Shown here: positions 1 to 64,000 of the stretch, one piece after another
How the letters are laid out: each line of letters opens with the position of its first letter
How positions within the stretch are numbered: position 1 is the stretch's first letter
Assembly: GCA_017651425.1 (NCBI GenBank)
Contig: JAGCCZ010000062.1
Span: 24,564 to 88,563, forward strand
Source: Bacteroidales bacterium
GTDB taxonomy: Bacteria > Bacteroidota > Bacteroidia > Bacteroidales > WCHB1-69
Length of the DNA: 64,000 nucleotides
Reading direction: 5' to 3'
Program-made: the position numbers and the translations under genes
Notes under the pieces: model-generated
Database searches by the model: none
Seen by the model: only the letters and a program-made list of their open reading frames with translations
What the model was told of the DNA's origin: nothing

Positions 1-3000
1 CGTGCGGCAGCAGTTCGTGCTTGGGGATGACGCGAATGACACAATCCCATAATCCAACATTCTTGGCATCAAGGGAGAATTGGTAGTGCGCCACTCCCTT
101 GTCGCAGGAGATGAGCGTGAGAGGCGCTTTTGAGAAGAGGTGGATACGGCCGCTTTCATCTCTCTCAGCGAAGAGCATCTCAACCTTTAAGTCGTCGGGA
201 GAGAGAGTTCCGATGCGGAGATCGAGTGTGAGATTCAGGGCCTCGCCCACGTAGAAGGTGTTTTTGGCGGGGTGGCTGTATTGGATGTCAAGGCGTTTGA
301 GGTCTCCCCAGCCCGCCACGATTTTCTCTTTCCACCGCAACAGCTGGCGCACGTTGTGAAGATTGTCGGCGCGCAGCGTGTCGGTGCGACGCTCCAGCTT
401 GTGGTAGAACTTGTCGTAATAGTCGTCCATCTGGCGCTTCATCGTGTAGTGAGGCGAGATTTTGGCGAAGCAATCCTTCATCATGCGCACCCAGTCGGTG
501 GGTATGCCTTCGGCAGTGCGGGTGTAGAAGGCGGGAATGATCTCCTCTTCGATGGTGGAGTAGAGCGTGGCGGCATCCAGCTCGTCTTGTAGCCGGTTGT
601 CGCGGTAGGTGATCTGCTCCTTGATGGCCCAGCCGGCGCCCGGCACATAGCCCTCGGCCCACCAGCCGTCCAGGACGCTGAAGTTGAGCACACCGTTCAT
701 CACGGCCTTCTCGCCGCTGGTGCCGGAGGCCTCCAACGGGCGGGTGGGCGTGTTGAGCCAGACATCGCAGCCGGAGACCAGCTTCTTGGCGAGAATCATG
801 TCATAGTTCTCCACAAAGATGATCTTTCCGATAAATTGCGGCTTGCGCGCCAACTCGATGATGCGTGTGATGAGGTCTTGGCCAGCCTTGTCGTGCGGGT
901 GAGCTTTCCCGGCAAAGATGAACTGCACAGGATTCTTTTCGTTGCATAAGATCTGGCGCAGCCGCTCCTCGTCGGTAAAGAGCAGATGGGCACGCTTGTA
1001 GGTGGCAAAACGGCGGGCAAAGCCGATGGTCAGCACGTCGCTGCGGATGGCCTTCAGGGTGCTGGCAATCAGGGCCGGCGACTCGTTGCGACGGCGCATC
1101 TGCTCATTGAGCAGCTCCTTGACAGCGACAATCATGTCATGCCGCAACTCGTCTTTGATTTGCCAGATTCGGTAATCCTTTACATTATATATTTTGTTCC
1201 AGATTACCGGGTTGGAGCGATCGTGCTCAAACTCGGGGCCGAAGGTGTCGTAGTGCAGCTCCTGCCATCTCTTGTGCGCCCAAGTGGGGTAGTGGACGCC
1301 GTTGGTGACGTAGCCGATGTGCGACTCTTCGGCGAACCGGCCTTCGTAAAGGTCTGCGAACATCTCCTGGGACACCCGCCCGTGGATGCGGCTCACACCG
1401 TTGATCTCTTGCGAAAGGTGACAGGCTAAGATGCTCATCGAGAACTTGTCGTTGGTGTAGTCCTCGCGTTTGCGGCCAAAGCCCATGAAGGTTTCCCATG
1501 TGATGTTGTAGCGGGCAGGATAGGAGGCGAAATAGGTGCGCATCAGATCTTCGCTGAAGGCATCGTGACCGGCGGGCACCGGCGTGTGTGTCGTGTAAAG
1601 CGACGAGGCTTTCACCAACTCAATGGCCATGGACATGTTGACATGCTCGTTCTGCATGATGTCATATACTCGCTCCAAGTTGAGGAAGGCGGCATGGCCT
1701 TCGTTGAGGTGGAACAATTCCGGTTTCTCACCGATCAAGTTGAGCATCCTCATGCCGCCAATGCCGAGCAACAGTTCCTGTTTGAGGCGGTTCTCTTGGT
1801 CGCCGCCGTAAAGCGTGGCGGTGACACCGCGGTCCTCGTGCCAGTTTTCATTGAAGTCAGTGTCAAGCAGGTAGAGGGGAATGCGGCCGACATCCACGCG
1901 CCAAATGCGGGCGTAGAGGTTTCGTCCGGGCAGGGCGAGGCTAACTTTCATCCAGTCACCGTTCTCGTCTTTCAAAGGCTTGATGGGCAGTTTGGAGAAA
2001 CTTTGCGGCGGATAGAGGTTGACTTGCTCGCCGCGGGCAGAGATCTGTTGGGTGAAATAGCCGTAGCGGTATAGCAGGCCCACGCCCAGCATGTTGACAT
2101 TGCAGTCGGAGGCCTCCTTGAGGTAGTCGCCTGCTAACATGCCCAGACCGCCGGAGAAGATCTTCAATTCGTTGGTGATGCCGAATTCCATGCTGAAATA
2201 GGCGATCCGTTTCTCGGGTCGTGAGCATGGCGTATCCATGTAGGTGCGGAATTGGTTATAGACGGCATCCAGTTTGGAGAGGTAAACTTCGTTTTGGGAG
2301 AAGTTCTCCAACCGGTCGATGGGAAGCATTTGCAACAGATAGACAGGGTTTTCGTTGCAAAGGCGCCAGAGACTGGGACCTGCAATCTCCTCGAAGAGTT
2401 CGCGTGCCTCGAAGTTCCAGCTCCACCAGACATTCTCGGAGAGGCGTTCCAGCTTCTCGAGGGCGCTTGGCAGGTGCGATTTGATGGAAATGCGATGCCA
2501 TTCGGGCATCTCACGGTTGATGTGCTCCACAAAACGCCCCATGTTAGAGGTCTTGTTCTGATAGAGCTCGTAGCGCAGGTCGCTCTTGCCGAGGGCGATG
2601 TCGTAGGCGGCCAGATAATTGTCGTAAAGATGTGCCCAAAGTGCATGTTGGGCGATTTCGACGGCCTTTGCGTCAATTTCCTTTTTGCAAGTGGCATCAC
2701 ACTGGCTGTAGAAGGAGATGGCCTTTGCGATGTCCTTGACAACCTCGTCGTCATTGTCGTCGGTGCGCTCGATTACGCAAACGCTTTGCTGGTTCTGGAA
2801 ATTGTCGCGCACCCAAAGCCCGAAACCGGCCAAGGAGGTGGTGACGGAGGGCACGCCGAAGGCGATGCTCTCCAACGGAGTGTATCCCCACGGTTCGTAG
2901 TATGAGGGGAACACGCTGAGGTCGAAGCCGATGAGCAGGTCGTAGTACGACAGGTTGAAGATGCCGTCCTCGCCGTCGAGATATACGGGCACGAACACGG

Positions 3001-4186
3001 CTTTCACCTTCTGCTCGGGAGCGTTGGTGATATTGTTCTCGCGCAAGGCGCGGATGATGGGGTCGTTGAAGGGGTCGTGCAGCACATGGGTGGCGTAATC
3101 CCCCATGACGGGTGTGCTGCCGATAGGCTGTTGCATCTTGCGGAGGAGTTCTTCCCGGCGTCCGCTGTTGCCAGCAGGCACGGTGAGGAAGGCCACGACC
3201 GTGCGGTCCGAGTTCTGCTGGGAGAGCTGCGCTAAACTGCGGATGAAAACATCGATGCCTTTGTTCTTGAACTCATAGCGGCCGCTGTTGACGACCAGTA
3301 GAGCGTCGTCGGGCAGCTCCTGTTGCATCAGCGAGGAGGCAACGTGCAGGAGCGTTTTGCGGGCGACGGCGCGCTTGGTGGTATATTCGTCGCCTGTGGG
3401 TACAAAGCCGTTCTCGAAGCCGTTGATGGTGATCACGTCGGCGGGCTTGCAGAAGAAGGCTGCACACTCCTTGTTGGTGATGTCGCTGACGGTGGTGTAG
3501 GCATCGGCGTGCTTCGCGGAGAGGGACTCCAGGGAGAACTTGGACTGCACACCGAAGCGGTGCGCGGTTTCGGCAGGTGCATATTGCTTTATGTCGCCGT
3601 AGAGAGGCAGGCCGTTGCCGGCGATGCAGCGCCCTAACACTGTGGCATGTGTGGTGAAGACGGTGGCAATCTGCGGCACCACGCGCTCAAGGTGCAGAAT
3701 GCCCGTGCCAGTCATCCACTCGTGAAAATGGGCCACAATCTTGTCCATGGAGCTGCAATGGAAATTGTAGAAACTCTCGATTACCCGCCCGGCTGCATAA
3801 CCGAACAGGGCCGGCTCGATGTAATCCCATTGTCCGGAGATGGAATCCAACTGGTAGGAGAGCCAGAATTGGGTGAGAATATCGTTTTTCTTCTCAAAGA
3901 AAGGTGTGAAGTCAACGAGGATGACCACCGGGGAACCGCAGATGTCCCAGCGTCCTACGCGCACCTTGAGACCTTCTGTCTGTGCGGTTTCGCGCCAGCT
4001 GCGGTAGAGGTCGTGGTCCTCGATGAAATCGTCGTTGTGTTCCTTGGAAATGTCAGGCCCTACGCAAAGATAGCGGTCGTGAAACTGTTGGACCACTGTG
4101 GCGGCCTTGGTTGACAAAACAGTATAGATACCGCCCACTTTGTTACATACTTCCCAGGCGGTTTCGAAAATGTAATCAGCACTCAT
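1..4186 (-). CDS. glycogen synthase (GT3-like N-terminal half) fused to alpha-glucan phosphorylase (GT35-like C-terminal half); 3' end runs off the left edge
   Basis: Absent from the ORF track because it is open to position 1. No listed minus ORF occupies its frame. My reverse-strand translation from ATG 4186..4184 gives MSADYIFETAWEVCNKVGGIYTVLSTKA, HFHEWMTG and TTHATVLGR (eukaryote-type glycogen synthase). It continues with GGLGMLAGDYLKEASD, EGHAAF, TTHTPVPAGHD, GKAHPHD and EASGTSGEKA (alpha-glucan phosphorylase). Confidence 0.8.
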   Translation of the reverse strand, partial: MSADYIFETAWEVCNKVGGIYTVLSTKAATVVQQFHDRYLCVGPDISKEHNDDFIEDHDLYRSWRETAQTEGLKVRVGRWDICGSPVVILVDFTPFFEKKNDILTQFWLSYQLDSISGQWDYIEPALFGYAAGRVIESFYNFHCSSMDKIVAHFHEWMTGTGILHLERVVPQIATVFTTHATVLGRCIAGNGLPLYGDIKQYAPAETAHRFGVQSKFSLESLSAKHADAYTTVSDITNKECAAFFCKPADVITINGFENGFVPTGDEYTTKRAVARKTLLHVASSLMQQELPDDALLVVNSGRYEFKNKGIDVFIRSLAQLSQQNSDRTVVAFLTVPAGNSGRREELLRKMQQPIGSTPVMGDYATHVLHDPFNDPIIRALRENNITNAPEQKVKAVFVPVYLDGEDGIFNLSYYDLLIGFDLSVFPSYYEPWGYTPLESIAFGVPSVTTSLAGFGLWVRDNFQNQQSVCVIERTDDNDDEVVKDIAKAISFYSQCDATCKKEIDAKAVEIAQHALWAHLYDNYLAAYDIALGKSDLRYELYQNKTSNMGRFVEHINREMPEWHRISIKSHLPSALEKLERLSENVWWSWNFEARELFEEIAGPSLWRLCNENPVYLLQMLPIDRLENFSQNEVYLSKLDAVYNQFRTYMDTPCSRPEKRIAYFSMEFGITNELKIFSGGLGMLAGDYLKEASDCNVNMLGVGLLYRYGYFTQQISARGEQVNLYPPQSFSKLPIKPLKDENGDWMKVSLALPGRNLYARIWRVDVGRIPLYLLDTDFNENWHEDRGVTATLYGGDQENRLKQELLLGIGGMRMLNLIGEKPELFHLNEGHAAFLNLERVYDIMQNEHVNMSMAIELVKASSLYTTHTPVPAGHDAFSEDLMRTYFASYPARYNITWETFMGFGRKREDYTNDKFSMSILACHLSQEINGVSRIHGRVSQEMFADLYEGRFAEESHIGYVTNGVHYPTWAHKRWQELHYDTFGPEFEHDRSNPVIWNKIYNVKDYRIWQIKDELRHDMIVAVKELLNEQMRRRNESPALIASTLKAIRSDVLTIGFARRFATYKRAHLLFTDEERLRQILCNEKNPVQFIFAGKAHPHDKAGQDLITRIIELARKPQFIGKIIFVENYDMILAKKLVSGCDVWLNTPTRPLEASGTSGEKAVMNGVLNFSVLDGWWAEGYVPGAGWAIKEQITYRDNRLQDELDAATLYSTIEEEIIPAFYTRTAEGIPTDWVRMMKDCFAKISPHYTMKRQMDDYYDKFYHKLERRTDTLRADNLHNVRQLLRWKEKIVAGWGDLKRLDIQYSHPAKNTFYVGEALNLTLDLRIGTLSPDDLKVEMLFAERDESGRIHLFSKAPLTLISCDKGVAHYQFSLDAKNVGLWDCVIRVIPKHELLPH

Positions 4187-4201
4187 ATTCAGGGGTTGGA
4201 A

Positions 4202-5365
4202 TTAAAGGCCGCAAAAATACGAAAAAATGTGATTGGCAGCCCATGCCGAATGTTGATTTTGCCTATTCGGTGTCAATTCCAGCACCGTGATCTCGCTGCG
4301 GGTGCCGAGGCGCATGGGCGGGCCGAAGGTGCCGGTGCCGCAGGAGGTGTAGGCCTGCATCTTCCCGTAATGATACAGCCCGCGGTTGAACTGGAAGAGG
4401 CGGTCGTTGACCCAGATGAGCGGGATGAGCTGGCCGCCATGCGTGTGGCCGCCTAAATAGAGGTCCACGCCTGCCTGCTCCAGATAGTGGCCGCCACTGG
4501 GATTGTGGTGCAAGGCGATCACGGGCAGCTCGCGACTGGCCCGGAAGGTGTCGCACACGCTCTGTATGGTGGCCTCGCCCACGGGCGCATGCATGGAGTT
4601 CCGGTCGCTGCCGTCGATGCGCATGTAGTCCAAACCGAGAATCTGCAGGCCGTGCTCCTCCACGACTTCCGTTTCCAGCACTCGGATGCCGGTTTCGCGC
4701 AACAGCTGCTTGACCTGCGCCAAGTCCACATAGCCGTCGTGGTTGCCCGACACGAAATAGATGGGAGCCTTGATCTGCTTGAACGGCTCCAAGGTCTTGG
4801 TGCTGAGGTTGTAGTGGCTCTCAAAGCAGTCGCCTGTGAAGAAGACGATTTCAGGGTCCGCCTGGTTGATGAGATTTACTAACTTCTGAACATGCAGCAC
4901 GCCGCGAAAATGGCCGAGGTGCGTGTCTGTCAGCAGCACGGCGCGCATGGGCTTCTGTAGTTTGGGCAACTCAATGGTCACAGGTTTGAGCCGAGGCAGG
5001 AATGCGTTGATTGTCGCACCTGTGCAGACAATCGCCGTCAGCGAAAAGACGATGACGCCGAAGGTCTTGGGTGTCCAGTGCGCGAATAGTTGTGCCAAAT
5101 CTATGATGAGCATCGACAGGAGCAGGTAGAGCAAGATGCCCGTCATCTCACTGAAAATGCGCACTGCAGCGTGCATAAAGGGTTGGCAGGTCCACTCTCG
5201 TACCGCTGCGAAGGTGAAAAAGAACGAAGCTGTCAGCAGAAGGGTGTAAAGCAGGGTGAAGGGCCATGTCTTGCAGCCGAATATGAAGGCTGTGCGTCGC
5301 GAAAGATACCAAATTGCAACGCCTATGATGGCCAAGAAAAAGAAAAATGCCAGTGAGTTTCTCAT
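4202..5365 (-). CDS. membrane-anchored metallophosphoesterase
   Basis: Motifs LTDTHLGH, TGDCFE, SGNHDG and GGHTHGGQ follow a hydrophobic N-terminal region. The track ORF extends to 5557, but those 64 extra codons overlap the next gene. ATG at 5365 begins MRNSLAFFFFLAIIG. Confidence 0.8.
   Translation of the reverse strand: MRNSLAFFFFLAIIGVAIWYLSRRTAFIFGCKTWPFTLLYTLLLTASFFFTFAAVREWTCQPFMHAAVRIFSEMTGILLYLLLSMLIIDLAQLFAHWTPKTFGVIVFSLTAIVCTGATINAFLPRLKPVTIELPKLQKPMRAVLLTDTHLGHFRGVLHVQKLVNLINQADPEIVFFTGDCFESHYNLSTKTLEPFKQIKAPIYFVSGNHDGYVDLAQVKQLLRETGIRVLETEVVEEHGLQILGLDYMRIDGSDRNSMHAPVGEATIQSVCDTFRASRELPVIALHHNPSGGHYLEQAGVDLYLGGHTHGGQLIPLIWVNDRLFQFNRGLYHYGKMQAYTSCGTGTFGPPMRLGTRSEITVLELTPNRQNQHSAWAANHIFSYFCGL
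4212..4219 (-). promoter_or_regulatory. -7 promoter box TATTTTTG (TAnnTTTG)
   Basis: 25 nt upstream of the glycogen-enzyme ATG. Confidence 0.55.
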
Positions 5366-5448
5366 GAGGGTCGTTTTAGGGACAAATCTGTTAATGTGTT
5401 TTTGGGGATGTAGGTTGGCCGCATCCTCGACTGCCGATGCGCCTGGGA

Positions 5449-6603
5449 TTATAAATGAGGTGTCAAAGTTTTGATGTTCACCGTAATACAGTATTGCGTC
5501 TCCTCGTCCACGGGCGTGAGGGCCAAGAAACCTTCGCGCCACCGGCCGTCCTCGCAAACCATCTTGGGCTGCGCCTGCACATAACTTAGCAACTCGCCTC
5601 GCGCGGGCCGATACTCTAATTGCATCGTGCCCACAGACTGCGGGTGTACGTGCCGCTCGTATAAGATGTGCGCCGCCATGCCCATCGTCATCCGCAGGTT
5701 GATCTCAACCATCGGATTTAAAATATAGTTGCGATCCGTTGAATTTTTGATTTTATGGTTTGAATTTTGAAACACCATCATGTCCACTCCCACGCATCCC
5801 GTGTATGTTGGCTGTATATCCTTTTTGATAAACTTGACAAGGGCGTTGCGTACCGAATAAAGATTTTTAAGGTCAATCCATTGTGAAAGAATTAGTTCGA
5901 TATCGTTGTCGCTGCGCAACTCATTGCCGGCATAGCCGTAGTGGCGGGTGCGGAAGAGCGAGTACCCCGCAAAGCGCACTTCCTGTGGAGTACATTGGAA
6001 TTCCATGGCGAAGTCCTGCACCACATCGTACAGGGGTTCGCCCAGCAGGGCGCCCTGTCGGCGGAGCACGCCCTCGCTTTGGCGTCGCAGGGTGGGGGTG
6101 AAGTCGCCGTGGACGTATAGGTTGCCGCGCCCGTTGCCGGAGTACGGCGACTTGAGGATGCAATCGTGCTCTTCGGCGATGAACAGGGCCACGGCATCCA
6201 TCGTGGTGAGCAGGCGGGCAGCAGGTGGTAACGGTAGGCCTGGACACTTGTGGTGGAGAAATTCCATGGCACGGATGGAGGTGCCGCGGTGGGCCAGCTC
6301 GCGAAGCTGCTGTAGAGTCGTGTCGTTGGGCAGCAGGCTTTCGTCAACACCTGCCGCACGCAGTTGCTGGCGCACAAGACGGTCCCAGCCCCACGGACGC
6401 ACGGCCGTGATGGGTGTCGCGGGAAGCTCAGAAGTGGTGTCTGCGTATGGCAAGAAGAGCATGTCTCCCTCGTCGGTCAGGTGGCGCAGAAAGGGAGCGC
6501 ACTCATGGGCGAAGCGTATGGCAGACTGCAGCGGCACGAAATGGTCGCTGTCATGAGCCAGTGCATAGTCGTGCTCCGGATTGAAGATGTAAAGAGCTGA
6601 CAC
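5449..6603 (-). CDS. conserved hypothetical protein, ATP-grasp-like
   Basis: 384-aa ORF with a GTG start (cac at 6601..6603). KSPYSGNGRGN, GVDMMVF and NPMVEINLRMTMG resemble ATP-grasp strands. No firm family assignment. Confidence 0.5.
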   Translation of the reverse strand: MSALYIFNPEHDYALAHDSDHFVPLQSAIRFAHECAPFLRHLTDEGDMLFLPYADTTSELPATPITAVRPWGWDRLVRQQLRAAGVDESLLPNDTTLQQLRELAHRGTSIRAMEFLHHKCPGLPLPPAARLLTTMDAVALFIAEEHDCILKSPYSGNGRGNLYVHGDFTPTLRRQSEGVLRRQGALLGEPLYDVVQDFAMEFQCTPQEVRFAGYSLFRTRHYGYAGNELRSDNDIELILSQWIDLKNLYSVRNALVKFIKKDIQPTYTGCVGVDMMVFQNSNHKIKNSTDRNYILNPMVEINLRMTMGMAAHILYERHVHPQSVGTMQLEYRPARGELLSYVQAQPKMVCEDGRWREGFLALTPVDEETQYCITVNIKTLTPHL

Positions 6604-6679
6604 TTGATGCTATTTTCCTGTTGAGAGGCCGGTGCGAAACCAGTGCCCCTGCTTTGCGTGTTGGTCTTTTACAAACAGT

Positions 6680-7000
6680 TTAGCTCACCCTCACTGCTGT
6701 TCCGGAGGCGGTGACCATGAGCATGCCGTTGTTGGCGCCAAGGACTTCATAGTCGATGTCGATGCCTACCACGGCATCGGCACCCATTTGGGCAGCGCGT
6801 CTTTCAAGTTCGTCAAGAGCCTTTTCGCGTGCTTCAAGAAGTTCTTTTTCATAGGAGCTGGAGCGCCCGCCGATGACGTTGCGAATGCCGGCGGCCCAGT
6901 CTTTGATGAAGTTCACGCCGGTGATCACTTCGCCGAATACGACGCCTTTGTATTCGTAAATCTGTTTGCCCTCGATGGAGGGAGTGGTTGTGAGGATCAT
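6680..7000 (-). CDS. YbjQ/UPF0145 family protein
   Basis: 106 aa: [48 protein letters not shown] is the typical full-length family pattern. Confidence 0.9.
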
Positions 7001-7053
7001 TGTGGTATGGTTTTAGGTTTTAGAAGAGTTCTTGAATAGTTTCAGATTCCCAC

Positions 7054-7395
7054 TCAATCCACGTACCGTCCGTTTGCCCAGACGACCCGCACCACGCGGG
7101 CGCTCTCGTAGAAATCGGCGCAGTTGCCATCACCGTGGCCGGAGATGCCGCCAAAAGTGGCCATCAGCGTGCCGTTGACGGAGAAGAGGTAGTCCATGCC
7201 GTCTGAGATGTCGCTGCGTCCGCAGAAGAAATAGACGGTGTTGCTGTGGTATTGGCACTCGTCCACGCGCTGGATGACGTTGGAATATTGTGAGATGCGG
7301 TTTCTGATGGCGCTGGGCACGCTGCTCGACGTGTCGCTGCAGCCTGCCATAATCAAACAGGTTGCCATGATGATGAGAGTGAAAAAACGTTTCAT
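7054..7395 (-). CDS. hypothetical lipoprotein
   Basis: Signal peptide plus lipobox MKRFFTLIIMATCLIMAGCSD. A -7 box lies 20 nt upstream. Confidence 0.6.
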   Translation of the reverse strand: MKRFFTLIIMATCLIMAGCSDTSSSVPSAIRNRISQYSNVIQRVDECQYHSNTVYFFCGRSDISDGMDYLFSVNGTLMATFGGISGHGDGNCADFYESARVVRVVWANGRYVD

Positions 7396-7415
7396 TGCAA
7401 TTTTTTTTGAGGCTA

Positions 7416-7423
7416 CAAAAATA
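7416..7423 (-). promoter_or_regulatory. -7 promoter box TATTTTTG
   Basis: 20 nt upstream of ATG 7395. Confidence 0.55.
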
Positions 7424-7476
7424 ATAAAAAAATGGCAGGTTCAAATGTGCATTGCAAAGGGCGATTTCGTCGCGAT

Positions 7477-7848
7477 TCAGGCATCCTCCAATGCTCTCTT
7501 CGCTTCCGTTCGGTCTTTCGCCAGTTGCGCAGAAAGTGCTTCCCAACTGTCGAACACCTGCTCGGGGCGCAGTTGCTTCACAATCACGAATACCACCTCC
7601 TGACCGTACAGGTCGCCCGTGAAGTCAAAGATGTTTATCTCGTATGTCAACTCGCTGAGCGATAGGGTAGGGCGCGTGCCTACATAAAGCATTCCTTCAT
7701 GTCGTTTTCCGTCAATATACACCCATACGGCATAGACACCTTTTTCCAACTCCGGGGGCGTGTCGGGCTGCACGTTGGCGGTCGGGAAGCCGAACTTGCG
7801 TCCGTTTCCAAGCCCATGGATGACGGTGCCGGTGATGAGGTCGTTCAT
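7477..7848 (-). CDS. riboflavin kinase (stand-alone RibF C-terminal-type domain)
   Basis: GTVIHGLGNGRKFGFPTANV, GVYAVWV, VGTRPT, NIFDFTGDLYGQEV and LRPEQVFDS..L..QL..D. Confidence 0.8.
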   Translation of the reverse strand: MNDLITGTVIHGLGNGRKFGFPTANVQPDTPPELEKGVYAVWVYIDGKRHEGMLYVGTRPTLSLSELTYEINIFDFTGDLYGQEVVFVIVKQLRPEQVFDSWEALSAQLAKDRTEAKRALEDA

Positions 7849-7899
7849 GTGGGTCTGATGTTTATAGATTATGGTTGAAACCTGAAACTTGAAACCAGC

Positions 7900-8754
7900 T
7901 CATTCGCCCGTGTCGTACAGCGCCCTTTCGATGACCAACGGCATGCGTTTGCGCTTGAATTCGGATTTGCGATGGCGGGTCAGCACGCGCTCCACGGTCT
8001 CCGCGCCGTAGGCATCCGACAGGCGTTTCATCTCCTGCGTGTCGTCGCCGTGCTGCAGGTAGCTGTTCAGGATGTCGTCCACCTCCTCGTAGGTGTGTCC
8101 GGGGGCTATCTGGGCCATGTCGCCGCCGGCCGCCACGGCGTTGCCGTCGGTGGGCGTGATGTCGTAGGCGGCGCGCAGGGCCTGGTGGCGTGGGGTGCTT
8201 TCGTCGGTGTGGACTTCGGTGAAGAGGTACTTGCAAAGCTCGTAAACCTCATGCTTCCACAGCCCGCCGATGGGGTTGTAGTCGGCCACGTCGCCATGGA
8301 TGGTCCAGAAGCCGAGATAGTGTTCCGTCAGGTTGTCGGTGTCCATGACAAGTCCGCCGGTCACCGAGGCGAGGTTGTAGAGGTAGATCATGCGCAGGCG
8401 GGCCTTGATGTTGCCCTGCGAGACGGGTGTCGAGGGATAGCGCTGCTCGCAGGTGGCCTTCACTAACAGGTACTGCGCCTGCAGGTTCTCCACCCAGTAT
8501 TCGTCGCAGAAGGCTTTCATGGCCAAGCTGGCCGAGTCGTTCTCCTCGGCGGAGTTCGACGAGCAGGGCATGCTGACGCCGATGAACTTGAACTGCCGTT
8601 CGGGATAGCGCGTCACCACTTCGTGGCAGATGGCGGCCGTCACGGTGGAGTCGATTCCGCCGGAGAGACCCAGCACCATGGTCTTCAGACCGTTTTTGGT
8701 GAGATACCCGGCCGTCTCGCTCACCATGGTCTCAAATACTCTTTTATAGTTCAT
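7900..8754 (-). CDS. nadE: NAD+ synthetase
   Basis: PP-loop LGLSGGIDSTV and a 284-aa length typical of NadE-family proteins. Confidence 0.9.
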   Translation of the reverse strand: MNYKRVFETMVSETAGYLTKNGLKTMVLGLSGGIDSTVTAAICHEVVTRYPERQFKFIGVSMPCSSNSAEENDSASLAMKAFCDEYWVENLQAQYLLVKATCEQRYPSTPVSQGNIKARLRMIYLYNLASVTGGLVMDTDNLTEHYLGFWTIHGDVADYNPIGGLWKHEVYELCKYLFTEVHTDESTPRHQALRAAYDITPTDGNAVAAGGDMAQIAPGHTYEEVDDILNSYLQHGDDTQEMKRLSDAYGAETVERVLTRHRKSEFKRKRMPLVIERALYDTGE

Positions 8755-8790
8755 TGCTTTATAATTTATTGTCGGATTTATTCAAACCCG

Positions 8791-8798
8791 CAAAGATA
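8791..8798 (-). promoter_or_regulatory. -7 promoter box TATCTTTG
   Basis: 36 nt upstream of the nadE ATG. Confidence 0.6.
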
Positions 8799-8961
8799 CA
8801 AAAACTTTGTTTTTTGTCGATTATTCTTCCCCCTTCAGGATTCCTCCATCCGTGTTGTGCGCAATGTTTATTCTTTTTTTTATGTCTCGTGGCGGAATAT
8901 TGTCCGTTTCATGTCTTCATTTTTATAGTCTTAGTCCAATCCACCCAATTCGCCGACCCGA

Positions 8962-10416
8962 TTAGCCGACCGACCCCGACAACGTCAGGCTCAGCAGTTT
9001 CTGCGCCTCCACGGCAAACTCCATAGGGAGCTTGTTGAGGACCTCCTTGGCGTAGCCGTTCACAATCAGACTGATAGCGCTCTCCTGGTCTATGCCGCGC
9101 TGCTGGCAGTAAAAGAGCTGGTCTTCGGATATCTTGGAGGTGGTGGCCTCGTGCTCCAACACCGAGCTGGAGTTGGAGCAGTGAATGTCGGGCCAGGTGT
9201 GCGCGCCGCACTTGTCGCCCATCAGCAGCGAGTCGCACTGCGAGAAGTTGCGGGCGTTCTCGGCGTTCTTGCCCACCTTCACCAGTCCGCGGTAGCTGTT
9301 CTGACTGTGGCCGGCGGAGATGCCCTTGGAGACGATCAGGCTGCGGGTGTTGCGGCCCAGGTGGATCATCTTGGTGCCCGTGTCGGCCTGCTGGTAGTTG
9401 TTGGTGACGGCCACGGAGTAGAACTCGCCCACGCTGTTGTCGCCTTTGAGCACGCAGCCCGGATATTTCCAAGTGATGGCCGAGCCGGTCTCCACCTGAG
9501 TCCAGGAGATCTTGGAGTTGGCACCCTTGCAGAGGCCACGCTTGGTGACGAGGTTGTAGATGCCGCCGTTGCCGTTCTTGTCGCCCGGGTACCAGTTCTG
9601 CACAGTGGAATACTTGATCTCGGCATCCTTCATGGCGATGAGTTCGACCACGGCTGCGTGCAGTTGGTTCTCATCGCGTTGCGGGGCGGTGCAGCCCTCC
9701 ATGTAGCTCACGTATGCACCCTCATCGGCGATGAGCAACGTGCGCTCAAACTGGCCGGTCTTGGCCGCGTTGATGCGGAAATAGGTGGATAATTCTATAG
9801 GACAGCGCACGCCCTTGGGGATATAGCAGAAAGACCCTTCGCTGAAAACAGCGGAGTTCAACGCCGCGTAGAAGTTGTCGGTGTAGGGCACCACCGAGCC
9901 GATGTACTGGCGCACCAGATCGGGGTGCTGCTGGATGGCCTCGCCGAAAGAACAGAAGATGATACCGTACTTCTTCAGCGTGTCGGAGAAGGTCGTCTTC
10001 ACCGAGACGGAGTCCATGACGGCATCCACAGCCACGCCGGCCAGCACCTTTTGCTCCTCTAAGTTGATGCCTAACTTGTTGAAAGTATCGACCAGCTCGG
10101 GATCGACTTCGTCCATGCTGGCAAGTTGCTTTTTCTTCTTGGGAATGGCTAAATAGGTAATGTCCTGATAGTCAGGGCGCGGGAAATCAAGATGCCCCCA
10201 AGTCGGTTCTTTCAGCGTGAGCCAGTGGCGGTATGCCTTGAGACGGAATTCCAGCAGCCACTCGGGTTCGTTTTTGCGGGCGGAGATCATTCGCACGATC
10301 TCCTCACTAAGACCTTTGGGAAACTCCTCGATGTCGATGTCCGACACGAAGCCGTACTTGTAGTCTTGTTCGGTGATTTCTTCTAATATGTCTTTTCTTT
10401 CGGGTTCTTCTTTCAT
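8962..10416 (-). CDS. sufB: Fe-S cluster assembly protein SufB
   Basis: 484 aa. [10 protein letters not shown], the beta-helix region ..[17 protein letters not shown].. and [21 protein letters not shown] are characteristic of SufB. Confidence 0.95.
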
Positions 10417-10427
10417 TTTTCAGGGAT

Positions 10428-10482
10428 CAGTGAATGGTGAACAGTGAACGGTGAGTGTGGGTGGTGAACAGTGAGTGGAATC
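10428..10482. repeat. imperfect heptamer array (CAGTGAA TGGTGAA CAGTGAA CGGTGAG ...)
   Basis: Read directly. It lies between the sufB ATG (10416) and the sufB -7 box (10508), so it is probably in the sufB 5' UTR. Confidence 0.8.
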
Positions 10483-10507
10483 AGGGGGGGCATTTAAAAT
10501 GCGGCGG

Positions 10508-10515
10508 CAAAAGTA
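10508..10515 (-). promoter_or_regulatory. -7 promoter box TACTTTTG
   Basis: 91 nt upstream of the sufB ATG. The heptamer array lies in between. Confidence 0.5.
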
Positions 10516-10620
10516 CGATTTTTTTACGCTCTATGCCGGAACGAATGTTGAATAATCCGTAGCTTATATTAATAGTGTAAAATCATAGTTTTTTTAAAAA
10601 GAGCAAAATTAAAAAAAATA

Positions 10621-10628
10621 TACTTTTG
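10621..10628 (+). promoter_or_regulatory. -7 promoter box TACTTTTG
   Basis: 68 nt upstream of the RND adaptor ATG. Confidence 0.5.
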
Positions 10629-10696
10629 CAATTTGTTTTTTAATATTCGTTGTAGAATTCAAATTATTCATTTACAATATTATAAAAAAAGAAGAT

Positions 10697-11821
10697 ATGA
10701 AAATGAGACCAATGAAATGGGCGTGTTTTTTCTTGCTTATGGTTGGGTTGATGTCCTGTGGAGTGGACATGCCCAAGGTGACAAAGACATCATTCGAGAC
10801 GATAACCGTGGCCAAACAGGACATCTCGGTGCCCGTGAAGTTCAGCGCGAAGCTGAAAGGACAATCTGACGTGACCATCTCGCCGCAGGTGAGCGGTCAG
10901 CTGATGAAAATCTGCGTGAGCGAAGGTCAGCAGGTGAAAAAGGGCACGACGCTGTTCGTCATCGACTCCCGCAACGCACAGCTGGAATTAGAGGCCGCGC
11001 AGGCGAACCTGCAGGCTGCCGAGGCCTCGGCGAACAGTGCGAAGTTGGAGTATGAATCCAATAAAAACCTGTTTGAGAAAAACATTGTAAGCCGTTATAT
11101 GCTGGACAATTCGGAGAACTCGTACAAGCAGGCACAGGCTGCCGTGAGCCAAGCCCGTGCCGCTGTGAGCCGCGCCAGGGTGAACCTGGGCTTTTGCACC
11201 ATCACATCGCCTGTGGAAGGCATCATCGGCGAGATTCCCGTCTCGGAGGGACTTCAGGTGACACCGGGCACTCATCTGACCATCGTCAGCGGCAACACAA
11301 TGATGGACGCCGTCTTCTCCATCCCTGAGTCAGTGCTGGAACAGGCCGTTGCCAGCGGTTATGAGGGGAAGATAGAGGATGCACTGAAGAAATTTCCGGA
11401 CGTGACCTTTGTGATGAAGAACGGCACGGAATATCCGCACAAGGGACGTGTTTCGAGTGCCACCGGCGTGGTGAACGCCGCCACGGGTACCATCGCCTGC
11501 AAGGCCACCTTCCCCAACCCGGACGGCCAGCTGTACAGCGGTATCCAAGGCACCATTATCCTGCCCGCCGACAAGAAGGACGTGATAATCATTCCGCAGG
11601 CCGCTGTGGTGCGTCTGCAGGACAAATCATTGGTTTACAAGGTTAAACCCGACAGCACCGCCACTGCTGTCGCCGTGACATATTCGGATGCTGGCAATGG
11701 CAAGGACTTCATCATCACGAGCGGACTGGAAGTCGGCGACAAGATTGTGACCATTGGGGCAAATAACGTGCAGGAAGGCGAACAAGTTTTGTTCCCCGCA
11801 GCACCGAAAACCGAAAAATAA
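10697..11821 (+). CDS. RND efflux periplasmic adaptor subunit (lipoprotein)
   Basis: Lipobox LMSCG, alpha-hairpin region LELEAAQANLQAAEASANSAKLEYE, and beta-barrel motifs ITSPVEGIIG. It lies upstream of the RND pump. Confidence 0.9.
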   Translation: MKMRPMKWACFFLLMVGLMSCGVDMPKVTKTSFETITVAKQDISVPVKFSAKLKGQSDVTISPQVSGQLMKICVSEGQQVKKGTTLFVIDSRNAQLELEAAQANLQAAEASANSAKLEYESNKNLFEKNIVSRYMLDNSENSYKQAQAAVSQARAAVSRARVNLGFCTITSPVEGIIGEIPVSEGLQVTPGTHLTIVSGNTMMDAVFSIPESVLEQAVASGYEGKIEDALKKFPDVTFVMKNGTEYPHKGRVSSATGVVNAATGTIACKATFPNPDGQLYSGIQGTIILPADKKDVIIIPQAAVVRLQDKSLVYKVKPDSTATAVAVTYSDAGNGKDFIITSGLEVGDKIVTIGANNVQEGEQVLFPAAPKTEK

Positions 11822-11824
11822 GCC

Positions 11825-14800
11825 ATGAAGGGAAATATTTTCATCAACAGACATGTGATGGCATGCGCCATAGCGATTGTCATCATGCTGGTGGGCTTCA
11901 TCTGCATCACCACACTGCCTATAGAGCAATACCCGAACATCGCCCCGCCGACAGTGCGCGTTTCGACGTCCTACACCGGTGCCGACGCGAACACCATTAT
12001 GAAGTCGGTGGTGCAACCTTTGGAAGAGAACATCAACGGCGTGCCCGGCATGACTTATATTACCAGTTCGGCCTCCGCCTCGGGCGATGTTTCGATCCAG
12101 GTCTATTTCGAGCAGGGCACCGATCCCGACCTCGCCGCGGTGAACGTCCAGAACCGTGTCAGCAGGGCCACGGCATTGCTGCCCGCGGAAGTCACGAAGG
12201 TGGGCGTGCAGGTGATGAAGCAGCAGAGCAACATCCTGCACATCGGCGCACTGAAGAGCGTTGACGGCAAGTACGATGCCGACTTCATCGCCAATTACAT
12301 CGACATCAACGTTCGTCCCCGCCTGATGCGTATCACCGGCGTGGGCGATGTGATGGCGCTCGGCAACACTTATGCTTTACGTATCTGGCTGAAACCCGAT
12401 GTGATGGCCCAGTACGGACTGGAGCCTAACGACGTGTTCGCGGCCATCGGCGGGCAGAGCTTCGTCACAGCCACGGGTTCGCTGGGTGAGCAGAGTGAGA
12501 ATGCCTATCAATACTCTATGGAATACAAGGGCACGCTGAAGACCGTCGAGGAGTTCAACGATATTGTGCTGCGCTCTGTTGACGGCGGCCACGTGCTTCA
12601 CTTGAGCGATGTGGCAGACGTGGAAATCGGTGCGGTGAGCTACAACTTCACCTCCAACATTGACGGCAAGCCCGGCACCATCTACATGGTGTTCCAGGCC
12701 CCTGGCGCCAACGCTACGGAAGTGAACGCCCGCATCAACAAGCTGTATGAAGAGCTACAGCCGACAATGCCCGCCGGTCTTGAGTTTGAGATATTGGAAA
12801 CTTCGGATGACTTCCTCTTCGCCGCCATCCATAATGTGGTGGAGACGCTCATCATCGCCATCATCCTTGTCATCCTCGTGGTTTACTTCTTCCTGCAAAG
12901 CTTCAAAGCAACGATCATCCCCTCAGTTTCGATTATCGTGTCGCTGTTGGGCACCTTCGCTGTCGTGAAGGTGGCAGGTTTCTCCCTGAACATCTTGACG
13001 CTATTCGCCTTGGTACTCGCCATCGGAACGGTGGTGGATGACGCCATCGTCGTGGTTGAAGCGGTGATGGCGAAGATGGAGGGCGGCATTTCGGACGCCC
13101 GAGAAGCTACTCGCCAGGCCATGAGCGATGTCTCCATAGCGGTCATCTCGTGTACGCTGGTCTTCATGGCCGTGTTTATCCCCGTGGCCTTCATGCCTGG
13201 CACCTCTGGCTCGTTCTTCCTGCAGTTCGGTGTCACGCTGGCATCGGCCGTCGGTCTGTCGTGCATTTCGGCTCTGACGCTCTGCCCGGCCTTGTGCGGT
13301 CTGATGATGCGTTACTCGAAGGATGAACAGGAGAAGAAGAATCTGAATTACTATGTCAAAAAGGCCTATACGGTCAGTTATAACGCCATCCTCAACAAAT
13401 ACAAATCAGGTGTCGCCAAGTTCATCAAGCGTCCGTGGGTTGCGGGCGTGCTGTTGGCTTGTGCTGCCGTGCTGCTCATCCTGTCCATGCGTGGTCTGCC
13501 GTCTGGTCTCGTGCCGCAGGAAGACCAAGGCGTCTTCTTCGCCGAGGTGCGTGCGCCGGAAGGCTGCACCCTGCATGAGACACAGGAGATCGTGAAGAAG
13601 GTGGAAGAGAAGGTGAAACAGATTCCTGAGTTGGAAAGCTACGCCGCTGTCAGCGGTTACGGCATGATGGCCGGTCGCTCGGGCAGTTGCTACGCCACCT
13701 TCATCATCCGTCTGAAAAATTGGGACGACCGTCCGGGCATGAATCATAACATCATGTTGGTCTATGGCCGTTTCGCCGCCAGCTGCAGTGACATCAAGAA
13801 TGCCAAGGTGATTCCGTTCCAGATGCCGCAGGTGCCTGGCTATGGTAGCAACAGCAGTGTCAATCTGGTGCTGCAAGACATGCAGGACCGCCCGATGTCG
13901 GAGTTCAACGCCGACGCCACCAGGTTCCTTGCCAAACTGAACGAGCGACCGGAGATTATGGCGGCGATGTCCACCTATTCTGAGCGTTTCCCGAAGTATG
14001 AGGTCAGCGTTGACGCACCGCAATGCGACCGTGCAGGTGTGTCGCCCGCCACTGTTCTCAAGACGCTCGGCGCTTATTGCGGCGGCTCATACGTGGGTAA
14101 CTTCAATCAGTTCGGCAAGGTCTATCGTATCATGGCCAACGCCGCACCGGAGTACCGTCTTGACCCCTCCTCGTTGAACAACATCTTCGTCCGCGTGCGT
14201 GGCGGCAAGATGGCTCCCCTCTCGGAGTTTGTGACGCTGAAGGAGATTGTCGGTTCGGCCTCCGTCGATCATTTCAATCTGTTCCAAAGCATCACTTGCG
14301 GTGTGATGACTGCCAGCGGATTTTCGGAGGGCGATGCCCATGAGGCCATCGCCGAGGTGTTCAAAGAGGAGATGCCCGCCGGCTACGGCTATGAATACGG
14401 CGGAATGTCACGTGAAGTGGAGGAGGCCGCCGGCTCGAATGCCACCGTTCTCATTTACGTTATCTGCGTCATTCTCATCTACCTCATCTTAGCCTCTCTC
14501 TACAACTCCTGGTTCACGCCGTGGGCCGTGCTGCTTTCCGTACCCTTCGGTTTGTTGGGCTCGTTTGGTGTTGTGTGGCTCGTCTCAAGACTGCACCTGC
14601 CGGGCATGGAGAACAACATCTACCTGCAGACAGGTGTCATCATGCTCATCGGTCTGTTGGCGAAGACCGCCATCCTCATCACCGAGTTTGCCTCGGAGCG
14701 TCGCGCACAAGGTTTGAGTATCCGCGATGCCGCCTTCGCCGCCTGTGAGGAGCGCCTCCGTCCTATCTTGATGACCGTTGTCACGATGATTGCGGGTATG

Positions 14801-15097
14801 ATTCCGCTCATTATCGCAGGAGGTGCGGGTGCCAACGGCAACCGCGTGCTCGCCCTCGGCGTCACCGCCGGTATGGCCGTCGGCACGTTGGCATTGGTTT
14901 TCGTTGTCCCCGCCTTCTTCATCGTTTTCCAGAACCTGCACGAGAAAGTTCATGGAGTACCGGTAGCTGTGGAATCCGGAGAAGTCGCGGTTTCTGAAAT
15001 GACAGCCATGGAGACAGCAGAGAAGACAACGATGGAGGAGATTGGCGAAAACGTGGAGAAAGAAGTTAAGCATAACGAAAACAAGTCAGAGAAATGA
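11825..15097 (+). CDS. RND multidrug efflux permease (AcrB/MexB family)
   Basis: 1090 aa with a 12-TM pattern. FINRHVMA.AIAIVIML.G, LPIEQYPNIAPPTV and GTVVDDAIVVVE are present. Confidence 0.95.
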   Translation: MKGNIFINRHVMACAIAIVIMLVGFICITTLPIEQYPNIAPPTVRVSTSYTGADANTIMKSVVQPLEENINGVPGMTYITSSASASGDVSIQVYFEQGTDPDLAAVNVQNRVSRATALLPAEVTKVGVQVMKQQSNILHIGALKSVDGKYDADFIANYIDINVRPRLMRITGVGDVMALGNTYALRIWLKPDVMAQYGLEPNDVFAAIGGQSFVTATGSLGEQSENAYQYSMEYKGTLKTVEEFNDIVLRSVDGGHVLHLSDVADVEIGAVSYNFTSNIDGKPGTIYMVFQAPGANATEVNARINKLYEELQPTMPAGLEFEILETSDDFLFAAIHNVVETLIIAIILVILVVYFFLQSFKATIIPSVSIIVSLLGTFAVVKVAGFSLNILTLFALVLAIGTVVDDAIVVVEAVMAKMEGGISDAREATRQAMSDVSIAVISCTLVFMAVFIPVAFMPGTSGSFFLQFGVTLASAVGLSCISALTLCPALCGLMMRYSKDEQEKKNLNYYVKKAYTVSYNAILNKYKSGVAKFIKRPWVAGVLLACAAVLLILSMRGLPSGLVPQEDQGVFFAEVRAPEGCTLHETQEIVKKVEEKVKQIPELESYAAVSGYGMMAGRSGSCYATFIIRLKNWDDRPGMNHNIMLVYGRFAASCSDIKNAKVIPFQMPQVPGYGSNSSVNLVLQDMQDRPMSEFNADATRFLAKLNERPEIMAAMSTYSERFPKYEVSVDAPQCDRAGVSPATVLKTLGAYCGGSYVGNFNQFGKVYRIMANAAPEYRLDPSSLNNIFVRVRGGKMAPLSEFVTLKEIVGSASVDHFNLFQSITCGVMTASGFSEGDAHEAIAEVFKEEMPAGYGYEYGGMSREVEEAAGSNATVLIYVICVILIYLILASLYNSWFTPWAVLLSVPFGLLGSFGVVWLVSRLHLPGMENNIYLQTGVIMLIGLLAKTAILITEFASERRAQGLSIRDAAFAACEERLRPILMTVVTMIAGMIPLIIAGGAGANGNRVLALGVTAGMAVGTLALVFVVPAFFIVFQNLHEKVHGVPVAVESGEVAVSEMTAMETAEKTTMEEIGENVEKEVKHNENKSEK

Positions 15098-16473
15098 AAA
15101 GAACATTCATCATCATAGTCATTAGCGTAATAAGTGTTGCTTTTGCAGGCTGCGGGATCTATAACAAATACACGTCGCAGTCCGGAGTGTCGTCCAATCT
15201 CTACGGCACCACGGAGGATGTGATCGCGGCGCAGGCCGACAACTCCATCGCGGAGATGTCGTGGCGTGAATTCTTCACCGACCCGCTGTTGCAGAATCTC
15301 ATTGATTCCGTGTTGGCTCGCAACACTGACTTCAATTCCGCCCGTATTGCCGTCGAGCAGGCACAGGCTTCCCTTAAGGCTACGAAGTTGGGCTACCTGC
15401 CCTCTGTTACGTTCGCTCCTTCCGGCTCTGTGTCGAGTTTCAACTTCAGTCCTGCCGGCTGGACTTACAACCTGCCGTTGCAGATGGACTGGAATCTGGA
15501 TTTTTTTGCGGTCAACACAAACCAAAAGCGCAAAGCTCAGGCAGTCCTCGCACAAGCCGAGACACGGAAACAGGTGGTCCAGGCCAACCTTATCTCCGCT
15601 GTGGCGCAGCAGTATTGTATGCTGCAGCTCTTAGACCGCCAGCTGGAGATTCTGCTTGCCACCGACAGCTTGTGGAAATCCTCTTTGGAGATGCAGCGTG
15701 CTCTTTGGGAGAACGGCAAGTCCTATTCCACTGCCGTTGACCAGATGGAGTCCTCCTATCTGAATGTCAAAACGCAGATTGTGGATGTGAAGCGCAGTAT
15801 CCGCAGTGTGGAAAATGCCATCTGCCAACTGTTAGCCATCAGTCCGCAGCATATCAGCCGCAGTCGTTGGAGCAACTACGAACTGCCGCAGCGCGTGAGC
15901 ACGGGAGTGCCGGCGCAGCTGCTCACTTATCGTCCGGACATCAAAATGGCCGACCATCTCTTGGAAGAGGCCTTTTATAACACGCAGGCTGCCCGTGCCG
16001 CCTTCTATCCCAAGGTCTCGTTGCAGGGCATCATCGGCTGGACCAACAATGGCGGCAGTGTGACGGTGAACCCCGGTGCCATGTTGCTCAACGCTGTCTT
16101 ATCCCTTATGCAGCCCGTCTTCGCACAAGGCAAATTGAGAGCGAACCTTAAGATCAGCAAGTTGTCGCAGGAAGATATCGCCCAGCAGTATGTGCAGACC
16201 GTCATCAACGCTGGCAATCAGGTGAACGAGGCCTTGGCCGACTGCCAAGCTGCCCGTGAGAAGGATGTGTACTACAAGCGTCAAATCGAGGTTTTGCAAT
16301 CCGCCTACACAGGCACGCACGAGCTGATGGACAACGGCAAGGCCAGCTACTTGGAGGTCCTGACGGCGCAGGAGGGTCTTCTCGGTGCGCAAATCAGTGA
16401 GGCCACGAACCTCTACAACGGTGCCCGCTCCATCATCGCGCTTTACATCGCATTGGGCGGCGGAGCGAAGTAG
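15094..16473 (+). CDS. outer-membrane efflux lipoprotein (TolC/NodT family)
   Basis: Lipobox FAGCG. WREFFTDPLLQNLI, two TolC repeats, and a 4-nt overlap with the pump gene. Confidence 0.9.
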   Translation: MKRTFIIIVISVISVAFAGCGIYNKYTSQSGVSSNLYGTTEDVIAAQADNSIAEMSWREFFTDPLLQNLIDSVLARNTDFNSARIAVEQAQASLKATKLGYLPSVTFAPSGSVSSFNFSPAGWTYNLPLQMDWNLDFFAVNTNQKRKAQAVLAQAETRKQVVQANLISAVAQQYCMLQLLDRQLEILLATDSLWKSSLEMQRALWENGKSYSTAVDQMESSYLNVKTQIVDVKRSIRSVENAICQLLAISPQHISRSRWSNYELPQRVSTGVPAQLLTYRPDIKMADHLLEEAFYNTQAARAAFYPKVSLQGIIGWTNNGGSVTVNPGAMLLNAVLSLMQPVFAQGKLRANLKISKLSQEDIAQQYVQTVINAGNQVNEALADCQAAREKDVYYKRQIEVLQSAYTGTHELMDNGKASYLEVLTAQEGLLGAQISEATNLYNGARSIIALYIALGGGAK

Positions 16474-16498
16474 TTGACAAGTGATTTTACTGTAAAAG

Positions 16499-16539
16499 AA
16501 AATGGAGAAAACTTTTGCGAAGTTTTCTCCATTTTTTTT
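16499..16539 (+). terminator. rho-independent terminator after the RND operon
   Basis: 12-bp perfect stem atggagaaaact / agttttctccat (16502..16532) followed by a T-run. Confidence 0.85.
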
Positions 16540-16624
16540 ATATCGTTCCTTCATGGTCAAAAAAGCGGTGATAAGATACTGTTTTTAGGGATTGCCAGGC
16601 CCCAGTCAGGGATGGCACAATGTG

Positions 16625-17203
16625 TCACGGCTCAAACCAGATGCCATGGTCTAGCATATACAATTTCGTCTCGTATTGGGACAAAAACATCCTGAACAAC
16701 TTCTTCGCATATCTCGGAGGTTTGCAGTTGTGGTGACATTGCCACTCCCATTTGCCGTTATAACACCAATATTCCGTCACGATATGGCCTCGTTCGTCTT
16801 GAATGTGTAATGCAGAACTATATCCTTTTTCAGAATAGAATGTGAGGACAGGACAGTCGTATTTCACCCTTTTATACTCTATTTGAAAATATAAGTTAGA
16901 AACGGTTCCGTCCCTATTGTATATAATGTTGGCCCGATAATTCGTTTGATTGTTACAATACCTCCTCTCCCGAACCGTACTGTCCGCATAGAGCACTTCC
17001 ACGATGCGGGGAGAGACCGTGTCCTTGAATTTATACAACAGATAATCACCGTCGCAAAGGTAGGTGATACGATAAATGGTCTGGCCTTCCACATTCAACG
17101 TCTCAGTATGCAGAAAAACAGGCACATCATACTGCGCCTGCAAAGGACAAGCAAGAACGAGAACGAAAAATGCCAAAACAAAAGTCTTGATTCTACTCAT
17201 CAT
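16625..17203 (-). CDS. hypothetical secreted protein (AT-rich gene)
   Basis: The track ORF starts at TTG 17224 inside degenerate heptamer repeats. ATG at 17203 gives MMSRIKTFVLAFFVLVLACPLQAQ, a classical signal peptide. No recognisable family. Confidence 0.5.
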   Translation of the reverse strand: MMSRIKTFVLAFFVLVLACPLQAQYDVPVFLHTETLNVEGQTIYRITYLCDGDYLLYKFKDTVSPRIVEVLYADSTVRERRYCNNQTNYRANIIYNRDGTVSNLYFQIEYKRVKYDCPVLTFYSEKGYSSALHIQDERGHIVTEYWCYNGKWEWQCHHNCKPPRYAKKLFRMFLSQYETKLYMLDHGIWFEP

Positions 17204-17224
17204 TTTACAATTCTCCATTCTCAA

Positions 17225-17315
17225 TTCTTAACTCTCAACTCTTAACTCTCAACTCTTAACTCTCAACTCTTAACTCTTAACTCTTAACTCTTCACTCTTA
17301 ACTCTTAACTCTTAA
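17225..17315. repeat. 13-unit heptanucleotide tandem array (CTCTTAA / CTCTCAA / CTCTTCA on the plus strand; GAGTTAA-type on the minus strand)
   Basis: Counted directly: units at 17225, 17232, ... 17309. The last unit contains the trxB stop codon (17312..17314). Degenerate heptads continue to the downstream start codon. Confidence 0.95.
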
Positions 17316-18253
17316 CTCCCCATCAAAAACCTCCCCGCCTCAATCCCGGCGATAGCGCCCGCGCCGGCAGCGATGATGGCCTGGCGATAGTTGGGGTCCT
17401 GCACGTCGCCGGCGGCAAACACACCGGGGATGTTGGTGCGGCACGTGCCCGGCTGCGTGAGGATGTAGCCCTGCTCGTTCATGTCAAGCTGGCCTTTGAA
17501 AAGGTCGGAGACGGGGGATACGCCAATGGCCTCGAACACGCCGTCCACCTCCAAGGTGCGCTCCTCGCCGCTGTGTACGTCCTTCACTTGCAGGCCTGTG
17601 ACCTTCTTGATGAAACCCTGCTTCACGCCCACAATATCGACGGGCACGGTATCCCAGACCACTTCGATGTTCTCGGTGGAGAGCACCTGCTTCTGCAGGG
17701 CCATCGTGCCGCGGAACTGGTCGCGACGGTGTACAATATAGACTTTGGTGCAGAGATTCGACAGGTAGAGGGCATCCTCCAGGGCTGTGTCGCCGCCGCC
17801 GATGACGACAGTGGTCTTGTTTCGGAAGAAATTGCCGTCGCAGGTGGCGCAGGTGGAGACGCCGAAGCCGCGATACTGCGCCTCGCCGGGCATTCCTATC
17901 CAGCGGGCATTGGCACCAGTGGCCACGATGACGGTCTCGGCAACCACCTCCGTGCCGTCGTCTAATTTGCAGTGGAACGGGCGACTGGAGAAGTCCACCT
18001 CGGTGACCATCCCGGGACGCAGTCGCGCCCCCACATGAATGGCCTGCTGGCGGATATCCTCCATGATGACGGGGCCGGAAGAACCCTCGGGATAGCCGGG
18101 GAAGTTCTCCACCTCGTTGGTGATAGTCAACTGGCCGCCGGGTTGCATCCCCTCGATGACCAAGGGGCTCAGGTCGGCGCGGGAAGTGTAGATGGCAGCA
18201 GTGTAGCCCGCCGGCCCTGCTCCAATTATAAGGCATTTTACGTTTTCTTGCAT
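17312..18253 (-). CDS. trxB: thioredoxin-disulfide reductase
   Basis: GAGPAGYTAAIY, redox site CATCDG, GGGDTALE and AAGDVQD. The track start at 18277 is a TTG that overlaps the -7 box. ATG at 18253 lies 21 nt downstream of the box. Confidence 0.95.
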   Translation of the reverse strand: MQENVKCLIIGAGPAGYTAAIYTSRADLSPLVIEGMQPGGQLTITNEVENFPGYPEGSSGPVIMEDIRQQAIHVGARLRPGMVTEVDFSSRPFHCKLDDGTEVVAETVIVATGANARWIGMPGEAQYRGFGVSTCATCDGNFFRNKTTVVIGGGDTALEDALYLSNLCTKVYIVHRRDQFRGTMALQKQVLSTENIEVVWDTVPVDIVGVKQGFIKKVTGLQVKDVHSGEERTLEVDGVFEAIGVSPVSDLFKGQLDMNEQGYILTQPGTCRTNIPGVFAAGDVQDPNYRQAIIAAGAGAIAGIEAGRFLMGS

Positions 18254-18274
18254 GATAGTGTCGTTTAAGGGGCG

Positions 18275-18282
18275 CAAAGATA
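18275..18282 (-). promoter_or_regulatory. -7 promoter box TATCTTTG
   Basis: 21 nt upstream of trxB ATG 18253. Confidence 0.65.
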
Positions 18283-18294
18283 TAAAAAAATGGT

Positions 18295-18322
18295 GTTCAC
18301 TGATAGCTCTTCACTGTTCACT
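18295..18322. repeat. short heptamer array (GTTCACT GATAGCT CTTCACT GTTCACT; the complement of CAGTGAA-type units)
   Basis: Read directly. It lies between the divergent trxB and parC -7 boxes. Confidence 0.7.
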
Positions 18323-18331
18323 AAAAAAATG

Positions 18332-18339
18332 TATCTTTG
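18332..18339 (+). promoter_or_regulatory. -7 promoter box TATCTTTG
   Basis: 25 nt upstream of the parC ATG. Confidence 0.65.
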
Positions 18340-18364
18340 CCGCCCATGAATAAAACCCCTTATA

Positions 18365-21070
18365 ATGGCAGAACCCACTGATAATAACGAGGAAGTCATC
18401 CTCCCCGAAGAGGAGCAGGCCTCCGATTTACATAAAGTCATTTTCGTCCAGTCAATGTACCGCGAATGGTTCTTGGATTACGCCTCCTATGTGATCCTCG
18501 ACCGCGCATTCCCTGATGTCTATGACGGCCTCAAGCCGGTGCAGCGCCGCATCCTGCACTCCATGGACGAGTTGGAGGACGGGCGCTACAACAAGGTCGC
18601 CAACATCGTCGGCAACACGATGAAATACCACCCCCACGGCGACCAATCCATCTACTCGGCCCTCGTGTCGTTAGGGCAGAAGAACTACGTCATTGACACA
18701 CAGGGAAACTGGGGTAACATCCTGACCGGAGACCCGGCTGCCGCTCCACGTTACATCGAAGCGCGCCTCTCCAAGTTCGCTCTTGAGGTGGTCTTCAACC
18801 ACAAGACCACGGATTGGCAGGTCTCCTACGACGGTCGCAATAAGGAGCCGATCGCCCTGCCCATCAAGTTCCCGCTGCTGTTGGCACAGGGTGTGGACGG
18901 CGTGGGCGTTGGCATGTCCACCAAGATACTGCCCCACAACTTCAATGAGCTTATCGATGCTTCCATACACATTCTTCGGGGTGAGGATTTTGAAATCTTC
19001 CCCGATTTCCCCACTGGCGGCATGGCTGACGTGAGTCGCTATGCCGATGGCGCGCAAGGCGGCAAGGTGCGCAACCGCGCCAAGATCGGCATCGTCGATA
19101 ACAAAACCCTTGTCATCACCGAGATCCCATACGGCACCACCACCGGCAAACTCATCACCGAGTCCAAGAACTCCATCACCGCCGCTGTTGATATGGGCAA
19201 GCTCAAGATCAAGAAGATCGACGACAACACCGCCGAACATGTGGAAATATACCTCCACTTGATGCCTGGCGTTTCCCCCGACCAGACGATCGATGCCCTG
19301 TATGCCTTCACCGACTGTGAAATCACCTATTCCACCAATGCTTGCGTCATCTGGAACGGGCACCCCGTCTTCACCAATGTGAAGGAGATTCTGAAGATCA
19401 ATACCGAGAACACGCTCAACCTGCTTCGTCGGGAATTGGAGATAGAATTGGACGAGTTGGGCCGCAAGTGGCACAAGATCTCCTTGGAAAAGATCTTCTT
19501 CGAGAAGCGAATCTATAAGGAACTCGAAAAGGATGTCGAATCCTGGGATCTCCAGATCGACAACATCGAGCGCGCCTTCGACCCGTATCGTTCCCTCTTC
19601 CATCAGGAGATCACCCGCGACGATGTGCTGGCCCTTTGCGAGAAGCCTGTCCGCAAGATTTCGAAATTTGACATCAAGAAGGCAGAGCAGGACATCGCCG
19701 ACATCGAACTCAACATTGAGGAGGTGCAGAACCATCTCGACCACATCGTGGATTATACCATCAATTTCTTCCGGCAGCTCAAGAAGAAATACGGCGCTGC
19801 CTATCCGCGCCTCACGGAACTCAAGAGTTTCGACAATATTGTGGCTGCAACCGTGGCCGTGGCCAACCAAAAGCTCTATGTGAACAAGAAGGAGGGCTTT
19901 ATCGGCACTTCCCTCAAAAAGGACGAGGATGTCGAATATTGCTGCGACTGCTCAGACCTTGACGAGCTGATTGTCTTCCACGAAGACGGCAAGTTTATCA
20001 TTACCAAGGTGGCCGACAAGAAGTTTGTGGGCAAGAACATCCTTCATGTGGAAGTCTTCAAGCGCGGCGACGACAGGCATATATATAATATGTGTTACAT
20101 GAACGGCGCGGGCGGCTCCACCATGGTGAAGCGTTTTGCCATCGGCGGCGTGTCGCGTGACAAGGAGTACGACCTCACCAAGGGCAAGGCCGGCTCGAAG
20201 GTGCTTTATTTCACCTCCAACCCCAACGGCGAGGCCGAGGTTATCCGCGTGAAACTCAAGCCCAAGGCCAAGCTCAAGAAACGCGAGTTCGACTACGATT
20301 TCAGCCAGCTTGCCGTCAAGAGCCGTTCCGCACTCGGAAACCTCCTGACGCACTATCCCGTTTCCACCATCACGCTCAGCCAGAAGGGCGTCTCCACCCT
20401 CAGTGCCATCAATATCTACTTTGAAGAGTCTGTGATGCGTCTCAACACTGAGGAACGCGGTACTCTGTTGGGCGCATTTAAAGAGGATGACAAGATATTG
20501 AGTGTCTATAAGTCTGGTAATTACCGCGTCACGGGATTTGAGTTGAACACCCACTTCGACGACGACCTTGGCGTTATCCGCAAGTGGAGCAAGCATCATC
20601 TCATCACGGTTGTCTATTACCAAAAGAAAGAGGACAAATACTACATGAAACGTTTTGCCCCTGACATTTTCAACAAGAAAGTGGAATTTGTGCCCGACGA
20701 CGGTGCCTCTAATATTGTGGGCATCTCCATCGATTATCTGCCTCAAATCAAGGTCGTTTATCGTGAAAAGAAATCCACGGAGGATTCCGAGACCATCCTG
20801 TCTTGTGCCGAATTTGTGGAGGTGATGACTTTCCGCGCCCGCGGCAAGCGTATCAACTTCCCGAATATTAAAAAAATAGTCTTCATTGAGCCGTTGCCGT
20901 ACGAGGAACCGGTTGAGGAACCTGAAGAGATTGAGCCGGTAGTGGAAGAGGGCGATGCTGAAAGCATCGACGAGGCCATTGCCAAGGACATATTCAATGA
21001 CATCACCATTGAGAAGAAGGATGACATGCCTTCCGGCGACGAAGGCGGTGACCAGCTCTCGCTCTTCTGA
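18365..21070 (+). CDS. parC: DNA topoisomerase IV subunit A (GyrA/ParC family)
   Basis: YASYVILDRAFPDVYDGLKPVQRRIL and KYHPHGDQSIY. The length (901 aa) and the absence of a GyrA box suggest ParC. Confidence 0.85.
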   Translation: MAEPTDNNEEVILPEEEQASDLHKVIFVQSMYREWFLDYASYVILDRAFPDVYDGLKPVQRRILHSMDELEDGRYNKVANIVGNTMKYHPHGDQSIYSALVSLGQKNYVIDTQGNWGNILTGDPAAAPRYIEARLSKFALEVVFNHKTTDWQVSYDGRNKEPIALPIKFPLLLAQGVDGVGVGMSTKILPHNFNELIDASIHILRGEDFEIFPDFPTGGMADVSRYADGAQGGKVRNRAKIGIVDNKTLVITEIPYGTTTGKLITESKNSITAAVDMGKLKIKKIDDNTAEHVEIYLHLMPGVSPDQTIDALYAFTDCEITYSTNACVIWNGHPVFTNVKEILKINTENTLNLLRRELEIELDELGRKWHKISLEKIFFEKRIYKELEKDVESWDLQIDNIERAFDPYRSLFHQEITRDDVLALCEKPVRKISKFDIKKAEQDIADIELNIEEVQNHLDHIVDYTINFFRQLKKKYGAAYPRLTELKSFDNIVAATVAVANQKLYVNKKEGFIGTSLKKDEDVEYCCDCSDLDELIVFHEDGKFIITKVADKKFVGKNILHVEVFKRGDDRHIYNMCYMNGAGGSTMVKRFAIGGVSRDKEYDLTKGKAGSKVLYFTSNPNGEAEVIRVKLKPKAKLKKREFDYDFSQLAVKSRSALGNLLTHYPVSTITLSQKGVSTLSAINIYFEESVMRLNTEERGTLLGAFKEDDKILSVYKSGNYRVTGFELNTHFDDDLGVIRKWSKHHLITVVYYQKKEDKYYMKRFAPDIFNKKVEFVPDDGASNIVGISIDYLPQIKVVYREKKSTEDSETILSCAEFVEVMTFRARGKRINFPNIKKIVFIEPLPYEEPVEEPEEIEPVVEEGDAESIDEAIAKDIFNDITIEKKDDMPSGDEGGDQLSLF

Positions 21071-21073
21071 ACC

Positions 21074-22183
21074 ATGAAGACTCGCTATTTCGTCGGATGT
21101 CTGCTGCTCGCAAGCCTTGCTTTGGCGGTTTGTGCTTGCAGGGAACGTGTGAATCCCCCGACACCGTACAATATCGAGGTGCCATACGGCTTTCCTACGC
21201 GGCTCAACATTCCCGATGACAATCCCATGACCGTGGAGGGAGTGCAGCTCGGCGAGTTGCTGTTCCATGATCCCCATTTATGTGGCTATCGCGGCGATTC
21301 CCCGGATTCGCTGATGTCGTGCGCCACTTGTCATGTGCGCGGCCACAACTACGACATCGGGACCGACAACCCGCGTTTCCCCGACGGAGTGGCCAGGGGA
21401 CGCACCACGGGGAAGGCTACGCGACACAATGTGATGCCCCTCACCAACCTTGTATTCAATTCGGAAGGTTATTTCTGGAACGGCGGCGTGTATGGACAGA
21501 ATCCGAATGCTGACGTAAGAACGATTGAAGACATCGTGCGCATGGCCATCACGGCAGACGACGAGATGTGCTCCACTCCAGAGCGCACCTTGGCCGCCTT
21601 GCGCGCCGACAGCCGCTATCCCGAGTACTTCAAGAAAGCTTTTGGCAGCGAAGAAATCACAATGGATAGGGTAGAGAAGGCTATTGCACAATATGTGCGC
21701 TCTTTAGTCTCCGCCAATAGTAAGTTTGACCGCTATCTTCGTGGCAGCGAGCAACTCACTCCGCAGGAACTGCGTGGCTATGTGCTCTTCTCAACCGAGG
21801 AGGGCGCCGACTGTTTCCATTGCCATGGCGGTGACGGTTCGCCGCTTTTTACGACGAATCTGTTTTATAACAATGGCTTGGATGATTCTTTCGAAGACGA
21901 CTACGACCGTTTTTTTGTCACGGGAGACCCGATGGACCGCGGCGTGTACCGTGCGCCCTCGTTGCGCAATGTGGCCGTCTCCGCGCCCTATATGCACGAC
22001 GGCCGCTATCGTACGCTCAACGAGGTGCTGCAGTTTTATAACGAAGGGTTGCACCCGTCGCCCTATATCAGCCCCCTGATGCATAAAGTGGATGATGGCG
22101 GCGCCCACCTTTCCCCGTCGGATTTGGCCGCACTCAAGGCCTTTCTTTTGACACTGACGGACGAAGATTTTATACAAAAATGA
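21074..22183 (+). CDS. di-haem cytochrome c peroxidase (CCP/MauG family)
   Basis: Two CxxCH motifs (CATCH, CFHCH) with a signal peptide. PSLRNV..APYMHDG is present. Confidence 0.9.
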   Translation: MKTRYFVGCLLLASLALAVCACRERVNPPTPYNIEVPYGFPTRLNIPDDNPMTVEGVQLGELLFHDPHLCGYRGDSPDSLMSCATCHVRGHNYDIGTDNPRFPDGVARGRTTGKATRHNVMPLTNLVFNSEGYFWNGGVYGQNPNADVRTIEDIVRMAITADDEMCSTPERTLAALRADSRYPEYFKKAFGSEEITMDRVEKAIAQYVRSLVSANSKFDRYLRGSEQLTPQELRGYVLFSTEEGADCFHCHGGDGSPLFTTNLFYNNGLDDSFEDDYDRFFVTGDPMDRGVYRAPSLRNVAVSAPYMHDGRYRTLNEVLQFYNEGLHPSPYISPLMHKVDDGGAHLSPSDLAALKAFLLTLTDEDFIQK

Positions 22184-22200
22184 GTGTATCACAATTTTTG

Positions 22201-22208
22201 TATTTTTG
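22201..22208 (+). promoter_or_regulatory. -7 promoter box TATTTTTG
   Basis: 45 nt upstream of ATG 22254. Confidence 0.55.
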
Positions 22209-22253
22209 CCGCCGTTATTGCTAACCGAAAAATTAACTCAAAAACTGATAAAA

Positions 22254-22958
22254 ATGAAAAAACAAATTTCCCTGTGGTTCGCCGCTATCATGATTCTCGG
22301 CGCCATCAACATCTTTGCTCAAAAACCATTTGCCGGCACCGTCAGCTTTGCTTTCACGGTGGAAGGCACGGATGATCCCAACAAGGCTGCTGAATTGTCA
22401 GGAGTCACCATGGACTATTTGGTGATGGGCAACTGCACGAAAATGTCTGTCAGCGAAATGGGCATTGGGGTTGAAAATATCACGAATGGAGATGACAAAA
22501 AGGTCTCGACGGTCATTGATGTTCCCGGATATGGCAAATATTATATCGAGAAAAGCGAAGCTGACATCAAGAAAGCCTTTGAAACAACGAAGTTCGATTA
22601 CAATTACACGGACGAGACCAAGGAAGTGGCTGGATACACGTGCAAGAAGGTTGTCGTGACCGTCACGGACCTTGAGACGGACGAGGAGGATTCTTTCTTT
22701 GCATGGGTGACCAATGACTTGCAGACAGGTGACGACATCAATTTCAGCACCTATCCCGGCTTGAAGGGTTATCCTTTGCGTATGGACATCCCGCAAGAGG
22801 ATGGCGGCGAGACTTTCTACATCGTTCAATATGCCACGAAGGTGACTCCCAGCAAGAAGATCAAACTGACAGAGTTCTACCGTTCTTCCGACGCCACGAA
22901 CCTTGAAGATGCTTCAGAAGATGTCAAGACTGCCTTGAAACAAATGTTGGGCATGTAA
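22254..22958 (+). CDS. hypothetical secreted protein
   Basis: ATG 22254 gives MKKQISLWFAAIMILGAINIFAQ. The track start at 22206 precedes the likely transcription start. A -7 box lies at 22201. Confidence 0.6.
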   Translation: MKKQISLWFAAIMILGAINIFAQKPFAGTVSFAFTVEGTDDPNKAAELSGVTMDYLVMGNCTKMSVSEMGIGVENITNGDDKKVSTVIDVPGYGKYYIEKSEADIKKAFETTKFDYNYTDETKEVAGYTCKKVVVTVTDLETDEEDSFFAWVTNDLQTGDDINFSTYPGLKGYPLRMDIPQEDGGETFYIVQYATKVTPSKKIKLTEFYRSSDATNLEDASEDVKTALKQMLGM

Positions 22959-22999
22959 TGCTGAAAAGATTGGTAATACACACTGAAAAAGTGTGAATA

Positions 23000-23036
23000 A
23001 AAAAAGGTGAGTCCGATTGGATTCACCTTTTTTTTA
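23000..23036. terminator. bidirectional hairpin terminator between convergent genes
   Basis: aaaaaaggtga-gtccgattggat-tcaccttttttt: an A-run and a T-run flank a GGTGA/TCACC stem. Confidence 0.7.
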
Positions 23037-23056
23037 TTGATGCGAGTTTGCTTCCG

Positions 23057-24181
23057 TTACTGGTTGTTTCCCTCTTTGGGAACGATACGCAGGAATTCGA
23101 CGTCGAACACCAGTGGGGAGTAGGGCGGGATGTTGTAGTTGCCGCGCTCGCCGTAGGCCATGTTGGAAGGCAGCAGAATGGTGGCCTTGTCGCCGACGTG
23201 CATCTTGCTGAGGGCGATTTCCCATCCGGGGATCACCTGATGGGCACCGAGTGTGAAGGTGAAGGGCTCGCCACGTTCAACAGAGCTGTCGAACACGGTG
23301 CCGTCCAACAACTTGCCCGTATAGTGGACCTCCAAGTCGTCGCCTTGCTGCGGCGTCGGGCCCGTGCCTTTCTTGGTGGTGGTGATGTAGATGCCTTCCG
23401 GTGTCGGTGTCGCCTTGATCTTGTTGTCCTTCACGTATGCTTGGATCTTGTCGGCCTCCTGGCTGGCGCTTTCCTGCATCATCTGCTCATATTCGGCCTG
23501 CATTTTTTGGAATTCCGCCTTGGGAATCTGGCCGTAGAGCTTGACATCGGAATAGAGCGGCGTGTCGCCGAAGGGATACTCTTGGCCCTGCATGAAGTGC
23601 TGGAAGAACTCCTTGCCGTTGAAGATGAAGGTGGCACTGTCGCCCACATGCATCATGCGGAGGGCTGTGTAGAAGTCGCCGTCGTACAGGGAGTCCATGA
23701 TCATCTCGTTGGGCATCATCGGGATGAGGATGGAGTCGCCGGCGCGCAGGTTGAAGAGCACACCCACGAGGTCGCCCGTCTTGGGCATGGCGGCGGTGTC
23801 GTTGATGTCACCGTAGAACTGGTAGTAAAGGCCCGTTTGCTTGTCTTTCTTGAAGCCTTTGTACTTGCTGAACACACCCTTGGCGGCCAAGATGCCGCAG
23901 ATGATGCCGGCCAGCACCAATAGGCCGATGATGATGCCGACGATGAGGCCGGTCTTGCTTTTGGCGGGTTTTTCCTCCTCAATGGGAGCGGCGGGTTCTT
24001 CTTGGGGAACTTCAGATGTCTCCTCCACTTCGGGAGTCTCTGTCATTTGAGGCGTTTCTTGCTCTTGTGGAGTCTCAATGTGTTCTTGAATCTCCTGATT
24101 TTCCAGATTTTCTTGATTTTCGATTTCTGACATTGTTGTGTTGTTATGATTGTTATTGAATTTGGTTTTTTTGCTATCCAT
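23057..24181 (-). CDS. FKBP-type peptidyl-prolyl isomerase with acidic low-complexity N-terminus and TM segment
   Basis: C-terminal VHYTGKLLDGTVFDSS..GEPFTFTLGAHQVIPGWE..MHVGDK..PSNMAYGERG. N-terminal ENQENLENQEIQE...PEVEETSEVPQEEP. The track start 24193 is GTG. The first ATG is at 24181. Confidence 0.85.
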   Translation of the reverse strand: MDSKKTKFNNNHNNTTMSEIENQENLENQEIQEHIETPQEQETPQMTETPEVEETSEVPQEEPAAPIEEEKPAKSKTGLIVGIIIGLLVLAGIICGILAAKGVFSKYKGFKKDKQTGLYYQFYGDINDTAAMPKTGDLVGVLFNLRAGDSILIPMMPNEMIMDSLYDGDFYTALRMMHVGDSATFIFNGKEFFQHFMQGQEYPFGDTPLYSDVKLYGQIPKAEFQKMQAEYEQMMQESASQEADKIQAYVKDNKIKATPTPEGIYITTTKKGTGPTPQQGDDLEVHYTGKLLDGTVFDSSVERGEPFTFTLGAHQVIPGWEIALSKMHVGDKATILLPSNMAYGERGNYNIPPYSPLVFDVEFLRIVPKEGNNQ

Positions 24182-24184
24182 TTC

Positions 24185-24241
24185 CGCCGCCACGATGTGA
24201 CGGCGCTACCGAGCTCTTGCCCCTGTCGGGGCTGCTCAAGG
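24185..24241 (-). repeat. tandem stem-loop element, copy A: a conserved 37-nt hairpin plus a GC-rich hairpin abutting the start codon
   Basis: 24205..24241 (gctaccgagctcttgcccctgtcggggctgctcaagg) matches 33096..33132 except for 3 of the 4 loop bases (tgtc vs taac). The stem is GCCCC/GGGGC nested in GAGC/GCTC. A second hairpin, cgccgccac-gat-gtgacggcg (24185..24205), ends 3 nt from ATG 24181. Confidence 0.75.
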
Positions 24242-24250
24242 TAAAATTCT

Positions 24251-24754
24251 TCATTCTTCCTTGATTCGTATAATCATTGCAATCGGCACGCGGCCCTTGA
24301 TTTTGTCGCCGTCACCGGCCACGCCGTAGGCTAAATGGGAGGGAATGACGAGGCGAGCCTTGGCGCCCGGACGCAAGAACTGCATGGCTTCGTGCAACCC
24401 TGTGATCTCTTCCGAACGTCCCACGGTGAACTCCTTGGCCCCGTCCTTTTCGGAACTATAGACCATCTCGCCCGAAAGCAGGAAGGTCTGATAGCCGAGT
24501 GACACGCGGTCGCCCTCCTTGAAGAGGTCGCCCTCGCCGGGCTCCAGAATCTCTATGCGGAGTCCGGTGCCCGTTTGGGTGGTGTTCCATCCATACCTTT
24601 TCAAGAACAGATCGATCTCCTCGCTTTCCCATTGCACAATCTTCTTGTTGCCCTCAACGTATGGCGCGTCCTTGTCCACCACCTCCTGCTTGTCGGTGGT
24701 CACAACTTGCCCCGTCTGACTGTTGTTGCAAGAAAGGGACAGAAAGACGAGCAT
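24251..24754 (-). CDS. FKBP-type peptidyl-prolyl isomerase (lipoprotein)
   Basis: GDRVSLGYQTFLLSG..FTVGRSEEITGLHEAMQ.LRPGAKARLVIPSHLAYG. The N-terminus LSLSC looks like a truncated lipobox, so the true start may be a non-ATG codon upstream, where the frame stays open. Confidence 0.8.
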   Translation of the reverse strand: MLVFLSLSCNNSQTGQVVTTDKQEVVDKDAPYVEGNKKIVQWESEEIDLFLKRYGWNTTQTGTGLRIEILEPGEGDLFKEGDRVSLGYQTFLLSGEMVYSSEKDGAKEFTVGRSEEITGLHEAMQFLRPGAKARLVIPSHLAYGVAGDGDKIKGRVPIAMIIRIKEE

Positions 24755-24844
24755 CGGCAGGGCTAATATGATGTTGTATTTGGACGTTGGGATTGAGTTT
24801 TTAAGTTTTGGACGTTGGATTTTCGGGAATCGGCGGAGTTTGTT

Positions 24845-25867
24845 TTAAAACGAGAAGTTGTTTTTCGCCAATTCGCGGGCGGCATTCTCGAAATGCTTGA
24901 GGGCATCCTCGAGCGGACCGTTATAGAAGGCACCGGCAGCGTTGTGGTGTCCGCCGCCGTTATAGTATTTCCGGGCAAACTTGTTGACATCGACCGGCCC
25001 CATGGAGCGGAAGGAGACGCGGATGCGGTTCTCGCGCTCGACAAAGAAGGCGGTGTAATGGATGTCTTGAATGGAGAGCCCGTAGTTGACAAACCCTTCG
25101 GTGTCGCCGATTTGGAAGTTGTTGTCAAGAAGGTCTTGTTTGCTGAGGTACATGAAGGAGACGCCGAGCTCGGGCAGCACCGTCATGCGCTGGGAAAGGG
25201 CGAGGCCGAGCAGCTTCATGCGGCTGATGGTGTAGTTGTCATACACTTTGCGGTGGATGGACTCGCCGTTGATGCCGGAGGCGATGAGCTTGCGCAGCAC
25301 GTCGTAGGTGCTGGGCTGGTCGCAGGCGTACGTCACCGAGCCAGTGTCGGTGATGATGCCCACATAGAGCGCCTCGGCGATCGGTTTGGTGAACTTCCGC
25401 TTGGGGGTGAGGTACTTGTAGAGGAAGTTATAGACCAGCTCCGCTGCAGAGCTGGTCTTGGCAGTGGAGTACATGATGTCGCACTTGATGTCGGGCTGCA
25501 CATGATGGTCGATGAGCACTTTGAAGCCCGTGGCCTTGATAATGGACTTCTCCAAGTCCTGTCCTGCGCGGTGCGGCATGTTCATGTCAACCACGAATAG
25601 TATGTCGGCCTCCTTGATAGCTTTGCGGGCGGCAGTGAGGTGCTGTTGCGCCACGATGATGTCCTCCGCACCCTCCATCCAGTGCAGGAAGTCGGGGAAA
25701 GGATTTGGGGAGATGACCGTCACCTCGTAACCGTCATCCTTGAAATAATGATACAATGCCAATGCTGACCCGACCGCATCCCCATCTGGATTAAAGTGGA
25801 ATACAATCGCTATCTTGCGGGTTTGCATCAAGGTGTCCTTGAATAGTTGTATTTCCTGTTTCTTCAA
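24845..25867 (-). CDS. nrnA: DHH-family oligoribonuclease / pAp phosphatase NrnA
   Basis: IVFHFNPDGDAVGS, DTG, DHH-like LIDHH and C-terminal GGGHHNAAG. TTG start (caa at 25865..25867). Confidence 0.85.
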   Translation of the reverse strand: MKKQEIQLFKDTLMQTRKIAIVFHFNPDGDAVGSALALYHYFKDDGYEVTVISPNPFPDFLHWMEGAEDIIVAQQHLTAARKAIKEADILFVVDMNMPHRAGQDLEKSIIKATGFKVLIDHHVQPDIKCDIMYSTAKTSSAAELVYNFLYKYLTPKRKFTKPIAEALYVGIITDTGSVTYACDQPSTYDVLRKLIASGINGESIHRKVYDNYTISRMKLLGLALSQRMTVLPELGVSFMYLSKQDLLDNNFQIGDTEGFVNYGLSIQDIHYTAFFVERENRIRVSFRSMGPVDVNKFARKYYNGGGHHNAAGAFYNGPLEDALKHFENAARELAKNNFSF

Positions 25868-25887
25868 AAGCGAAAAATTTAAGGCTG

Positions 25888-25895
25888 CAAAAATA
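25888..25895 (-). promoter_or_regulatory. -7 promoter box TATTTTTG
   Basis: 20 nt upstream of the nrnA TTG start. Confidence 0.55.
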
Positions 25896-25983
25896 GTAAA
25901 TTTGAAAATATAAATGTATTAAATAAAGATATGCATGGCATGAAAACTTCAATTTTTTTCTTGACATCACAATGAAAAAATTG

Positions 25984-25991
25984 TATTTTTG
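25984..25991 (+). promoter_or_regulatory. -7 promoter box TATTTTTG
   Basis: 41 nt upstream of the rnfD ATG. Confidence 0.6.
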
Positions 25992-26032
25992 CGGCTTGTA
26001 TCAGAAAATGCAAATTAATAACACTTTATAGA

Positions 26033-27010
26033 ATGGATAAATTACTAAATGTTTCCGGTTCGCCCCACGTACATAGCGGTGAATCCGTGAAGAAGATCAT
26101 GTGGTCGGTGGTGCTGGCTCTGGTGCCGGCATTCCTGGTCTCCGTCTTCTATTTCGGATTGCCAGTGCTAATCCTGACCGTCGTGTCCGTGGGCTGCTGT
26201 GTCCTGTTTGAGTATTTGATACAGCGATTTCTCATGAAAGTGGAGCCTTCGATAAACGATGGCTCTGCAGTTGTGACGGGCATGTTGCTGGCTTTCAATG
26301 TGCCGGCAAACTTGCCGATTTGGATGATTGTCGTGGGCGCTATCGTGGCCATTGGCATTGCCAAGATGTCCTTTGGCGGCTTGGGACGCAACATCTTCAA
26401 CCCCGCGTTGGTGGCCCGTGTGTTTATGCTGATAGCCTTCCCTGTGGCCATGACCACCTGGCCGGTGGCCACGCCCGTCTGGGGCTTCGCCGATGCCGTG
26501 ACAGGCCCGACCCCGTTGGGGCTCCTCAAAGAGGGCGCTACGGTCGCTGGGGCTATGGGCGATGCGCACATGCCCAGCTATGTCAACATGCTGGTTGGTC
26601 AGATGGGCGGCAGCTTCGGCGAGGTTTCCGCCATCGCCCTGCTTATCGGTGCGGCCTTCCTGATGTGGAAGCGCATCATCAGCTGGCACATTCCGGTGGC
26701 ATTCCTGCTCACCGTGTTTGTGTTCGCCGGCATCTTCTGGCTCATCGACCCGACACACTACGCCAACCCCTTCTTCCACCTGCTCACGGGCGGTCTCATC
26801 CTCGGTGCCTTCTTCATGGCCACAGACATGGTGACCTCTCCTGTCTCCAACCGGGGCATGCTGGTGTTCGGCTGCGGCTGCGGCTTGCTCACCATCATCA
26901 TCCGACTCTTCGGTGCCTACCCGGAAGGTGTCTCCTTCTCCATCTTGATCATGAACTCCCTCGTGCCGCTCATCAACAAGGGCTTCAAACCGAAAACTTA
27001 TGCTAAATAA
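26033..27010 (+). CDS. rnfD: Rnf electron-transport complex subunit D
   Basis: SGSPHVHSG, a polytopic membrane protein, and flavin-attachment region FFMATDMVTSP. Confidence 0.9.
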   Translation: MDKLLNVSGSPHVHSGESVKKIMWSVVLALVPAFLVSVFYFGLPVLILTVVSVGCCVLFEYLIQRFLMKVEPSINDGSAVVTGMLLAFNVPANLPIWMIVVGAIVAIGIAKMSFGGLGRNIFNPALVARVFMLIAFPVAMTTWPVATPVWGFADAVTGPTPLGLLKEGATVAGAMGDAHMPSYVNMLVGQMGGSFGEVSAIALLIGAAFLMWKRIISWHIPVAFLLTVFVFAGIFWLIDPTHYANPFFHLLTGGLILGAFFMATDMVTSPVSNRGMLVFGCGCGLLTIIIRLFGAYPEGVSFSILIMNSLVPLINKGFKPKTYAK

Positions 27011-27026
27011 CTAAAAACCAACCATT

Positions 27027-27620
27027 ATGTCACAGAAGAAAGAAGCTTCATTGCTGCGGTTGGTCGTTGTGCTGACCAGCATCGCGTTGGTGGCGGGCTT
27101 GGCCCTGACAGGCGTCTATGCCCTCACCAAAGAACGTATTGACAATGCCCAGAAAGCCAAGAAAGAATTGGCACTGAACCTCGTGTTGCCCGACTTCAAG
27201 GGCACTATCACGGATACCACCATTGTTCCCGAAGGTGAAAAGGAAGGCCTTCTGGTACATTTGGCAAAATCGGATGATGGCACACTCTACGGGGCCGCCA
27301 TTGAGACTTATACCAAGAAAGCATTTGACGGGCGCTTTGATCTCATGGTTGGCTTTGCCGCCGATGGCAGTATCATCAACACTGAGGTGATCGATGCCTC
27401 CGAAACTCCCGGACTGGGTGACAAGATCAACAAGACCAAGAGTGATTTCGCCAAGCAGTTCAATGGTCAGGATCCTGCCACTTACAAACTGTCTGTCAAG
27501 AAGGACGGCGGCGATGTGGACGCCATCACGGCAGCCACCATTTCATCGCGCGCATACTGCGATGCCGTGCAGCGTGCCTATAACGTTTTCATGAATGTAA
27601 AGGAGGTTACCCATGAGTAA
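27027..27620 (+). CDS. rnfG: Rnf complex subunit G
   Basis: N-terminal TM, ETPGLGDKI, and FMN-binding site DAITAATISSRA. Confidence 0.9.
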   Translation: MSQKKEASLLRLVVVLTSIALVAGLALTGVYALTKERIDNAQKAKKELALNLVLPDFKGTITDTTIVPEGEKEGLLVHLAKSDDGTLYGAAIETYTKKAFDGRFDLMVGFAADGSIINTEVIDASETPGLGDKINKTKSDFAKQFNGQDPATYKLSVKKDGGDVDAITAATISSRAYCDAVQRAYNVFMNVKEVTHE

Positions 27621-28236
27621 ATGGAATATTCTCACCAAAGGTTTTTTCAAGGAGAATCCAAGTTTGATTCTCGTCTTGGGCACATGCCCCACGTTGGCGG
27701 TCACCACGTCAGTGAACAACGCCCTCGGTATGGGTGCGGCCACCACGTTTGTGCTCCTGATGTCCAATATCATTATCTCGTTGCTCAAGAATGTGATTCC
27801 TGACAAGGTTCGCATTCCGTGCTACATTGTGATTATCGCTACTTTTGTGAGTATGGTTGACCTGCTTATCCAGGGCTTCGCGCCGGCATTGTCGGCCAGT
27901 CTGGGTGTCTTCATCCCGTTGATTGTCGTCAACTGCATCGTGCTTGGCCGCGCGGAGGCGTTTGCCAGCAAGAACGGTGTCTGGGATTCCATTCTCGACG
28001 GCCTCGGCATGGGCATCGGTTTCACCATCTCTCTGGTTCTCATCGCCGCCGTGCGTGAGATTTTAGGCGCCGGCGCTTTCATGGGCCACCAGTTCATCCC
28101 TTCCGACTACAACATCCTCATCTTTGTGCTCGCACCCGGCGCGTTCATCGTGTTCGGATTCATCATGGCTCTCGTCCGCCATATCCTCAACAAGGTTGAA
28201 GCCAAGCGCAAAGCCAAGCTCACCGTCCAAAAATAA
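27613..28236 (+). CDS. rnfE: Rnf complex subunit E
   Basis: NPSLILVLGTCPTLAVTT, IPLIVVNCIVLGRAEAFA, and an 8-nt overlap with rnfG. Confidence 0.9.
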   Translation: MSKWNILTKGFFKENPSLILVLGTCPTLAVTTSVNNALGMGAATTFVLLMSNIIISLLKNVIPDKVRIPCYIVIIATFVSMVDLLIQGFAPALSASLGVFIPLIVVNCIVLGRAEAFASKNGVWDSILDGLGMGIGFTISLVLIAAVREILGAGAFMGHQFIPSDYNILIFVLAPGAFIVFGFIMALVRHILNKVEAKRKAKLTVQK

Positions 28237-28268
28237 CATTGTTCACGAACCTTTAGCACATTATTATT

Positions 28269-28859
28269 ATGGAATATATATTGATGATTATAGGAGCCGT
28301 TTTGGTGAACAACATCGTCTTGGTGCAGTTCCTCGGCATTTGTCCCTTCTTGGGCGTTTCCAACAAGGTGAACACTGCGCTCGGCATGGGCATGGCAGTC
28401 GTCTTTGTGATGACGTTGGCCACGCTTGTGACAGCAACCCTCCAGAAATACATTTTGCTCCCGTTGGGGATCACCTATTTGCAGACCATCGTCTTCATCC
28501 TGGTCATTGCGGCCTTGGTGCAGATGGTCGAAATCGTGCTCAAAAAGATCAGCCCTCCGCTGTATCAGGCTCTGGGTGTCTTCTTGCCGCTGATTACAAC
28601 CAACTGTGCCGTGTTGGGCGTGGCCATCAAGGTGACCGAACAGGAGCTTATATCGGGACACGGCTTCTCTATTTTGGACAGCACGATCTATGCTGTCGCC
28701 GTGGCCATCGGTTTCACGCTTGCCATCGTCATCTTTGCCGGTATGCGCGAGCAGTTGGAGCTGGTCGATGTGCCCAAGGGGATGAAGGGCGTGCCCATCG
28801 CACTCATCACCGCCGGCATCCTCGCCATGGCTTTCATGGGCTTCTCCAATCTGGTGTAA
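28269..28859 (+). CDS. rnfA: Rnf complex subunit A
   Basis: NNIVLVQFLGICPFLGVS and LPLITTNCAVLGVA. Confidence 0.9.
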   Translation: MEYILMIIGAVLVNNIVLVQFLGICPFLGVSNKVNTALGMGMAVVFVMTLATLVTATLQKYILLPLGITYLQTIVFILVIAALVQMVEIVLKKISPPLYQALGVFLPLITTNCAVLGVAIKVTEQELISGHGFSILDSTIYAVAVAIGFTLAIVIFAGMREQLELVDVPKGMKGVPIALITAGILAMAFMGFSNLV

Positions 28860-28880
28860 GCCGGAATGTTCAAAATAAGA

Positions 28881-28914
28881 ATGCGCCGCTTCTTTTTCGA
28901 AAGGAGCGGCGCAT
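28881..28914. terminator. hairpin terminator between rnfA and dus (convergent)
   Basis: 10-bp stem atgcgccgct / agcggcgcat. Confidence 0.75.
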
Positions 28915-28933
28915 TTCGTATGGTGGAGATTCG

Positions 28934-29854
28934 CTATGCAAGCATTTGCAACGAGGTGTCAAAGAATGTTCCCCAGTCGTCAATGCGGAGCAACTGTTTG
29001 AGCTGCTCGTCGTTTATCCCGGCTAGATGTCTCCAATAGTGCCACAGTTCCTTGAAGTTGTGGAGGGTGCCGCGCTCGTGGCGCATCGGCAACAGTTCGG
29101 CGGCAAAGTGCTGGTAATACTTGAGAAAACGGCCTTTGCGGTCGCCGGTGTCCATTCCGCGTATCTCCTCGGCAAGGAAGGGGTCGGCCAAAATGCCGCG
29201 TCCCAACATCCAATCCTGTATATCGGGATAGCGTTGCCGCAAACGCTCATGGTCGGCCGGAGAGTTGATGTCGCCGCTGTAGATGAGGCGATGGCGGGTG
29301 TGCCGGCAAAACTCGTCAAGCGTGTCCCAATCGGGCACGCCATCGTACATCTGCTCGCCTAAGCGCGGGTGGATGACAATGTACTCCAAAGGATACTTCT
29401 CCAGCCGCTCGAGGATGCGCAGTCCCTCCTCGGGAGAGTGCAGCCCCAAACGCATCTTCACCGAGAACTGAAAGGGCGTTTGTGTGGCTGCGGCTACCAC
29501 CTCCTCCACGCGGTCGGTGTCGGGCATGAGGCCGCAGCCGCGGCGACGGCGCACCACCTGGGCCATGGGACATCCCAAGTTCCAGTTGAAGGAGGTGTAG
29601 CCGTAGGTCTCGTGCAGCAACTGCATGGTGTCCACGAAATGTGCGGGCACGTTGCCCATCAGCTGCGGCGTCGTGGGACGCAGCATGTTGTTCTTCGGCC
29701 AGAGGTCACGCCAATTGGTCACGTTGAGCTTAGCACGCTTCTGTACGGGCATGAAAGGTGTCATAAAAAAGTCTATGCCGCCAAAGTGACGGCATAGTGT
29801 GTTGCGGAACAGGTAGTTTGTAATCCCGTCAAGCGGGGCAAGCCAGAGGTTCAT
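28934..29854 (-). CDS. tRNA-dihydrouridine synthase family protein
   Basis: LAPLDGITNYLFRN, NLGCP and IHPR, consistent with a TIM-barrel Dus pattern. Confidence 0.75.
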   Translation of the reverse strand: MNLWLAPLDGITNYLFRNTLCRHFGGIDFFMTPFMPVQKRAKLNVTNWRDLWPKNNMLRPTTPQLMGNVPAHFVDTMQLLHETYGYTSFNWNLGCPMAQVVRRRRGCGLMPDTDRVEEVVAAATQTPFQFSVKMRLGLHSPEEGLRILERLEKYPLEYIVIHPRLGEQMYDGVPDWDTLDEFCRHTRHRLIYSGDINSPADHERLRQRYPDIQDWMLGRGILADPFLAEEIRGMDTGDRKGRFLKYYQHFAAELLPMRHERGTLHNFKELWHYWRHLAGINDEQLKQLLRIDDWGTFFDTSLQMLA

Positions 29855-29869
29855 GATAGAATCTGTCGT

Positions 29870-30877
29870 TTAGCGGACCACGACCTTGTGGTTGGAAGTC
29901 ATGCCATTCTGGTCTATGGTAAGCGTGTAAATACCACGGGCCAGGTCGCTGACATCCACGGTGGCCTGTCCTCCATCGGATTCCACCACGCGCAAAAGTC
30001 TGCCTTGCAGATCGTACACTTGGCAGCGATACGGTTCGGCAACTTCGGGCGCCACACGAACATAATCCGTGGCCGGGTTGGGGTAGGTGTGGAATTGCGT
30101 CGCATTGCGATCCGCGACCCCCACGCCAGCCTGTGTGATAGTGACATCATCCACCAGCAGCACGGTGTTGAGGTCCGCTGTGCCGAAATTGCCAGCCATA
30201 ATGATGATGCTGATGCTGTCGCAGGGCTGCCCCGGCGTGTCAAAGGGAATCGAGACGTAGGTGTATTCATTGGCGGGCTGGTCGATGCTGGCCTCTGCAT
30301 AGCTCACGGGTTGTCCGTTGCTTCTGGAATAGGCAATGACTTGCACTTCGTCATTCTCCATAGGAGCGAATTTCATCCAGAAGTTCAGGGATTGTGGCGT
30401 TTTGGAACAGGAATCGCCCGGGGCAAACACTTGGGCCAAGGAAGTCAGAACGGTCGGGTCTATGTCGCCGGGATTGACCCCCGTGGAGTCAGTGAACATC
30501 GAGACGATGTCGAGGATGGCCTGCAACGGGATGTTGAAGCCTTCGGCGACGCCCAATTGTGCGACACCGGGGAAGTTAATGTTGTATTCTGTGCCGGGTA
30601 TGCCCACATTGGCGGGTTGCAGCTGCAAGGCATACGAGCCGTTGTGCGCGTCGGAGACCCTGCTGCCGAAATAGGTGTTCACGGGAATGGGCACCTGAAC
30701 GCCGAAGACCTCGGTTATAATATTGCCCACCAAAGCGGTCGTCCAACCATTTGGCTGCTGGGTAGAGGCCGAACCGTTCCAGTTTTCAAAACTTCCGTTG
30801 TTCAACGGCACCTGTGCGGTCAGCAACGAAAAGGTGAAGAGCATTGTCAAAGAGAGTAATAACTTTTTCATAAGCAT
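29870..30877 (-). CDS. secreted protein with T9SS C-terminal sorting domain
   Basis: Signal peptide MLMKKLLLSLTMLFTFSLLTAQ. C-terminal YPNPATDYVRV...VYDLQGRLL...VDVSDLARGIYTLTI is the Por-secretion-tail pattern. Confidence 0.75.
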   Translation of the reverse strand: MLMKKLLLSLTMLFTFSLLTAQVPLNNGSFENWNGSASTQQPNGWTTALVGNIITEVFGVQVPIPVNTYFGSRVSDAHNGSYALQLQPANVGIPGTEYNINFPGVAQLGVAEGFNIPLQAILDIVSMFTDSTGVNPGDIDPTVLTSLAQVFAPGDSCSKTPQSLNFWMKFAPMENDEVQVIAYSRSNGQPVSYAEASIDQPANEYTYVSIPFDTPGQPCDSISIIIMAGNFGTADLNTVLLVDDVTITQAGVGVADRNATQFHTYPNPATDYVRVAPEVAEPYRCQVYDLQGRLLRVVESDGGQATVDVSDLARGIYTLTIDQNGMTSNHKVVVR

Positions 30878-30960
30878 GTGTTTTAAAAGGGTTATTTATT
30901 CTTACTATAATAATGATATGGAAATCGCAAAAAGGGCAATGTTAATGTATGGACAAAAGG

Positions 30961-31743
30961 TTACCAGACGCTGTCCCAATCCTCGGCATCCCGCACGGAT
31001 GGGTCTCGCTGGTATTCTAATAGTTTGGCGTATTTGAGGAAACTGTTATGGGCGATGGCCTTGGACAGAACGTAACCGTCGGTGCCGCCAAAGATGCCGC
31101 CACGCAGGAAATAGTTTACAAAAAAAGCGGAAAAACCATGGAAGAAAGGCGAAAATGCATTGGCTTTTTTGCCTTTCAGAAAGAGAATCTTCGCTCCTCG
31201 GGTACTGTAGTTTCGTTCAGGTTTGGAAAAAAGCTGGTCGTAGTTCTTGTATCGATAGTGGATCAGGTCAGCTTTCAACTCGCAAGTGTTGGTCGTTGGT
31301 ACAAAAGCGTGCTGTTTCAGTTCGGCGAAGCGCAGCTTGTCCTTGCGGAACAGGCGCACCAGATAGTCGGGATACCAGCGGCAGCACTTTACCCACCGCT
31401 CGCCGATGTAGTTGCGCCGCCGGATGGCAAAGCCGTCGTACGGAGTGTGCTCCAAATCCAGCTGTTGGATGATTGCCACGAGTTCGTCAGAAAGGCGCTC
31501 GTCGGCATCGATGCTCAGCACCCAGTCATTTTTGGCGTGCTCCAACGGCAGGTTCTTCTGCGGACCGTCGCCGATGTAGGGGTGTACGAACACGCGTGCC
31601 CCGGCCTTCTCTGCCAATTCGACGGTGTTGTCGGTGCTGCAGGAGTCGGTCACGATGACCTCGTCGCACACGCGCTGCAGCGAGTACACGCAGGCCTCGA
31701 TGTTTCGGGATTCGTTCAGGGTGGTGATGATGCCGGTGATCAT
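30961..31743 (-). CDS. family-2 glycosyltransferase
   Basis: ITTLNESRNIEACV, VIVTDSCSTDNTVELA and LSIDADERLS (DxD region). Confidence 0.85.
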   Translation of the reverse strand: MITGIITTLNESRNIEACVYSLQRVCDEVIVTDSCSTDNTVELAEKAGARVFVHPYIGDGPQKNLPLEHAKNDWVLSIDADERLSDELVAIIQQLDLEHTPYDGFAIRRRNYIGERWVKCCRWYPDYLVRLFRKDKLRFAELKQHAFVPTTNTCELKADLIHYRYKNYDQLFSKPERNYSTRGAKILFLKGKKANAFSPFFHGFSAFFVNYFLRGGIFGGTDGYVLSKAIAHNSFLKYAKLLEYQRDPSVRDAEDWDSVW

Positions 31744-33059
31744 ACGCGTTCGATTTTCGCACCGAGATTGTTCAATCTCTCCACGATATGCTCGTACCCT
31801 CTGTCGATCTGCTCGACGTTCTGGATCACGCTCTTCCCTTCGGCGCTCAGGGCTGCGATGAGCAGGGCGATGCCGGCGCGGATGTCAGGGGAGGACATCT
31901 TGGTGGCTCGCAGGCGCTTCTCGCGGGCGAGGCCGACGACGATGGCGCGGTGCGGGTCGCAGAGCACGATCTGCGCGCCCATTGACTGCAGCATATCGAC
32001 GAAGAAGAGACGGCTTTCGAACATCTTCTGGTGGATCAGCACGCTGCCCTTGGCCTGGATGGCTGTCACAAGGGCGATGCTGATGAGGTCGGGGGTGAAT
32101 CCCGGCCATGGCGCGTCGGCGATGGTCAGGATGGAGGCCTCGCGCGGGTCGGAGTAGATGCTGTACGGCTCCCGCCCGTGTACGATGAGGTCGTCGCCCT
32201 TCCGCTCGAACTGCACACCCATCTTGCCGAAGGTGTAAGGAATCAGCCCCAGATGGTCGCAGGCGCAATCCTTGATGGTCAGCTCCGACTGGGTCATGGC
32301 TGCCATGCCAATGAAGCTGCCCACCTCGATCATGTCGGGGAAGATGCGGTGCGTGCATCCGTGCAACTTCTCGACACCCTCAATCTTCAGCAGGTTGGAG
32401 CCGATGCCGGAAATCTTCGCGCCCATGTTGTTGAGCATGGTGCAGAGCTGGTACAGATAGGGCTCGCAGGCGGCGTTGAAGATGGTGGTCTCGCCCTCCG
32501 CCAACACTGCCGCCATCACGATGTTGGCGGTACCCGTCACGGATGGCTCGTTTAGCTGCATGTAGCAGCCCTTCAGGTGCTTGGCTTCTAACTCGAAGAA
32601 CTTCTCGTCCGGGGAGGTGGAAATCACCGCACCAAGCTTCTCCAACCCCTCGAAGTGGGTGGTCAGCGGGCGCCGCCCGATCTGGTCGCCGCCGGGCTTG
32701 CCGGAGTAGGCCTTGCCGTAGCGTCCCAACAGCGGACCGAGCACCATGATGGAGGCGCGGATCTTCGCCGACAGCTTCGCGAACTCGTCGGTGCGCAGCT
32801 GCTCGAAATCGACATCCTCCGCCTGGAACGTGAACGTATGCTCGTCCACCTCCGTGATCTTCACTCCCATCAGCGCCAAAATCTCGCGATAGCGCTGCGT
32901 GTCGAGGATGTTCGGGATGTTGGAGATGGTGACCGGCTCGTCGGTCAGCAGCACGGCCGAGAGCACCTGCAGAGCCTCGTTCTTCGCGCCCTGCGGGGTG
33001 ATCTCGCCGTTTAGCCGATGGCCACCTTGTATGATAAACTCTGCCATGATTCTTTTCAT
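31740..33059 (-). CDS. murA: UDP-N-acetylglucosamine 1-carboxyvinyltransferase
   Basis: IQGGHRLNGEI.PQGAKNEALQVL.A.LLT and the catalytic-loop region KPGGDQIGRRP. 4-nt overlap with the GT2 gene. An alternative ATG lies at 33047. Confidence 0.95.
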   Translation of the reverse strand: MKRIMAEFIIQGGHRLNGEITPQGAKNEALQVLSAVLLTDEPVTISNIPNILDTQRYREILALMGVKITEVDEHTFTFQAEDVDFEQLRTDEFAKLSAKIRASIMVLGPLLGRYGKAYSGKPGGDQIGRRPLTTHFEGLEKLGAVISTSPDEKFFELEAKHLKGCYMQLNEPSVTGTANIVMAAVLAEGETTIFNAACEPYLYQLCTMLNNMGAKISGIGSNLLKIEGVEKLHGCTHRIFPDMIEVGSFIGMAAMTQSELTIKDCACDHLGLIPYTFGKMGVQFERKGDDLIVHGREPYSIYSDPREASILTIADAPWPGFTPDLISIALVTAIQAKGSVLIHQKMFESRLFFVDMLQSMGAQIVLCDPHRAIVVGLAREKRLRATKMSSPDIRAGIALLIAALSAEGKSVIQNVEQIDRGYEHIVERLNNLGAKIERV

Positions 33060-33064
33060 TTGAA

Positions 33065-33132
33065 CCCAGGGTGGCGGCCTTCGGCCTTACCCTGGGCTAC
33101 CGAGCTCTTGCCCCTAACGGGGCTGCTCAAGG
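33065..33132 (-). repeat. tandem stem-loop element, copy B
   Basis: 33096..33132 is the conserved 37-mer. A second hairpin, cccagggt...accctggg (33065..33096) with inner ggcc-ttcg-ggcc, ends 5 nt from the murA ATG at 33059. Confidence 0.75.
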
Positions 33133-33161
33133 AATTATGTTTAAGGAAATTACCTTATTTC

Positions 33162-33203
33162 TGATCACTGATCACTAATCACTGATCACTGATCACTGAT
33201 CAC
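33162..33203. repeat. 6-unit heptanucleotide tandem array (TGATCAC / TAATCAC on the plus strand; GTGATCA on the minus strand)
   Basis: Counted directly. It abuts the phosphofructokinase stop codon (33204..33206). Confidence 0.95.
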
Positions 33204-34436
33204 TTATTCCGGAATCACAATCGGGAACTTCTGCGTGAACTCCATGCGGTAAGGTGCCCCGATGATGTTGGTGAGGAAATCGACATATTGGTCGGTGAAC
33301 TGGAACTTGTTGGGATCGTAATAGGCGGCGGGCAGCGGGAAGTTGCCGATGTTGCCCATCTCGATGGCGTCGGTGTGGAACTCTTCCAGCTCGTCGTAAG
33401 GGACGATGTCGCGCATGACGGGCATCTTGCCGTAGTCCTCGCGCAGGAGCAGATCCACGACCTTGTCGGCTAATGTGGAGGTCAGGCGGCGGTCATACTC
33501 GTAGCACTTGCCGGAGCGGGGGATGTAGCCGGAAATCTGTCCGCGGGCCTCGATGCCGAGACGGCGGTTGATTTCGGAGGCGATGACGCCGCTCACGCCG
33601 CCGAAACGCGGGTGACCGTACTCGTCAAGGTCGGAGGAAGCATACACCATGCCCAGCTCCTGCTTCTCGTCATCCCACCAGCGCACGCCTTCGGAGACTG
33701 CGATGATGAGGCTGTGTTTCGGGGAACGCATGTACATCTCTTTGACAGATTCAAAGAAGAACTCCTTGCGTTCTTTGGTCATCTCCACTTCGGGAACGAG
33801 GGCCATCTGGGCGCCGCCGAACATGGCCGTGCCCGTCAGCCAACCGGCGTCGCGGCCCATCACTTCGAGCACCATAATGCGCTGGTGCGACTCGTTGGTG
33901 GTGTGCAGTTTGCTGGTCAGTTTCTTGATGGCCATGGCACCGGAAGGGAAGCCGGGGCACAACACGGTCTCGTGCTGCTGGCCGTTGTAGTGGTGCATCG
34001 TGCGGGTGCGCAAGTCGTTGTCGATGGTCTTGGGGAAGCCAATGACGGGAATGCCGTAGGTGGCGTACATCTTCTTGGCAGCGCCATTGGTGTCGTCGCC
34101 ACCGATGGTCACCAACACATCGATCTTGTAGCGCTCGATGTTGCGCAGGATCTGCTGCGAGCGGTCTTCGGGATTCTTCTTGCTGGGGAAGGGGTTTGTA
34201 CGGGAGGAAAGCAGGGCGGTACCGCCGTAGATGCCGTTGTACGGGATGTTGGTCAGATCCACGATGTCGCCGTCGCCCAAAAGGCCCTTCCAACCACGAA
34301 GGACGCCATATACCTTAAAACCGAGCATAGAGGCACGGTTGCGCACACATTCGATACTGGAGTTGATGGCAGGGGTGTCGCCGCCGCCGGAAAGTATGGC
34401 CAAAGTCTTGCCATTGAAAAGTTTGTCTGGTCTCAT
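33204..34436 (-). CDS. 6-phosphofructokinase family enzyme with PPi-type GGDD signature
   Basis: SGGGDTPAINS, IGGDDTNG, PKTIDND and VMGRDAGW. GGDD rather than GGDG is the signature usually associated with PPi dependence (inference). Confidence 0.9.
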   Translation of the reverse strand: MRPDKLFNGKTLAILSGGGDTPAINSSIECVRNRASMLGFKVYGVLRGWKGLLGDGDIVDLTNIPYNGIYGGTALLSSRTNPFPSKKNPEDRSQQILRNIERYKIDVLVTIGGDDTNGAAKKMYATYGIPVIGFPKTIDNDLRTRTMHHYNGQQHETVLCPGFPSGAMAIKKLTSKLHTTNESHQRIMVLEVMGRDAGWLTGTAMFGGAQMALVPEVEMTKERKEFFFESVKEMYMRSPKHSLIIAVSEGVRWWDDEKQELGMVYASSDLDEYGHPRFGGVSGVIASEINRRLGIEARGQISGYIPRSGKCYEYDRRLTSTLADKVVDLLLREDYGKMPVMRDIVPYDELEEFHTDAIEMGNIGNFPLPAAYYDPNKFQFTDQYVDFLTNIIGAPYRMEFTQKFPIVIPE

Positions 34437-34474
34437 TTTGAAAATATTTTTATTGATAAATTTCGGATAAAGAA

Positions 34475-35170
34475 TTATCTCGCCAACAGGGAATCTGCCG
34501 ACGCGCGGTGCGTGGAATCGGTTCGGATGTTGACCTCCTCGATGCGCATTTCTTCATAAAGACCTTTCAGCATCTTGTCGATGATGTAGTTCTGCACATC
34601 AAAACTGATTGAGCCACCTCCAAGTTGATAATAGCGTGCAACAATCTGATCCCAACAGTCGTTGACGCCGAACAGGTTCATGCGGATGGAGACGGGACTC
34701 TGCAAACCCGCTTTCATGTCGGCATCTTTAAAACGCACAAAATAGTCGGTGATGGCAGTGCTGTCGCCTTTAATGAGCGCATCGTGGTTGTAGTACACCA
34801 GCGAGCCGATGGCCTCCTTGAAGATGGGGGTCATCACCTGGGTGTTGCAGTTCTCGGCCACAAGGTTGGATAAAAAAATCAGCGAATCTGCCAAATATCC
34901 TTGCGCGTTTTCTCGAAGCATTTGGAAAACAGAGCTTTGCAAATCGTCATAGTTGATGCTGTATTGGCCGTTTTCATATTGGCTGAAACCATTGGCCACA
35001 CAAAGATGGTTTATGGCTGAATCAGAGGCGGTTGTGAGACAGGTTATGAAGGCAGTCTCTTTTTGTGAGTTGGAGTACATTTGTCGTACATATTCGCCGC
35101 TTTCATCCACGCAGGATTGCACAAAAAATGCTGCAACAGCCATTAAAATCAGGATTTTTATTTTTTTCAT
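34475..35170 (-). CDS. lipoprotein, DUF4197-like
   Basis: Lipobox FFVQSC. The C-terminal ..KMLKGLYEEMRIEEVNIR....R..ADSLLAR resembles the DUF4197 pattern as I remember it (from memory only). Confidence 0.55.
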   Translation of the reverse strand: MKKIKILILMAVAAFFVQSCVDESGEYVRQMYSNSQKETAFITCLTTASDSAINHLCVANGFSQYENGQYSINYDDLQSSVFQMLRENAQGYLADSLIFLSNLVAENCNTQVMTPIFKEAIGSLVYYNHDALIKGDSTAITDYFVRFKDADMKAGLQSPVSIRMNLFGVNDCWDQIVARYYQLGGGSISFDVQNYIIDKMLKGLYEEMRIEEVNIRTDSTHRASADSLLAR

Positions 35171-35190
35171 TTTTTTCTGAAATTAGAGCG

Positions 35191-35198
35191 CAAAGATA
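35191..35198 (-). promoter_or_regulatory. -7 promoter box TATCTTTG
   Basis: 20 nt upstream of ATG 35170. Confidence 0.6.
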
Positions 35199-35200
35199 CT

Positions 35201-35208
35201 TATTTTTG
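35201..35208 (+). promoter_or_regulatory. -7 promoter box TATTTTTG
   Basis: Only 4 nt upstream of the birA ATG, which implies a leaderless or near-leaderless mRNA. Confidence 0.45.
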
Positions 35209-35212
35209 CGGA

Positions 35213-35965
35213 ATGAAAGACATATTCGTTGAACATGTTCATAACACCCAATCAACCAATAAGTTGTTGGGCTCTTTGTTGGTAGAAGAAGGCGCTTTGA
35301 AAAGGGAAATCCCGCCATTTTTTGCGCTGTGGGCCGATTTTCAGTCCGCCGGACGCGGCATGGGAACCAACCGCTGGTTTAGCGAGGAGGGCAGGAATCT
35401 GTTGGTGAGTTTTTATTTCGAGCCAGACATCCCGGCATCGCGGCAGTTTCTGTTTAACCAGTACTTCTCCGTGGCCACTTCCCGCTTTATCAGCCAATTT
35501 GCCAATTCCGTTGCCATCAAGTGGCCCAACGACATTTATGTCAGCGGGAAGAAAATTGCGGGCATCCTCATCGAGCATGTGATCCAGGGCGACAAGCTCA
35601 AGCATACCATTGCCGGCATCGGCATCAACCTTAACCAAGATAGGTTTCCGTCGGAAATCCCAAATCCCACATCCTTGTGGATGGAGACGGGCAAGCATTA
35701 CGATGTGGAGGAGTTCTTGCACCAATATCAGCAGTTCCTGCGTGCGCAATACGCGCAGCTGTCCGTGCTGCCCGCCGCTGCCAATGCTTTGCAGGAGGCC
35801 TACTTGGGACGCCTGTATCAGAGAGACATACCCCATCGCTATCGCATCCAAGGACAGGAGACGACGGCCACCATCCTTGGGGTGGACGATTTCGGGCGGC
35901 TGCAGCTGCGGGATGAAAACGGCACGGATTACTCCTGCGGAACGAAGGAGGTGGTGTTTTTGTGA
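35213..35965 (+). CDS. birA: biotin--[acetyl-CoA-carboxylase] ligase (no HTH domain)
   Basis: QSAGRGMGTNRWFS and KWPNDIYVSGKKIAGILIE. Confidence 0.9.
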   Translation: MKDIFVEHVHNTQSTNKLLGSLLVEEGALKREIPPFFALWADFQSAGRGMGTNRWFSEEGRNLLVSFYFEPDIPASRQFLFNQYFSVATSRFISQFANSVAIKWPNDIYVSGKKIAGILIEHVIQGDKLKHTIAGIGINLNQDRFPSEIPNPTSLWMETGKHYDVEEFLHQYQQFLRAQYAQLSVLPAAANALQEAYLGRLYQRDIPHRYRIQGQETTATILGVDDFGRLQLRDENGTDYSCGTKEVVFL

Positions 35966-36048
35966 AAGAGTTTGAGGAGAAGATGTTTTGAGGCATTAAT
36001 CGGCTACAGAAACATTGTCATCACAACATATATTGTAATTTGCAACAG

Positions 36049-36375
36049 TCACTCCGCCACCTCCACCTTGCTGAAGTCCATCCTCACGGGGGTGACGTTC
36101 TGCCATCCTGCCATCGGGCAAAACAACGAGCCCGTCACGCGCACGCGCTTGTGGGAATATTGGGCTGCGAAATCCTTTTCAGAAAAAGATTCATACTTTT
36201 CCCAATCCGGCACAATCATAAACTCCGACTGCCATGTTGTACCGTCTTCCGAAAGAAAATCAATTTCCTCCTGCGAAAGATATGGAGTCACATCAACGGG
36301 CTTGTCCGTCTTGAGGATAAAGGTGATGCACTCCCCTTCTTTGTGAGTTTTTCTGTAGCGGTCAATCTCTTGCAA
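36049..36375 (-). CDS. hypothetical protein (108 aa)
   Basis: TTG start only. The frame is open for 17 further codons upstream without an ATG. The C-terminal ..RVRVTGSLFCPMAGWQNVTPVRMDFSKV is duplicated as a fragment at 37901..37980. Confidence 0.4.
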   Translation of the reverse strand: MQEIDRYRKTHKEGECITFILKTDKPVDVTPYLSQEEIDFLSEDGTTWQSEFMIVPDWEKYESFSEKDFAAQYSHKRVRVTGSLFCPMAGWQNVTPVRMDFSKVEVAE

Positions 36376-36519
36376 GCTGTCGCCATAAAGGGTGACGAGG
36401 TATAGGTGGAAGGTGCCGCATTGTCAAAGTCAGAAAATGTTTAGGACGCTATTGATAAATATTACCATTTTCTTTTCCCTTCCTCCGTGTCGGGCGCAAC
36501 TGCTAATTGGTTTATTGTA

Positions 36520-37764
36520 TTACAACTTAGAGACAGGTACAAGGCTTATCTGGTAACCGTCTTTCTCTATCATACGTTCATCATTGTTCGTCACAATGAC
36601 AAGGTTGCTGCATTTCAACTCTCCAGCACACTCAACCAAACTGTCAACCTCGCGTTTCTCGGTTTTGGGGCTGCTTATGTCGTAACAAACCTGAACCAGC
36701 CGCTCAATGTGTGTTCCCCTTCGCAGGACGAAATCGACCTCCTTGTCATTACGCGAACGATAATAGAACATCGTCTTGTCAGTATCGTATCCACGACGTA
36801 TAAGTTCGATGAACACCTGGTTTTCAAGCAAGCGCCCGAGATTGTCGCTCAATGCGAAAGCCTTGGCCGCTACAAAGCCATTATCCACTACATAGACCTT
36901 TCGCGGGGCCTTCTTCATCAATTTCAGCTTGTTATTGTAACGGGGCAGATAATAAAACAGGTATGGCTCGTGCAGATAGTCCATGAACTTCTTGGTGGTA
37001 TTGACGCTGGAGAAGCCTAACTCTTCTGTCAATTCGTTGGCACTGACAGGATTACAGAAGTTGGAAACAAGATACATAGCGAGATTGTTCAAGTCTGTCA
37101 CATTACGTACATGGTGTCGTTTCGCCACATCCTTCCACACAATGGAGTCAAACAACGTGTCGAGATAACTACGCGTCAATGGACGTGAAGCCACCACCTC
37201 TGGATAGCCGCCATTCCTCATATAATCATCCGTCAGTACTGCGGCTTCAGTTTTCTGTTCCGGCTCCAGTTTGTGGAGGTCGAGTTGATGCCAGTCGAAA
37301 AACTCCTCCAGACTGAACGGCAGCATCTCCACCTGAAGATACTTGCCTGTCAATACTGTGGCCATCTCGCTGCTGAGCATCTTGGCATTGCTACCCGTAA
37401 TGACAAGGTTCTTGCCCATCCTGTAAAGCTCACTGACCCACAAATCCCATGCCTCAAGGTTCTGCACCTCGTCGAGCAGGATATATTCATAATCTGGATA
37501 GACATCATCCAGCATCCGCATGATCAGGTTCGCATCCCAGGCATCCAACAAAGGCTGACTGTCGAAGTTCAAATAGGCAAAGTTCTTGTAACGCAACATC
37601 AGCAAAGCCTGAGTGGATTTGCCCACACGCCGAGGTCCAGTAATCAATTTGATGAGGTGGCTGCCCAGCAAAAGATCTGTATCTTGATTGCCTCGTCGCG
37701 TCAGATAAGGACGTGACATCAAATTGTCGCGTTCCTTTTTTTGGTTGAGAATAACCGTCTTCAT
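36520..37764 (-). CDS. AAA-family ATPase with DUF4143-type C-terminus
   Basis: Walker A GPRRVGKST and Walker B ILLDEVQ. The C-terminal EVDFVL....I.L..V.Y arrangement is typical of this stand-alone ATPase family. Confidence 0.85.
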   Translation of the reverse strand: MKTVILNQKKERDNLMSRPYLTRRGNQDTDLLLGSHLIKLITGPRRVGKSTQALLMLRYKNFAYLNFDSQPLLDAWDANLIMRMLDDVYPDYEYILLDEVQNLEAWDLWVSELYRMGKNLVITGSNAKMLSSEMATVLTGKYLQVEMLPFSLEEFFDWHQLDLHKLEPEQKTEAAVLTDDYMRNGGYPEVVASRPLTRSYLDTLFDSIVWKDVAKRHHVRNVTDLNNLAMYLVSNFCNPVSANELTEELGFSSVNTTKKFMDYLHEPYLFYYLPRYNNKLKLMKKAPRKVYVVDNGFVAAKAFALSDNLGRLLENQVFIELIRRGYDTDKTMFYYRSRNDKEVDFVLRRGTHIERLVQVCYDISSPKTEKREVDSLVECAGELKCSNLVIVTNNDERMIEKDGYQISLVPVSKL

Positions 37765-37786
37765 TTTCTGTCTTTTTATTTGTCGG

Positions 37787-37794
37787 CAAAGATA
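37787..37794 (-). promoter_or_regulatory. -7 promoter box TATCTTTG
   Basis: 22 nt upstream of the ATPase ATG. Confidence 0.6.
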
Positions 37795-37810
37795 CGTTTT
37801 TTTTCAATTC

Positions 37811-37859
37811 ACAATTCTTATTGCATAAAAAAGCATATTTTTTATGCAATAAGAATTGT
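37811..37859. repeat. perfect 22-bp inverted repeat with 5-nt loop
   Basis: acaattcttattgcataaaaaa-gcata-ttttttatgcaataagaattgt, checked base by base. It lies between the ATPase -7 box and the pseudogene fragment. Confidence 0.9.
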
Positions 37860-37900
37860 ATATAGCATAAAGTACGGCAACTTCATTGTTATCCTTAGAA

Positions 37901-37980
37901 CCTTACTGAAGTCCATCCTCACCAAAGTCGCATTTTGCCAGCCGGCCATGGGCAGAACAACGAGCCCGTGACGCGGACAT
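37901..37980 (-). pseudogene. truncated, frameshifted copy of the 3' end of a 36049..36375-like gene
   Basis: About 78 nt align by eye to 36066..36140 (ccttactgaagtccatcctcac...aacaacgagcccgt.acgcg.ac). A 1-nt deletion (tgcccatgg vs tgcccgatgg) breaks the frame. There is no 5' part. Confidence 0.5.
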
Positions 37981-38040
37981 GCTGTTTATAATTGGTTTTC
38001 AAAAAGTGGAAAAATGGACAATTGCGATTGGCGAATTGTC

Positions 38041-38068
38041 TAAATCGTCGGTCGTAACCGACGATTTA
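38041..38068 (-). terminator. hairpin downstream of lipoprotein gene 38145..39257
   Basis: 12-bp perfect stem taaatcgtcggt-cgta-accgacgattta. There is no clear U-run on the minus strand. Confidence 0.5.
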
Positions 38069-38144
38069 TTATATAATTTACACACGAATGAAATTCACCG
38101 AATAACAGTTACCAGCAAAAGCATTTAGCAGATGATTCGGCGAC

Positions 38145-39257
38145 TTATTCTTTCGCACTATAACTCCTCACCACCTCCACCTTCTTCGTCTCAGGATCCG
38201 TGTACAGGATTTGCAACCGTTCCAAGGCCGTGTTTAAAACATATTCGTAGTCGCCATTTTGGAAATGGTATTCGTGTTTTGCGGCATCGTACCGCCCTTG
38301 CGTGACAATCAGATCCGGGGCGGAAGAGAACATCTTGTCCTTCTTCCACAAAAGGAGGCGATAGGAGCCGTTCGCAACGCTGTCAACACGGACGATGGAA
38401 TCTCCCGCCTCGAACTCCGACAACAGCCAACCTGGTTCCAGCAAGTATTTGGCCAAGACAGGGTTGTATTCCAGCTGTTTGTAACGGAACTTCTCGCCGT
38501 CCCAGGTGAAACGATGGTAAAAATCCGTCATGAACAAACCGCCGTCGGGGCCTCTCAGGTAGGCGAATTGCGGCATATAGAGATCCTTTCCCGTCAGTTC
38601 GAAGAAGAAGTTTTCTTCCCAAGCACCTTCGTAGTAAAGCGACGGCGAACCAGGGGTGCACTCAACGGAAAGATTAGCGGAAAAGCCCACTGCTTTTGGG
38701 TGAATTTCGGGGATGTGCTCAAAGATTTCGGCTGGCTTTAGCAATCCTGTTTTATCCATCGAAAAGGCATCCACACCTATATCGTATGACCAACCTTCCT
38801 GACGAAAGAAATACTCAACGAGATAAACCGACCCATCTGAAGATTCCAGTTGATACAACTTCCTTGGTTCCCGATAATAGTCCTCCATAAACACCCCCTG
38901 AAACGTTACATTGTTTTTGGTTTGATAGATGGTATGGAAGCTGATTGTGCTACCGAAGTCGCCGTCTTCCCAGCTATAAACTTTCAGCTTCCCATTGGGC
39001 GAGGTGAGAAGGGTAATGCGCAACTCATACAGCTTCGCGGACAAATCCGCATCGAAAGTGGTCTCATCGTGCTGCAGTCTCTCCACGAAGCTTACCAGCT
39101 CCTTGGCGTATGCCTTTCTTTCAGGAGAGTCATCCTCGAAGGTGAGGAAGTATTTCGTGGGGTCAGTAGTAACTTGTTTTTTCTTCTTGCAGCTTGACAA
39201 GACTACGACGAGTGCTATCACTAATACGACGAGTAATAGATGGTTGTTGTTAAACAT
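38145..39257 (-). CDS. hypothetical lipoprotein, island paralog family (member 1)
   Basis: Lipobox VVLSSCKKK. The C-terminal module IVRVDSVANGSYRLLLWKKDKMFSSAPDLIVTQG is shared with 42137..43318 and, more loosely, with 46767..47879. Confidence 0.65.
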   Translation of the reverse strand: MFNNNHLLLVVLVIALVVVLSSCKKKKQVTTDPTKYFLTFEDDSPERKAYAKELVSFVERLQHDETTFDADLSAKLYELRITLLTSPNGKLKVYSWEDGDFGSTISFHTIYQTKNNVTFQGVFMEDYYREPRKLYQLESSDGSVYLVEYFFRQEGWSYDIGVDAFSMDKTGLLKPAEIFEHIPEIHPKAVGFSANLSVECTPGSPSLYYEGAWEENFFFELTGKDLYMPQFAYLRGPDGGLFMTDFYHRFTWDGEKFRYKQLEYNPVLAKYLLEPGWLLSEFEAGDSIVRVDSVANGSYRLLLWKKDKMFSSAPDLIVTQGRYDAAKHEYHFQNGDYEYVLNTALERLQILYTDPETKKVEVVRSYSAKE

Positions 39258-39320
39258 TTTTTGCTGGACTAAAATAGTAATTGATTTTCAGTTCTTCATT
39301 AATATGTCTGCATCATCCTT

Positions 39321-40592
39321 CTAACGAATCTTCAGCGTCAAAATAGTCACCGCAGCAAGTATGAGCGTGACAATACAGAACCGTAACACAATCTTCACCT
39401 CGTGATGTTTGTTTTCACTGCCTTTGAAGACAAAAGTGCAAGTTGGGTCGTATTTCCGAACGTCTTCAATGGATTTGCGGAAATGGTCATGAATCGGGGT
39501 GCCTCTCCAAACCCGCACATGGCGATTCCGTTTCTTGTAGAATTTATACACCCGCGTTTGAATGATGACGCCGAGACTTTCCACCAAGAAAACCCCACAG
39601 AGCAAAGGCAGCATCAGCTCCTTGTGGATAATCATCGCGCAAACGCCGATGATGCCGCCTATGGTTAAGCTGCCCGTGTCACCGAGGAACACCTGCGCCG
39701 GGAAACCGTTCCACCACAGGTAGCCCACCAATGCCCCGATGAATGTGGCCAGGAAGATTGTGATTTCCTCAGAGCCTGGGATGTACATTACATCGAAATA
39801 TTCAGCGAACACAACGCTGCCACTCATATATGCCAGCACTAAAAGTGCAACGCCGATTATAGCTGAATTTCCGGCGCACATACCATCCATACCGTCGTTT
39901 AGGTTGGCCCCGTTGCTCACCGCTGCGACTACGAACACCGTCAACAGCACGAAAAAGATCCAGCCTGCACGGTACTTGTTTGTCTCGCCGAGCCATGAAA
40001 ACAAGTCGGCATAGTTGAAATTATGATGTTTCACAAATGGAATTGTCGTCTGGGTGGATTTTATCTCCGGAGTTTTGTCCACCACCTCGATGTTGTTCTC
40101 GATGTGACTGCTCACCACCTCGTTCATCGTCACCGCCGGACTAAAACGCAGGGTAAGGCCGACAATCAGACCGAGTAACACCTGCCCTGCAATCTTCACC
40201 CAGCCGTTCAGGCCATCTTTGTTTTTACGGAAGGTCTTGATGTAGTCATCCGTGAAGCCAAGCAATCCCATCAACACCATAGTAACGAGCATCAGAATCA
40301 TATACACATTTGTCAGTTTGCCCAACAGCAGACAAGGAAACAAAATGGCCACGATGACGATGATGCCGCCCATAGTGGGCACATTCTTCTTCTCTTTTGC
40401 CGCCGGGTCGATCTTCTCATCGCGCTGTGTCTCGCTAATCTTGTGGCGAGTCATCCAATGGATAAACCACTTTCCGAACCAAATACTGATGCACAGTGCC
40501 ATGATGCCTGCAATGATGGCGCGGAAGGAGATGTAAGTAAACAAACTTACGCCGAAAAGGCTATTGAAATAGGTGAATAAAGAGTATAACAT
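39321..40592 (-). CDS. mraY: phospho-N-acetylmuramoyl-pentapeptide transferase
   Basis: 423 aa. KNVPTMGGIIVI, FTDDYIK, NGANLNDGMDGM, FLGDTGSLTIGG and PIHDHF are present, with the Bacteroidales-type C-terminus ..TLKIR. Confidence 0.9.
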   Translation of the reverse strand: MLYSLFTYFNSLFGVSLFTYISFRAIIAGIMALCISIWFGKWFIHWMTRHKISETQRDEKIDPAAKEKKNVPTMGGIIVIVAILFPCLLLGKLTNVYMILMLVTMVLMGLLGFTDDYIKTFRKNKDGLNGWVKIAGQVLLGLIVGLTLRFSPAVTMNEVVSSHIENNIEVVDKTPEIKSTQTTIPFVKHHNFNYADLFSWLGETNKYRAGWIFFVLLTVFVVAAVSNGANLNDGMDGMCAGNSAIIGVALLVLAYMSGSVVFAEYFDVMYIPGSEEITIFLATFIGALVGYLWWNGFPAQVFLGDTGSLTIGGIIGVCAMIIHKELMLPLLCGVFLVESLGVIIQTRVYKFYKKRNRHVRVWRGTPIHDHFRKSIEDVRKYDPTCTFVFKGSENKHHEVKIVLRFCIVTLILAAVTILTLKIR

Positions 40593-40598
40593 GATGAA

Positions 40599-41123
40599 TT
40601 ATTGTTTGATTATTACAAGATACTTTGGAGGAACAGCCTCTGTCAGCCACACATTGTTTCTTGAAAGCCAGAATTGATATCCGTCTTCCCACATTTTGTG
40701 TGCGGCAACTTTCAAAATGACCACATTCCCTTTCCTACGGCTTCCCACTTTTAACGCTATGGATTCGTCAATCGACAGGTGAACATGTTGACGGCTCATT
40801 GGTACGAGTCCTTTTTCCATGATAGAGGGCACATTTGCAGCAACGGTGCCGTGATAGAGATATTCTGGCGGTGTAGCTTCCGCCAATTCTACATCCACGG
40901 CAATACTATGCCCTTGTCGAGCACGGATGTACTGACCATCCTCCGAAAACTCGAACCGCTGTTTGTTACTATTTGCTACGATATTTATCAGTTCCTCAAG
41001 AGTGAAAGCATGACTTGTAATAAGATCACTGACCTCCCGCCAACCATGGATGTCGAAAGCGTAGTGGATGTCGTGGCGCAGGAGGTAGGCTAAACGTTTT
41101 TCTTTATGGATGTTGTCGGGCAT
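40599..41123 (-). CDS. kptA: RNA 2'-phosphotransferase (Tpt1/KptA family)
   Basis: LAYLLRHD, GW, IRARQGHS, YHGT and QHVHLS, i.e. an R-H-R-R catalytic-tetrad context. 174 aa. Confidence 0.85.
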   Translation of the reverse strand: MPDNIHKEKRLAYLLRHDIHYAFDIHGWREVSDLITSHAFTLEELINIVANSNKQRFEFSEDGQYIRARQGHSIAVDVELAEATPPEYLYHGTVAANVPSIMEKGLVPMSRQHVHLSIDESIALKVGSRRKGNVVILKVAAHKMWEDGYQFWLSRNNVWLTEAVPPKYLVIIKQ

Positions 41124-41170
41124 GGGGTAAATGATTTAAGATAACAAAAACTGGGTGGTAATGCTCAGAA

Positions 41171-42052
41171 TTATATGTTGAACCATTCCAAACTTTCTTC
41201 AAAAGTCTTTCGTAAGTCTTCAACGGATGGATCTGACGGCAATTTGTACTTTTCGTCAAGGAACGAATAGGCATATATATTCGCCAGTTTAACACCCACA
41301 AGCAACGCTTCTCCGTCTATGAGATTGACAGAAGTATTAACCGCCCTGAGCTCCTGACTGTTACGAATTGCAACTCCCACCTCCTTGTCCCATACCTTGA
41401 ATTGCCGAACGACCTCTGCTCTACCCAATCCCGTCAAATAATAAATTCCAAGGTCCACGTCACGAAAAATCGCGGGTGTTATCACATTTCCACGCTTGCC
41501 ACTGTATCCAAATCCCAATCTCGTCAAGTAAGCATCCTTGACACAGCAGTCATGAACAACGCCGAACAAGGTGTCACGTGCCTCATCGTCCGTAAATTCC
41601 CGTTCAGTATGGTATAAAACAGCCATATAGTCAATATGTGACAGTTTGTTCTTTTCTATGACATAATCTTTATCCTTGGCTAAACGCAGACAGATAAAGT
41701 AATAATTCCTGTCCGCATCAAATTGTCCCAAATTACTCTTAATAAAGTCTAACGGGAAATGACGGATGATAATCCAGGCGCATCTGTTTTCATGGTACCT
41801 CTCCCACAATTCTTTGACCTTCTGCTCAAAAGAAGGGTCCCACAAATCAAGCAACCTGGAATACACCCATTCCCTGTCGGACTTTCCGGAATCCAAAAAA
41901 GCATCCATGATCCGCTTTTGGTCCTCCCAGTCAAGACCGGAGAACCGCTTACGAATCTCGTTCCGCGACTCTGACACTTTGCCACTTTTCTTGTCGATAT
42001 AGTTCTTGATGACCGTGGCGATGGGATTGTTTCGTTTCACATTTCTGTACAT
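41171..42052 (-). CDS. hypothetical protein (293 aa, cytoplasmic)
   Basis: Clean ATG ORF, co-directional with 47-nt and 84-nt gaps to its neighbours. No motif I can assign. Confidence 0.6.
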   Translation of the reverse strand: MYRNVKRNNPIATVIKNYIDKKSGKVSESRNEIRKRFSGLDWEDQKRIMDAFLDSGKSDREWVYSRLLDLWDPSFEQKVKELWERYHENRCAWIIIRHFPLDFIKSNLGQFDADRNYYFICLRLAKDKDYVIEKNKLSHIDYMAVLYHTEREFTDDEARDTLFGVVHDCCVKDAYLTRLGFGYSGKRGNVITPAIFRDVDLGIYYLTGLGRAEVVRQFKVWDKEVGVAIRNSQELRAVNTSVNLIDGEALLVGVKLANIYAYSFLDEKYKLPSDPSVEDLRKTFEESLEWFNI

Positions 42053-42136
42053 TTCTACTATTCTTTCATTGGGCTTGACATACGAATAATGACTAATTCA
42101 AAAACAACGGGAATATTTAATCAGCATACATAGTTC

Positions 42137-43318
42137 CTAATCTTCAAAATCATACTTGGCAATCTGTTTCCCGTCTTTCAACACGTGCAAGTTATACTCA
42201 GAAACCCTATAATCATAATCCTTGTTCTTGAAAACGAACTGTTCATTTTTCTCATCCCTTGTGCCATTCGTGATGACCAGTTCTGGCTCCGAGTCCATTT
42301 TTTTGTCCGCAGCCCATGCAGCATACCGATAAACACCATCCTTCATCTTGTCAACCCTAATCAGATTTCTTTTGGTCTGTTTCAAGAATTCCATAGACTC
42401 GTAATCTTTCAAAGAAAGATGGAGAAATGGATTGGCAACGGATTTGTCGCCAATCTGCCGCATTTGTTTTCCATCCCACAAGTAGCACAAGTATCTGTCA
42501 TTCAAATAAACATCCTCTTCTGGAACGTACAGGACATTCGTTTTTTCATCAAAATAATCCAACCATTCAAACCCCATCCCACTTGTGCGACTATACCAGT
42601 CACCAGGATAAAACTCATAGGAAACAGCATGCTCCCTTCCACTTTCTTTCGTGTCCCCCTCATGACCGGCGACCTCAACCAGTCCCGAATCTGTTAGCAA
42701 ATAGACACTATATCCGATAAAGCATTCCCCTCCATAAGGAAACTCATCTGCTGTCAAATAATAATTGTCCCCTTTGACATGCAGCGTGCGCAAACTAAAA
42801 GGACAAGCCCCTGTCCAATCATGATAAAGTGAGGCTTGGTAATGTATTTTTCCAGCACGACGATACTGGACGAGCGTATATGCATCGCTCCATCGTCCAT
42901 CATGCTGTGGTTCCCATACATAAAACCGAATCATGCTGTCCTTGGAGTCGAGGATTTGAATATCCGCATAATGGCAGATGGAATCAAATGGGTAGTTCAT
43001 AGAAGAGGAATCAGACATCACCACCTCCTTAAAAAGGTCATAATCAAAATTATAGTAATCAGCTATCATATTTGAGATAGTGACACCGTCGGGGAAAAAG
43101 TAGTGTACCAGTTTCCACTCCGCCTCTTCCATCGAGGAGTAAGTAATCACCGAATCACAGTTCTCTTTGGTATATGAATGCCTTACGACAAGAGTCTTTT
43201 GCGGGAATCGCCGTTCAAATTGAGGCATATCCGTAAAACATTCCGATTGTCTGGATTTGTTTTGACAGGAAAACAACATTGTTGCCACGATGAAAATAAA
43301 AAGCGTTATTCGTTTCAT
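42137..43318 (-). CDS. hypothetical lipoprotein, island paralog family (member 2)
   Basis: ATG 43318 gives MKRITLFIFIVATMLFSCQNK. The track start 43399 overlaps the upstream gene. It shares the identical 15-mer ITYSSMEEAEWKLVH with member 3 and the C-terminal LIRVDKMKDGVYRYAAWAADKKMDSEPELVITNG with member 1. Confidence 0.65.
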   Translation of the reverse strand: MKRITLFIFIVATMLFSCQNKSRQSECFTDMPQFERRFPQKTLVVRHSYTKENCDSVITYSSMEEAEWKLVHYFFPDGVTISNMIADYYNFDYDLFKEVVMSDSSSMNYPFDSICHYADIQILDSKDSMIRFYVWEPQHDGRWSDAYTLVQYRRAGKIHYQASLYHDWTGACPFSLRTLHVKGDNYYLTADEFPYGGECFIGYSVYLLTDSGLVEVAGHEGDTKESGREHAVSYEFYPGDWYSRTSGMGFEWLDYFDEKTNVLYVPEEDVYLNDRYLCYLWDGKQMRQIGDKSVANPFLHLSLKDYESMEFLKQTKRNLIRVDKMKDGVYRYAAWAADKKMDSEPELVITNGTRDEKNEQFVFKNKDYDYRVSEYNLHVLKDGKQIAKYDFED

Positions 43319-43364
43319 ATTCGATGTTTGTCTGAATGTATTATTAACTTCCATGGTGAGGTCA

Positions 43365-44267
43365 TTACTTACACACAAACTTTTTGCCGTTCCAAACAAA
43401 TTTCCTATAATGATCGGTTATTTGGGTTGAACAGCAATATTCATCCATATCTTTATACACATACGTTCGGATATAAATGGCGGATTCGCTTGGATCAAAA
43501 TACCCTAACGTTCTAAAATCATTTTCTGCTAAAGTGTCATACATCTCGTCATTCATACAAATTTCCGTATAGAGGCTTTGGCCATCTTCTTCCCAACCGC
43601 TGAATCCACCTTTCTCTTTAAAAACGAAAGCTGGATGCAATCCTGCGCTGTCCAACTCGTAAGCACACAACCTGTAACTGTCTCCGCTACCCGTATATCC
43701 ATTGTATCCCCAGACAAAATACAGTGTGGAATAACCTGTATTAAAAGTGTAAATGGTGTCAGGCCGTAAGCAATAGTAGCAATCCTCGGCCCGTTCGGGT
43801 TCATCTGCCTTGTGCACTTTGCCATTCATCCTGTAATAGGCCAACATCATAGGCATCTCGTGTGCTGAATGAGGGAATAATCCATAACACCGTATATTTC
43901 CATCTTCGGAAGTGACAGGCTTACAAAGATCGCAGAAAGATTTATCCTCACTAAAAAGTGAATCGAACGGATAATCCATAGACGAAGGGTCGGACAAGAT
44001 TATTTTTTCAAAATCTTCATACGAACAGTTGGGCACAAAATGCACCAACTTCCACTCCGCCTCTTCCATGGAAGAGTAGGTGATTTCTGTGGAATCGTTG
44101 GCATGATGGTGAATCCAAACGAACTTTTGAGGAAATTTTTGTTCGAACTCGGGCGTTTGCATATCTAATGAAGCTACATTCTTGTTGTCGCAACTGAGCA
44201 AAACAGCAGCAAGAAAGAAGATTGATGCAACCAGTGACAGATGATTATTGAATAAATTCTCGCACAT
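43365..44267 (-). CDS. hypothetical lipoprotein, island paralog family (member 3, lacks the C-terminal module)
   Basis: Lipobox AAVLLSCDNK. The N-terminal region PEFEQKFPQK...ITYSSMEEAEWKLVH...DPSSMDYPFDS parallels member 2. Confidence 0.65.
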   Translation of the reverse strand: MCENLFNNHLSLVASIFFLAAVLLSCDNKNVASLDMQTPEFEQKFPQKFVWIHHHANDSTEITYSSMEEAEWKLVHFVPNCSYEDFEKIILSDPSSMDYPFDSLFSEDKSFCDLCKPVTSEDGNIRCYGLFPHSAHEMPMMLAYYRMNGKVHKADEPERAEDCYYCLRPDTIYTFNTGYSTLYFVWGYNGYTGSGDSYRLCAYELDSAGLHPAFVFKEKGGFSGWEEDGQSLYTEICMNDEMYDTLAENDFRTLGYFDPSESAIYIRTYVYKDMDEYCCSTQITDHYRKFVWNGKKFVCK

Positions 44268-44347
44268 GATTATAAAAATTAGGTTAAAAAAATACTGTTT
44301 ATCTTAGAATTTATGAATAACGATGCCAAACGCCCCATTTATCTTGA

Positions 44348-44551
44348 TTAATTACGGTATCTGGATCGAATCAGCAATACGCCAAGAATACAGATTATGA
44401 CAACGGTTCCGACACTGATGATACTATGAGTCACAATAGGAAGATTGAAAAACAGAGGAACAACCTGAGCGATAGCTATGAGGAAAAGTAATATTTCCGA
44501 ACCTTGTTGCAAACGTCTGTTCTTGTTTTGGTTGATGCTATTCGTAAACAC
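44348..44551 (-). CDS. possible small two-TM membrane protein
   Basis: 67 codons with a GTG start only. It has two hydrophobic stretches (ILLFLIAIAQVVPLFF, IISVGTVVIICILGVLLI) and lies 57 nt downstream of the rSAM gene. Confidence 0.35.
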   Translation of the reverse strand: MFTNSINQNKNRRLQQGSEILLFLIAIAQVVPLFFNLPIVTHSIISVGTVVIICILGVLLIRSRYRN

Positions 44552-44608
44552 AATCAGATATTTGAGCTTCCGTCCCAGAGCCTCGATGTTTTTGGGAAAC
44601 TGTCTAGA

Positions 44609-45700
44609 TCAAACTATTTTGTTGTACAGCAAATTAATTTTCTCAATCGCCTTTATCGCAAGTTTATTCTCGTAAGTATCTTCGGGGTTTGAAAGAATTC
44701 TATTCGCTGTCAAAAGTGCAGAAAAGACGGCACGGATTTTTGTAAGTTTGCATTTACTTTTATCTCTTCTATTTATTATCCCATTTGCCAGCATATTTGC
44801 GCCATAACAAGAATTACACACAGGTTCTAGATGGCAATTTTCCCGACACTCCGTGTCAACGAAACACTTTGGATTAGAGAAATCAATGTTATAGATTTCG
44901 GACATTTGATCATCAGAAAAGGTCATTGGGGTAAAAAAGGTACATGGATATCGCCGACCATCGCAATCATAGGCTGCCATATGTTCACCACACCCACACC
45001 ATTTATGTAATTCAGTTTCTTCTTCACATTTGTGAATCGGCATGTTGATAATAGGTGCAGGTTTGTATTGTGGATTATCAATATAGAATTGACACAATTT
45101 ACCAAGTTCTTCTATGATGACATTTACATGATTGTCATCGTCCCAATCTATTCCCTCAGCGAAATTTGATCCTGCTATGTTAAAACCTAATTTATGTATA
45201 TGAACAATATTGTCGTATATGTGATTGATCGTCTGCTTTGAAATAGTCATCTTCACTGTCTGAGTAGGCCAACATTCCAAGAAGAATGGAATATCAATAG
45301 CAGCATATGAATTGGAACGATTTATATTATGATCAGTTGAGGTACCATCAAGACTTAAACTTAACCAAAACTGTTCCTTATGCCGCCGTAGCCAATCTTT
45401 AATTTCCGAAGTCAACAATGTTCCGTTGGTAGTGGCAAAAAAAACATACTTGTTTCGCCACTGTTTCGTCCATGTCCATTCACAAATCTCGCGTATCGTA
45501 TCAAAAGCAACAAATGGTTCTCCCCCAAAAAGATCTATTTCCACTTCATCATAGTTCTGGTCATTAAGATAATTTTCTATAATAGATTTAGCGACGGACT
45601 TTGGCATTTTCATTGTTGATTTTGTGTTTTCGTAACAATAAACACAATTCAAATTGCAACTATGCGTTAATATCAGTGACAAATGGAATTTTCTATTCAT
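44609..45700 (-). CDS. radical SAM / SPASM-domain peptide maturase
   Basis: CNLNCVYC (the CxxxCxxC motif) at residues 15-22. C-terminal auxiliary-cluster cysteines CGCGEHMAAYDCDGRRYPC and CRENCHLEPVCNSCYG. It is immediately preceded by Cys-rich short ORFs. Confidence 0.9.
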   Translation of the reverse strand: MNRKFHLSLILTHSCNLNCVYCYENTKSTMKMPKSVAKSIIENYLNDQNYDEVEIDLFGGEPFVAFDTIREICEWTWTKQWRNKYVFFATTNGTLLTSEIKDWLRRHKEQFWLSLSLDGTSTDHNINRSNSYAAIDIPFFLECWPTQTVKMTISKQTINHIYDNIVHIHKLGFNIAGSNFAEGIDWDDDNHVNVIIEELGKLCQFYIDNPQYKPAPIINMPIHKCEEETELHKWCGCGEHMAAYDCDGRRYPCTFFTPMTFSDDQMSEIYNIDFSNPKCFVDTECRENCHLEPVCNSCYGANMLANGIINRRDKSKCKLTKIRAVFSALLTANRILSNPEDTYENKLAIKAIEKINLLYNKIV

Positions 45701-45869
45701 CTTTTTTGTATTTTTTTAACCCTGATAGTGTACCATCACAACCAGCAATATATTTTCCTTTACATGTATCGGCACATACCCCATTACAAGTCCCTTCACA
45801 ACCCACAAGCCAACGTGAACCGAAAGAAACATTACTCTGCACCCACTTCGCTAATAATTCATAAGCCAA
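45693..45869 (-). CDS. putative Cys-rich RiPP precursor 1 (58 codons, TTG start; not in ORF track)
   Basis: Hand translation: (M)AYELLAKWVQSNVSFGSRWLVGCEGTCNGVCADTCKGKYIAGCDGTLSGLKKYKKDE. It has CxxxCxxxCxxxC spacing. Its stop TAG (45695..45693) overlaps the rSAM ATG (45700..45698) by 8 nt. Confidence 0.5.
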   Translation of the reverse strand: MAYELLAKWVQSNVSFGSRWLVGCEGTCNGVCADTCKGKYIAGCDGTLSGLKKYKKDE

Positions 45870-46090
45870 ATAGTTTGTTTATTTAATTTATTATTTATCA
45901 CATTCGTAATCACAAACTTATCGTTTGAAGCCTTCATTACTCATTAAATCACAACCAATCCAGCCGGCCGTTTATTCATCACTACGCTCACAATCTCTTT
46001 CACCACAATCTCCATTGAAGCAAAACGTATAAAAATGAGGGGAAATCGAATAACAACCTTTTAAACCGCAAATTGACATGAAACCTTCTC

Positions 46091-46132
46091 ATTAAATAAA
46101 ATTTAGGGATAGCCATTAGTGCTATCCCTAAA
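46091..46132 (-). terminator. rho-independent terminator after precursor 2
   Basis: 12-bp perfect stem tttagggatagc / gctatccctaaa (46102..46132), followed on the minus strand by ttttatttaat. Confidence 0.85.
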
Positions 46133-46143
46133 TCAAATGTACG

Positions 46144-46302
46144 TTACGGATTTAAACCACCTGCCGGAGTTCCGTCACAACCGCCAACGCAGTCCCCAGA
46201 ACAGCTACCATCTGAACAATAAGCCCAACCCATGGTAGTTGTTCTTGTTTTGCCTACAATTTGCAAATCATCAAGCTTCTTGACGAGATTTGCATTCAAC
46301 AT
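46144..46302 (-). CDS. putative Cys-rich RiPP precursor 2
   Basis: MLNANLVKKLDDLQIVGKTRTTTMGWAYCSDGSCSGDCVGGCDGTPAGGLNP, taken from ATG 46302. Alternative starts are at 46314 and 46347. It shares W..C..G.C.G.C...C..GCDGT..G with precursor 1 and has its own hairpin terminator. Confidence 0.65.
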   Translation of the reverse strand: MLNANLVKKLDDLQIVGKTRTTTMGWAYCSDGSCSGDCVGGCDGTPAGGLNP

Positions 46303-46766
46303 TTTTGTTACCATAATACAAATTATTTGTTTTGTTGTTACCATCATTTTAAAACTAGGAAGACGGCATTATCCTATTCTTTTACTGTTTCTGTATTTAA
46401 AAATGGTTATCATTATCACTGTCATGACGCATTAAAAATAAGCCAATCAACAATAGCCAACCAAGCTAATAAGGATTCTAGCAGGAATAGCTTTCCCATA
46501 TTGTTTGTATTGGCCAGTTTGCTCACTCATAAAAGCATACGCCGCGTTATATCCCATCCGGCTCCGTCGGGTCTTGTTCTAAATCACTTTGCAAAGTTGC
46601 AAAATATGCCGCATAGAAACATTTGACAATATAAAGCATTTCTGTAACAATATCTTATACACCATCGCTTTGTTGCTTCGCACGTAATCACGCTCGTTTC
46701 TGTCAACCTTGCCAATGAATTGCTTTTTTGTCACTTTTTGCTCCTATGCAATAAAGAAGATAAAAC

Positions 46767-47879
46767 TCACAGCTGAGAGACCCATCTGAAGTCTCCAGAA
46801 TAAATCAGATTCTCTTCGGGGTCATAAACAAACAACTCTTCATGTTGCATACCATTCCTCCAACCATGATAGTACTCGTAACGATAGCCATTGTTGAAAA
46901 AAATGTATTTTTCGCCCAACGGTGAGCTTTCATCATCAGTCCGCCATTCGTCATGGGATATCAGAGTGTTGCTATACGACCATATTTGTTTGGTGCCGTT
47001 TTTTATAACAAGGTCGGGACTCCCCTCTTTTACCCCGCCATTCCAACATTTGTAAGTCCAGTCGTCCTCGCTTTGTTGCTCAATTCGTATGAAGTATTTG
47101 TCATTGCAGAATTCCACAGGTTCATCATATTTCTGCAACTCAAAACGCCGCTTGTTCCAATTATATTGGCGATATTTTAAAGGATTATCTATCAATGGCA
47201 TTCCTTTGAGAACATATAGTTCTTTCCTTAATCTACTGTAGATGAACACGGAATCATTTATCCCCTCGTTGAATGTCAACGACCCGCCCTGATCGTCCCA
47301 AGATAATTCAAGATTATCAGAAACGCTGTCTTTACTGGCAAAAGCCCCTTTTACTTTGCGCAATTCATTGTTTTCTATCTCATATACATAAAAATTGTAT
47401 GTTTCGCATGTCCCTTGATGCATGCTCCCTTGAAAATCTTCCAACAGATAATACTTGTCTGAATCGATATGACAAATTCGAGTAATATACCCATTGAAGT
47501 TTTCAATTTCCTCGCAGAAAACCTTTCCATTGGACCTGTATTGAAGCAATGTTTTGCACTCAAAACCCAAAGAAGGATTGCCTTCAAACCCGCACCTTTC
47601 CACGCTATAGGCTCGCACGTTGCCATCTTCTGAGGTGGCGATTCGTATATGAGAGAGTTTTTCTTCAAATCCATATTCAAGGGACTGAGGTTTTTCCTTG
47701 ATAAAATCGAAGACGGATTGCATGGCTTCGTCGGAATAAGAACCGCCTTCAGGCCATGCAAGCATCTTATTCAACTCTTCAGTGAATGTTCGTTCCTGAC
47801 GACTCTTATCACACCCACAAGAGACGAGGATCAATGCCATAGACAAACAGACTGTTTTAATATAATTTCGGGGTTTCAT
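46767..47879 (-). CDS. hypothetical lipoprotein, island paralog family (member 4, divergent)
   Basis: Lipobox LILVSCGCDK. Its architecture is like members 1-3 (..NVRAYSVE.., ..YFIRIEQQSEDDWTYKCWNGG..GSPDLVIKNG..). Confidence 0.65.
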   Translation of the reverse strand: MKPRNYIKTVCLSMALILVSCGCDKSRQERTFTEELNKMLAWPEGGSYSDEAMQSVFDFIKEKPQSLEYGFEEKLSHIRIATSEDGNVRAYSVERCGFEGNPSLGFECKTLLQYRSNGKVFCEEIENFNGYITRICHIDSDKYYLLEDFQGSMHQGTCETYNFYVYEIENNELRKVKGAFASKDSVSDNLELSWDDQGGSLTFNEGINDSVFIYSRLRKELYVLKGMPLIDNPLKYRQYNWNKRRFELQKYDEPVEFCNDKYFIRIEQQSEDDWTYKCWNGGVKEGSPDLVIKNGTKQIWSYSNTLISHDEWRTDDESSPLGEKYIFFNNGYRYEYYHGWRNGMQHEELFVYDPEENLIYSGDFRWVSQL

Positions 47880-47956
47880 ATTATTTGTTTTTTACGTTCC
47901 TATAACAAACAAATGCCATACATCTGAATCCTTTTTTTACAACATCCCACACTATT

Positions 47957-48247
47957 TCACTTCACCGTCTGCACCTCCGTTATCTTGTATTGGCCATCCT
48001 CTGCGATCTCGACAGTGACGGAGAACTTGAGGGTGACCTTGGAGCCTTTCGTGCCATAGAGCTCGGCGACTAAATCGTGCTCCAGCACCCGGGAAATGCG
48101 CTGCAGCAGCCCCACGTCAATAACCTCCCGACGGAAGATGTCGTAAACGTTCTGCCGGTGGCATCCCAGTCGTCGGGCGAACTCGCTGACGCTCAGACCT
48201 GATGCCTCGAAATATTCTTTCACTTTTTCGCCTGAGTGTGTTTTCAT
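47957..48247 (-). CDS. small XRE-type helix-turn-helix protein
   Basis: GLSVSEFARRLGCHRQNVYDIFRRE. It is the last gene of the kinase/phosphatase cassette, 21 nt after the PP2C gene. Confidence 0.7.
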   Translation of the reverse strand: MKTHSGEKVKEYFEASGLSVSEFARRLGCHRQNVYDIFRREVIDVGLLQRISRVLEHDLVAELYGTKGSKVTLKFSVTVEIAEDGQYKITEVQTVK

Positions 48248-48268
48248 AACTGCTTATTATTGTGCTAA

Positions 48269-49693
48269 CTACTTGCTACTCTGTAACAGGTCTTCCAATA
48301 CGCTTACAATTTTGCCGTTCGTGTCAAAAGTCATAAAACAGTGAACAAGGTACGACACTTCGGTTGAATCTTGTTTGACAACCTTGAAATCTTCAATGAA
48401 ATCTACAGACACATCCCCATTTGGCAATTGCCGACAACCCCAAGTCTCCCATTGAACATCCAGGTGTTTGTCAACGGCCCCCCTTTTATTGTCAAAATTT
48501 CCAAGAAGCTCAACTGCCTTTTCCTTGCTTATATCGGTGTAGTTGATGAAACGCCTGACAGTATCAGCATACATTTGTCCAAGAGCGTCAAAATTGTTTT
48601 TTTGTACGGCCTTCGTGTAATCATCAACCTTTTGCATCAGAACACTATTGTCTAACCGATTGTCCGAACTTGATTTTTCTGTTGAATTAGCCAAAGACAC
48701 CCGCATCAGATATTCTTCAAGTTTATGTATTCTCGCGTCTTTTGCTTTGGAAAACATCAGCATGGCGAAACAAGAGCCCAAAAGCAGAACACAAATTGAT
48801 GTCAGTATAGGAAGGATCACCTTATTCCCTTTTACTCTTTTCCCTTTTGGGATTTCTGCCACGATTTCCTCAACTACGCTATCATCTTGCAGATTCTCGT
48901 TCTCATCCATTATCGGGGCGATCTCTTCTTCCTCCGCCTGATACTCCATCAACACCACCGTAATATTGTCTTTTCCTCCTGCATTATTGGCGGCAGCAAT
49001 CAAGGCCTGCACCTTCTCTTCAATCGGGAGTTCTTGCTCCAATATCGCGACTATCTGCTCAGATGTAATCATGTCCGTCAGACCGTCGGAACAGAGCAGG
49101 AAAGTGGAATTGGGCAGAAGAGGGAATTCCTCCGCGTCAAGAAAACTTTGGTCATTGACACCGTGTCGTTCCTCTCCGACGGATCTGCTTATTTCGTTGC
49201 GACGAGGGTGGCGCATAGCCTGTTCTTCGGTCAACTCGTTAATTTCCTCGCAATAGCCGACATACGAGTGGTCATGGGAGAGTTTGAGAAGTTCCCCGTT
49301 ATGATATTGATACATTCTTGTGTCGCCCACGTGTACCATATCAAGCACCTTCCTATCCGCGTCAATCAATGCGGACGTAAGCACACAGCTCATATTGGGT
49401 CGGGCTGTGTCCAACTGGCGGCGGTCAAAGATGGCATTATTGGCACACACCACGGCCTGCTTTAGCAGCTCCAAACGCTCACCTCGATTGAACTCTTTCA
49501 AATAGGAAGGGATTTCCTTTTGTGCGATCTCGGCAGCAACCTCTCCGCCTTCATAACCACCCACGCCATCAATTACAATGACCAACACGGTGCTGTCGTC
49601 CAACTTTTCCGCCACGAAAGCATCTTCGTTGTTGGTGCGCCGTTTCCCAGCATCGGTATCTCCGAAAAACCGAATTTTTTCTACGTTCCTCAT
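48269..49693 (-). CDS. PP2C (PPM) Ser/Thr phosphatase with TM segment and extracytoplasmic C-terminal domain
   Basis: GDTDAGKRRTNNEDAF, VIDGVGGYEGGEVAA, LLCSDGLTD and GGKDNITVVL. TM segment ILPILTSICVLLLGSCFAMLMF. About 150-aa C-terminal domain of unknown type. Confidence 0.85.
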   Translation of the reverse strand: MRNVEKIRFFGDTDAGKRRTNNEDAFVAEKLDDSTVLVIVIDGVGGYEGGEVAAEIAQKEIPSYLKEFNRGERLELLKQAVVCANNAIFDRRQLDTARPNMSCVLTSALIDADRKVLDMVHVGDTRMYQYHNGELLKLSHDHSYVGYCEEINELTEEQAMRHPRRNEISRSVGEERHGVNDQSFLDAEEFPLLPNSTFLLCSDGLTDMITSEQIVAILEQELPIEEKVQALIAAANNAGGKDNITVVLMEYQAEEEEIAPIMDENENLQDDSVVEEIVAEIPKGKRVKGNKVILPILTSICVLLLGSCFAMLMFSKAKDARIHKLEEYLMRVSLANSTEKSSSDNRLDNSVLMQKVDDYTKAVQKNNFDALGQMYADTVRRFINYTDISKEKAVELLGNFDNKRGAVDKHLDVQWETWGCRQLPNGDVSVDFIEDFKVVKQDSTEVSYLVHCFMTFDTNGKIVSVLEDLLQSSK

Positions 49694-49696
49694 ATC

Positions 49697-50665
49697 TCAA
49701 ATTGTTTTCGCCATGAATTTTATGACCACTTCATTGTTCAGAACTATTGTTGACTTGGGAATCAACCTCACCCAATTGATGTGGGCATTTCTCTCACTCA
49801 ACTCCACATGTCTTTCGTTCAGCATTGTCGGCCCCCATGCTGCCAACTGAAACCCTATCTCCTTATGTTGAATCGCAACATGGGTCTCTTGCACCTTGTC
49901 GCTATTTATTTTGAGGATATTCGATCCATTCCGATGGTCACTTTTGCCAGAAATCATGATGTAGGGTTCGCGCATAGGCCACTCAAGGTTTTCCCATTGC
50001 AGCAAAGCCAGTTCCTTTTTCTTTTCTGGAATCAACTCACTGATCTTGTCCGGGTCTTCTTGCAGCATCTTATCGAAGGGATACAGCCGGATGCCCTCTC
50101 CCAAGACCTGTATGTCCCCCATATTCTGTTCTTCCAGCCTGCTGGTTCTCGGATTCCTGGTCTTTATCGTTGCATCCGGATCTTTAACCACTCTTGGGGC
50201 ATTGTCTGCGATTTCCACCTTGAACGGTATCGTGTAGCTCATATCTATTTTTATTTCCCCTTTGGGCACAGTGCCGTCAACAGTAAATTGGACACACCAT
50301 CTCGCATCCGTTGGCGTATATTTCACTTTCGGGTATCTATTTCCCAAACGTTCCAACATTTTATGCTTTAGTTCCAGACGACGTTTCCCCTTTCTTATCA
50401 AGGTGTAGATTCTCGCCAAAATAATCGGTCCCCATCTTTCAAAAAAAGGTGTCCTGACATGGTAGTCGTCAGGATGCATATAGATGATGAACATTGTAGG
50501 GAAAATCAACTCACTGGTTTCATCATCCGACTCCAAAATCATTTCTTGCTGGAATTTCTTCCCCAACAGTTTTTTTATGTTCCCTATTGTAATATTTCTT
50601 CCCTGTCCGGACTGTCTTTCCGACTCAAGGGACAATTTTTCCAAAATACCCATATCGTTATTCAT
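49697..50665 (-). CDS. FhaA-like protein (DUF3662-type N-domain plus degenerate FHA)
   Basis: N-terminal MGILEKL... and LIFPTMFIIYMHPDDY resemble the FhaA N-domain pattern (from memory). The C-terminal ISGKSD..ETHVAI..MLNERHV..STIVLNNEVVIKF is FHA-like, but the GR and SxxH motifs are degenerate. 8-nt overlap with the upstream FHA gene. Confidence 0.6.
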   Translation of the reverse strand: MNNDMGILEKLSLESERQSGQGRNITIGNIKKLLGKKFQQEMILESDDETSELIFPTMFIIYMHPDDYHVRTPFFERWGPIILARIYTLIRKGKRRLELKHKMLERLGNRYPKVKYTPTDARWCVQFTVDGTVPKGEIKIDMSYTIPFKVEIADNAPRVVKDPDATIKTRNPRTSRLEEQNMGDIQVLGEGIRLYPFDKMLQEDPDKISELIPEKKKELALLQWENLEWPMREPYIMISGKSDHRNGSNILKINSDKVQETHVAIQHKEIGFQLAAWGPTMLNERHVELSERNAHINWVRLIPKSTIVLNNEVVIKFMAKTI

Positions 50666-51467
50666 TTATATCTTTATAAACCAAGATTGTTTTTATAGCC
50701 AAACTATCCTTCACAATTATCTTGTCGCCATTTTGCAATGGAAACTTTGCGTTGACACTCTCACATCTGATAGTCTTTCCTCCGTTTATTAAGAGTGTCT
50801 TTCCAGGAAACGCACCACCTTCATCAACTTGGAAAAAGAACCCCGTTGTGTTTTCAAAACCGATATGCGCATGGTTCCTGCTGACACAACGGTATTCCTC
50901 TCGCAAAGGTGAAACGGGGTCATCATCAAAAAAGATATGGTTTTCCCTGAAAACGTTGTTTTTCTGGACAAAACGCCCGCGACCGATATTGTATGCGGGG
51001 ATTCTGCCGCTTGTAATCTCCTCAGACGAAAGCAGATATTTCTTTTTTAAGGGAGCAACCACACAACCATCCATAGCGACAATTCGGGCTTTCTTTACAG
51101 CGGGCGCTTTGACAATAGTGCATTCTTCCACCTCCAGGTATTCGAGGTTGTTGTCGCCAATCATAAAAAAGTTGTGATTGTCTTCTGCAGGTTTGCCCAT
51201 TTTAAAAGTCACCTGTTCAAATTCGAAGCCCTTTTGCGCAAGAGTTGAAAGCATCAAATCTCGATAGTTATCACTGTCATATTGGTCGAACTCGATTTGC
51301 TTCTCGCAATCAAGCCACACAATGAGTTGTCTGCCTTTTGCGGTACTCAGTTCTTCCATGATTCCAGTAAGCGTGGAGCAGATGTTGTTGACCAACGACT
51401 CCCTGTTGTCTAATCCGGCAGGTTTCCCACCTTCTTTTTTGAAGATATTTGAAAATATTTTTGACAT
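50658..51467 (-). CDS. FHA-domain protein
   Basis: C-terminal YNIGRGRF..., CVSRNHAHIGF, TLLINGGK and LQNGDKIIV. These are the canonical FHA G-R, S-x-x-H and N-G landmarks. Confidence 0.75.
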   Translation of the reverse strand: MSKIFSNIFKKEGGKPAGLDNRESLVNNICSTLTGIMEELSTAKGRQLIVWLDCEKQIEFDQYDSDNYRDLMLSTLAQKGFEFEQVTFKMGKPAEDNHNFFMIGDNNLEYLEVEECTIVKAPAVKKARIVAMDGCVVAPLKKKYLLSSEEITSGRIPAYNIGRGRFVQKNNVFRENHIFFDDDPVSPLREEYRCVSRNHAHIGFENTTGFFFQVDEGGAFPGKTLLINGGKTIRCESVNAKFPLQNGDKIIVKDSLAIKTILVYKDINE

Positions 51468-51502
51468 AGCTCTGTGTTTTGGGATGACATTGTCGTATAT
51501 AA

Positions 51503-53284
51503 CTATTTGCCTCCTATCGCCGCGTTTAATGCGTTGATTTCTTTGTTTTTGCTTTGGATTATTGACTGGAGTTCTTGTATCTTTTGATCCTTTTGTGTGA
51601 CAATACTATTCAACCTTTTCACCTCGGAGAAGTTGTCTGCTGACTTTTGATTAGACAATTGGGACTCAAGATTCTTGATTCGCTGATTTTTTTGCGTTAT
51701 CTGATTCCTTAGATTCGCAATCTCGGCTGCATTGTCCGAAGGCTTTTCTTTGGACAATTGATTCTCGAGGTTTCTGATTATTCGGTCTTTTTGCGAAATC
51801 AGATTGTTTAAGCGATTGATTTCATTCGAACTGACACCGGGAGACACTTGTGTCACTTCGTCATCTTGTAAATCTGATATGATTGTCCTGAGTTCATTGA
51901 TTTCATTATTGGCAGATGCAATAGCCTGATCCTTTTCTTTCAGTTTCCTGTCCCATTCCGCAGGACTATTGTTCCACGCATAAAGGGATGTCCCCACACC
52001 AAAAAGGCAAAAAAACGAGATCAATATCCACAAAGGGGTTCGTCTCTTGTTAAGTTGTTGCTGCATTGCAGTCAATTGTTTCTGCGAGTCATGTAATTGT
52101 TCCTGCGTTTCGCGCAAAGTCTGCTGAGTCCGATTGAGCGCGTTTTGTGTGCTATTCAACTGCTTGTTTAATGAAGCATTTGTATCTCGCAACTCATTTG
52201 CCCGTGCGGACAGCAACTTATTCTCAGATTTCAACTGATCTATTGCCATCTCAAATTTGACATTGTTGGTGTCCTTGCAATGAGCCTCTATGCATTCATA
52301 CAACTCCTTGCCGTTTCTGAACCGATCATTAGGATTTTTGCTCAGGCACTTCAAGATGACATCCTCCAGCCATTGGGGGTAATCACGTTCGTAGGTTTCT
52401 CCAGAAAATTTCTTTTCAAAGAATCCTTTGCGGGCAGATTCTATTGCAGGAGGCGGCCATTGCCTCAGGTGCGCATCCATCAGTCTCTCATCATCTGGAA
52501 ATGGATATTGACCCGCAAGCCAAGCGTAAAGAACTACTCCAAAGCTATATACATCTGATTTCTTAGTGGGTTCCGTTTTGCTATTACCGTTCCACAATTC
52601 AGGTGCTCTGGAAATTTCTGCGCCGCCATGGCAACGGCTGAGTGTTGGAGCCTCTTCTCCCTCGACGGCCATCCCAAAATCAATCAAAATGAAATTCCCG
52701 TCAGTACGACGCAGTATGTTTTTTAGATGGATATCATTGTGAATAACTTTATACCGTTCAATCAAGCCATTACGCATTTTTTCGTCCTTCACCACAGAGC
52801 CTACCACACATCCGTCTGGTAGTTTGTCCTTATCGGGATCCATCAGGAAACGATAAGCCTCTTCATGACAGTAAGCAAGCGCACTGCTGATTTGCACTGC
52901 CATCCGAAGCACTTCTTCTACAGGCACAAAATTCCCGTTCTCCTTCAAATATTCCGCCAAGTTGTCCCCCTGGATGTAATTTCTTTCCCAATAGGCGATA
53001 TGTTCAGACGGGAATTGCGAGTCCTGGAACGTGCCATAGGTATTGATACTCTCTATATGCGGGTGACTGCCGTTGCCAAGTTTCAACAGCACTTCGGTCT
53101 CCCGCAGGAACTTCACATATATCTTGTCCTTTTTAAGCTCTTCATCGTCTTTGGCGACAATAGGATCTTTCAGCACGCGAATAGCACGCACATGCCCCAA
53201 TTCCTTGTGACGGACCTTATAGACCTTGGCGAAAGAGCCGTCTTTGTCGCCGCCAAGGACTTCATATTCTTTTGGTACTGCCAT
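51503..53284 (-). CDS. Hanks-type Ser/Thr protein kinase with TM segment and extracytoplasmic coiled-coil repeats
   Basis: GSFAKVYKVRHK (P-loop/Lys), HNDIHLKNIL (catalytic loop), IDFGMAV, SRAPELW and SDVYSFGVVLY. TM segment LWILISFFCLFGVGTSLYAW. The C-terminus carries 33-aa repeats. Confidence 0.9.
   Translation of the reverse strand: MAVPKEYEVLGGDKDGSFAKVYKVRHKELGHVRAIRVLKDPIVAKDDEELKKDKIYVKFLRETEVLLKLGNGSHPHIESINTYGTFQDSQFPSEHIAYWERNYIQGDNLAEYLKENGNFVPVEEVLRMAVQISSALAYCHEEAYRFLMDPDKDKLPDGCVVGSVVKDEKMRNGLIERYKVIHNDIHLKNILRRTDGNFILIDFGMAVEGEEAPTLSRCHGGAEISRAPELWNGNSKTEPTKKSDVYSFGVVLYAWLAGQYPFPDDERLMDAHLRQWPPPAIESARKGFFEKKFSGETYERDYPQWLEDVILKCLSKNPNDRFRNGKELYECIEAHCKDTNNVKFEMAIDQLKSENKLLSARANELRDTNASLNKQLNSTQNALNRTQQTLRETQEQLHDSQKQLTAMQQQLNKRRTPLWILISFFCLFGVGTSLYAWNNSPAEWDRKLKEKDQAIASANNEINELRTIISDLQDDEVTQVSPGVSSNEINRLNNLISQKDRIIRNLENQLSKEKPSDNAAEIANLRNQITQKNQRIKNLESQLSNQKSADNFSEVKRLNSIVTQKDQKIQELQSIIQSKNKEINALNAAIGGK
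51506..51823 (-). repeat. in-frame ~99-nt (33-aa) tandem repeats encoding the kinase C-terminal coiled coil
   Basis: EINRLNNLISQKDRIIRNLENQLSKEKPSDNAA / EIANLRNQITQKNQRIKNLESQLSNQKSADNFS / EVKRLNSIVTQKDQKIQELQSII.... Confidence 0.8.
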
Positions 53285-53306
53285 AATTAGAAACTTTTAT
53301 AAGTGA

Positions 53307-53870
53307 TTAGAAACGGTGAATTAAAAGGATGACTCCGTTAACGGAATCTTGATGTGCAGTAGTTATTTTCCCTGTAGAAAAATCGTGGGTAAAAAAAAGT
53401 GTACGGCTATTCTGTTCGGGTGTACACGTCCAATAGATATCATATAATCGGACAACATCCCTATTCGAATATATCAACTTCATCTCATCCAACGTGGGAA
53501 TTCCTTTCCTTGTTACATAAAGGTCAAAATAGTAGTAAAGTTTTTGCCATCCTTTGTTCAGCACTGCCAATCCATGTTTGCCCCCGTCTCTTATATAAAC
53601 AACCTGATATTTTTCATCACCTACATCTATATAGTCTCCCACATTATACGTTTTCTCTTTGCCGCAATCCCCAATCAACACTTCCACCGAGACCACGGTT
53701 TTCCCCGAAAGCTCCTTATAGACATTGTAATACTTTTGTGCCGCATCACAATCACCGGCTTCCAACTGCTGCATAGCTTTGTCGAGGTAGTGGGAATAAT
53801 CTGTTTGGGCAAAGCAAGCAGTCAATGAATTTAAGATGAAAACACCGAACAATAAAATAATCCGTTTCAT
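53307..53870 (-). CDS. hypothetical secreted protein
   Basis: Signal peptide MKRIILLFGVFILNSLTACFAQ. It is sandwiched between the SEDS-PBP and kinase genes with gaps of 12 and 22 nt. Confidence 0.6.
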   Translation of the reverse strand: MKRIILLFGVFILNSLTACFAQTDYSHYLDKAMQQLEAGDCDAAQKYYNVYKELSGKTVVSVEVLIGDCGKEKTYNVGDYIDVGDEKYQVVYIRDGGKHGLAVLNKGWQKLYYYFDLYVTRKGIPTLDEMKLIYSNRDVVRLYDIYWTCTPEQNSRTLFFTHDFSTGKITTAHQDSVNGVILLIHRF

Positions 53871-53882
53871 AATAATTCTTTT

Positions 53883-56800
53883 TTATCTGTTAACATATCC
53901 GTTTGCATACAATGATTCCAAAATCGCATCTTTGGTCAGGCGGACGGCGGCACCGGAACCCGCTCCACGCTCTATGCGGACACATACTGCCAATGGATGT
54001 TTGCCATTCTGTCCCTCTACAAAGAACATATACCAACCGTCATTGATTTTTTGGGGTACTGAACCGACATAGCGATAACGTTCAGCCGTCCCTGTTTTCC
54101 CCCCAACTAATACTGGTAGGGGCGCGTTATTGCGAGCTTTTTGATTGGCAGACTCCGCCTTCATATATCCTTTCAAAACAGCGGCACTTTTAGGTGTCAA
54201 CAATTGCACTTCACCCTCATTCCGCAGCTTTTTTGCAAATTCACCTTTAGGCAATACATATTGTGTACATGGCATTTTGCCTTTATTCACCACCGCAGAT
54301 GCAACTCGCGCCATGTTGAGCGGCGAAGCTTGCAGTTCATAGTTTCGGTAACCTTGCCCCCAAGCCCAACGCCACTCCCCTTCATTCATGTTCTTATGGG
54401 TTCCATTTTCCGTACGCTTGGCATATTTTTCAAGTGCTACCTTTTGGTTTTGAGTTATTTTGTCTCGAAAGTGTTTTTGTTGCTCCGCATTAGTCTTTTT
54501 AGTGAAATAATACGGCACTGAATTCCCGATAGCGATGCCGGTGGCTTCATAGACACTGTCCAAGGCCCAGTACAAATCGTTGTCATTTACGAGATTGATG
54601 AAATAGCAGTTGGAGGACTCGACTATAGCCCACCACATATCCACTTTATCAACCGCTTTTTTATGTCTTGGGTAGAACAGGCCCTGATATGGCTCTTTTG
54701 CACGGCCTTTCTCGACAATATCATCCTTTGTCACCAAATAGGTCTTATCGGCAGCGGCAGTTCCCAGTTTTTGAAACCCGGCCATTGCAGACATCACTTT
54801 CGCCGTGGAGCCAGGCATGGTCTGATGGAGCAAACCCAAATCGCGCTCGGTATAAGCGCACCACCCTCCGTCTTTGTAATTGTCTGAATATCCGTGCGAG
54901 GCCTCCTCGCGTAATCGTTGGTAATCCGGCAACGGATAGTTCGCCGATGTCAGCAAATCCCCGTTTTGGGCATCCAACACAACGACAGAAATGCGCAACA
55001 GGTTCTTATTTGACAATCTTTTTTTCTGCACATATTCTGCGATTCGTTGTTGCATATCGGTCTGCAATTGGGCATCCACCGTGAGATAAAGGTCGTATGC
55101 CCCTTCTTGAACTTCCCGGTTATGTTTTCTCAATCTCCTACCGTGAATGCCATTTCGAAGATACTTCACCAATTTATGTTTATCCTCCAATGTGAGCGTG
55201 ACAAAGTCTTGTTTGTAGTAGTTCAAATATCGAGAATTGGCTTTGATTTTGTCGCTATGCAGGGTGACTTTTGCCGTAGGCTTTCCCTTTATATCATAAC
55301 CTCGCAGATAGGACTTGTGTTGGGATTCCGCCAAATACCCAATTGGATGTTTTTCGTTATATTCAAAAACAGGACCTAAGTTTTGGTCACCGACCATAAA
55401 GAAGAGATGTTCGGCACAAGGATAATAACGTTTGTTATTTCCATCACTTGCGGCAAGAAGGACTCCCTTACGATCATAGATATTTCCCGTTTTCATCTCC
55501 CTGTCAAGCAATTCAATACGCGGATTATACTCTATTGTGGGCCACCCGTCTTTTGATAGCGTGTATGCAGGTCTTATGAGAGTCTTATTTCTCGCAAAGC
55601 AGCCCAAGCCATAGTACGCCCAAACGCCGAGCGTGACAACGGCTATGAATCCAAAGATGAAAATGACAATCCCGCTTGTGTAATTGTATTCACCCACACT
55701 ATGTTTGCGGATTCTCTCTTGGCTTTCAGTCAGATGTTCCTGTTTGATGTTTTGGGAGAACGAGAGCACTATCCCTATAGCAAAAAGATTGACTATCATG
55801 CTCACGCGCCCATAGCTTAAGAAGGGGACAGTGATACCTGTAAGCGGAATAATGCCACTGCTGCCAAGAGCTATGATGAAAAATTGCACGACAGTCGCAA
55901 TCGAAACACCCATACAGAAATAAAAAGCAAACAAGTGTTTTACAGCATAGCCAACCTTTACAGTTCTCCAAAGAAGTAACATCAGAGCAGCGATAACAAG
56001 AGCCAACCCAATCCAGCCCGTCTGTTCTGCTATGGAAGAAAGTATCATATCCGTTTGGAAAGCAGGTATGAGGTTTGGGTTACCATCGCCCAGTCCTTGC
56101 CCGGAAAGACCGCCTGTAGCCATAGCCCAAAGCCCGTTGGCTACTTGGGTGTTGCTCACAGGTTTTGCATCTTTTCCGTGTGGATAATTGGAATCTTTAG
56201 GGTTGAAATCCAAATCTCCCCATGTGTTGACACACATGCTGGTGCGTTGTTCGAAACGTTCCCCAAAATCAGTATTCACATTTTTTGCAATAGCACCTCC
56301 AAAGACAAAAACGAAAACAAGCACATTAAAAACCAAAGCAGACTCAACGACCTGTTTGAGGCGGTACCTGCCATATAGAATCCAACAGAAAAACCAAAGG
56401 CAAGCAAGCAACAGAGATAATTTCGCCCCGGACAACCAGTAACCAACAACTATAAAAAAAGCGAAGGATAACACACCATATATTAACATGGCAAAGTCAC
56501 ACGTCAAGATTTTCTTCTTCTTTTCATCCTCTGTCAGATTGTCGAGATTGACTTTTGATTTCACTAATGAATAGAGCAATATAAAAGTAACGCCGATGAC
56601 CAATGCAGGCCCCATATCTTCCAGTATAAAGTACAAAAACAGAAGCAATAGCAAACCGACAATGACCCAACTGAGTGTTTTTACTTTCGCTCCGAAACGT
56701 TTGACATTTGGTTGAGAGTAGGCGACTATAAAATCTGCCTTTTGTGTAAAAAACGCTGCTATAAAGAACAATGTCAGATATTTGACTATTTCGCTCGGCT

Positions 56801-58298
56801 GAAAAACCGGGAGACCCGGCAATGCAAGATTCACTTTAACCCCGCCTACTTCTTTACCGAAGAAAAACAACAAAACGGTTAAAAAGAGGGCACATAACAG
56901 CCAACCAACACCATCGGGAGCATGGTGATTACCCTTATGTTTCAACTTGAAAGAAGCAAATTCAGGAGTGATTGGTTTCAGCAACAATCTAAACGGAAGA
57001 AGGGAAACGTCCACTACAGTAGTGACAACCAATGCCACTACAGCAATCATCTTTTTATACCATACGACCCTGCGGCTCAAAGTCAATCTCGACCATTTTG
57101 TTTGCTCAACAAAAGGAGAAAAACACCATTTCATCAATTCCGTTGGCAGTTCAAAGCCCAAACGATATTGATTTTGATAGAATCTAACAAAGTCAATACA
57201 TTGCAGAATCCCTATCAGCACAATCCCTGCCAACACGCCTTTCGCCATCACAACGCCTTCCAAATCCTCCGTCAGCGGATTATGTATCGCAAACATCACG
57301 AGAACGCACAAGCCCGACAAGAACATAACCGCAGCCACTAATAGAGTATCGAATTTGTGTTTGCGCCAACGCAAAAAGAGAACTAACAGCCACCAAGCCA
57401 ACATAACCAATCCAAACCACGTAACCACTTGAAATTTAAACTCCTGCGGTGTGCGGACTGTAATGGTTCCATCGTTCTTAATCTGTCTGAGCGTGAGGTT
57501 GTCAATCATCGGTATGCGATGCTCCAACTGCTCAAACTCAAACGCTTTATTTTTCCCAAAATGCTTGCGCTTGTCAAAAACGCCTCGCACAACTCCTTTT
57601 GAAGAACCGTACTCACAGCCTGCTTTTAGGGGAAGCACACTGTAGCCATACGCTCTATTCAAACCTTTAAAGACGACCCTTCCTTTGCTGTCGGTTTTGG
57701 CATATCCAACAATGTCCGTGTGTTCCACTGAATCCACATAGTACTCTCGCAAGCACACCACCACGTCTTTGCAATCCGACTTCTTTTTTCCGAAAAGCAC
57801 ATTGAGAATCTTTCCCCGCCTCCTTTTTTCGTAAACACGCACCTCAATACTCCCATCTCCGTTCTCTCGTTTTAAATCCAATTTCGTGTCGAGCGAACCA
57901 TTTTCAGGGACAGAGTCTTTCAACCCCAAGCGTTCGTACGACAGATAGAGATTGTTTGTCAATACATTTTCTTTCGCAGCCACCGAAGCCGGAACCTTCC
58001 CGAAGTCCCGTTTTTGGAGGTGATACAGGTTCGGGTACTCCATCCCCCTTTTCAGTCTGGCCACGATGGTATCGGCAATAAAATCTGCGTCTTCTTGGTC
58101 GGCTACATACCCGTTTGTCATCAGAATTTGCGACAATTTTCCGGAGTCTGTTTCCGGTGAAAGGTTTATGGCACGGTCATGTTTATAATCCTCCTCAACT
58201 TCCTCAAATCGAGAACGGAGGTTGTTGAAAAGCATCAACATCATACCACACAACACAAGTGTGGAAATCAGCATTGCGTATTTTCGGATTGTATCCAT
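53883..58298 (-). CDS. fusion protein: N-terminal periplasmic domain + SEDS (FtsW/RodA) glycosyltransferase + class-B penicillin-binding transpeptidase
   Basis: 1471 aa with no interruption. SEDS landmarks: FQPSEIVKY (res 499-507), GGLSGQGLGDGNPNLIPAFQTDMILSSIAEQTGWIG (729-764) and PLTGITVPFLSYGRVS (818-833). A PBP membrane anchor at ~875-898 is followed by the transpeptidase triad STAK (1164-1167, codons checked at 54809..54798), SSN (1228-1230) and KTG (1401-1403). Confidence 0.9.
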   Translation of the reverse strand: MDTIRKYAMLISTLVLCGMMLMLFNNLRSRFEEVEEDYKHDRAINLSPETDSGKLSQILMTNGYVADQEDADFIADTIVARLKRGMEYPNLYHLQKRDFGKVPASVAAKENVLTNNLYLSYERLGLKDSVPENGSLDTKLDLKRENGDGSIEVRVYEKRRRGKILNVLFGKKKSDCKDVVVCLREYYVDSVEHTDIVGYAKTDSKGRVVFKGLNRAYGYSVLPLKAGCEYGSSKGVVRGVFDKRKHFGKNKAFEFEQLEHRIPMIDNLTLRQIKNDGTITVRTPQEFKFQVVTWFGLVMLAWWLLVLFLRWRKHKFDTLLVAAVMFLSGLCVLVMFAIHNPLTEDLEGVVMAKGVLAGIVLIGILQCIDFVRFYQNQYRLGFELPTELMKWCFSPFVEQTKWSRLTLSRRVVWYKKMIAVVALVVTTVVDVSLLPFRLLLKPITPEFASFKLKHKGNHHAPDGVGWLLCALFLTVLLFFFGKEVGGVKVNLALPGLPVFQPSEIVKYLTLFFIAAFFTQKADFIVAYSQPNVKRFGAKVKTLSWVIVGLLLLLFLYFILEDMGPALVIGVTFILLYSLVKSKVNLDNLTEDEKKKKILTCDFAMLIYGVLSFAFFIVVGYWLSGAKLSLLLACLWFFCWILYGRYRLKQVVESALVFNVLVFVFVFGGAIAKNVNTDFGERFEQRTSMCVNTWGDLDFNPKDSNYPHGKDAKPVSNTQVANGLWAMATGGLSGQGLGDGNPNLIPAFQTDMILSSIAEQTGWIGLALVIAALMLLLWRTVKVGYAVKHLFAFYFCMGVSIATVVQFFIIALGSSGIIPLTGITVPFLSYGRVSMIVNLFAIGIVLSFSQNIKQEHLTESQERIRKHSVGEYNYTSGIVIFIFGFIAVVTLGVWAYYGLGCFARNKTLIRPAYTLSKDGWPTIEYNPRIELLDREMKTGNIYDRKGVLLAASDGNNKRYYPCAEHLFFMVGDQNLGPVFEYNEKHPIGYLAESQHKSYLRGYDIKGKPTAKVTLHSDKIKANSRYLNYYKQDFVTLTLEDKHKLVKYLRNGIHGRRLRKHNREVQEGAYDLYLTVDAQLQTDMQQRIAEYVQKKRLSNKNLLRISVVVLDAQNGDLLTSANYPLPDYQRLREEASHGYSDNYKDGGWCAYTERDLGLLHQTMPGSTAKVMSAMAGFQKLGTAAADKTYLVTKDDIVEKGRAKEPYQGLFYPRHKKAVDKVDMWWAIVESSNCYFINLVNDNDLYWALDSVYEATGIAIGNSVPYYFTKKTNAEQQKHFRDKITQNQKVALEKYAKRTENGTHKNMNEGEWRWAWGQGYRNYELQASPLNMARVASAVVNKGKMPCTQYVLPKGEFAKKLRNEGEVQLLTPKSAAVLKGYMKAESANQKARNNAPLPVLVGGKTGTAERYRYVGSVPQKINDGWYMFFVEGQNGKHPLAVCVRIERGAGSGAAVRLTKDAILESLYANGYVNR

Positions 58299-58603
58299 TT
58301 TGAGTTGATATTGCCTGTGATATTTATTCAGATTTGTTCTTTAGCATCCTTTTTTGTTGTCGCATCTGCGTTAACAAACAACAACCTTACCGTATCGCAC
58401 ATAAAGAAAGTGGAGCTTCAGTTCGACAGTCTCCACTCGGTAGGGTCTGGACTCCCCGTTAGTAAGATACTGAAGAACAAGCCCCACCTGTTTGTATTTG
58501 GCAATAAATACTCACAAGCAAGCTTGATTTCCGATATCCGTACTAACATTCGCGAATGGTCCAGATTCACCGAGACGGATAAGCGAAAACTCGCTTTCTT
58601 TTT

Positions 58604-58641
58604 AATAAAAACCGCCGCCCGGCATCACGACCGAACAGCGG
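58604..58641 (-). terminator. probable rho-independent terminator of the dipeptidase gene
   Basis: On the minus strand: CCGCTGTTCGG-TCGTGATG-CCGGGCGGCGG (11 bp including 3 G.U pairs), followed by TTTTTATT. Confidence 0.6.
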
Positions 58642-58674
58642 GGCAAAGATAATAAAAAAACAATTATATAACGA

Positions 58675-59481
58675 TTACCGCACGTTCCAGTAAACAGGGT
58701 GGTTGAAGTAGGTGTTGGGGTAGGGCTCGTTTTTGAGGGTGAAATGCCACCATTCGCTTTCAATCGGTTTGAATCCGTGCTTGACCATGGTGTTGCGCAG
58801 GAGCATGCGGTTGGCGAGTTGCTGGCGCGTGAGCGTGGCGGTGTGCGAGGGATGGCTCTCGACACCGAACCAGTCGAAGGTGCCGCCCATATCGACCTCC
58901 TTCTCCGTGCGCATGTCGAACAGCGTCAAATCCACCGTGGAGCCGCGTGTGTGGCCCGACCGGCGGGCGATGTAGCCGTTGTCGAAAAGGTAGGGCTTGT
59001 CGTACATGGGGTAGAAATACTGCTTCGTCAGGGTGTCGCTCGGGTCTTTCGACCAGCGGACAAAGTGATCCACGGCCTGCTGCGGACGGTAGGCGTCGTA
59101 AATCTTGAGCCGATACCCTTGCTCCTTCAGCTCGTCGCTCACCTTCTTGAGGGCGTTGGCGGCCTCTACCGTAAGCAATGCGATGGGCTGGAGGTAGCCG
59201 TCAATGCGCGTGCCCGCAAAGTTGTAGGTGCTGTAATAGCGGATTTCGAGAATGGCATCCGGGATGACATCCGTGAGAAGCACGAACCCCTCGGGGTTCT
59301 GATAGTCGTCGGAAATTGCCCCCACTGCGGGCGCGGGCTCCTCAACGGGAGCTTGGACGGTCTCGGCCGTCGCCTTTTTTCCGGAGCATGAAGTCGAAAT
59401 TAACATGGATGCCAGCAGGATGGCGCATAAAATGCAGGATAGGGTAGGGTGTTTGGAAATTGATAAACTTTTGATTCTCAT
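58675..59481 (-). CDS. D-alanyl-D-alanine dipeptidase (M15, VanX/DdpX-type) lipoprotein
   Basis: Lipobox ISTSCSG. YDAYRP, SGHTRGSTVDLTL and EWWHF are present. Confidence 0.85.
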   Translation of the reverse strand: MRIKSLSISKHPTLSCILCAILLASMLISTSCSGKKATAETVQAPVEEPAPAVGAISDDYQNPEGFVLLTDVIPDAILEIRYYSTYNFAGTRIDGYLQPIALLTVEAANALKKVSDELKEQGYRLKIYDAYRPQQAVDHFVRWSKDPSDTLTKQYFYPMYDKPYLFDNGYIARRSGHTRGSTVDLTLFDMRTEKEVDMGGTFDWFGVESHPSHTATLTRQQLANRMLLRNTMVKHGFKPIESEWWHFTLKNEPYPNTYFNHPVYWNVR

Positions 59482-59520
59482 ATTTTTAAACTTTTTTTAT
59501 TATGCTTTTTGTTTGAAATG

Positions 59521-59528
59521 CAAAAGTA
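59521..59528 (-). promoter_or_regulatory. -7 promoter box TACTTTTG
   Basis: 39 nt upstream of the dipeptidase ATG. Confidence 0.5.
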
Positions 59529-59697
59529 TAAAAAACTGATATGATGTCGGATTTACATACAATCTTCACGGATCTTGTTGTCGTGGCTTTTGCACAGGTG
59601 ATTCTGCCAATCTGTCACGGGCTGTTTTTGGCACAAATTTTGCAATAAAAATGCGCGTTTTTACGCTTTTTCTTCTAAAAAATTAAAACACAACAAT

Positions 59698-61611
59698 ATG
59701 CAAACCGGTAAAATTAATGTTCAAACGGAAAACATTTTTCCTGTCATCAAGAAATTCCTCTATTCAGACAATGAAATTTTCCTTCGTGAGTTGATTTCCA
59801 ACGCGGTGGACGCCACCCAGAAGCTCAAGCGTCTGGTGAGTCTTGGCGAGGCCAACTGCGAGTTGGGCGACCTGACCATCGAGGTGAAGGTCAACAAGGA
59901 GGAGAAGACCATCCGCGTCATCGACCGCGGCATCGGCATGACGGCCGAGGAGGTGGACAAATACATCAACCAGATCGCCTTCTCCGGGGCTGAGGACTTC
60001 CTGGCCAAGTACAAGGGCACGGATGCCGCCAACATCATCGGCCACTTCGGACTGGGATTCTACTCTTCATTCATGGTCGCTGACCGCGTGGACATCCTGA
60101 CCCAATCCTACAAGGAGGGTGCCAAGGCCGTGAAGTGGAGCTGCGACGGCTCGCCCGACTTTACCTTGGAGGAGATCGAACCCCGCGAGCGCGGCAGCGA
60201 GATCGTGCTGCACGTGGCTGACGACACCGCCGAGTTCCTTGACGAGAACAGGATCGTGGGGCTGCTCAACAAATACTGCCGTTTCTTGCCCATCCCCATC
60301 CTTTGCGGCACCAAGACCGAGTGGCGCAAGCCCGAGCCCAAGCCCGAAGAGGCTGCCGATGAGAACAAGGATGAGAAGAAAGAGGAGCCCAAGGAAGAGG
60401 CTGTGCAGGTGCCCCGCATCATCAATGACACCGACCCGCTGTGGCAAAAATCACCCTCGTCGTTGACCGATGATGACTACAAGAAATTTTACCACGAACT
60501 CTACCCGATGAACTTCGAGGATCCGATGTTCCAGATCCACCTCAACGTGGACTATCCCTTCAACCTCACGGGCATCCTTTATTTCCCGAAGGTCAAGAAC
60601 CAGCTCGACCTCAAGAAGAACCGCGTGCAACTCTATTGCAACCAGGTCTTTATCACAGACGAATTAGAGGGAATCATCCCGGAGTTCATGACGCTGTTGC
60701 ATGGTGTCATCGACTCGCCCGACATCCCGCTGAACGTCTCCCGCTCCTACCTGCAATCCGATGCCAACGTCAAGAAAATCTCCACCTACATCAGCAAGAA
60801 GGTGGCCGAGAAGTTGGAGTCGATGTTCAAGGAAAACCGTGAGGATTTCGAGAAGAAATGGGACGAGCTGAAGGTTTTTCTGCAGTACGGCTCGCTGACG
60901 GACGAGAAGTTCTACGACAAAATCAAGGATTTCTACCTTTTGAAGAGCACGGAGAACAAATATTACACCGTTGAAGAGTACAAGAATTTGGTGAGTGCGT
61001 TGCAGACGGACAAGGATGACAATGTCATATTCTTGTACGCCGCCAACGTGGATGAGCAGAACCTCTACATCTCCGCCGCCAAGGAGAAGGGCTACGATGT
61101 GCTGCTGATGGACGGCTTCCTCGATGCGCATGCCATCCAGATGCTGGAACAGAAGAACGAAAAGGTGCGCTTCACCCGTGTGGATGCCGACGTGATTGAT
61201 AAGTTGATCCAGAAAAAGGACGATGTTATCCCCTCGAAACTCTCCGACGACCAGCAGAAGAACCTCAAGGAGCTTTTTGCTAAATGCGCCGATGGCAGCA
61301 GGTTCACGGTGATGGTGGAGAGCCTGAGCGAGACCGACCTGCCCGTGATGATCACGCAGAACGAGTTCATGCGCCGTTTCAAGGACATGGAGAAGGTGTC
61401 GGGACAGCAGGGATTTTATGGCAACTTTGATCACTACAACATTGTGGTCAACGGTAACCACCCGTTAGCCTCGCGTGTGCTGTCGGAGGAGGACGAGACC
61501 AAGCGCACCCAGTTGGTGCAGCAGATGATCGATCTGGCCTTGTTGTCGCAGAACATCCTCACCGGCGAGAAGCTCGGCGAGTTCGTGAAGAGAAGCTTCG
61601 AGATTCTGTAA
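59698..61611 (+). CDS. htpG: molecular chaperone HtpG (Hsp90)
   Basis: FLRELISNAVDA, IGHFGLGFYSSFMVA and LNVSRSYLQ. 637 aa. Confidence 0.95.
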   Translation: MQTGKINVQTENIFPVIKKFLYSDNEIFLRELISNAVDATQKLKRLVSLGEANCELGDLTIEVKVNKEEKTIRVIDRGIGMTAEEVDKYINQIAFSGAEDFLAKYKGTDAANIIGHFGLGFYSSFMVADRVDILTQSYKEGAKAVKWSCDGSPDFTLEEIEPRERGSEIVLHVADDTAEFLDENRIVGLLNKYCRFLPIPILCGTKTEWRKPEPKPEEAADENKDEKKEEPKEEAVQVPRIINDTDPLWQKSPSSLTDDDYKKFYHELYPMNFEDPMFQIHLNVDYPFNLTGILYFPKVKNQLDLKKNRVQLYCNQVFITDELEGIIPEFMTLLHGVIDSPDIPLNVSRSYLQSDANVKKISTYISKKVAEKLESMFKENREDFEKKWDELKVFLQYGSLTDEKFYDKIKDFYLLKSTENKYYTVEEYKNLVSALQTDKDDNVIFLYAANVDEQNLYISAAKEKGYDVLLMDGFLDAHAIQMLEQKNEKVRFTRVDADVIDKLIQKKDDVIPSKLSDDQQKNLKELFAKCADGSRFTVMVESLSETDLPVMITQNEFMRRFKDMEKVSGQQGFYGNFDHYNIVVNGNHPLASRVLSEEDETKRTQLVQQMIDLALLSQNILTGEKLGEFVKRSFEIL

Positions 61612-61691
61612 CGTGCCTGGACATTGCGATCTTCCGTGCAGATTCTGCATTCCTTTCGGTTTTGCAAGAAATCAGGAGATGAGAAAATGTT

Positions 61692-61699
61692 TATTTTTG
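61692..61699 (+). promoter_or_regulatory. -7 promoter box TATTTTTG
   Basis: 21 nt upstream of ATG 61721. Confidence 0.55.
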
Positions 61700-61720
61700 C
61701 GGCGTTAAAAAGACCCTGCA

Positions 61721-62914
61721 ATGAACCGTACCATCATCACCGCAATCCTGCTGCTGCCACTGTTAGCGTGGGCTCAGCCCAAGGGCCACTTCGCCTCGCG
61801 CATCTTCCCAAGAAATGCCATGTCATCTCCTGATCCGAAGAATGATTATCAGTGGAAGATGATTAGCTTCTACACCGACGACTACTACCAGATCTGTAAC
61901 TTCTCATACGATGCCGACCATCGACTCTTGGCGATGTCCGACTCCATCTATGGCGAGTACAACGTTATTGACTCCATGAGTTACGATGCCGCGGGCAACT
62001 TGGTACGCCTGTCGGGTTGGCAAGTATTGGACGGGGTTAGGCAGAATGTATATTACATCGACTACACCTACAATGCCGCGGGGCTGATCACCTCGAGAAG
62101 CAACTACAACAATTTCGGTGGCAACTGGGAATTGGGCGGCATCTACCACTACACCTACAACGCGCAGAACCAACTGGTGCTCACTACCTTGGGTTTTGCT
62201 GGGATGCTGTATCAGAAGATTGAATATCAGTATGTGGGCAACGACTGCGTTCAGGAGTTGTGGTACGACTACAGCTTTGACACGGGCACGTTGTTCCCGT
62301 CGGAGAAGATCGTGACGAGCTATGCGGACGGCCACAAGGTGCTGGTGCTGGACAGCGTGAGCGACGACGGCACCTATTGGCAGTACAACGGCAAGTTCAC
62401 CTATCTGTATGACAACAGCGGCAACTGTACGGAGTATCACCATTATGATGGGACGAACAATGAAGTTGAACGCAGCCTTTACACCTACTCCCCTTCTATG
62501 CCGCTCAGCAGCACGCTTATCCCGTGGAATCCGGAGATGGACCGTCCGCGGATGTACGACAACGTGGACGCCTGCGTGCGCGAGGCCTGGTACAGCTTGG
62601 ATGTGGACCATGTGTTGCAGTATGTGTGCGACTACGTTTACGACTACGCCGACATACATACCTCCGTGCAAAGCCATGATGCCTCGAGGCTTTCCGTGTA
62701 TCCCAACCCAGCCTCGGACCGCATTGTGTTAGACGGCTTGGCGGATGGCGAGGCCGAGGTCCGTGTCCACGACCTCTCGGGCCGTCTCGTGCTCACCCGC
62801 CGCGCTTCTGGCCCCACAGCTCTCCTTGATGTCAGTTCCCTCGCCCCGGGCTGCTATGTGGTAAAAGTGGTGCAGGGGGATGGTGAGAAGGTTGTGAAGG
62901 TGGTGGTGGAGTAG
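61721..62914 (+). CDS. secreted YD-repeat-like protein with T9SS C-terminal sorting domain
   Basis: Signal peptide. Repeated Y.YD..GN / YTYNA.. motifs. C-terminal LSVYPNPASDRIVL...VHDLSGRLV...LDVSSLAPGCYVVKV. Confidence 0.75.
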   Translation: MNRTIITAILLLPLLAWAQPKGHFASRIFPRNAMSSPDPKNDYQWKMISFYTDDYYQICNFSYDADHRLLAMSDSIYGEYNVIDSMSYDAAGNLVRLSGWQVLDGVRQNVYYIDYTYNAAGLITSRSNYNNFGGNWELGGIYHYTYNAQNQLVLTTLGFAGMLYQKIEYQYVGNDCVQELWYDYSFDTGTLFPSEKIVTSYADGHKVLVLDSVSDDGTYWQYNGKFTYLYDNSGNCTEYHHYDGTNNEVERSLYTYSPSMPLSSTLIPWNPEMDRPRMYDNVDACVREAWYSLDVDHVLQYVCDYVYDYADIHTSVQSHDASRLSVYPNPASDRIVLDGLADGEAEVRVHDLSGRLVLTRRASGPTALLDVSSLAPGCYVVKVVQGDGEKVVKVVVE

Positions 62915-63010
62915 GGGAGATCATAAGGGGATGTGTGTATTGCTAAAGTATTAACAATCAAGCATTTATTTTTTTTGTAGTTTTCTTCTTTCAAATGAAA
63001 AGAAAAAAAG

Positions 63011-63018
63011 TATCTTTG
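63011..63018 (+). promoter_or_regulatory. -7 promoter box TATCTTTG
   Basis: 34 nt upstream of the methyltransferase-remnant ATG 63053. Confidence 0.55.
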
Positions 63019-63052
63019 CAGGTTACAATTAGATTGTATATTTTAGCGGAAT

Positions 63053-63217
63053 ATGACGGCATATCAGAAAAATAACAACCACGGATTCAAGGCCATTGAC
63101 TTCTTCTGCGGAGGAGGTGGGATGACGTGTGGGCTGCGGCATGTGGGGATTTCGGATGCGGAGTATTTAGGGGCGTTGAAGGGGTTTTTGATGATGAATT
63201 TGGTAGAGAAAGAGTAA
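63053..63217 (+). pseudogene. N-terminal remnant of a DNA (cytosine-5) methyltransferase
   Basis: 54 codons: MTAYQKNNNHGFKAIDFFCGGGGMTCGLRHVGI (motif I, FxGxG), then unrelated sequence and a stop. It is G+C-rich, unlike the gene that follows. It is below the ORF-track size cut-off. Confidence 0.5.
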
Positions 63218-63219
63218 CT

Positions 63220-64000
63220 ATGGGAGAAGTAAAACATCATAAAAGGCGTGGTAAACTTCCTGAAATTGAAGTAGTTGACCTATTTTGTGGCATAGGCGGT
63301 TTGAGCTACGGTATGAAAACCGCCGGTTTCAACATTCTTGCTGGGTATGATTTGGATTGGACTTGCCAATATGCTTACGAAACAAATACAGGAGGAAAAT
63401 TTTTCTATAAAGATGTGAAAGAGGTAGAGGGTGACGAAATTCAAGCTCTTTATTCAAATAAAAAAAATACCATCCGTGTACTTGCTGGTTGCGCTCCTTG
63501 TCAGCCTTTTTCTACCTATGCACACACAAACAAGCACAAAGATGAAAACAAATACAATCTACTGTATGAGTTTGGCCGGTTAGTGAAACAAGTACATCCT
63601 GATATTGTTACGATGGAAAATGTCCCCGCGATAGCTGCATTTAAACTAAAATCCGTATTGGGCGATTTTGTAAAAGCATTGCAGGATGAAGGTTACCACG
63701 TGAAATATCAAGTTGTCTATTGCCCTGATTACGGCATTCCACAAACTCGAAAACGTTTGGTTTTATTGGCCTCACGTTTAGGGGACATCCAATTGATCTC
63801 TTCTACACACAAAAAAGAAGAATATGTAACTGTTCGTGACACAATCGGAAGCCTTCCTCCATTAAAAGCAGGAGAGTCTTGCCCAACGGATCCTTTACAT
63901 AGATGTAGAGCCTTGTCTGATTTGAATCTGAAACGTATCCAAGCCACGCCATACGGCGGTAGTTGGAAGGATTGGCCCGAAGAATTGCTTTTAGACTGCC
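63220..64000 (+). CDS. DNA (cytosine-5) methyltransferase; 3' end runs off the right edge
   Basis: Hand translation gives motif I DLFCGIGGLSYG, motif IV GCAPCQPFS, motif VI MENVP and motif VIII QTRKRLVLL. It is AT-rich and open to position 64000. Confidence 0.85.
   Translation, partial: MGEVKHHKRRGKLPEIEVVDLFCGIGGLSYGMKTAGFNILAGYDLDWTCQYAYETNTGGKFFYKDVKEVEGDEIQALYSNKKNTIRVLAGCAPCQPFSTYAHTNKHKDENKYNLLYEFGRLVKQVHPDIVTMENVPAIAAFKLKSVLGDFVKALQDEGYHVKYQVVYCPDYGIPQTRKRLVLLASRLGDIQLISSTHKKEEYVTVRDTIGSLPPLKAGESCPTDPLHRCRALSDLNLKRIQATPYGGSWKDWPEELLLDC

Follow-up and report, generated by a model that had tools for sequence, protein, structure and literature searches.

A 22.7-kb AT-rich cell-envelope island in a rumen Bacteroidales genome appears to be a mosaic of exchanged modules

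Wall-growth signalling in Mycobacterium, Corynebacterium and Streptomyces involves the actinobacterial operon fhaA-fhaB(fipA)-pstP-rodA-pbpA-pknA-pknB. In Bacteroidota, Pedobacter ginsengisoli carries a giant 'bifunctional class B' chimera of SEDS protein and transpeptidase (TPase) that adjoins genes for a Ser/Thr kinase and a phosphatase (PMC12516126, section 21). Pedobacter with the fusion still keeps canonical FtsI/FtsW and MrdA/RodA (PBP2) pairs, and that paper makes no mention of FHA genes or mobility for the fusion (PMC12516126). Here we describe a 22.7-kb AT-rich, one-directional block from an uncultured rumen Bacteroidales genome, at positions 35966-58660 of the window (the whole 64,000-nucleotide stretch of DNA that was analysed). 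Its right arm corresponds, within Bacteroidota, to the fhaA-fhaB-pstP-rodA-pbpA-pknAB cluster of actinobacteria. From sequence comparison we read the block as a mosaic comprising four or more modules and not as a single operon that was imported, and give a probability of about 0.6 to its being a hypervariable, recombination-exchanged cell-envelope locus whose separable modules are co-oriented by happenstance.

The island is compositionally distinct. G+C is 0.433 across 35966-58660, against 0.544 in 1-35965 and 0.531 in 58661-62914, and 2-kb windows do not overlap (island maximum 0.478, outside minimum 0.487). Mean GC3 per gene is 0.51 for 17 island genes versus 0.71 for 31 flank genes (Mann-Whitney p ~1e-6), and tetranucleotide signatures likewise set the two groups apart. 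An earlier note on this DNA had claimed a sharp drop from spot counts of 20/60, 24/60 and 41/60 G+C; a recount matched all three exactly, and the drop held in all of these computed measures. The right border is sharp (G+C 0.45 to 0.57 across 58660), and comparison with a related island independently places it at ~58652-58660. The left border is graded (birA 0.53, orf108 0.50, ATPase 0.47, MraY 0.49). From 58298 down to 36049, 17-21 domain-bearing or conserved ORFs, depending on how small ORFs are counted, all lie on the minus strand, in agreement with the roughly 20 noted earlier down to 38145; every plus-strand ORF in the island overlaps minus-strand genes, and none has a family match. The same note had reported wall-synthesis, phospho-signalling, RiPP and lipoprotein genes, with no integrase, transposase, tRNA or flanking direct repeat. 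Our searches agree, finding no integrase or transposase domain among island ORFs, no tRNA or Rfam match in the island and only chance 11-mers as border repeats.

The right arm (58660-46540) is a closely packed eight-gene run from the SEDS-PBP fusion to LipoA, whose products are the fusion, two lipoproteins, a membrane Ser/Thr kinase, two FHA proteins, a membrane PP2C phosphatase and an HTH protein. Relatives (L numbers) are from a comparison set of metagenome contigs and MAGs, which leaves the relationships among species and the number of copies of each gene uncertain.

58299..58660, minus: island leader and right junction (-7-like box, hairpin, untranslated leader)
53883..58298, minus: SEDS (FtsW/RodA)-class B PBP transpeptidase fusion, 1471 aa (Pfam PF01098 1e-34, PF00905 2e-15)
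53307..53870, minus: lipoprotein, 187 aa (signal peptide and lipobox)
51503..53284, minus: Hanks-type Ser/Thr protein kinase, 593 aa (Pfam Pkinase 2e-29; NCBIfam PknB-like 2e-35, below cut-off)
50658..51467, minus: 269-aa cytoplasmic protein with C-terminal FHA domain (Pfam FHA E=0.22; hhalign)
49697..50665, minus: 322-aa cytoplasmic FhaA-like protein, N-terminal alpha/beta and C-terminal FHA (AF2, Foldseek, hhalign)
48269..49693, minus: PP2C Ser/Thr phosphatase, 474 aa (Pfam PP2C_2 2e-16; NCBIfam Stp1/IreP 5e-59, below cut-off)
47957..48247, minus: XRE-type HTH protein, 96 aa (Pfam HTH_3 3e-6; 87% identical in L179)
46767..47879, minus: LipoA, lipoprotein paralog, 370 aa (paralogy; 97% identical in L179)

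The leader combines a Bacteroidetes-type -7-like box (TATCTTTG, 58651-58644), a hairpin with a 12-bp stem and U-tract (58641-58612) and ~310 untranslated nucleotides before the SEDS-PBP start; homology with the L188/L189 island begins here, with the hairpin stem kept and the loop variable. The fusion combines a signal-anchor at its N terminus with ~265 aa of extracytoplasmic domain and ~14 or more transmembrane (TM) segments, and its catalytic motifs (QTD750, S1164xxK, S1228xN and K1401TG) are all intact. It partially matches the NCBIfam FtsW, RodA and PBP2 models, each below the equivalog cut-off, and has 141 homologs across Bacteroidota; the PBP pedestal (PBP_dimer) domain was not detected in it. 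The 187-aa lipoprotein, which had no family match in Pfam and NCBIfam searches, is kept beside the fusion gene (68% ortholog in L172, 36% partial match in L183). The kinase consists of a kinase domain, a coiled coil, one TM segment (~418-436) and an extracytoplasmic coiled-coil tail, with no PASTA domains. The phosphatase has a catalytic domain (1-253), an acidic linker, a TM segment (~296-314) and an extracytoplasmic C-terminal domain; its catalytic domain is 91% identical to that of L179 and its C-terminal part 35-40%, and the C-terminal domain is swapped among island variants.

For the 269-aa protein, the Pedobacter ortholog matches Pfam FHA at E=0.0017, and hhalign pairs the island protein with a Spirosoma 'FHA domain-containing protein' (WP_232563957; probability 98.5%, E=3.5e-15). 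The AF2 model of the 322-aa protein (pLDDT 75) has only FHA domains as top Foldseek PDB matches, and its matches include Mtb FhaA (2lc1), GarA and OdhI; hhalign pairs it with the Spirosoma FHA protein WP_232563952 (probability 94.5%), and its L175 ortholog matches FhaA_N (E=0.025). The HTH gene is host-like in composition (G+C 0.546, GC3 0.70), and LipoA is the final gene of this closely spaced arm.

Together these genes, as module 1, would provide an extra peptidoglycan synthase under Ser/Thr-phosphorylation control, in which SEDS glycosyltransferase and class B transpeptidase share one polypeptide and the fusion is co-transcribed with the membrane kinase, the membrane PP2C, two FHA readers, a lipoprotein and the HTH protein. 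We infer the signalling logic and substrates by borrowing the actinobacterial FhaA/FhaB-PstP-RodA-PbpA-PknA/B paradigm. Kinase and phosphatase, each with its own extracytoplasmic domain, would respond to a cue from the envelope or from outside the cell by setting the phospho-state of a membrane target; the FHA proteins would bind phosphothreonine and activate or localise the fused polymerase-transpeptidase, which would build or repair wall from lipid II.

A recombination breakpoint follows the right arm, and beyond it lies a RiPP cassette.

46530..46550, no strand: recombination breakpoint (blastn and alignment: right side 97% identical to L179, left side unrelated)
46144..46347, minus: RiPP precursor 1, 56-67 aa, C-terminal end ...YCSDGSCSGDCVGGCDGTPAGGLNP (sequence)
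45693..45869, minus: RiPP precursor 2, 58 aa, TTG start, ...GCEGTCNGVCADTCKGKYIAGCDGT... (CX3C repeats)
44609..45700, minus: radical SAM/SPASM peptide maturase, 363 aa (Pfam Radical_SAM and Fer4_12)
44348..44551, minus: candidate 67-aa two-TM membrane peptide, GTG start (ORF, status uncertain)

Both precursors have CX3C repeats and a common GCDGT motif. The first is followed by a hairpin (46134-46100, 14-bp stem); a TAAGTTTG box lies near the second, at 45920, and the stop of the second overlaps the maturase start. At 46079-45972 there is a third, doubtful, Cys-rich ORF. The maturase gene has the lowest G+C of the island (0.357), and its product matches the NCBIfam PapB (8e-41) and CXXX-repeat-target (2e-36) families, both below equivalog cut-offs. 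As module 2, the radical-SAM/SPASM enzyme would cross-link the Cys-rich CX3C peptides encoded upstream into a ranthipeptide-like product, which might have some link to the kinase or phosphatase. The L179 and L172 islands hold different cassettes at this position, the window's being unrelated to that of L179, and the RiPP cassette is apparently an exchangeable unit.

The left arm, module 3, comprises genes for three paralogous lipoproteins and a 293-aa cytoplasmic protein, together with Tpt1 and MraY as a tightly coupled pair.

43365..44267, minus: LipoB, lipoprotein paralog, 300 aa (homologs: L179 51%, L183 46%)
42137..43399, minus: LipoC, lipoprotein paralog (paralogy; 33% homolog in L180)
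41171..42052, minus: cytoplasmic protein, 293 aa (same-length gene at same position in L180)
40599..41123, minus: Tpt1/KptA-family NAD+-dependent 2'-phosphotransferase, 174 aa (Pfam PTS_2-RNA 7e-42; PDB 7kw8)
39321..40592, minus: MraY (phospho-MurNAc-pentapeptide translocase), 423 aa (TIGR00445 230 bits, cut-off 192)
38145..39257, minus: LipoD, lipoprotein paralog, 370 aa (64% homolog beside MraY in L180)

The four lipoprotein paralogs of the island (LipoA-D) are 24-38% identical, and each has a lipobox Cys. LipoC probably starts at M28 (~43318), giving ~393 aa, and the LipoD AF2 model is marginal (pLDDT 64) and mainly beta. The 293-aa protein had no match in Pfam, NCBIfam, PADLOC, PHROGs or PDB. 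Tpt1 matches the PDB Tpt1 7kw8 at 3e-34, with the LRH, RxxQGHS, HVHLS and GxR motifs aligned, and its gene lies 6 bp upstream of that of MraY. MraY shares 80-93% identity with over 100 MraY clusters from Bacteroidales and 81% with a Paludibacteraceae MraY embedded in dcw, and its GC3 of 0.64 lies closer to the host value. The equivalog score, the identity to many orthologs and the more host-like GC3 speak against MraY as imported cargo. The Tpt1-MraY pair lies outside dcw in 5/5 lineage contexts, a biased sample in that three were chosen for a SEDS-PBP match on the contig; Tpt1 is paired with MraY in L179, L180, L183 and L184. MraY is most likely the ordinary lipid-I synthase of the lineage, moved out of dcw, and a resident anchor gene; the Tpt1-linked mraY may be the only copy.

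The left end was claimed earlier to carry decay signatures, and it does, with a truncated orf108, a second fragment of the same gene and a stand-alone ATPase.

37899..37984, minus: orf108-family gene fragment, residues 147-175 (sequence comparison)
36520..37764, minus: stand-alone AAA_14/DUF4143 ATPase (Pfam 3e-29 and 4e-23; PADLOC PDC-S01 3e-104)
36049..36417, minus: orf108, TTG-only truncated remnant of a 179-aa secreted protein gene (78% identical to L118:4076-4615)

orf108 keeps residues 58-179 of the secreted protein, and the signal segment and ATG are missing. The ATPase gene has its own TATCTTTG promoter box at 37794, and an imperfect direct repeat of ~85 bp, formed by the orf108 3' end (36065-36149) and the fragment at 37899-37984, brackets it. 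This arrangement suggests an independent cassette (module 4), separately inserted and flanked by gene remnants, that would encode a defence-candidate ATPase, PDC-S01 being a PADLOC candidate defence family. In L180 the same hotspot carries TIR-WD40 and TPR genes, and a methylase/GHKL cluster lies beyond htpG. The whole block could be an anti-phage or conflict island, with kinase, phosphatase and FHA proteins as infection sensor and the other genes as effectors, a reading to which the ATPase match, these other genes and PADLOC matches of the kinase (PD-T4-6 and MADS6 kinase models) and PP2C (PDC-M21C) would lend themselves. We consider it very improbable: the kinase and phosphatase matches reflect no more than a generic likeness of catalytic domains, the hallmark genes (for SEDS-PBP, MraY and lipoproteins) belong to envelope biosynthesis and have their active sites intact, the module sits among housekeeping genes in low-GC Bacteroidota, phage and viral collections gave no matches, and the ATPase cassette alone is plausibly defensive.

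The block is patchily distributed. Sister species lack it at the homologous site, where L120 and L170 have only rnfA-helicase-birA, L092 three ordinary-GC genes and L118 different AT-rich cargo; every same-species contig carries it. Related islands lie elsewhere on the chromosome, after rnfA in L172, beside HAD-OTCase in L174/L183 and between an IS1595 transposase and ribBA-lepA in L188/L179, whose flanks differ entirely from the window's; L180 has a DDE_Tnp_1 gene. The htpG side was not syntenic in any relative, so that no empty site with both flanks was recovered. Nucleotide identity between the right arm and L188/L179 is 95-97% and breaks off abruptly at ~46540 and within the PP2C gene, whereas MraY has only 78%. 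Host rnf genes of the window and L172 share 92-97% identity, and common island genes 53-79%. The module set (FHA, PP2C, one or two kinases, SEDS-PBP fusion, FHA) also occurs in Pedobacter, a Spirosoma plasmid (whose genes carry PGAP names), L175 and L172, and the right arm stands alone in the first three. In L172 and L174 the module stands out as AT-rich from flanks with 0.55 GC, and in low-GC L175 and L177 its composition agrees with that of the host.

Horizontal or recombinational exchange of island sequence is well supported by these comparisons: AT-richness, patchy distribution, differing sites and sharp identity breakpoints indicate that modules 1 and 2 have been exchanged among related genomes. 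Module exchange runs without an element-encoded integrase. The persistence of AT-richness could stem from causes other than transfer, and the island might instead be an old resident family wall locus with the sole mraY, AT-rich and fast-diverging for functional reasons (envelope diversification, low expression), its different sites being rearrangements such as a Dus-birA inversion. An inversion of [island + birA...Dus] does reconcile order and orientation between the window and L172, placing both islands at one ancestral rnfA/birA gap; distant Bacteroidota have the module with host-like composition, all same-species contigs carry the block, MraY is essential and always adjacent, and the window contains neither an integrase nor an att site nor a tRNA. 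This reading is nevertheless improbable, since sister species with conserved flanks have the helicase only, or unrelated cargo, at the site; in three separate hosts GC3 lies 0.2 off that of host genes and has not ameliorated; over 12 kb the identity is 96% to an island with a 78% MraY, different flanks and IS1595 at its edge; and the homologous module is plasmid-borne in Spirosoma.

Whether the 22.7 kb form one unit is a separate matter. The earlier note had proposed a functionally linked super-operon acquired horizontally; its foreign composition, accessory or variable nature and exchange are supported, and its unity is not. Such a super-operon would be a self-contained alternative wall pathway from MraY to SEDS-PBP, RiPP and lipoproteins included, and we regard it as unlikely, though somewhat less so than a resident locus. 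Every gene is co-oriented, a RiPP cassette follows PP2C/LipoA in 3/4 islands, and the L174 variant has an extra Wzx-like flippase adjoining the synthase. The span from SEDS-PBP to MraY/Tpt1 and lipoprotein recurs in three genomes at three chromosomal sites (window, L188/L179, L174/L183), and this recurrence speaks for a closer functional tie between the arms than the term 'separable modules' would convey. The island is, however, split by gaps of 282-452 bp, by hairpins and by a separate promoter box into a predicted five transcription units at least. One super-operon is further unsupported because sub-block histories are discordant (96% vs 78% nucleotide identity, abrupt breakpoints), the right arm stands alone elsewhere (Pedobacter, Spirosoma, L175), no SEDS-PBP module lies in the 10 kb retrieved upstream of the L180 left arm, MraY is orthodox, highly conserved and more host-like in composition, and the ATPase is a separate cassette.

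An exchanged mosaic is thus our preferred reading, and its parts resemble known systems to differing degrees. Like the actinobacterial operon, the right arm unites in one cluster a pair of FHA proteins (of which one is FhaA-like and has an additional domain at its N terminus), SEDS, a class B transpeptidase, a membrane PP2C with extracytoplasmic tail and a Hanks-type membrane kinase. Unlike it, SEDS and bPBP are fused (1471 aa) with an extra N-terminal extracytoplasmic domain, added TM segments and no detected pedestal; there is one kinase, not two, with a coiled-coil ectodomain in place of PASTA repeats; the host is a didermic Bacteroidota bacterium; and the cluster is accessory, AT-rich and apparently horizontally exchanged, whereas the actinobacterial operon is core. 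The Pedobacter chimera belongs to the same protein family (31-32% identity over SEDS and TPase parts), with kinase, ~316-aa FHA protein, PP2C, fusion and 264-aa FHA protein clustered together, but its cluster is host-like in composition amid housekeeping genes, and the island is an AT-rich mosaic with RiPP cassette, lipoprotein paralogs and MraY-Tpt1.

In behaviour, by analogy and not homology, the island resembles O-antigen and capsule loci, which are low in G+C relative to the genome, one-way, integrase-free and placed between conserved genes, with content swapped cassette-wise among close relatives by recombination. It differs in that its genes are for signalling proteins and synthases of the peptidoglycan type and not for sugar-nucleotide and Wzx/Wzy polysaccharide functions (the L174 variant, with its Wzx-like flippase, is a partial exception), and in its varying chromosomal position among carriers. 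As in ranthipeptide/CXXX-repeat RiPP clusters (PapB/freyrasin, TIGR04115), the maturase directly follows short Cys-rich CX3C precursors, with overlapping stop and start. Unlike in those clusters, the maturase scores far below equivalog cut-offs (140 vs 340 bits, 126 vs 350), one precursor has no ATG start or clear leader, there is no dedicated protease or exporter, and the cassette is lodged between wall-signalling and lipoprotein genes.

The block at 35966-58660 is AT-rich, with a G+C of 0.433 against 0.544 and 0.531 outside it. The three single-line counts on which the earlier note had based this claim were reproduced exactly, 2-kb windows inside and outside the block did not overlap in G+C, and tetranucleotide usage differed between island and flank genes, as did mean GC3 (0.51 in 17 island genes versus 0.71 in 31 flank genes, p about 1e-6). 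The block deviates compositionally from its host genome in the manner of a genomic island, with a sharp right border and a graded left one, where a 108-codon, TTG-only remnant (orf108, 36049-36417), an ATPase gene, the lipoprotein gene LipoD and mraY are intermediate in G+C; the minimum (0.357) is the radical SAM (rSAM) gene. Every credible gene lies on the minus strand, and the reported lack of integrase, transposase, tRNA gene and flanking direct repeat was borne out. The window contained no tRNA gene and no Rfam family match, searches with Pfam, NCBIfam, PADLOC and PHROGs returned no integrase, recombinase or transposase inside the element, and no direct repeat was found at the block borders, the sole repeat being internal and bracketing the ATPase gene. 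Among the loci fetched from relatives (L-numbers), an IS1595 transposase gene abuts variant L188 and a DDE_Tnp_1 gene occurs in L180. Outside the block, G+C drops a second time, to 0.40, at the right window end (62915-64000), and dips locally to 0.46-0.48 in the left flank (10001-11000, 16001-17000 and 22001-23000). At the right window end, a same-species contig (L010:1-6355) continues, past a T9SS/RHS-repeat protein, with genes for a C5 DNA methylase and a GHKL ATPase of 702 aa beside three unknown ones, which together look like a separate defence or restriction-like island.

The right arm of the block (58660-46540) is a compact run with intergenic gaps of at most 77 bp.

Right-arm genes, in order on the minus strand
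Minus strand: SEDS glycosyltransferase-class B transpeptidase fusion, 1471 aa
Minus strand: lipoprotein, 187 aa
Minus strand: Hanks-type kinase
Minus strand: 269-aa protein
Minus strand: 322-aa protein
Minus strand: PP2C phosphatase
47957-48247, minus strand: XRE-type HTH protein
Minus strand: lipoprotein LipoA

Both halves of the fusion protein retain catalytic motifs. In the SEDS part (PF01098, 1e-34), QTD750MI aligns with the xTDFIF motif, whose Asp is an essential residue in RodA and FtsW, and the transpeptidase part (PF00905, 2e-15) has S1164TAK, S1228SN and K1401TG. The pedestal by which class B PBPs contact their SEDS partner (PBP_dimer, PF03717) had no match in the fusion protein at E<=0.01, the TIGR03423 alignment begins at model position 211, and the Pedobacter relative is likewise reported to lack a pedestal (PMC12516126). 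The kinase has one TM segment and a coiled-coil ectodomain, on which Pfam and NCBIfam matched no PASTA muropeptide-sensing repeats, and the phosphatase has one TM segment and an extracytoplasmic C-terminal domain. The HTH gene is host-like in composition (GC3 0.70; 0.79 in L179:2527-2766) despite the AT-rich arm around it. In the L187 and L188 variant, whose fusion protein is 96% identical to that of the window, an extra gene for 253-259 aa, absent from the window, separates the fusion and 187-aa lipoprotein genes (L187:14447-15208; L188:14429-15208).

The 269-aa and 322-aa cytoplasmic proteins are FHA proteins, as judged from profile alignments and a structural model. Their direct Pfam FHA scores are below threshold, and neither they nor the 293-aa protein of the left arm gave a significant hit in PDB sequence searches. 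The families of both align near full length to two PGAP-annotated 'FHA domain-containing proteins' on a Spirosoma oryzicola plasmid, with hhalign probabilities of 94.5% (322 aa) and 98.5% (269 aa), and the genes for these plasmid proteins adjoin a homologous fusion gene. For the 322-aa protein, a Foldseek search of the PDB with its AF2 model (pLDDT 75) retrieved only FHA domains, including M. tuberculosis FhaA, GarA and OdhI; the Pedobacter ortholog of the 269-aa protein matches Pfam FHA at E=0.0017, and an ortholog gave a sub-threshold match to FhaA_N (PF12401).

The fusion gene is preceded by a 376-bp leader with a TAnnTTTG box and a strong hairpin. Promoters were scanned for as TAnnTTTG, a sigma-70 scan being unsuited to Bacteroidota, and such sites are suggestive only. 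At the start of the leader (58612-58651), the box is followed directly by the hairpin and a U-tract; L188/L189 conserve the stem but have another loop. The structure could terminate ddpX transcription, attenuate the leader, or do both.

Homologs of the fusion protein are distributed across Bacteroidota (141 matches), and in Pedobacter, Spirosoma, L175 and L172 they are accompanied by the kinase, a ~320-aa FHA protein, PP2C and often a second FHA protein. Searches of phage and viral contigs found no relative of the fusion protein, and a plasmid search found one plasmid only, in Spirosoma. The module is AT-rich relative to its flanks in all three high-GC hosts examined; L175 and L177 are low-GC genomes, where its composition is that of the host and its neighbours are housekeeping genes.

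Presence among close relatives is patchy. Every metagenome contig of the same species carries the block, and its proteins are identical among them; related species keep the left-flank order GT2-EPSP synthase-PFK-DUF4197-birA (birA 40-66% identical), past which the island is replaced by a RecD-like helicase and rnfAEGD (L120, L170), three ordinary-GC genes (L092) or unrelated AT-rich cargo (L118). Of the birA-to-htpG comparison that the earlier note proposed, the birA side shows the block absent in these relatives; an empty site with both flanks was not recovered. The window's HtpG has 94% identity to its counterpart in a Bacteroidales MAG from water-buffalo rumen, which, with the T9SS sorting domains encoded in the window, identifies the source as an uncultured rumen Bacteroidales bacterium. 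Despite this identity, neither side of the htpG neighbourhood (59698-62914) shows synteny with the closest reference genomes (L012-L015), so no empty site can be defined from the htpG side. Beyond the helicase and birA, the L118 cargo (L118:1-6410; G+C 0.35-0.44) encodes zinc-ribbon/thioredoxin proteins, an HD-domain protein and a full-length 179-aa gene. The window lacks the RecD-like helicase, which is the neighbour of birA in at least eight relatives. Outside the window, ddpX and htpG are adjacent only in two loci, both from distant Prevotellaceae (L058, L064).

Other relatives carry related islands at other chromosomal sites. In L172, the closest relative by host genes (rnf proteins 92-97% identical), an island directly follows rnfA; only six of its genes have counterparts in the window (53-79% identical), and a different rSAM cassette comes after them. 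The window's Dus-T9SS-GT2-EPSP-PFK-DUF4197-birA block (28934-35965) is inverted relative to rnfDGEA when compared with L092, L120 and L170. One inversion of the island together with the birA-to-Dus stretch would reconcile gene order and orientation, so that the window and L172 islands may share an ancestral hotspot. The L188/L179 island lies between the IS1595 transposase, on the rnpA-yidD side, and ribBA-lepA, and that of L174/L183 beside HAD-OTCase. The latter is a third variant (L174:14594-23585 and L183:1-11319), with extra genes between the SEDS-PBP fusion and the FHA-FHA-PP2C-MraY-Tpt1 end that encode a Wzx-like Polysacc_synt flippase, a GldM-like protein, several zinc-ribbon proteins, a second kinase and an FGE-sulfatase-domain protein.

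Comparison with L188/L179 resolves the block into segments of different relatedness.

Window segments compared with L188/L179
58652-48930: 95-96% nucleotide identity
48206-46540: 97.5% nucleotide identity
Left of about 46540: homology stops within a few bases
RiPP cassette, minus strand: unrelated cassette in its place
LipoB, minus strand: 51% protein identity
Tpt1, minus strand: 52% protein identity
MraY, minus strand: 78% nucleotide and 84% protein identity

The right junction of the shared sequence (~58652-58660) coincides with the border drawn in the earlier note and takes in the promoter-like box and hairpin. The PP2C gene is itself mosaic, with a catalytic domain 91% identical and a linker, TM segment and extracytoplasmic domain only 35-40% identical; this C-terminal divergence (window 48269-48930 versus L179:1745-2412) is a sub-genic swap or rapid diversification of the presumed sensor part. 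Exchange by homologous recombination in conserved segments, with occasional IS help, is the most likely route; it would explain the missing integrase and resembles the mode of exchange of O-antigen and capsule loci. The observation of an AT-rich, co-oriented block is confirmed, and its interpretation as a horizontally acquired, functionally linked super-operon is partly supported: composition and relatives agree with a foreign, variable block, and the mosaic parts and breakpoints speak against a single super-operon.

To the left of the right arm, a gap of 452 bp separates LipoA from the first of two short Cys-rich precursor ORFs beside the maturase gene, which have CX3-4C repeats and a common GCDGT motif. 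The first is followed by a hairpin with a 14-bp stem and the second overlaps the maturase start. The maturase appears to be a radical SAM/SPASM enzyme related to the PapB family (8e-41; 140 bits, cut-off 340) and the CXXX-repeat-target family (TIGR04115, 2e-36; 126 bits, cut-off 350). The rSAM gene and LipoB are 341 bp apart, and this gap contains a GTG-started 67-aa ORF (44348-44551) with two predicted TM segments, which may be a small membrane peptide tied to the RiPP cassette or spurious. A second tight run follows (LipoB, LipoC, the 293-aa protein, Tpt1/KptA, MraY and LipoD; gaps of at most 84 bp). LipoA-D (38145-39257, 42137-44267 and 46767-47879) are mutually paralogous and belong to a family that lacks a Pfam model and comprises, in public data, ~1,295-1,300 clusters at 50% identity; Pfam scans of its long members gave a single informative fusion, to ankyrin repeats in one distant member, and an AF2 model (pLDDT 64) had beta-propeller-like PDB matches with TM-scores of only 0.2-0.28.

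At the left end, an AAA_14/DUF4143 ATPase with its own promoter-like box matches PADLOC PDC-S01 (PDLC04787) over its full length (3.3e-104, residues 15-409), a candidate defence family. The imperfect ~85-bp direct repeat that brackets it consists of two remnants of one gene, whose full-length form, a 179-aa secreted protein, occurs in L118. The decay that the earlier note saw here is real, its 108-codon TTG ORF being the larger remnant, and the ATPase is an independent cassette within this debris. We considered whether the whole block is a defence island and rejected this: apart from the PDC-S01 ATPase, its PADLOC and PHROGs matches reflect only generic similarity to kinases and phosphatases.

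MraY scores 230 bits against TIGR00445, above the 192-bit equivalog cut-off. More than 100 Bacteroidales MraY clusters are 80-93% identical to it, which argues against its being a divergent second, accessory paralog, and the MraY of a textbook dcw cluster in Paludibacteraceae (L182) is 81% identical. Its GC3 is nearer host values than that of the remaining island (0.72 in L179). The usual place of mraY is the dcw cluster, between murE and murD; in the window it lies outside dcw, flanked by Tpt1 and a lipoprotein gene. Five contexts were sampled, covering the three MraY subclusters closest to the window (window, L179, L180, L183 and L184), and in all of them mraY is outside dcw and abuts tpt1 across 6-12 bp, in either gene order. 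No dcw cluster of this lineage was found among the 189 fetched loci, the sole one there being that of Paludibacteraceae. Tpt1/KptA (PF01885, 7e-42) conserves the catalytic Arg-His-Arg-Arg motif residues and aligns end to end with solved enzymes (PDB 7kw8 and 6e3a), its NCBIfam score of 190 bits staying short of the 239-bit equivalog cut-off. In L180, a left arm of LipoC-like, 293-aa, Tpt1, MraY and LipoD-like genes lacks a SEDS-PBP module in the 10 kb of upstream sequence fetched and abuts the helicase found beside birA in relatives. The most economical reading of these neighbourhoods is that mraY-tpt1 would be a resident pair of the lineage, beside which variable cargo accumulates. The L180 hotspot collects defence-type genes too: the sequence that immediately precedes its lipoprotein-Tpt1-MraY arm (L180:1-6268) encodes TPR, TIR-WD40 and TIR proteins, a DDE_Tnp_1 transposase and an AAA_14/DUF4143 ATPase.

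Immediately upstream of Tpt1-MraY in L184 (L184:7095-10302) is an ADP-ribosylglycohydrolase fused to a dual-specificity phosphatase, which hints at a reversible ADP-ribosylation cycle tied to the pair. A far-reaching version, which we regard as improbable, is that the cell's only mraY left dcw and joined Tpt1, an NAD+-dependent phosphotransferase, in a horizontally exchanged, kinase-controlled island for alternative wall synthesis, where Tpt1 would target a phosphorylated wall-precursor or carrier-lipid intermediate, or MraY itself, rather than RNA, by ADP-ribosyl or phosphate transfer, and the L184 fusion would reverse the modification. If true, lipid I synthesis would gain a control step linked to NAD+. 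To our knowledge, bacterial Tpt1 has no established physiological substrate, which makes its conserved pairing with mraY, an essential-type gene, outside dcw a concrete, testable lead and the most interesting loose end of the locus.

What the analysis shows directly are domains, motifs, topology, conserved neighbourhoods, composition and the breakpoints of recombination. Beyond these, we propose for the right arm a signalling circuit around the fused synthase. Kinase and phosphatase would receive an extracytoplasmic cue via their variable ectodomains and set phosphothreonine marks, which the two FHA proteins would read; this reading would in turn control the fused polymerase-transpeptidase, a putative third wall synthase besides divisome and elongasome. 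The RiPP product might serve as a cue or as a secreted factor independent of the circuit.

In its set of parts, the right arm corresponds to the fhaA-fhaB-pstP-rodA-pbpA-pknA-pknB operon of Actinobacteria, where this cluster is a central wall-growth regulator and a neighbourhood of drug targets. Shared with that cluster are SEDS and class B PBP motifs, two FHA proteins, and a membrane PP2C and Hanks-type kinase; the actinobacterial cluster also has the pedestal and PASTA repeats, neither of which was detected in the window, so membership is incomplete. A 2025 survey of morphogenetic synthases described the Pedobacter ginsengisoli protein as a rare chimera of unknown function beside kinase and phosphatase genes, the genome having retained its canonical FtsI/FtsW and MrdA/RodA pairs (PMC12516126), and our literature search found nothing further on the module in Bacteroidota or on a Tpt1-MraY link. 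The Bacteroidota counterpart of the actinobacterial cluster, in which the two synthase activities are fused, has so far only been flagged as a rare curiosity. We add that the module is widespread across Bacteroidota and repeatedly associated with swappable RiPP cassettes and the large lipoprotein family. In high-GC rumen lineages it behaves as exchangeable AT-rich cargo whose extracytoplasmic parts are diversifying, which suggests a cell-surface role under diversifying pressure from phage, competitors or host for this counterpart of the actinobacterial wall-growth cluster.

Follow-up and report, generated by a model that had tools for sequence, protein, structure and literature searches.

We propose, with a probability of roughly 55%, that the mraY gene described here is an accessory, horizontally spread paralog, predicted to encode a functional lipid I synthase, and that it travels with a gene for the RNA 2'-phosphotransferase KptA (Tpt1) as a two-gene cassette, one cargo among others in a hypervariable gene array. 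The gene lies in a low-GC island that takes up about 36.4-58.3 kb of the window (the whole 64-kb stretch of DNA that was analysed), with all of its genes on one strand and a GC content of 0.37-0.47 versus 0.52-0.59 in the flanks. Homologs of MraZ, RsmH, FtsL, PBP3, MurE, MurD, FtsW, and MurG were not found in the 64-kb window, so that the first-pass annotation was right to place this mraY outside any division and cell wall (dcw) context. It was also right in describing a unidirectional island with a SEDS-bPBP fusion, and the composition of that island is indeed foreign; a 1471-aa SEDS-transpeptidase fusion, a Ser/Thr kinase, and a PP2C phosphatase are among its contents. No recombinase or other mobile-element marker and no tRNA is annotated in the window, and transposases next to related arrays (given by L numbers below) were seen in L004 and L175 only. 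The contig comes from a rumen Bacteroidales. Its earlier designation as Prevotella-like needs correction, as the Prevotella MraY match is only 56% identical and the closest relatives of the window are rumen Paludibacteraceae or unnamed Bacteroidales metagenome-assembled genomes. The features of the island, all on the minus strand, are as follows.

36520..37764, minus: distal-most gene of the array, an AAA_14/DUF4143 ATPase that PADLOC matches to candidate defence gene PDC-S01 (347 bits)
38145..39257, minus: lipoprotein paralog A, 370 aa, downstream neighbour of mraY, with signal peptide and lipobox Cys
39321..40592, minus: putative accessory (island-clade) MraY, phospho-MurNAc-pentapeptide translocase, 423 aa (TIGR00445, PF00953)
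40599..41123, minus: KptA/Tpt1 RNA 2'-phosphotransferase, type A, 174 aa (PF01885)
41171..42052, minus: 293-aa cytoplasmic protein (p293), variable cargo, no family match
42137..43399, minus: lipoprotein paralog B, 405-420 aa, start codon uncertain
43365..44267, minus: lipoprotein paralog C, 300 aa
44348..44551, minus: f27 remnant, C-terminal 67 codons (translation compared with the f27 sequence)
44609..45700, minus: radical SAM (rSAM)/SPASM peptide maturase, CXXX-repeat/PapB-like (PF04055, TIGR04115, NF047865)
45693..45869, minus: candidate Cys-rich precursor peptide 1 (…GCEGTCNGVCADTCKG…GCDGT…; ORF translation)
46144..46347, minus: candidate Cys-rich precursor peptide 2 (…CSDGSCSGDCVGGCDGT…; ORF translation)
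46767..47879, minus: lipoprotein D, 370 aa, a separate family, with a 97% identical copy in L007
47957..48247, minus: HTH_3 regulator separating the conserved head from the variable array, its position kept in L001-L003, L014, and L172
48269..58298, minus: conserved head of the island, comprising PP2C (48269-49693), p322, p269, Ser/Thr kinase (51503-53284), p187, and the SEDS-transpeptidase fusion (53883-58298)

The description of mraY as full length with all catalytic motifs holds: the protein scores 230 bits against TIGR00445, above the equivalog cutoff of 192.05, also matches PF00953, and its DDY, NLNDGMDG (NxxNxxDGxDG), and GDTGS motifs align to those of E. coli MraY (PDB 8G01). The loop-E histidine motif HHH reads HDH in the island protein, as it does in the dcw copies of related genomes. 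Pairs of island MraYs have dN/dS values of 0.03-0.10 versus 0.04-0.05 for dcw pairs, which points to strong purifying selection of the same strength as that on the dcw copies, and we predict from these features that the island MraY is a functional lipid I synthase. Island-specific substitutions (F64A, V66K, V225L, Q347R, L367I, Q377D, and L395K) and raised variability are concentrated at residues 41-80 and 341-400, which we assign to cytoplasmic loops A and E, the loops that make up the face where nucleotides and inhibitors bind. With the dcw MraY (in L009, mraZ-rsmH-ftsL-PBP-murE-mraY-murD-ftsW-murG) the island protein shares the 423-aa Bacteroidales architecture, the HDH motif, and a C-terminal insert; unlike it, the island protein falls in a separate clade, and its gene is surrounded by accessory genes and subject to gain and loss.

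The neighbouring KptA matches PF01885 with an E value of 6.6e-42 over residues 8-162, and residues R16, H17, R56, and R111, which do not vary among four cassette KptAs, correspond in the alignment to R16/H17/R64/R119 of Runella Tpt1 (7KW8), so that by alignment of this tetrad the enzyme is probably catalytically intact. It resembles known Tpt1/KptA enzymes (Runella slithyformis 7KW8; E. coli KptA) in its full-length PF01885 domain, its tetrad, and its size of about 175 aa. It differs from them in falling below the NCBIfam equivalog cutoff (best score, 190.4 versus 239), in occurring as two divergent types, and in residing in hypervariable arrays with mraY, lipoproteins, and ADP-ribose-processing enzymes. 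The junction sequence (...CAA TAA TTCATC ATG...) bears out that the mraY start lies 6 nt downstream of the kptA stop, and no convincing terminator was found between p293, kptA, mraY, and lipoprotein A. To our knowledge, bacterial Tpt1/KptA enzymes, though robustly active in vitro, have been without a known substrate for over 25 years.

Ten contexts, the window among them, were chosen by MraY similarity alone, and in eight of them KptA is directly adjacent to MraY, with gaps of 6-35 nt. KptA precedes MraY in the window, L004, and L211 and follows it in L007, L016, L172, L175, and L209, and the two KptA types, upstream and downstream, share only about 52% identity. The two remaining contexts are L014, where a metallophosphoesterase lies 3 nt downstream of MraY in place of KptA, and L210, where MraY has neither neighbour. 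A divergent MraY in L155 (52% identical, with the HHH motif) is one gene away from KptA. Because the adjacency recurs in 8 of 10 independently sampled relatives, we regard it as more than chance: across rearrangements, island MraYs retain a directly neighbouring KptA or other phosphate-removing enzyme. We found no published description of an MraY-KptA pairing in the literature.

This persistence raises the question of whether KptA acts on the lipid I step itself, with the paired MraY restoring or using the substrate. In such a direct biochemical partnership, KptA could use NAD+ to strip off a 2'/3'-phosphate that a toxin has placed on the uridine ribose of UDP-MurNAc-pentapeptide or, alternatively, could ADP-ribosylate a phosphomonoester such as undecaprenyl phosphate, and Tpt1 enzymes are able to ADP-ribosylate terminal phosphates (PMC11833690). 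The adjacency has outlasted both gene-order inversion and exchange of KptA type, the metallophosphoesterase of L014 substitutes for KptA, and a small pyrophosphatase-like gene (25.8 bits against PF00719; cutoff, 23.5) often lies just upstream of mraY, as in L172, L175, and L139. We nevertheless hold the partnership to be quite unlikely, since substrates of this kind are without precedent, many KptA copies of the same types occur without MraY, the MraY of L210 has no phosphate-removing neighbour, and KptA relatives are common on large viral contigs that carry no MraY.

The origin of the island gene was addressed with a neighbor-joining tree of 207 MraYs (60 bootstrap replicates), in which 74 sequences form a monophyletic island clade (bootstrap, 60/60) that contains all context-verified island copies and no dcw-cluster member. 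Its sister clade comprises 86 dcw MraYs of rumen Paludibacteraceae, and the tree indicates that the island type derives from a Paludibacteraceae-type dcw mraY. A single mraY beside kptA as the typical arrangement of the lineage, an outcome that the first-pass annotation had itself raised, was not found: 76 of 80 related GTDB species-representative genomes keep the order murE-mraY-murD (L009 is an example). The island mraY has a GC3 of 0.64, close to the 0.637 of the sister-clade dcw mraY, while the host genes for MurA, PFK, and HtpG range from 0.80 to 0.86; by this measure the gene is compositionally foreign to its host. Over its full length the island MraY is about 80% (78-82%) identical to Paludibacteraceae dcw MraY, whereas against genomes with MraYs at 79-81% identity the host HtpG reaches only 56% and a host DHH protein only 37%, a calibration that draws on few shared genes only. 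All named relatives of ParC with at least 65% identity carry the label "Bacteroidales bacterium," and the named relatives of dcw type for MraY are "Paludibacteraceae bacterium."

Whether this mraY is a second copy or the only one had been left open, and the evidence now favours a second copy, with a dcw mraY of the host that we infer to lie elsewhere. A second copy is favoured because the gene belongs to an accessory monophyletic clade nested among the dcw MraYs of another lineage, because its GC3 is foreign to the host, because MraY is about 80% identical to Paludibacteraceae genomes while HtpG (56%) and the DHH protein (37%) are not, and because deletion variants of the cassette exist. That a single mraY was moved, or xenologously replaced, next to kptA in variable DNA seems to us very unlikely, even though an mraY outside the dcw cluster has a parallel in this group (the L083 copy has rplU/rpmA/serS as neighbours) and the island clade is monophyletic with dcw-like selection. 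Monophyly and normal purifying selection are equally expected if a sister family had relocated its single-copy gene and passed it on vertically, and against such a vertical origin only composition and identity discordance appear to argue. A relocated only copy also fits poorly with the deletion and partial-duplicate variants and with the presence of the same cassette in different genomic neighbourhoods.

These variants show how mobile the cargo is. L137 equals L007 at 95.4% DNA identity from about nucleotide 1123 of mraY onward, with the body of mraY gone, and the comparison of L142 with L175 gives the same breakpoint of mraY loss; both deletion variants are short contigs, so that an intact mraY could sit elsewhere in those arrays. 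L014 carries a partial mraY duplicate, and between L007 and the window lipoprotein D is 97% identical, KptA is 52% identical, and other cargo differs. Island mraYs are thus gained and lost between near-identical loci. The 293-aa protein upstream of kptA is unassignable, as first described (family profile searches gave no match, and its AF2 single-sequence model is poor, with a pLDDT of 41.6), but a role as conserved partner is not supported: it is variable cargo, with weak relatives only in L127 (44%) and L155 (33%). The 293-aa ORF of L004 is unrelated to it. The genes flanking on both sides are lipoprotein paralogs with a signal peptide and a lipobox Cys, which confirms the lipoprotein paralog reported next to mraY. 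The family of lipoprotein A has 55 copies in related arrays, and its AF2 model (pLDDT, 84.5) suggests an all-beta fold with no PDB match at a TM score above 0.25. The f27 remnant belongs to a 385-aa membrane-anchored family that is intact in L007 and L014.

The head of the island suggests another reading, in which MraY and the SEDS-transpeptidase fusion form a kinase-regulated auxiliary cell wall module with the Ser/Thr kinase, PP2C, and FHA-like proteins (p269 has a weak FHA signal), that is, a second peptidoglycan line induced by envelope stress or used for remodelling, with KptA and other cargo incidental. The array does lie downstream of a SEDS-PBP/kinase/PP2C/HTH head in the window, the head precedes arrays, in whole or in part, in L016, L094, L140, L172, L175, and L209, and the genes share one strand with no convincing terminator from p293 to lipoprotein A. 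PP2C, a Ser/Thr kinase, a SEDS protein, and a class B PBP also stand together in the actinobacterial fhaA-fhaB-pstP-rodA-pbpA-pknA-pknB operon, which the head resembles; unlike that operon, the island has SEDS and PBP fused, with a 700-aa N-terminal extension, and its head lies in low-GC accessory Bacteroidales DNA with a variable cargo array behind it. We consider an auxiliary module unlikely, though it deserves to be taken seriously. MurG, flippase, and Mur ligases are absent from the window, many arrays with such a head or the same KptA lack MraY, the conservation of KptA adjacency in two gene orders is left unexplained, and in L004 the cassette lies beside TIR proteins, a transposase, and a PIF1 helicase with no head in view. 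The suggestion that MraY and the SEDS-PBP head are one designed unit is therefore doubtful, as the cassette is variable cargo that also occurs headless.

The rSAM peptide module of the window raises the possibility of self-resistance, as target duplication is a known resistance logic in biosynthetic clusters. Maturase-processed Cys-rich peptides would then hit the lipid I/II cycle, and MraY and the lipoproteins would protect the producer. A precursor and a maturase, as in a RiPP cluster, are present: two Cys-rich precursor-like ORFs and the maturase (its matches below equivalog cutoffs) lie 4-6 kb upstream on the same strand, a hairpin with a 14-bp stem (46134-46100) follows candidate precursor 2, and L155 has a similar three-repeat precursor beside a 58% identical rSAM protein. 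Most MraY-bearing arrays carry an rSAM gene (the window, L007, L014, L016, L094, L098, L139, L143, L176, L210, and L155), and the TrpRS paralog beside the rSAM gene in L107 fits target duplication. The extra MraY, a few kilobases from a peptide-maturase module, is thus reminiscent of target-duplication self-resistance in antibiotic clusters. We still judge self-resistance improbable: exporter and leader peptidase are absent from the island, MraY is linked to KptA and is never adjacent to rSAM, MraY-KptA arrays L004/L093, L172, L209, and L211 have no rSAM gene in view, and we know of no cell wall target for ranthipeptide-like products.

In its shape the array matches polyimmunity loci, in which genes share one orientation, are separated by short gaps, and vary from strain to strain (PMC3482391, Zhang et al. 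2012). The window array (38145-47879) is entirely on the minus strand, with gaps of 6-84 nt from lipoprotein A to C, one overlapping pair, and larger gaps around the rSAM module; relatives have the same tandem same-strand layout, and content varies between near-identical strains. Like the acquired interbacterial defence (AID) clusters of gut Bacteroidales (bioRxiv 10.1101/471110), such arrays are found in Bacteroidales of dense gut communities, and enzymatic toxin-reversal candidates (ARH) in sister arrays are a trait shared with both. Unlike in those systems, no XerC/D-type recombinase was seen at the window, Pfam searches found no Imm, SUKH, or similar family in the window array or among the top families of 127 array proteins, the cargo includes essential-enzyme paralogs (MraY; TrpRS in L107), RiPP modules, and large lipoproteins, and the array is attached to a kinase/PP2C/SEDS-PBP head. 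Pfam also gave no ARH or macro domain in the window's own array. Related arrays, a view of content biased by the selection of loci through KptA, hold ARH (29 copies), PARG, NADAR, NUDIX-NrtR, RtcB, RlaP, RNA ligase, and HD_4 as well as rSAM peptide modules and lipoprotein paralogs; ARH-PTP fusions directly adjoin KptA-MraY in L091, L154, and L211, and some ARH/PARG arrays may be phage-borne. ARH, PARG, and NADAR beside KptA in these arrays, though not in the window, recall Tri1-type ADP-ribosylhydrolase immunity, and enzymes that reverse ADP-ribosylation, including that of RNA, have been proposed to give broad protection against NAD+-dependent toxins (PMC11833690).

Defence-type neighbours (the PDC-S01 ATPase, TIR proteins in L004, AbiEii, and WYL regulators) could also hint at an anti-phage decoy, in which the extra MraY titrates a single-gene lysis protein of a phage or is resistant to it, and KptA counters phage manipulation of RNA. 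MraY is a known target of the phiX174 E protein (YES-complex structures 8G01/8G02). Of all the explanations weighed here, we give this one the lowest odds. PADLOC matched neither MraY nor KptA, nor p293 or the lipoproteins, and recognized only the AAA_14 ATPase and, generically, the kinase and PP2C; the island-specific changes lie outside the transmembrane segment aligned to the E. coli F288 region; and we know of no E-like lysis proteins for Bacteroidales phages.

In the reading that we prefer, the accessory mraY-kptA cassette would be one cargo item of a one-directional array in rumen and gut Bacteroidales, usually downstream of a kinase/PP2C/HTH head with or without SEDS-PBP, and the array would behave like an acquired-defence or polyimmunity locus, in which protective genes with parallel functions are gathered. 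The additional MraY would be a spare or less sensitive copy of a target attacked by a toxin, phage lysis protein, or inhibitor, and the host would keep its own dcw mraY. KptA would remove, with NAD+, a phosphate-type lesion on RNA or a nucleotide-linked substrate and would thereby share a damage-reversal toolbox with the ARH, PARG, NADAR, NUDIX, and RtcB proteins of sister arrays. It is tempting, if rather unlikely, to go further and speculate that MraY or its substrates are the target of an undescribed toxin class and that the cassette is the first immunity to combine target replacement with damage reversal. Toxins of this kind, plausibly NAD+- or phosphate-transferring, would belong to gut and rumen Bacteroidales; the fast-evolving cytoplasmic loops of the spare MraY would let it escape or outnumber the toxin, and KptA would clear the lesion with NAD+. 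We found no toxin targeting MraY in interbacterial conflict in the literature.

MraY is essential, is normally encoded by a single gene copy, and has long been sought after as a target for antibiotics, and duplicated targets have been a proven guide to the agents that attack them. Our findings suggest that lipid I synthesis comes under attack in microbial conflict, as a mobile, selectively maintained second mraY implies that something in these communities attacks this step. The rearrangement-resistant linkage to mraY, together with the company of ARH, PARG, NADAR, NUDIX, and RtcB, offers testable hypotheses for a role of KptA in conflict or repair. The arrays extend the concept of polyimmunity and acquired defence to a cargo of enzymes and essential-gene paralogs (MraY and TrpRS) behind a kinase/phosphatase/peptidoglycan-synthase head. 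If the toxin-target reading is true, bacterial Tpt1 would for the first time have a physiological role, and the finding would point to a new natural inhibitor of MraY.

The first-pass annotation had placed mraY outside any division-cell-wall (dcw) context, 6 nt 3' of kptA, and this arrangement was borne out by the ORFs, the TIGR00445 and PF01885 matches, the junction, and tblastn.

39321-40592, minus strand: MraY, 423 aa, passing the TIGR00445 equivalog (230 bits versus a cutoff of 192)
40599-41123, minus strand: Tpt1/KptA RNA 2'-phosphotransferase, 174 aa (PF01885, E 6.6e-42)

This MraY is MBO7587395.1 from the NCBI MAG "Bacteroidales bacterium." Its DDY, NxxNxxDGxDG, and GDTGS motifs are intact in an alignment to E. 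coli MraY, and the tetrad Arg16-His17-Arg56-Arg111 of KptA aligns with the catalytic residues of Runella Tpt1. Across the junction, the sequence is CAA TAA TTCATC ATG. The 293-aa ORF 5' of kptA (p293) had zero matches in family and profile searches, and the view of it taken in the first-pass annotation found no support; lipoproteins are the outer neighbors on both sides of p293-kptA-mraY. When the whole window was searched by tblastn with queries from a related genome, mraY was the sole match, and no MraZ, RsmH, FtsL, PBP3, MurE, MurD, FtsW, or MurG was found. The genes lie in a single-strand island (~36.4-58.3 kb; GC 0.37-0.47 versus 0.52-0.59 in the flanks), where genes for PP2C, a Ser/Thr kinase, and a SEDS-transpeptidase fusion are also located. 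The flanking DNA is typical chromosome (SufB, RND efflux, ParC, Rnf, MurA, PFK, and HtpG). MurA (31740-33059, minus strand), a core gene product of host composition that performs the first committed peptidoglycan step, is encoded ~6 kb from the island edge, and nothing indicates that this closeness is more than coincidence. Just beyond the island, 61721-62914 (plus strand) encodes a protein of 397 aa that has an RHS repeat and, at its C terminus, a sorting domain for type IX secretion.

MraY homologs with 80 to 93% identity are plentiful. Matches at ~81% come from Paludibacteraceae MAGs and are part of a classic mraZ-rsmH-ftsL-PBP-murE-mraY-murD-ftsW-murG cluster (homologous locus L009), and those at 84 to 93% lie in accessory arrays. 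The first-pass annotation had considered that related genomes might uniformly place a single mraY next to kptA; instead, a scan of species-representative genomes (65 to 82% identity) found murE and/or murD beside mraY in 76 of 80 loci. In a neighbor-joining tree of 207 sequences, all context-verified non-dcw array MraYs formed a single clade without dcw copies (n = 74; bootstrap, 60/60), with 86 dcw MraYs as its sister and more Paludibacteraceae dcw MraYs branching outside. The sister-clade dcw copies share 78 to 82% identity with the island copy. Its placement among Paludibacteraceae dcw MraYs therefore indicates that the island MraY descends from a dcw mraY of that lineage. The island mraY shows no decay, and dN/dS is 0.03 to 0.10 for island pairs and 0.04 to 0.05 for dcw pairs.

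The island MraY is mismatched to its host. Its gene has a GC3 of 0.64, compared to 0.80 to 0.86 for host MurA, PFK, and HtpG and a mean of 0.637 for sister-clade dcw mraY. HtpG of the window is 56% identical to that of locus L069 where MraY is 79% identical, and the DHH protein is 37% identical to that of L009 where MraY is 81% identical; inside the sister clade, the DHH protein is 58 to 75% identical where MraY is 84 to 87% identical. Named ParC relatives at at least 65% identity are all "Bacteroidales bacterium," and those with a name among the dcw-type MraY relatives are "Paludibacteraceae bacterium." Since the Prevotella match of the window MraY reaches only 56% and the match in a Bacteroides plasmid collection 58%, the earlier label "Prevotella-like" is unfit for this gene.

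Combined with the losses and gains of the gene across loci, the context, tree, selection, and host mismatch make it by far most likely that the island mraY is an accessory xenolog. An earlier suggestion that it is a second copy thus gains indirect support from the tree, GC3, host-identity mismatch, and loss and gain, although we infer rather than observe that island and dcw copies coexist in one genome; the alternative is that the sole mraY copy was relocated. Separately, in a Paludibacteraceae MAG (L083:10001-11284), an mraY from outside the island clade adjoins rplU, rpmA, and serS; upstream lie uppP, truB, and queA, and dcw genes are absent from its neighborhood. Therefore, mraY is able to exit the dcw cluster among core genes as well.

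The cassette of adjacent mraY and kptA was gained and lost across loci. L137 and L007 share 95.4% DNA identity from mraY nt ~1123 through kptA onward, the mraY body being replaced in L137, and the same breakpoint separates L142 and L175. L014:10001-14880 carries MraY and a 192-aa calcineurin-like phosphoesterase; after these come an ATPase_2 gene in inverted orientation, a second MraY that is truncated (residues 128 to 423), and a partial phosphoesterase. In the window itself, a 67-codon ORF (44348-44551, minus strand) corresponds to the membrane anchor at the C terminus of a family of 385-aa proteins. L007 and L014 have an intact member, encoded between the genes for isochorismatase and a lipoprotein, and the window ORF is a remnant recording cargo turnover in the array.

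To avoid bias, pairing was assessed in contexts picked by MraY similarity only (window, P0004, P0016, L014, L016, P0092, P0054, P0061, P0052, and P0008), and KptA directly adjoined MraY in 8 of these 10.

Gene order and gap beside MraY in the window and homologous loci
KptA then MraY: window, L004, L211; 6 nt
MraY then KptA: L007, L016, L172, L175, L209; 11 to 35 nt
MraY then calcineurin-like metallophosphoesterase: L014; 3 nt
Neither KptA nor metallophosphoesterase beside MraY: L210

Upstream-type and downstream-type KptAs are only ~52% identical, and both gene orders are intermixed across the MraY tree. The dependence is one-way, and mraY or its remnant occurs in only ~15 of the 72 loci retrieved by a KptA query. 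Immediately 5' of mraY there is often a small gene of pyrophosphatase-like type (PF00719), and ARH-phosphatase fusions abut the cassette in L091, L154, and L211. A much more divergent MraY truncated by the contig end (L155:6-1930; 52% identical, HHH present as PIHHHY, without the Bacteroidales C-terminal insert) is followed by a 298-aa ORF whose stop is overlapped by the start of KptA, suggesting an older or independent association. The L155 array also carries a p293-like protein. KptA was matched in two frames in L098:10001-10515, reflecting a frameshift or assembly error, and several ORFs of 480 to 540 aa (P0260 and L103/L104/L121/L123/L125) have a KptA domain that is either a fusion with another domain or a read-through product of it.

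Gene maps of ~90 loci revealed long same-strand arrays whose content differs from contig to contig. Lipoproteins (55 copies), ADP-ribosylglycohydrolases (29), and radical SAM enzymes (26) recur, as do microbial PARG, NADAR, NUDIX-NrtR, RtcB, RlaP, RNA ligase, HD/HD_4 hydrolases, PTP-like phosphatases, isochorismatase, vWA, Sel1, GH25, and WYL regulators. Many arrays start behind the PP2C-HTH pair of a kinase/PP2C(/SEDS-PBP) head, and defense-island-type ATPases commonly close them. The corresponding window features are as follows.

36520-37764, minus strand: AAA_14/DUF4143 ATPase at the island edge (PADLOC candidate PDC-S01, 347 bits)
36065-36149 and 37900-37983: ~85-nt direct repeats bracketing this ATPase, 77 to 85% identical, resembling fragments of a 108-aa ORF that was duplicated
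44609-46347, minus strand: radical-SAM/SPASM maturase (CXXX-repeat/PapB-like) behind two Cys-rich precursor-like ORFs (45693-45869 and 46144-46347)
46134-46100: hairpin with a 14-bp stem, 3' of the upstream-most precursor-like ORF
48269-53870, minus strand: coiled-coil Ser/Thr kinase, PP2C, and weak-FHA protein, beside the SEDS fusion
53883-58298, minus strand: SEDS and class B transpeptidase fusion, 1,471 aa, with a ~700-aa N-terminal region without assigned function

The head recalls the actinobacterial pstP-rodA-pbpA-pknAB operon in layout but differs in sitting in low-GC DNA (GC3 ~0.48). An auxiliary wall-synthesis module under kinase control is an alternative reading of the locus; the self-contained wall-synthesis island proposed earlier was unsupported. 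RiPP self-resistance is another alternative. The L155 maturase, 58% identical to that of the window, adjoins a Cys-rich precursor that contains three CSDGSCRGDCVGGCEG repeats. A tryptophanyl-tRNA synthetase paralog (KMSKS, PF00579) between a radical SAM gene and an amidohydrolase in a KptA array (L107:8086-9099; also L106) is a second case in which array cargo includes a paralog of an essential enzyme.

KptA relatives of 44 to 57% identity occur on 31 IMG/VR contigs (L178-L208), many of 200 to 670 kb and 27 to 42% GC, and L181 has a PARG-PTP-KptA arrangement as in metagenome arrays; the ARH/PARG picture may therefore partly stem from phage genomes. IMG/VR contained no island-type MraY. A decoy against phage lysis is a further alternative reading of the locus.

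Our comparisons show a functional-looking MraY of apparently foreign origin, co-inherited with a predicted catalytically competent Tpt1 as seemingly dispensable cargo of a variable array. The array would be a collection of protective functions, in which a spare MraY may buffer or bypass inhibition of lipid I synthesis and KptA may reverse a toxin-made lesion, like the ARH, PARG, and NADAR enzymes adjoining in sister arrays. Derived substitutions of the island clade (F64A, V66K, Q347R, L367I, Q377D, and L395K) and excess variability fall in residues 41 to 80 and 341 to 400, which we take to be cytoplasmic loops A and E, the surface where the nucleotide substrate and nucleoside inhibitors bind; this pattern hints at an arms race. 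Because a metallophosphoesterase replaces KptA and a pyrophosphatase-like gene is a neighbor, phosphate-group removal is suggested as the activity co-selected with MraY. The same two observations would also be compatible with a direct biochemical KptA-MraY partnership, e.g., repair of phosphorylated UDP-MurNAc-pentapeptide, which is speculation.

In shape, the arrays agree with polyimmunity loci, which were described as having the same orientation, short gaps, strain-level variation, and Bacteroidetes enrichment (PMC3482391), and with acquired interbacterial defense (AID) clusters of gut Bacteroidales (10.1101/471110). Imm/SUKH families and a recombinase define polyimmunity loci, and since neither was recognized, among the array proteins and at the window, respectively, we describe the locus as working like a polyimmunity system rather than as a member. 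In the literature searched, MraY was not mentioned together with KptA, and neither MraY paralogs in immunity or defense arrays nor MraY-directed interbacterial toxins were described. The nearest concepts are polyimmunity/AID loci, enzymatic (Tri1-type) immunity, and target-duplication resistance, which this locus newly combines. The finding is robust and, for a gene that is essential and single-copy, surprising; the mraY-kptA link provides an experimental handle on the role of bacterial Tpt1.

Follow-up and report, generated by a model that had tools for sequence, protein, structure and literature searches.

What does a radical-SAM/SPASM enzyme modify when its gene is preceded, on the same strand, by small Cys-rich open reading frames (ORFs), and by what chemistry? 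We addressed this question for such a group of genes within a stretch of 64 kb of Bacteroidota-like DNA, probably from a gut bacterium resembling Prevotella, referred to below as the window. Every feature originally described is in place at its coordinates. Our analysis shows that the cassette is a real, uncharacterised relative of known peptide-crosslinking systems. With moderate confidence, we read it as a minimal RiPP cassette in which one small peptide, peptide A, is the substrate, the enzyme would install thioether bridges, a hairpin would set the ratio of precursor to enzyme, and a second peptide gene, peptide B, is broken.

The enzyme (363 aa, 44609..45700, minus strand) contains the CX3CX2C motif of the SAM cluster, C15-N-L-N-C19-V-Y-C22 (CNLNCVYC, residues 15-22), and matches the Pfam family Radical_SAM PF04055 (E = 2.5e-10, 41 bits for a cut-off of 29.5) as well as Fer4_12. 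Eight C-terminal cysteines are kept across 21 homologues: C225, C235, C253, C285, C289, C295, C298 and C317. The segment C235-x12-G248-x4-C253 fits the SPASM motif. It is followed by a four-Cys block, C285-x3-C289-x5-C295-x2-C298, and then by C317, the spacing of the block deviating from the canonical CX2CX5CX3C. All residues that are invariant across the 21 aligned sequences are retained in the enzyme. Judged on the family matches given below, the protein is a predicted radical-SAM/SPASM peptide maturase, in agreement with the original prediction.

The best NCBIfam matches of the enzyme are to RiPP maturases only (PapB, CXXX-repeat, nif11, CcpM, QhpD and SCIFF). The PapB model NF047865 scores highest, with 140.3 bits, residues 7-310 covering profile positions 5-328 of 330; since the cut-off is 340 bits, the enzyme is no member of the PapB family. 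The CXXX-repeat maturase model TIGR04115 comes second and aligns over the full length, with 126.3 bits for a cut-off of 350. Nine relatives of the enzyme behave similarly against the same cut-offs, with 110-147 bits for PapB and 112-146 bits or no match for TIGR04115. Scores are lower still for QhpD (77 bits, cut-off 453), the SCIFF/CteB maturase TIGR03974 (75 bits, cut-off 425) and the anaerobic sulfatase maturase TIGR03942, which reaches 50.5 bits for a cut-off of 349 and covers the N-terminal residues 13-130 only. By these scores, the enzyme falls outside every curated family and belongs neither to the PapB nor to the CXXX-repeat maturases. Several of its homologues are named 'sulfatase maturation enzyme AslB' by JGI, and among the loci compared, that of a Paenibacillus (L044) encodes an enzyme of 474 aa with an N-terminal extension.

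The AlphaFold2 model of the enzyme has a pLDDT of 92. A Foldseek search with this model returned CteB as the top match (E = 3e-17, TM 0.68) and the anaerobic sulfatase maturase anSME as the second, with E values of 1e-17 to 1e-13 overall. CteB, the maturase of SCIFF (thermocellin; PDB 5WGG/5WHY), is thus the closest solved structure and shares the core and SPASM architecture, at 22-23% identity. The family profile of the enzyme aligns to it with an E value of 2e-31, but exclusively within chain positions 97-451, and the enzyme begins just 14 residues ahead of its CX3CX2C motif. Its predicted fold is that of CteB minus the N-terminal leader-binding (RRE) domain, which occupies chain positions 1-96. 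Of the six CteB positions close to the catalytic site, four are kept or conservatively replaced (Y, F, T, S in the enzyme for F, F, T, S), whereas positions 5 and 6 are T and F in place of H and Q (PMC10288494). The SPASM region of CteB holds seven cysteines, while that of the sulfatase maturase is fully ligated (PMC10352776); the enzyme has all eight and, by sequence, would resemble the latter in this respect.

Peptide A is encoded at 46144..46314 (minus strand). Its full ORF extends over 46144..46347, but the family conserves the ATG at 46314 as its start, which yields a peptide of 56 aa, identical to the form present in the protein collection (P0121). The leader begins with MVTKMLNANLVKKLDDLQIVGK and the core reads YCSDGSCSGDCVGGCDGTPAGG. 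Homologues form 35 clusters, all unnamed. None of the 22 core residues changes among the 26 single-module and the 9 two-module homologues that were aligned, while the leaders vary. Among 8 distinct DNA sequences, 15 of 17 core codons show synonymous changes only. This pattern points to purifying selection acting on the core at the protein level while the leaders drift. It is unusual for bacteriocin-like RiPPs to have a core this constant. The cysteines of the core follow the layout C-x4-C-x3-C-x3-C together with invariant Asp and Gly, and Cys and Asp are arranged as C-x-D, C-xx-D and C-D, not as C-x3-D. The repeat model TIGR04114 (cut-off 20 bits) does not match peptide A. An exhaustive phmmer search with this peptide gained merely a few further small peptides; two large proteins that it also matched proved to be repeat artefacts.

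Is such a peptide a regular companion of the enzyme? Using the antisense strand of the same loci as a control, we found a same-strand small ORF with Cys-x3-Cys beside the enzyme gene in all nine non-redundant relatives of at least 60% identity, against 0/9 on the antisense strand. At 38-59% identity, the counts were 23/37 and 5/37. The expectation that a short ORF is conserved beside homologous enzymes is thus borne out for the peptide A type. A leader/core precursor gene conserved beside a modifying enzyme is, by sequence, what is generally expected of a RiPP locus; a linked leader protease and/or dedicated exporter, likewise expected, is absent from the locus. In agreement with the original prediction, Pfam scans of the neighbours revealed no peptidase or exporter within about 6 kb, and neither the LSGGQ signature of an ABC exporter nor a Walker A motif of the form GxxGxGK[ST] occurs in any ORF of at least 150 aa in the window. 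The same Pfam scans showed no sulfatase or amine dehydrogenase gene, and no partner gene is conserved across the loci of relatives. A 67-codon ORF at 44348..44551, already considered doubtful in the original prediction, was rejected as a partner: it starts with GTG, is interrupted by an in-frame stop in the homologous stretch of L086, is uncalled in the gene table of L171, and is absent downstream of an 81%-identical enzyme.

The second small ORF has a different history. The core of peptide B (45693..45869, minus strand; WLVGCEGTCNGVCADTCKGKYIAGCDGTLSG...) is an ORF of 58 codons from TTG that offers TTG or GTG starts only. Its stop codon overlaps the ATG of the enzyme in ATGAATAG. Alignment and three-frame translation revealed an out-of-frame leader remnant, MKASNDKFVITNVINNKLNKQTIWLMNY followed by a stop codon, at 45851..45937 on the same strand. 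When aligned, the start region of this remnant falls on the ATG of the B-type genes of L081 and L092, which are intact and relative to which the window has a gap of 17 nt, and peptide B with its frame restored is collinear with the homologues P0156-P0159. Intact B-type genes elsewhere encode 66-67 aa. The frame break, like the rest of the peptide B sequence, is identical in four other assemblies, and peptide B is missing from the called genes of L171 and L172. The two precursors with dissimilar leaders that had been proposed are therefore not upheld, because the apparent dissimilarity arises from the frame break and not from a second type of leader. We regard peptide B as a copy, with a broken frame, of a second kind of precursor whose genes are intact in relatives. 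Its gene is most likely a pseudogene or a remnant without a leader, and its normal form is probably not produced here. Inspection of the junction by eye revealed no slippery-site pattern indicative of programmed frameshifting. Peptide B contains the one occurrence of four cysteines at x3 spacing in the six frames of the window (0.11 expected), and its matches to TIGR04114 and TIGR04117 are weak, at sub-threshold scores of 14-15 bits (14.2 for TIGR04114, cut-off 20).

Between peptides A and B, a pattern search detected an ATG-initiated ORF of 35 aa (45972..46079, minus strand), MSICGLKGCYSISPHFYTFCFNGDCGERDCERSDE, with three tandem Cys-x3-Asp/Glu units. It is the sole match to (C-x3-[DE])x3 in six frames of the window, and none of 200 shuffles contained any. 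The ORF is identical in L171-L173, differs by one substitution over the 20 residues covered by L086, and is absent from L081. It is possibly a third or decayed precursor, and its status as a gene is uncertain.

Immediately 3' of peptide A lies a terminator-like hairpin (46134..46100, minus strand) with a 14-bp stem followed by the T-rich stretch TTTTATTT. Its calculated stability is -20.5 kcal/mol (z = -4.8), and none of 200 shuffles was equally stable. At the corresponding position, stable hairpins of unrelated sequence occur in L087, L090, L083, L082, L081 and L001, so that all 7 loci tested, including this one, have such a hairpin. The strong terminator originally described after this peptide is thus a recurrent element, and it probably terminates transcription in part, which would set the ratio of precursor to enzyme. 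Upstream of peptide A, there is no TAnnTTTG box of the Bacteroidetes type and no recognisable promoter; sigma-70-type sites at the locus are not more frequent than in shuffles, and searches for RNA families in 44000..47000 returned nothing near threshold.

In order to place the cassette in a broader context, we compared 40 peptides encoded beside relatives of the enzyme. Exactly three residues separate the cysteines in 213 of 285 Cys-Cys spacings (75%), with Gly at +2 in 62%; Cys itself is the only feature that all of these neighbouring peptides share. Three of them, encoded beside enzymes of 32-42% identity, pass the 20-bit cut-off of TIGR04114 (24.1, 22.4 and 30.0 bits), so that the clade overlaps the CXXX-repeat class even though the present locus falls short of it. 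The original link to CXXX-repeat systems therefore holds for the clade and fails for family membership of the enzyme. In the cultured Phocaeicola massiliensis DSM 17679 (L009), a 42%-identical enzyme is followed by a 47-aa peptide ending in ...NSCGCSGDCGSNWMQS. As anticipated, we found in the literature no characterisation of this kind of product, nor of the TIGR04115/CcpM/Cys-rich repeat reference family.

The nearest characterised systems suggest how the cassette may work. PapB, represented by WP_019688962.1, is the best-scoring curated family with an end-to-end alignment. It is likewise a radical-SAM/SPASM enzyme, and the peptide that it modifies, PapA (freyrasin, Paenibacillus polymyxa), is rich in Cys and Asp. 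In vitro, PapB crosslinks Cys with Asp or Glu and tolerates Cys-Xn-Asp with n = 0-6 (PMC9413430), a range that spans the C-x-D, C-xx-D and C-D arrangements of peptide A. In contrast, PapA consists of six Cys-x3-Asp units where peptide A has Cys-x3/4-Cys spacing, it is unique to one producer whereas the core of peptide A is invariant, and its host belongs to the Bacillota. The CXXX-repeat systems (TIGR04115 with TIGR04114/TIGR04117) share the x3 Cys spacing with the clade, but their targets are long degenerate repeats, while peptide A is a single four-Cys module of fixed sequence. QhpD, another radical-SAM/SPASM enzyme, forms Cys-Asp and Cys-Glu thioethers in the small Cys-rich polypeptide QhpC (PMC11002830); it differs by a score far under its cut-off and by the amine dehydrogenase genes, of which none lies near the cassette.

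By analogy with these systems, we infer that the enzyme most probably forms thioether crosslinks. The amphipathic N-terminal leader of peptide A (M-V/L-T-x-L/M-L-N-x-x-L...) would dock on the enzyme, which is devoid of a separate leader-binding domain. With the [4Fe-4S] cluster that binds SAM and two auxiliary clusters, the enzyme would abstract hydrogen atoms in the core, and Cys sulfurs would be joined to nearby side-chain or backbone carbons to form thioether bridges. The likeliest acceptors would be the two invariant Asp that follow Cys1 and Cys2, in a PapB-like manner; at CDGT, Cys and Thr might also be bridged as by CteB. The peptides of L101, L112 and L018 are without any acidic residue, so that a Cys-Asp linkage cannot be the chemistry of the whole clade. 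As most transcripts would stop at the hairpin after peptide A, the precursor would outnumber the enzyme. No protease or exporter being linked to the cassette, leader removal and export, if they occur, would be carried out by unlinked functions.

Other readings were weighed against this scheme. The same cassette might use another chemistry (C-C or C-O crosslinks, epimerisation or Cys oxidation) or make a product of conserved function that is no thioether bacteriocin. We regard this as rather unlikely, because the nearest characterised families by sequence or fold (PapB, QhpD and SCIFF/CteB) all form Cys thioethers and Cys is shared by all neighbouring peptides. It would nonetheless account for several observations. 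Precursors of the cofactor type, such as PqqA, MftA and SCIFF, combine an invariant core with a drifting leader in this way, and a metal could be bound by the C-x4-C-x3-C-x3-C layout with its invariant Asp and Gly. In acidobacterial relatives, the CxxxC-repeat proteins have twin-arginine signal peptides, and the Tat route typically exports substrates that have folded or gained cofactors beforehand. Across the clade, acidic residues are not conserved, and the enzyme stands outside all curated families.

It is scarcely plausible that the enzyme matures a protein, as do the anaerobic sulfatase maturases or other SPASM enzymes outside RiPP pathways, the small ORFs being incidental. This reading draws on the AslB name and on anSME (PDB 4K36-4K39), the second structural match, which is similar in length, also lacks a leader-binding domain and has the fully Cys-ligated SPASM pattern. 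However, anSME is only 17-18% identical to the enzyme, and the TIGR03942 match is low and partial; by this measure the enzyme is no sulfatase maturase. The C/S-x-P/A-x-R motif is missing from peptides A and B and from the 35-aa ORF, no sulfatase gene is adjacent, and both the co-occurrence of the peptides (9/9 against 0/9) and the selection on the core speak against it, so that the sulfatase-maturase-like reading is largely refuted. Very unlikely, too, is that the cassette as a whole survives in this genome as an inactive relic. Peptide B is indeed frame-broken, the 35-aa ORF is possibly decayed, and the cassette region, with a G+C content of 0.35-0.40 against about 0.46, sits at a recombination breakpoint. 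Yet the enzyme keeps every invariant residue, peptide A is intact with the invariant core of its family, and the enzyme, peptide A and the spacer between A and B recur with little or no change in four other assemblies. Samples that carry this strain are those of the runs or assemblies DRR337739, SRR12529107, SRR32285423 and ERZ27256972.

We therefore retain, as the best reading, a minimal and putatively thioether-forming cassette with peptide A as its predicted substrate. Such a cassette escapes standard detection, the enzyme scoring under every curated family cut-off. A 2026 survey of rumen isolates, in which ranthipeptides were called through the antiSMASH rule TIGR03973, found them largely absent from Bacteroidota (2/254 clusters; PMC13289728), and most 'single radical-SAM' regions of Bacteroidales were unexplained in a 2023 survey (PMC10352776). 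A compact enzyme that would work without a leader-binding domain on a short, defined substrate could also serve as a peptide-crosslinking tool. Tentatively, the A-type peptide may be a molecule of conserved function in Prevotellaceae-like gut bacteria (a metal-binding peptide, a redox cofactor or a signal) and no bacteriocin, made by a family of leader-domain-less enzymes outside the curated families, possibly with an undescribed crosslink pattern or chemistry. A two-gene cassette with a core frozen by selection would point to a conserved physiological role, which may be its function in place of strain-level warfare.

The 363-residue enzyme (44609..45700, minus strand) carries CNLNCVYC at residues 15-22 and matches the Pfam families Radical_SAM and Fer4_12. 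In an alignment of 21 homologues sharing 39-81% identity with it, eight cysteines in the C-terminal part vary little or not at all (C225, C235, C253, C285, C289, C295, C298 and C317), and C235-x12-G248-x4-C253 fits the SPASM signature. The top NCBIfam models in a profile search are all peptide maturases. The PapB model aligns over the full length with 140 bits (cut-off 340), TIGR04115 (CXXX-repeat target maturase) scores 126 bits (cut-off 350), and nif11, CcpM, QhpD and SCIFF follow; the anaerobic sulfatase maturase model matches the N-terminal part alone, at just 50 bits. Nine relatives (31-60% identity) gave the same picture, none of them reaching any curated cut-off. The AlphaFold2 model is confident (mean pLDDT 92) and its best structural match is CteB (E 3e-17, TM 0.68), followed by anSME, TigE, ChlB and SuiB. 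A profile of the enzyme family covers positions 97-451 of the CteB chain (E 2e-31), leaving only the N-terminal leader-recognition domain uncovered. At the six catalytic-site-proximity positions defined by Precord et al. (PMC10288494), CteB has F, F, T, S, H and Q, whereas the enzyme family has Y, F, T, S, T and F. The NCBIfam scores, the CteB fold match and the profile alignment thus show that the enzyme is a complete SPASM maturase devoid of a leader-recognition domain, akin to thioether-forming RiPP enzymes yet outside every curated family tested.

Upstream of the enzyme lies the Cys-rich peptide A (minus strand, ORF 46144..46347, conserved start at 46314). With A as query, 35 clusters were retrieved, none of them named or assigned a Pfam domain; a scan run without word index over 1.84 billion cluster representatives gave 15 matches, two of which are repeat artefacts. 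Three zones stand out in the family alignment: the extreme N-terminus is conserved as M-[LV]-T-x-[LM]-L-N-x-x-L, the middle varies, and the core is essentially invariant, Y-C-S-D-G-S-C-S-G-D-C-V-G-G-C-D-G-T-P-A-G-G-[FWLM]. Nine precursors have the core as two tandem copies. In eight versions of the 17-codon core that differ in DNA sequence, every position shows 2-5 codon variants, TCN/AGY serine switches included, but the amino acid is fixed at 15 of 17 positions, which reveals strong protein-level selection. In bacteriocins it is usually the leader that is conserved and the core that varies; the A family shows the opposite.

A hairpin with a 14-bp stem and a T-rich tail follows A (46134..46100, minus strand; -20.5 kcal/mol, z = -4.8). 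In six related loci (L087, L090, L083, L082, L081 and L001) a stable hairpin is also found directly 3' of the precursor (z from -2.7 to -5.3). As these hairpins are unrelated in sequence, it is their placement that is conserved. In L081 the intact B-type gene is separated from the enzyme by a short gap that holds no hairpin (z = +0.5). No recognisable promoter was found upstream of A. The placement fits partial termination, which would raise precursor over enzyme. The original prediction had described the enzyme, two upstream same-strand Cys-rich ORFs and the hairpin accurately, and it had proposed such an excess of precursor.

The second Cys-rich ORF, B (45693..45869, minus strand), starts with TTG, and its stop overlaps the enzyme ATG in ATGAATAG. 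In the 81-82%-identical relatives L081 and L092, an intact second precursor of 66 aa, MIENNRVIVISKQLNANLTKSLTELQIEGKK...CECSGCCSNTCDGDCYGGCDGSTKG, lies between A and the enzyme, with a leader resembling that of A; four intact B-type clusters exist. The window counterpart of its start is an ATG at 45937, which opens a 28-codon ORF, MKASNDKFVITNVINNKLNKQTIWLMNY, ending at a stop at 45851, and the Cys-rich part of B runs on in a different frame. When the frames are joined, B aligns collinearly with B-type and A-type precursors. Three assemblies of other samples (L171-L173) span the region from A to the enzyme and match it exactly. A fourth, L086, begins partway through the spacer and covers the whole of B; its single differing base lies upstream of the B leader remnant. 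The break is thus real and fixed rather than an assembly error. B is not a called gene in L171 or L172. The likeliest reading of B is a pseudogene or leaderless remnant. That accounts for its dissimilar leader, the homologous start and leader lying in another frame.

Between the hairpin and B, a 35-aa ATG ORF, MSICGLKGCYSISPHFYTFCFNGDCGERDCERSDE (45972..46079, minus strand), ends in three tandem Cys-x3-Asp/Glu units, the published substrate motif of PapB. This triplet is the sole match in six frames of the 64 kb, and 0/200 shuffles gave any. The ORF is confined to the window's lineage; it could represent a third precursor, or one in decay.

To analyse enzyme-peptide association, reference genomes and metagenomes were each sampled for 80 loci, and contigs with close homologues were added. 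In non-redundant loci we counted same-strand small ORFs with C-x3-C-x3-C at most 1.2 kb from the enzyme gene, with the antisense strand as control. Such a peptide accompanies 9/9 enzymes of at least 60% identity (control 0/9), 23/37 at 38-59% (5/37), 14/48 at 30-37% (8/48) and 9/61 below 30% (7/61); the middle bins are underestimates, as the pattern misses peptides with fewer Cys (e.g. L009 ...NSCGCSGDCGS, L111 ...YCNCTGFGG). Among 40 enzyme-neighbouring peptides, Cys-Cys spacing is exactly three residues in 213/285 cases, position +2 is Gly in 62% and position +3 is Ser/Gly/Thr in 64%; three of the 40 pass the TIGR04114 Cys-rich-repeat cut-off. The spacing and these three peptides show that the enzyme clade overlaps the CXXX-repeat class, which is defined computationally, in agreement with the link first proposed.

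Beside a 47%-identical enzyme, L003:5395-5550 encodes an extremely Cys/Asp-rich peptide, ...CEPWCDCDHDCDWCCDSECDCCDSECDAW, with 10 Cys and 11 acidic residues within 29 core positions. In the cultured type strain Phocaeicola massiliensis DSM 17679 (L009:5953-7328), a possible experimental host, a 42%-identical enzyme is followed 45 nt on by a 47-aa ORF ending ...NSCGCSGDCGSNWMQS, which has the CSGDC element in common with the A core. In L111:2992-4205 the paralogous enzyme is 39% identical and differs in the sequence of its SPASM region; after it come a 40-aa ORF, MEKFEISKATLDRLNELVAQNQEPQNTIVDDYCNCTGFGG, and then a homologue (66% identical) of the 300-aa lipoprotein in the window. In several distant relatives, twin-arginine signal peptides (..RRQFLRNAMKVGGAAALLL..) open enzyme-adjoining CxxxC-repeat proteins (L138:2514-2966; L139:2437-2847, matching an Acidobacteriaceae genome contig; L140:57-509; L147:1997-2458), which suggests cytoplasmic modification first and then export.

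Among the fetched loci no partner gene is conserved, be it for a protease, an exporter or anything else; the 64-kb window has no ABC signature at all, and the nearby 67-codon ORF is not supported. G+C is 0.35-0.42 across 42000..48000, which includes the cassette (itself within a stretch of 0.35-0.40) and its lipoprotein neighbours, versus 0.45-0.48 on either side. Four paralogous predicted lipoproteins flank the cassette (46767..47879, 43365..44267, 42137..43399 and 38145..39257, all minus strand), with 24-38% identity in pairs that match and no assignment in Pfam or NCBIfam. The 300-aa copy has homologues adjoining enzyme relatives in L081, L086, L111 and L003, even beside a 39%-identical enzyme; this proximity could reflect a functional link, or simply a variable region that both share. 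L086 encodes an enzyme 100% identical to that of the window, followed by diverged genes (300-aa lipoprotein, 57% identical), suggesting that recombination broke the region immediately behind the enzyme gene, at about 44400 (L086:1427-1775). Genes for a PP2C phosphatase and an HTH protein lie upstream of the cassette and a Tpt1 gene downstream; in L082, PP2C and Tpt1 likewise flank the neighbourhood. The same-strand run 48269..58298 (minus) codes for a 474-aa PP2C phosphatase, two unknown proteins, a 593-aa Ser/Thr protein kinase, a further unknown protein of 187 aa and an FtsW/RodA-domain/penicillin-binding transpeptidase fusion of 1471 aa; in make-up it is similar to the cluster of kinase, phosphatase, RodA and PBP genes in actinobacteria.

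PapB, QhpD and CteB, the nearest characterised enzymes, all join a Cys sulfur to a carbon of another residue, and PapB tolerates spacings of n = 0-6 in Cys-Xn-Asp/Glu (PMC9413430). The two invariant Asp residues of the A core lie one residue after Cys1 and two after Cys2. Cys4 is followed by a third acidic residue, for which some two-module precursors have Leu, and Thr or Ser lies three residues after Cys4. On the basis of this placement and of the chemistry of the nearest enzymes, A is predicted to carry two to four thioether bridges. Some of the 40 neighbouring peptides have no acidic residue at all, so that Cys-Asp links cannot serve the whole clade, and a different chemistry is conceivable.

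The cassette, with its putatively thioether-bridged peptide, would operate in the manner of the PapB, CXXX-repeat and SCIFF systems, but tests of membership in each were negative (HMM cut-offs, leader-recognition domain, repeat model for its own peptides). A literature search found no publication on it, and ranthipeptides are almost absent from Bacteroidota in a rule-based survey (PMC13289728). Should the frozen core of A indeed mark a cofactor-like or metal-binding product, the cassette would be all the more interesting.
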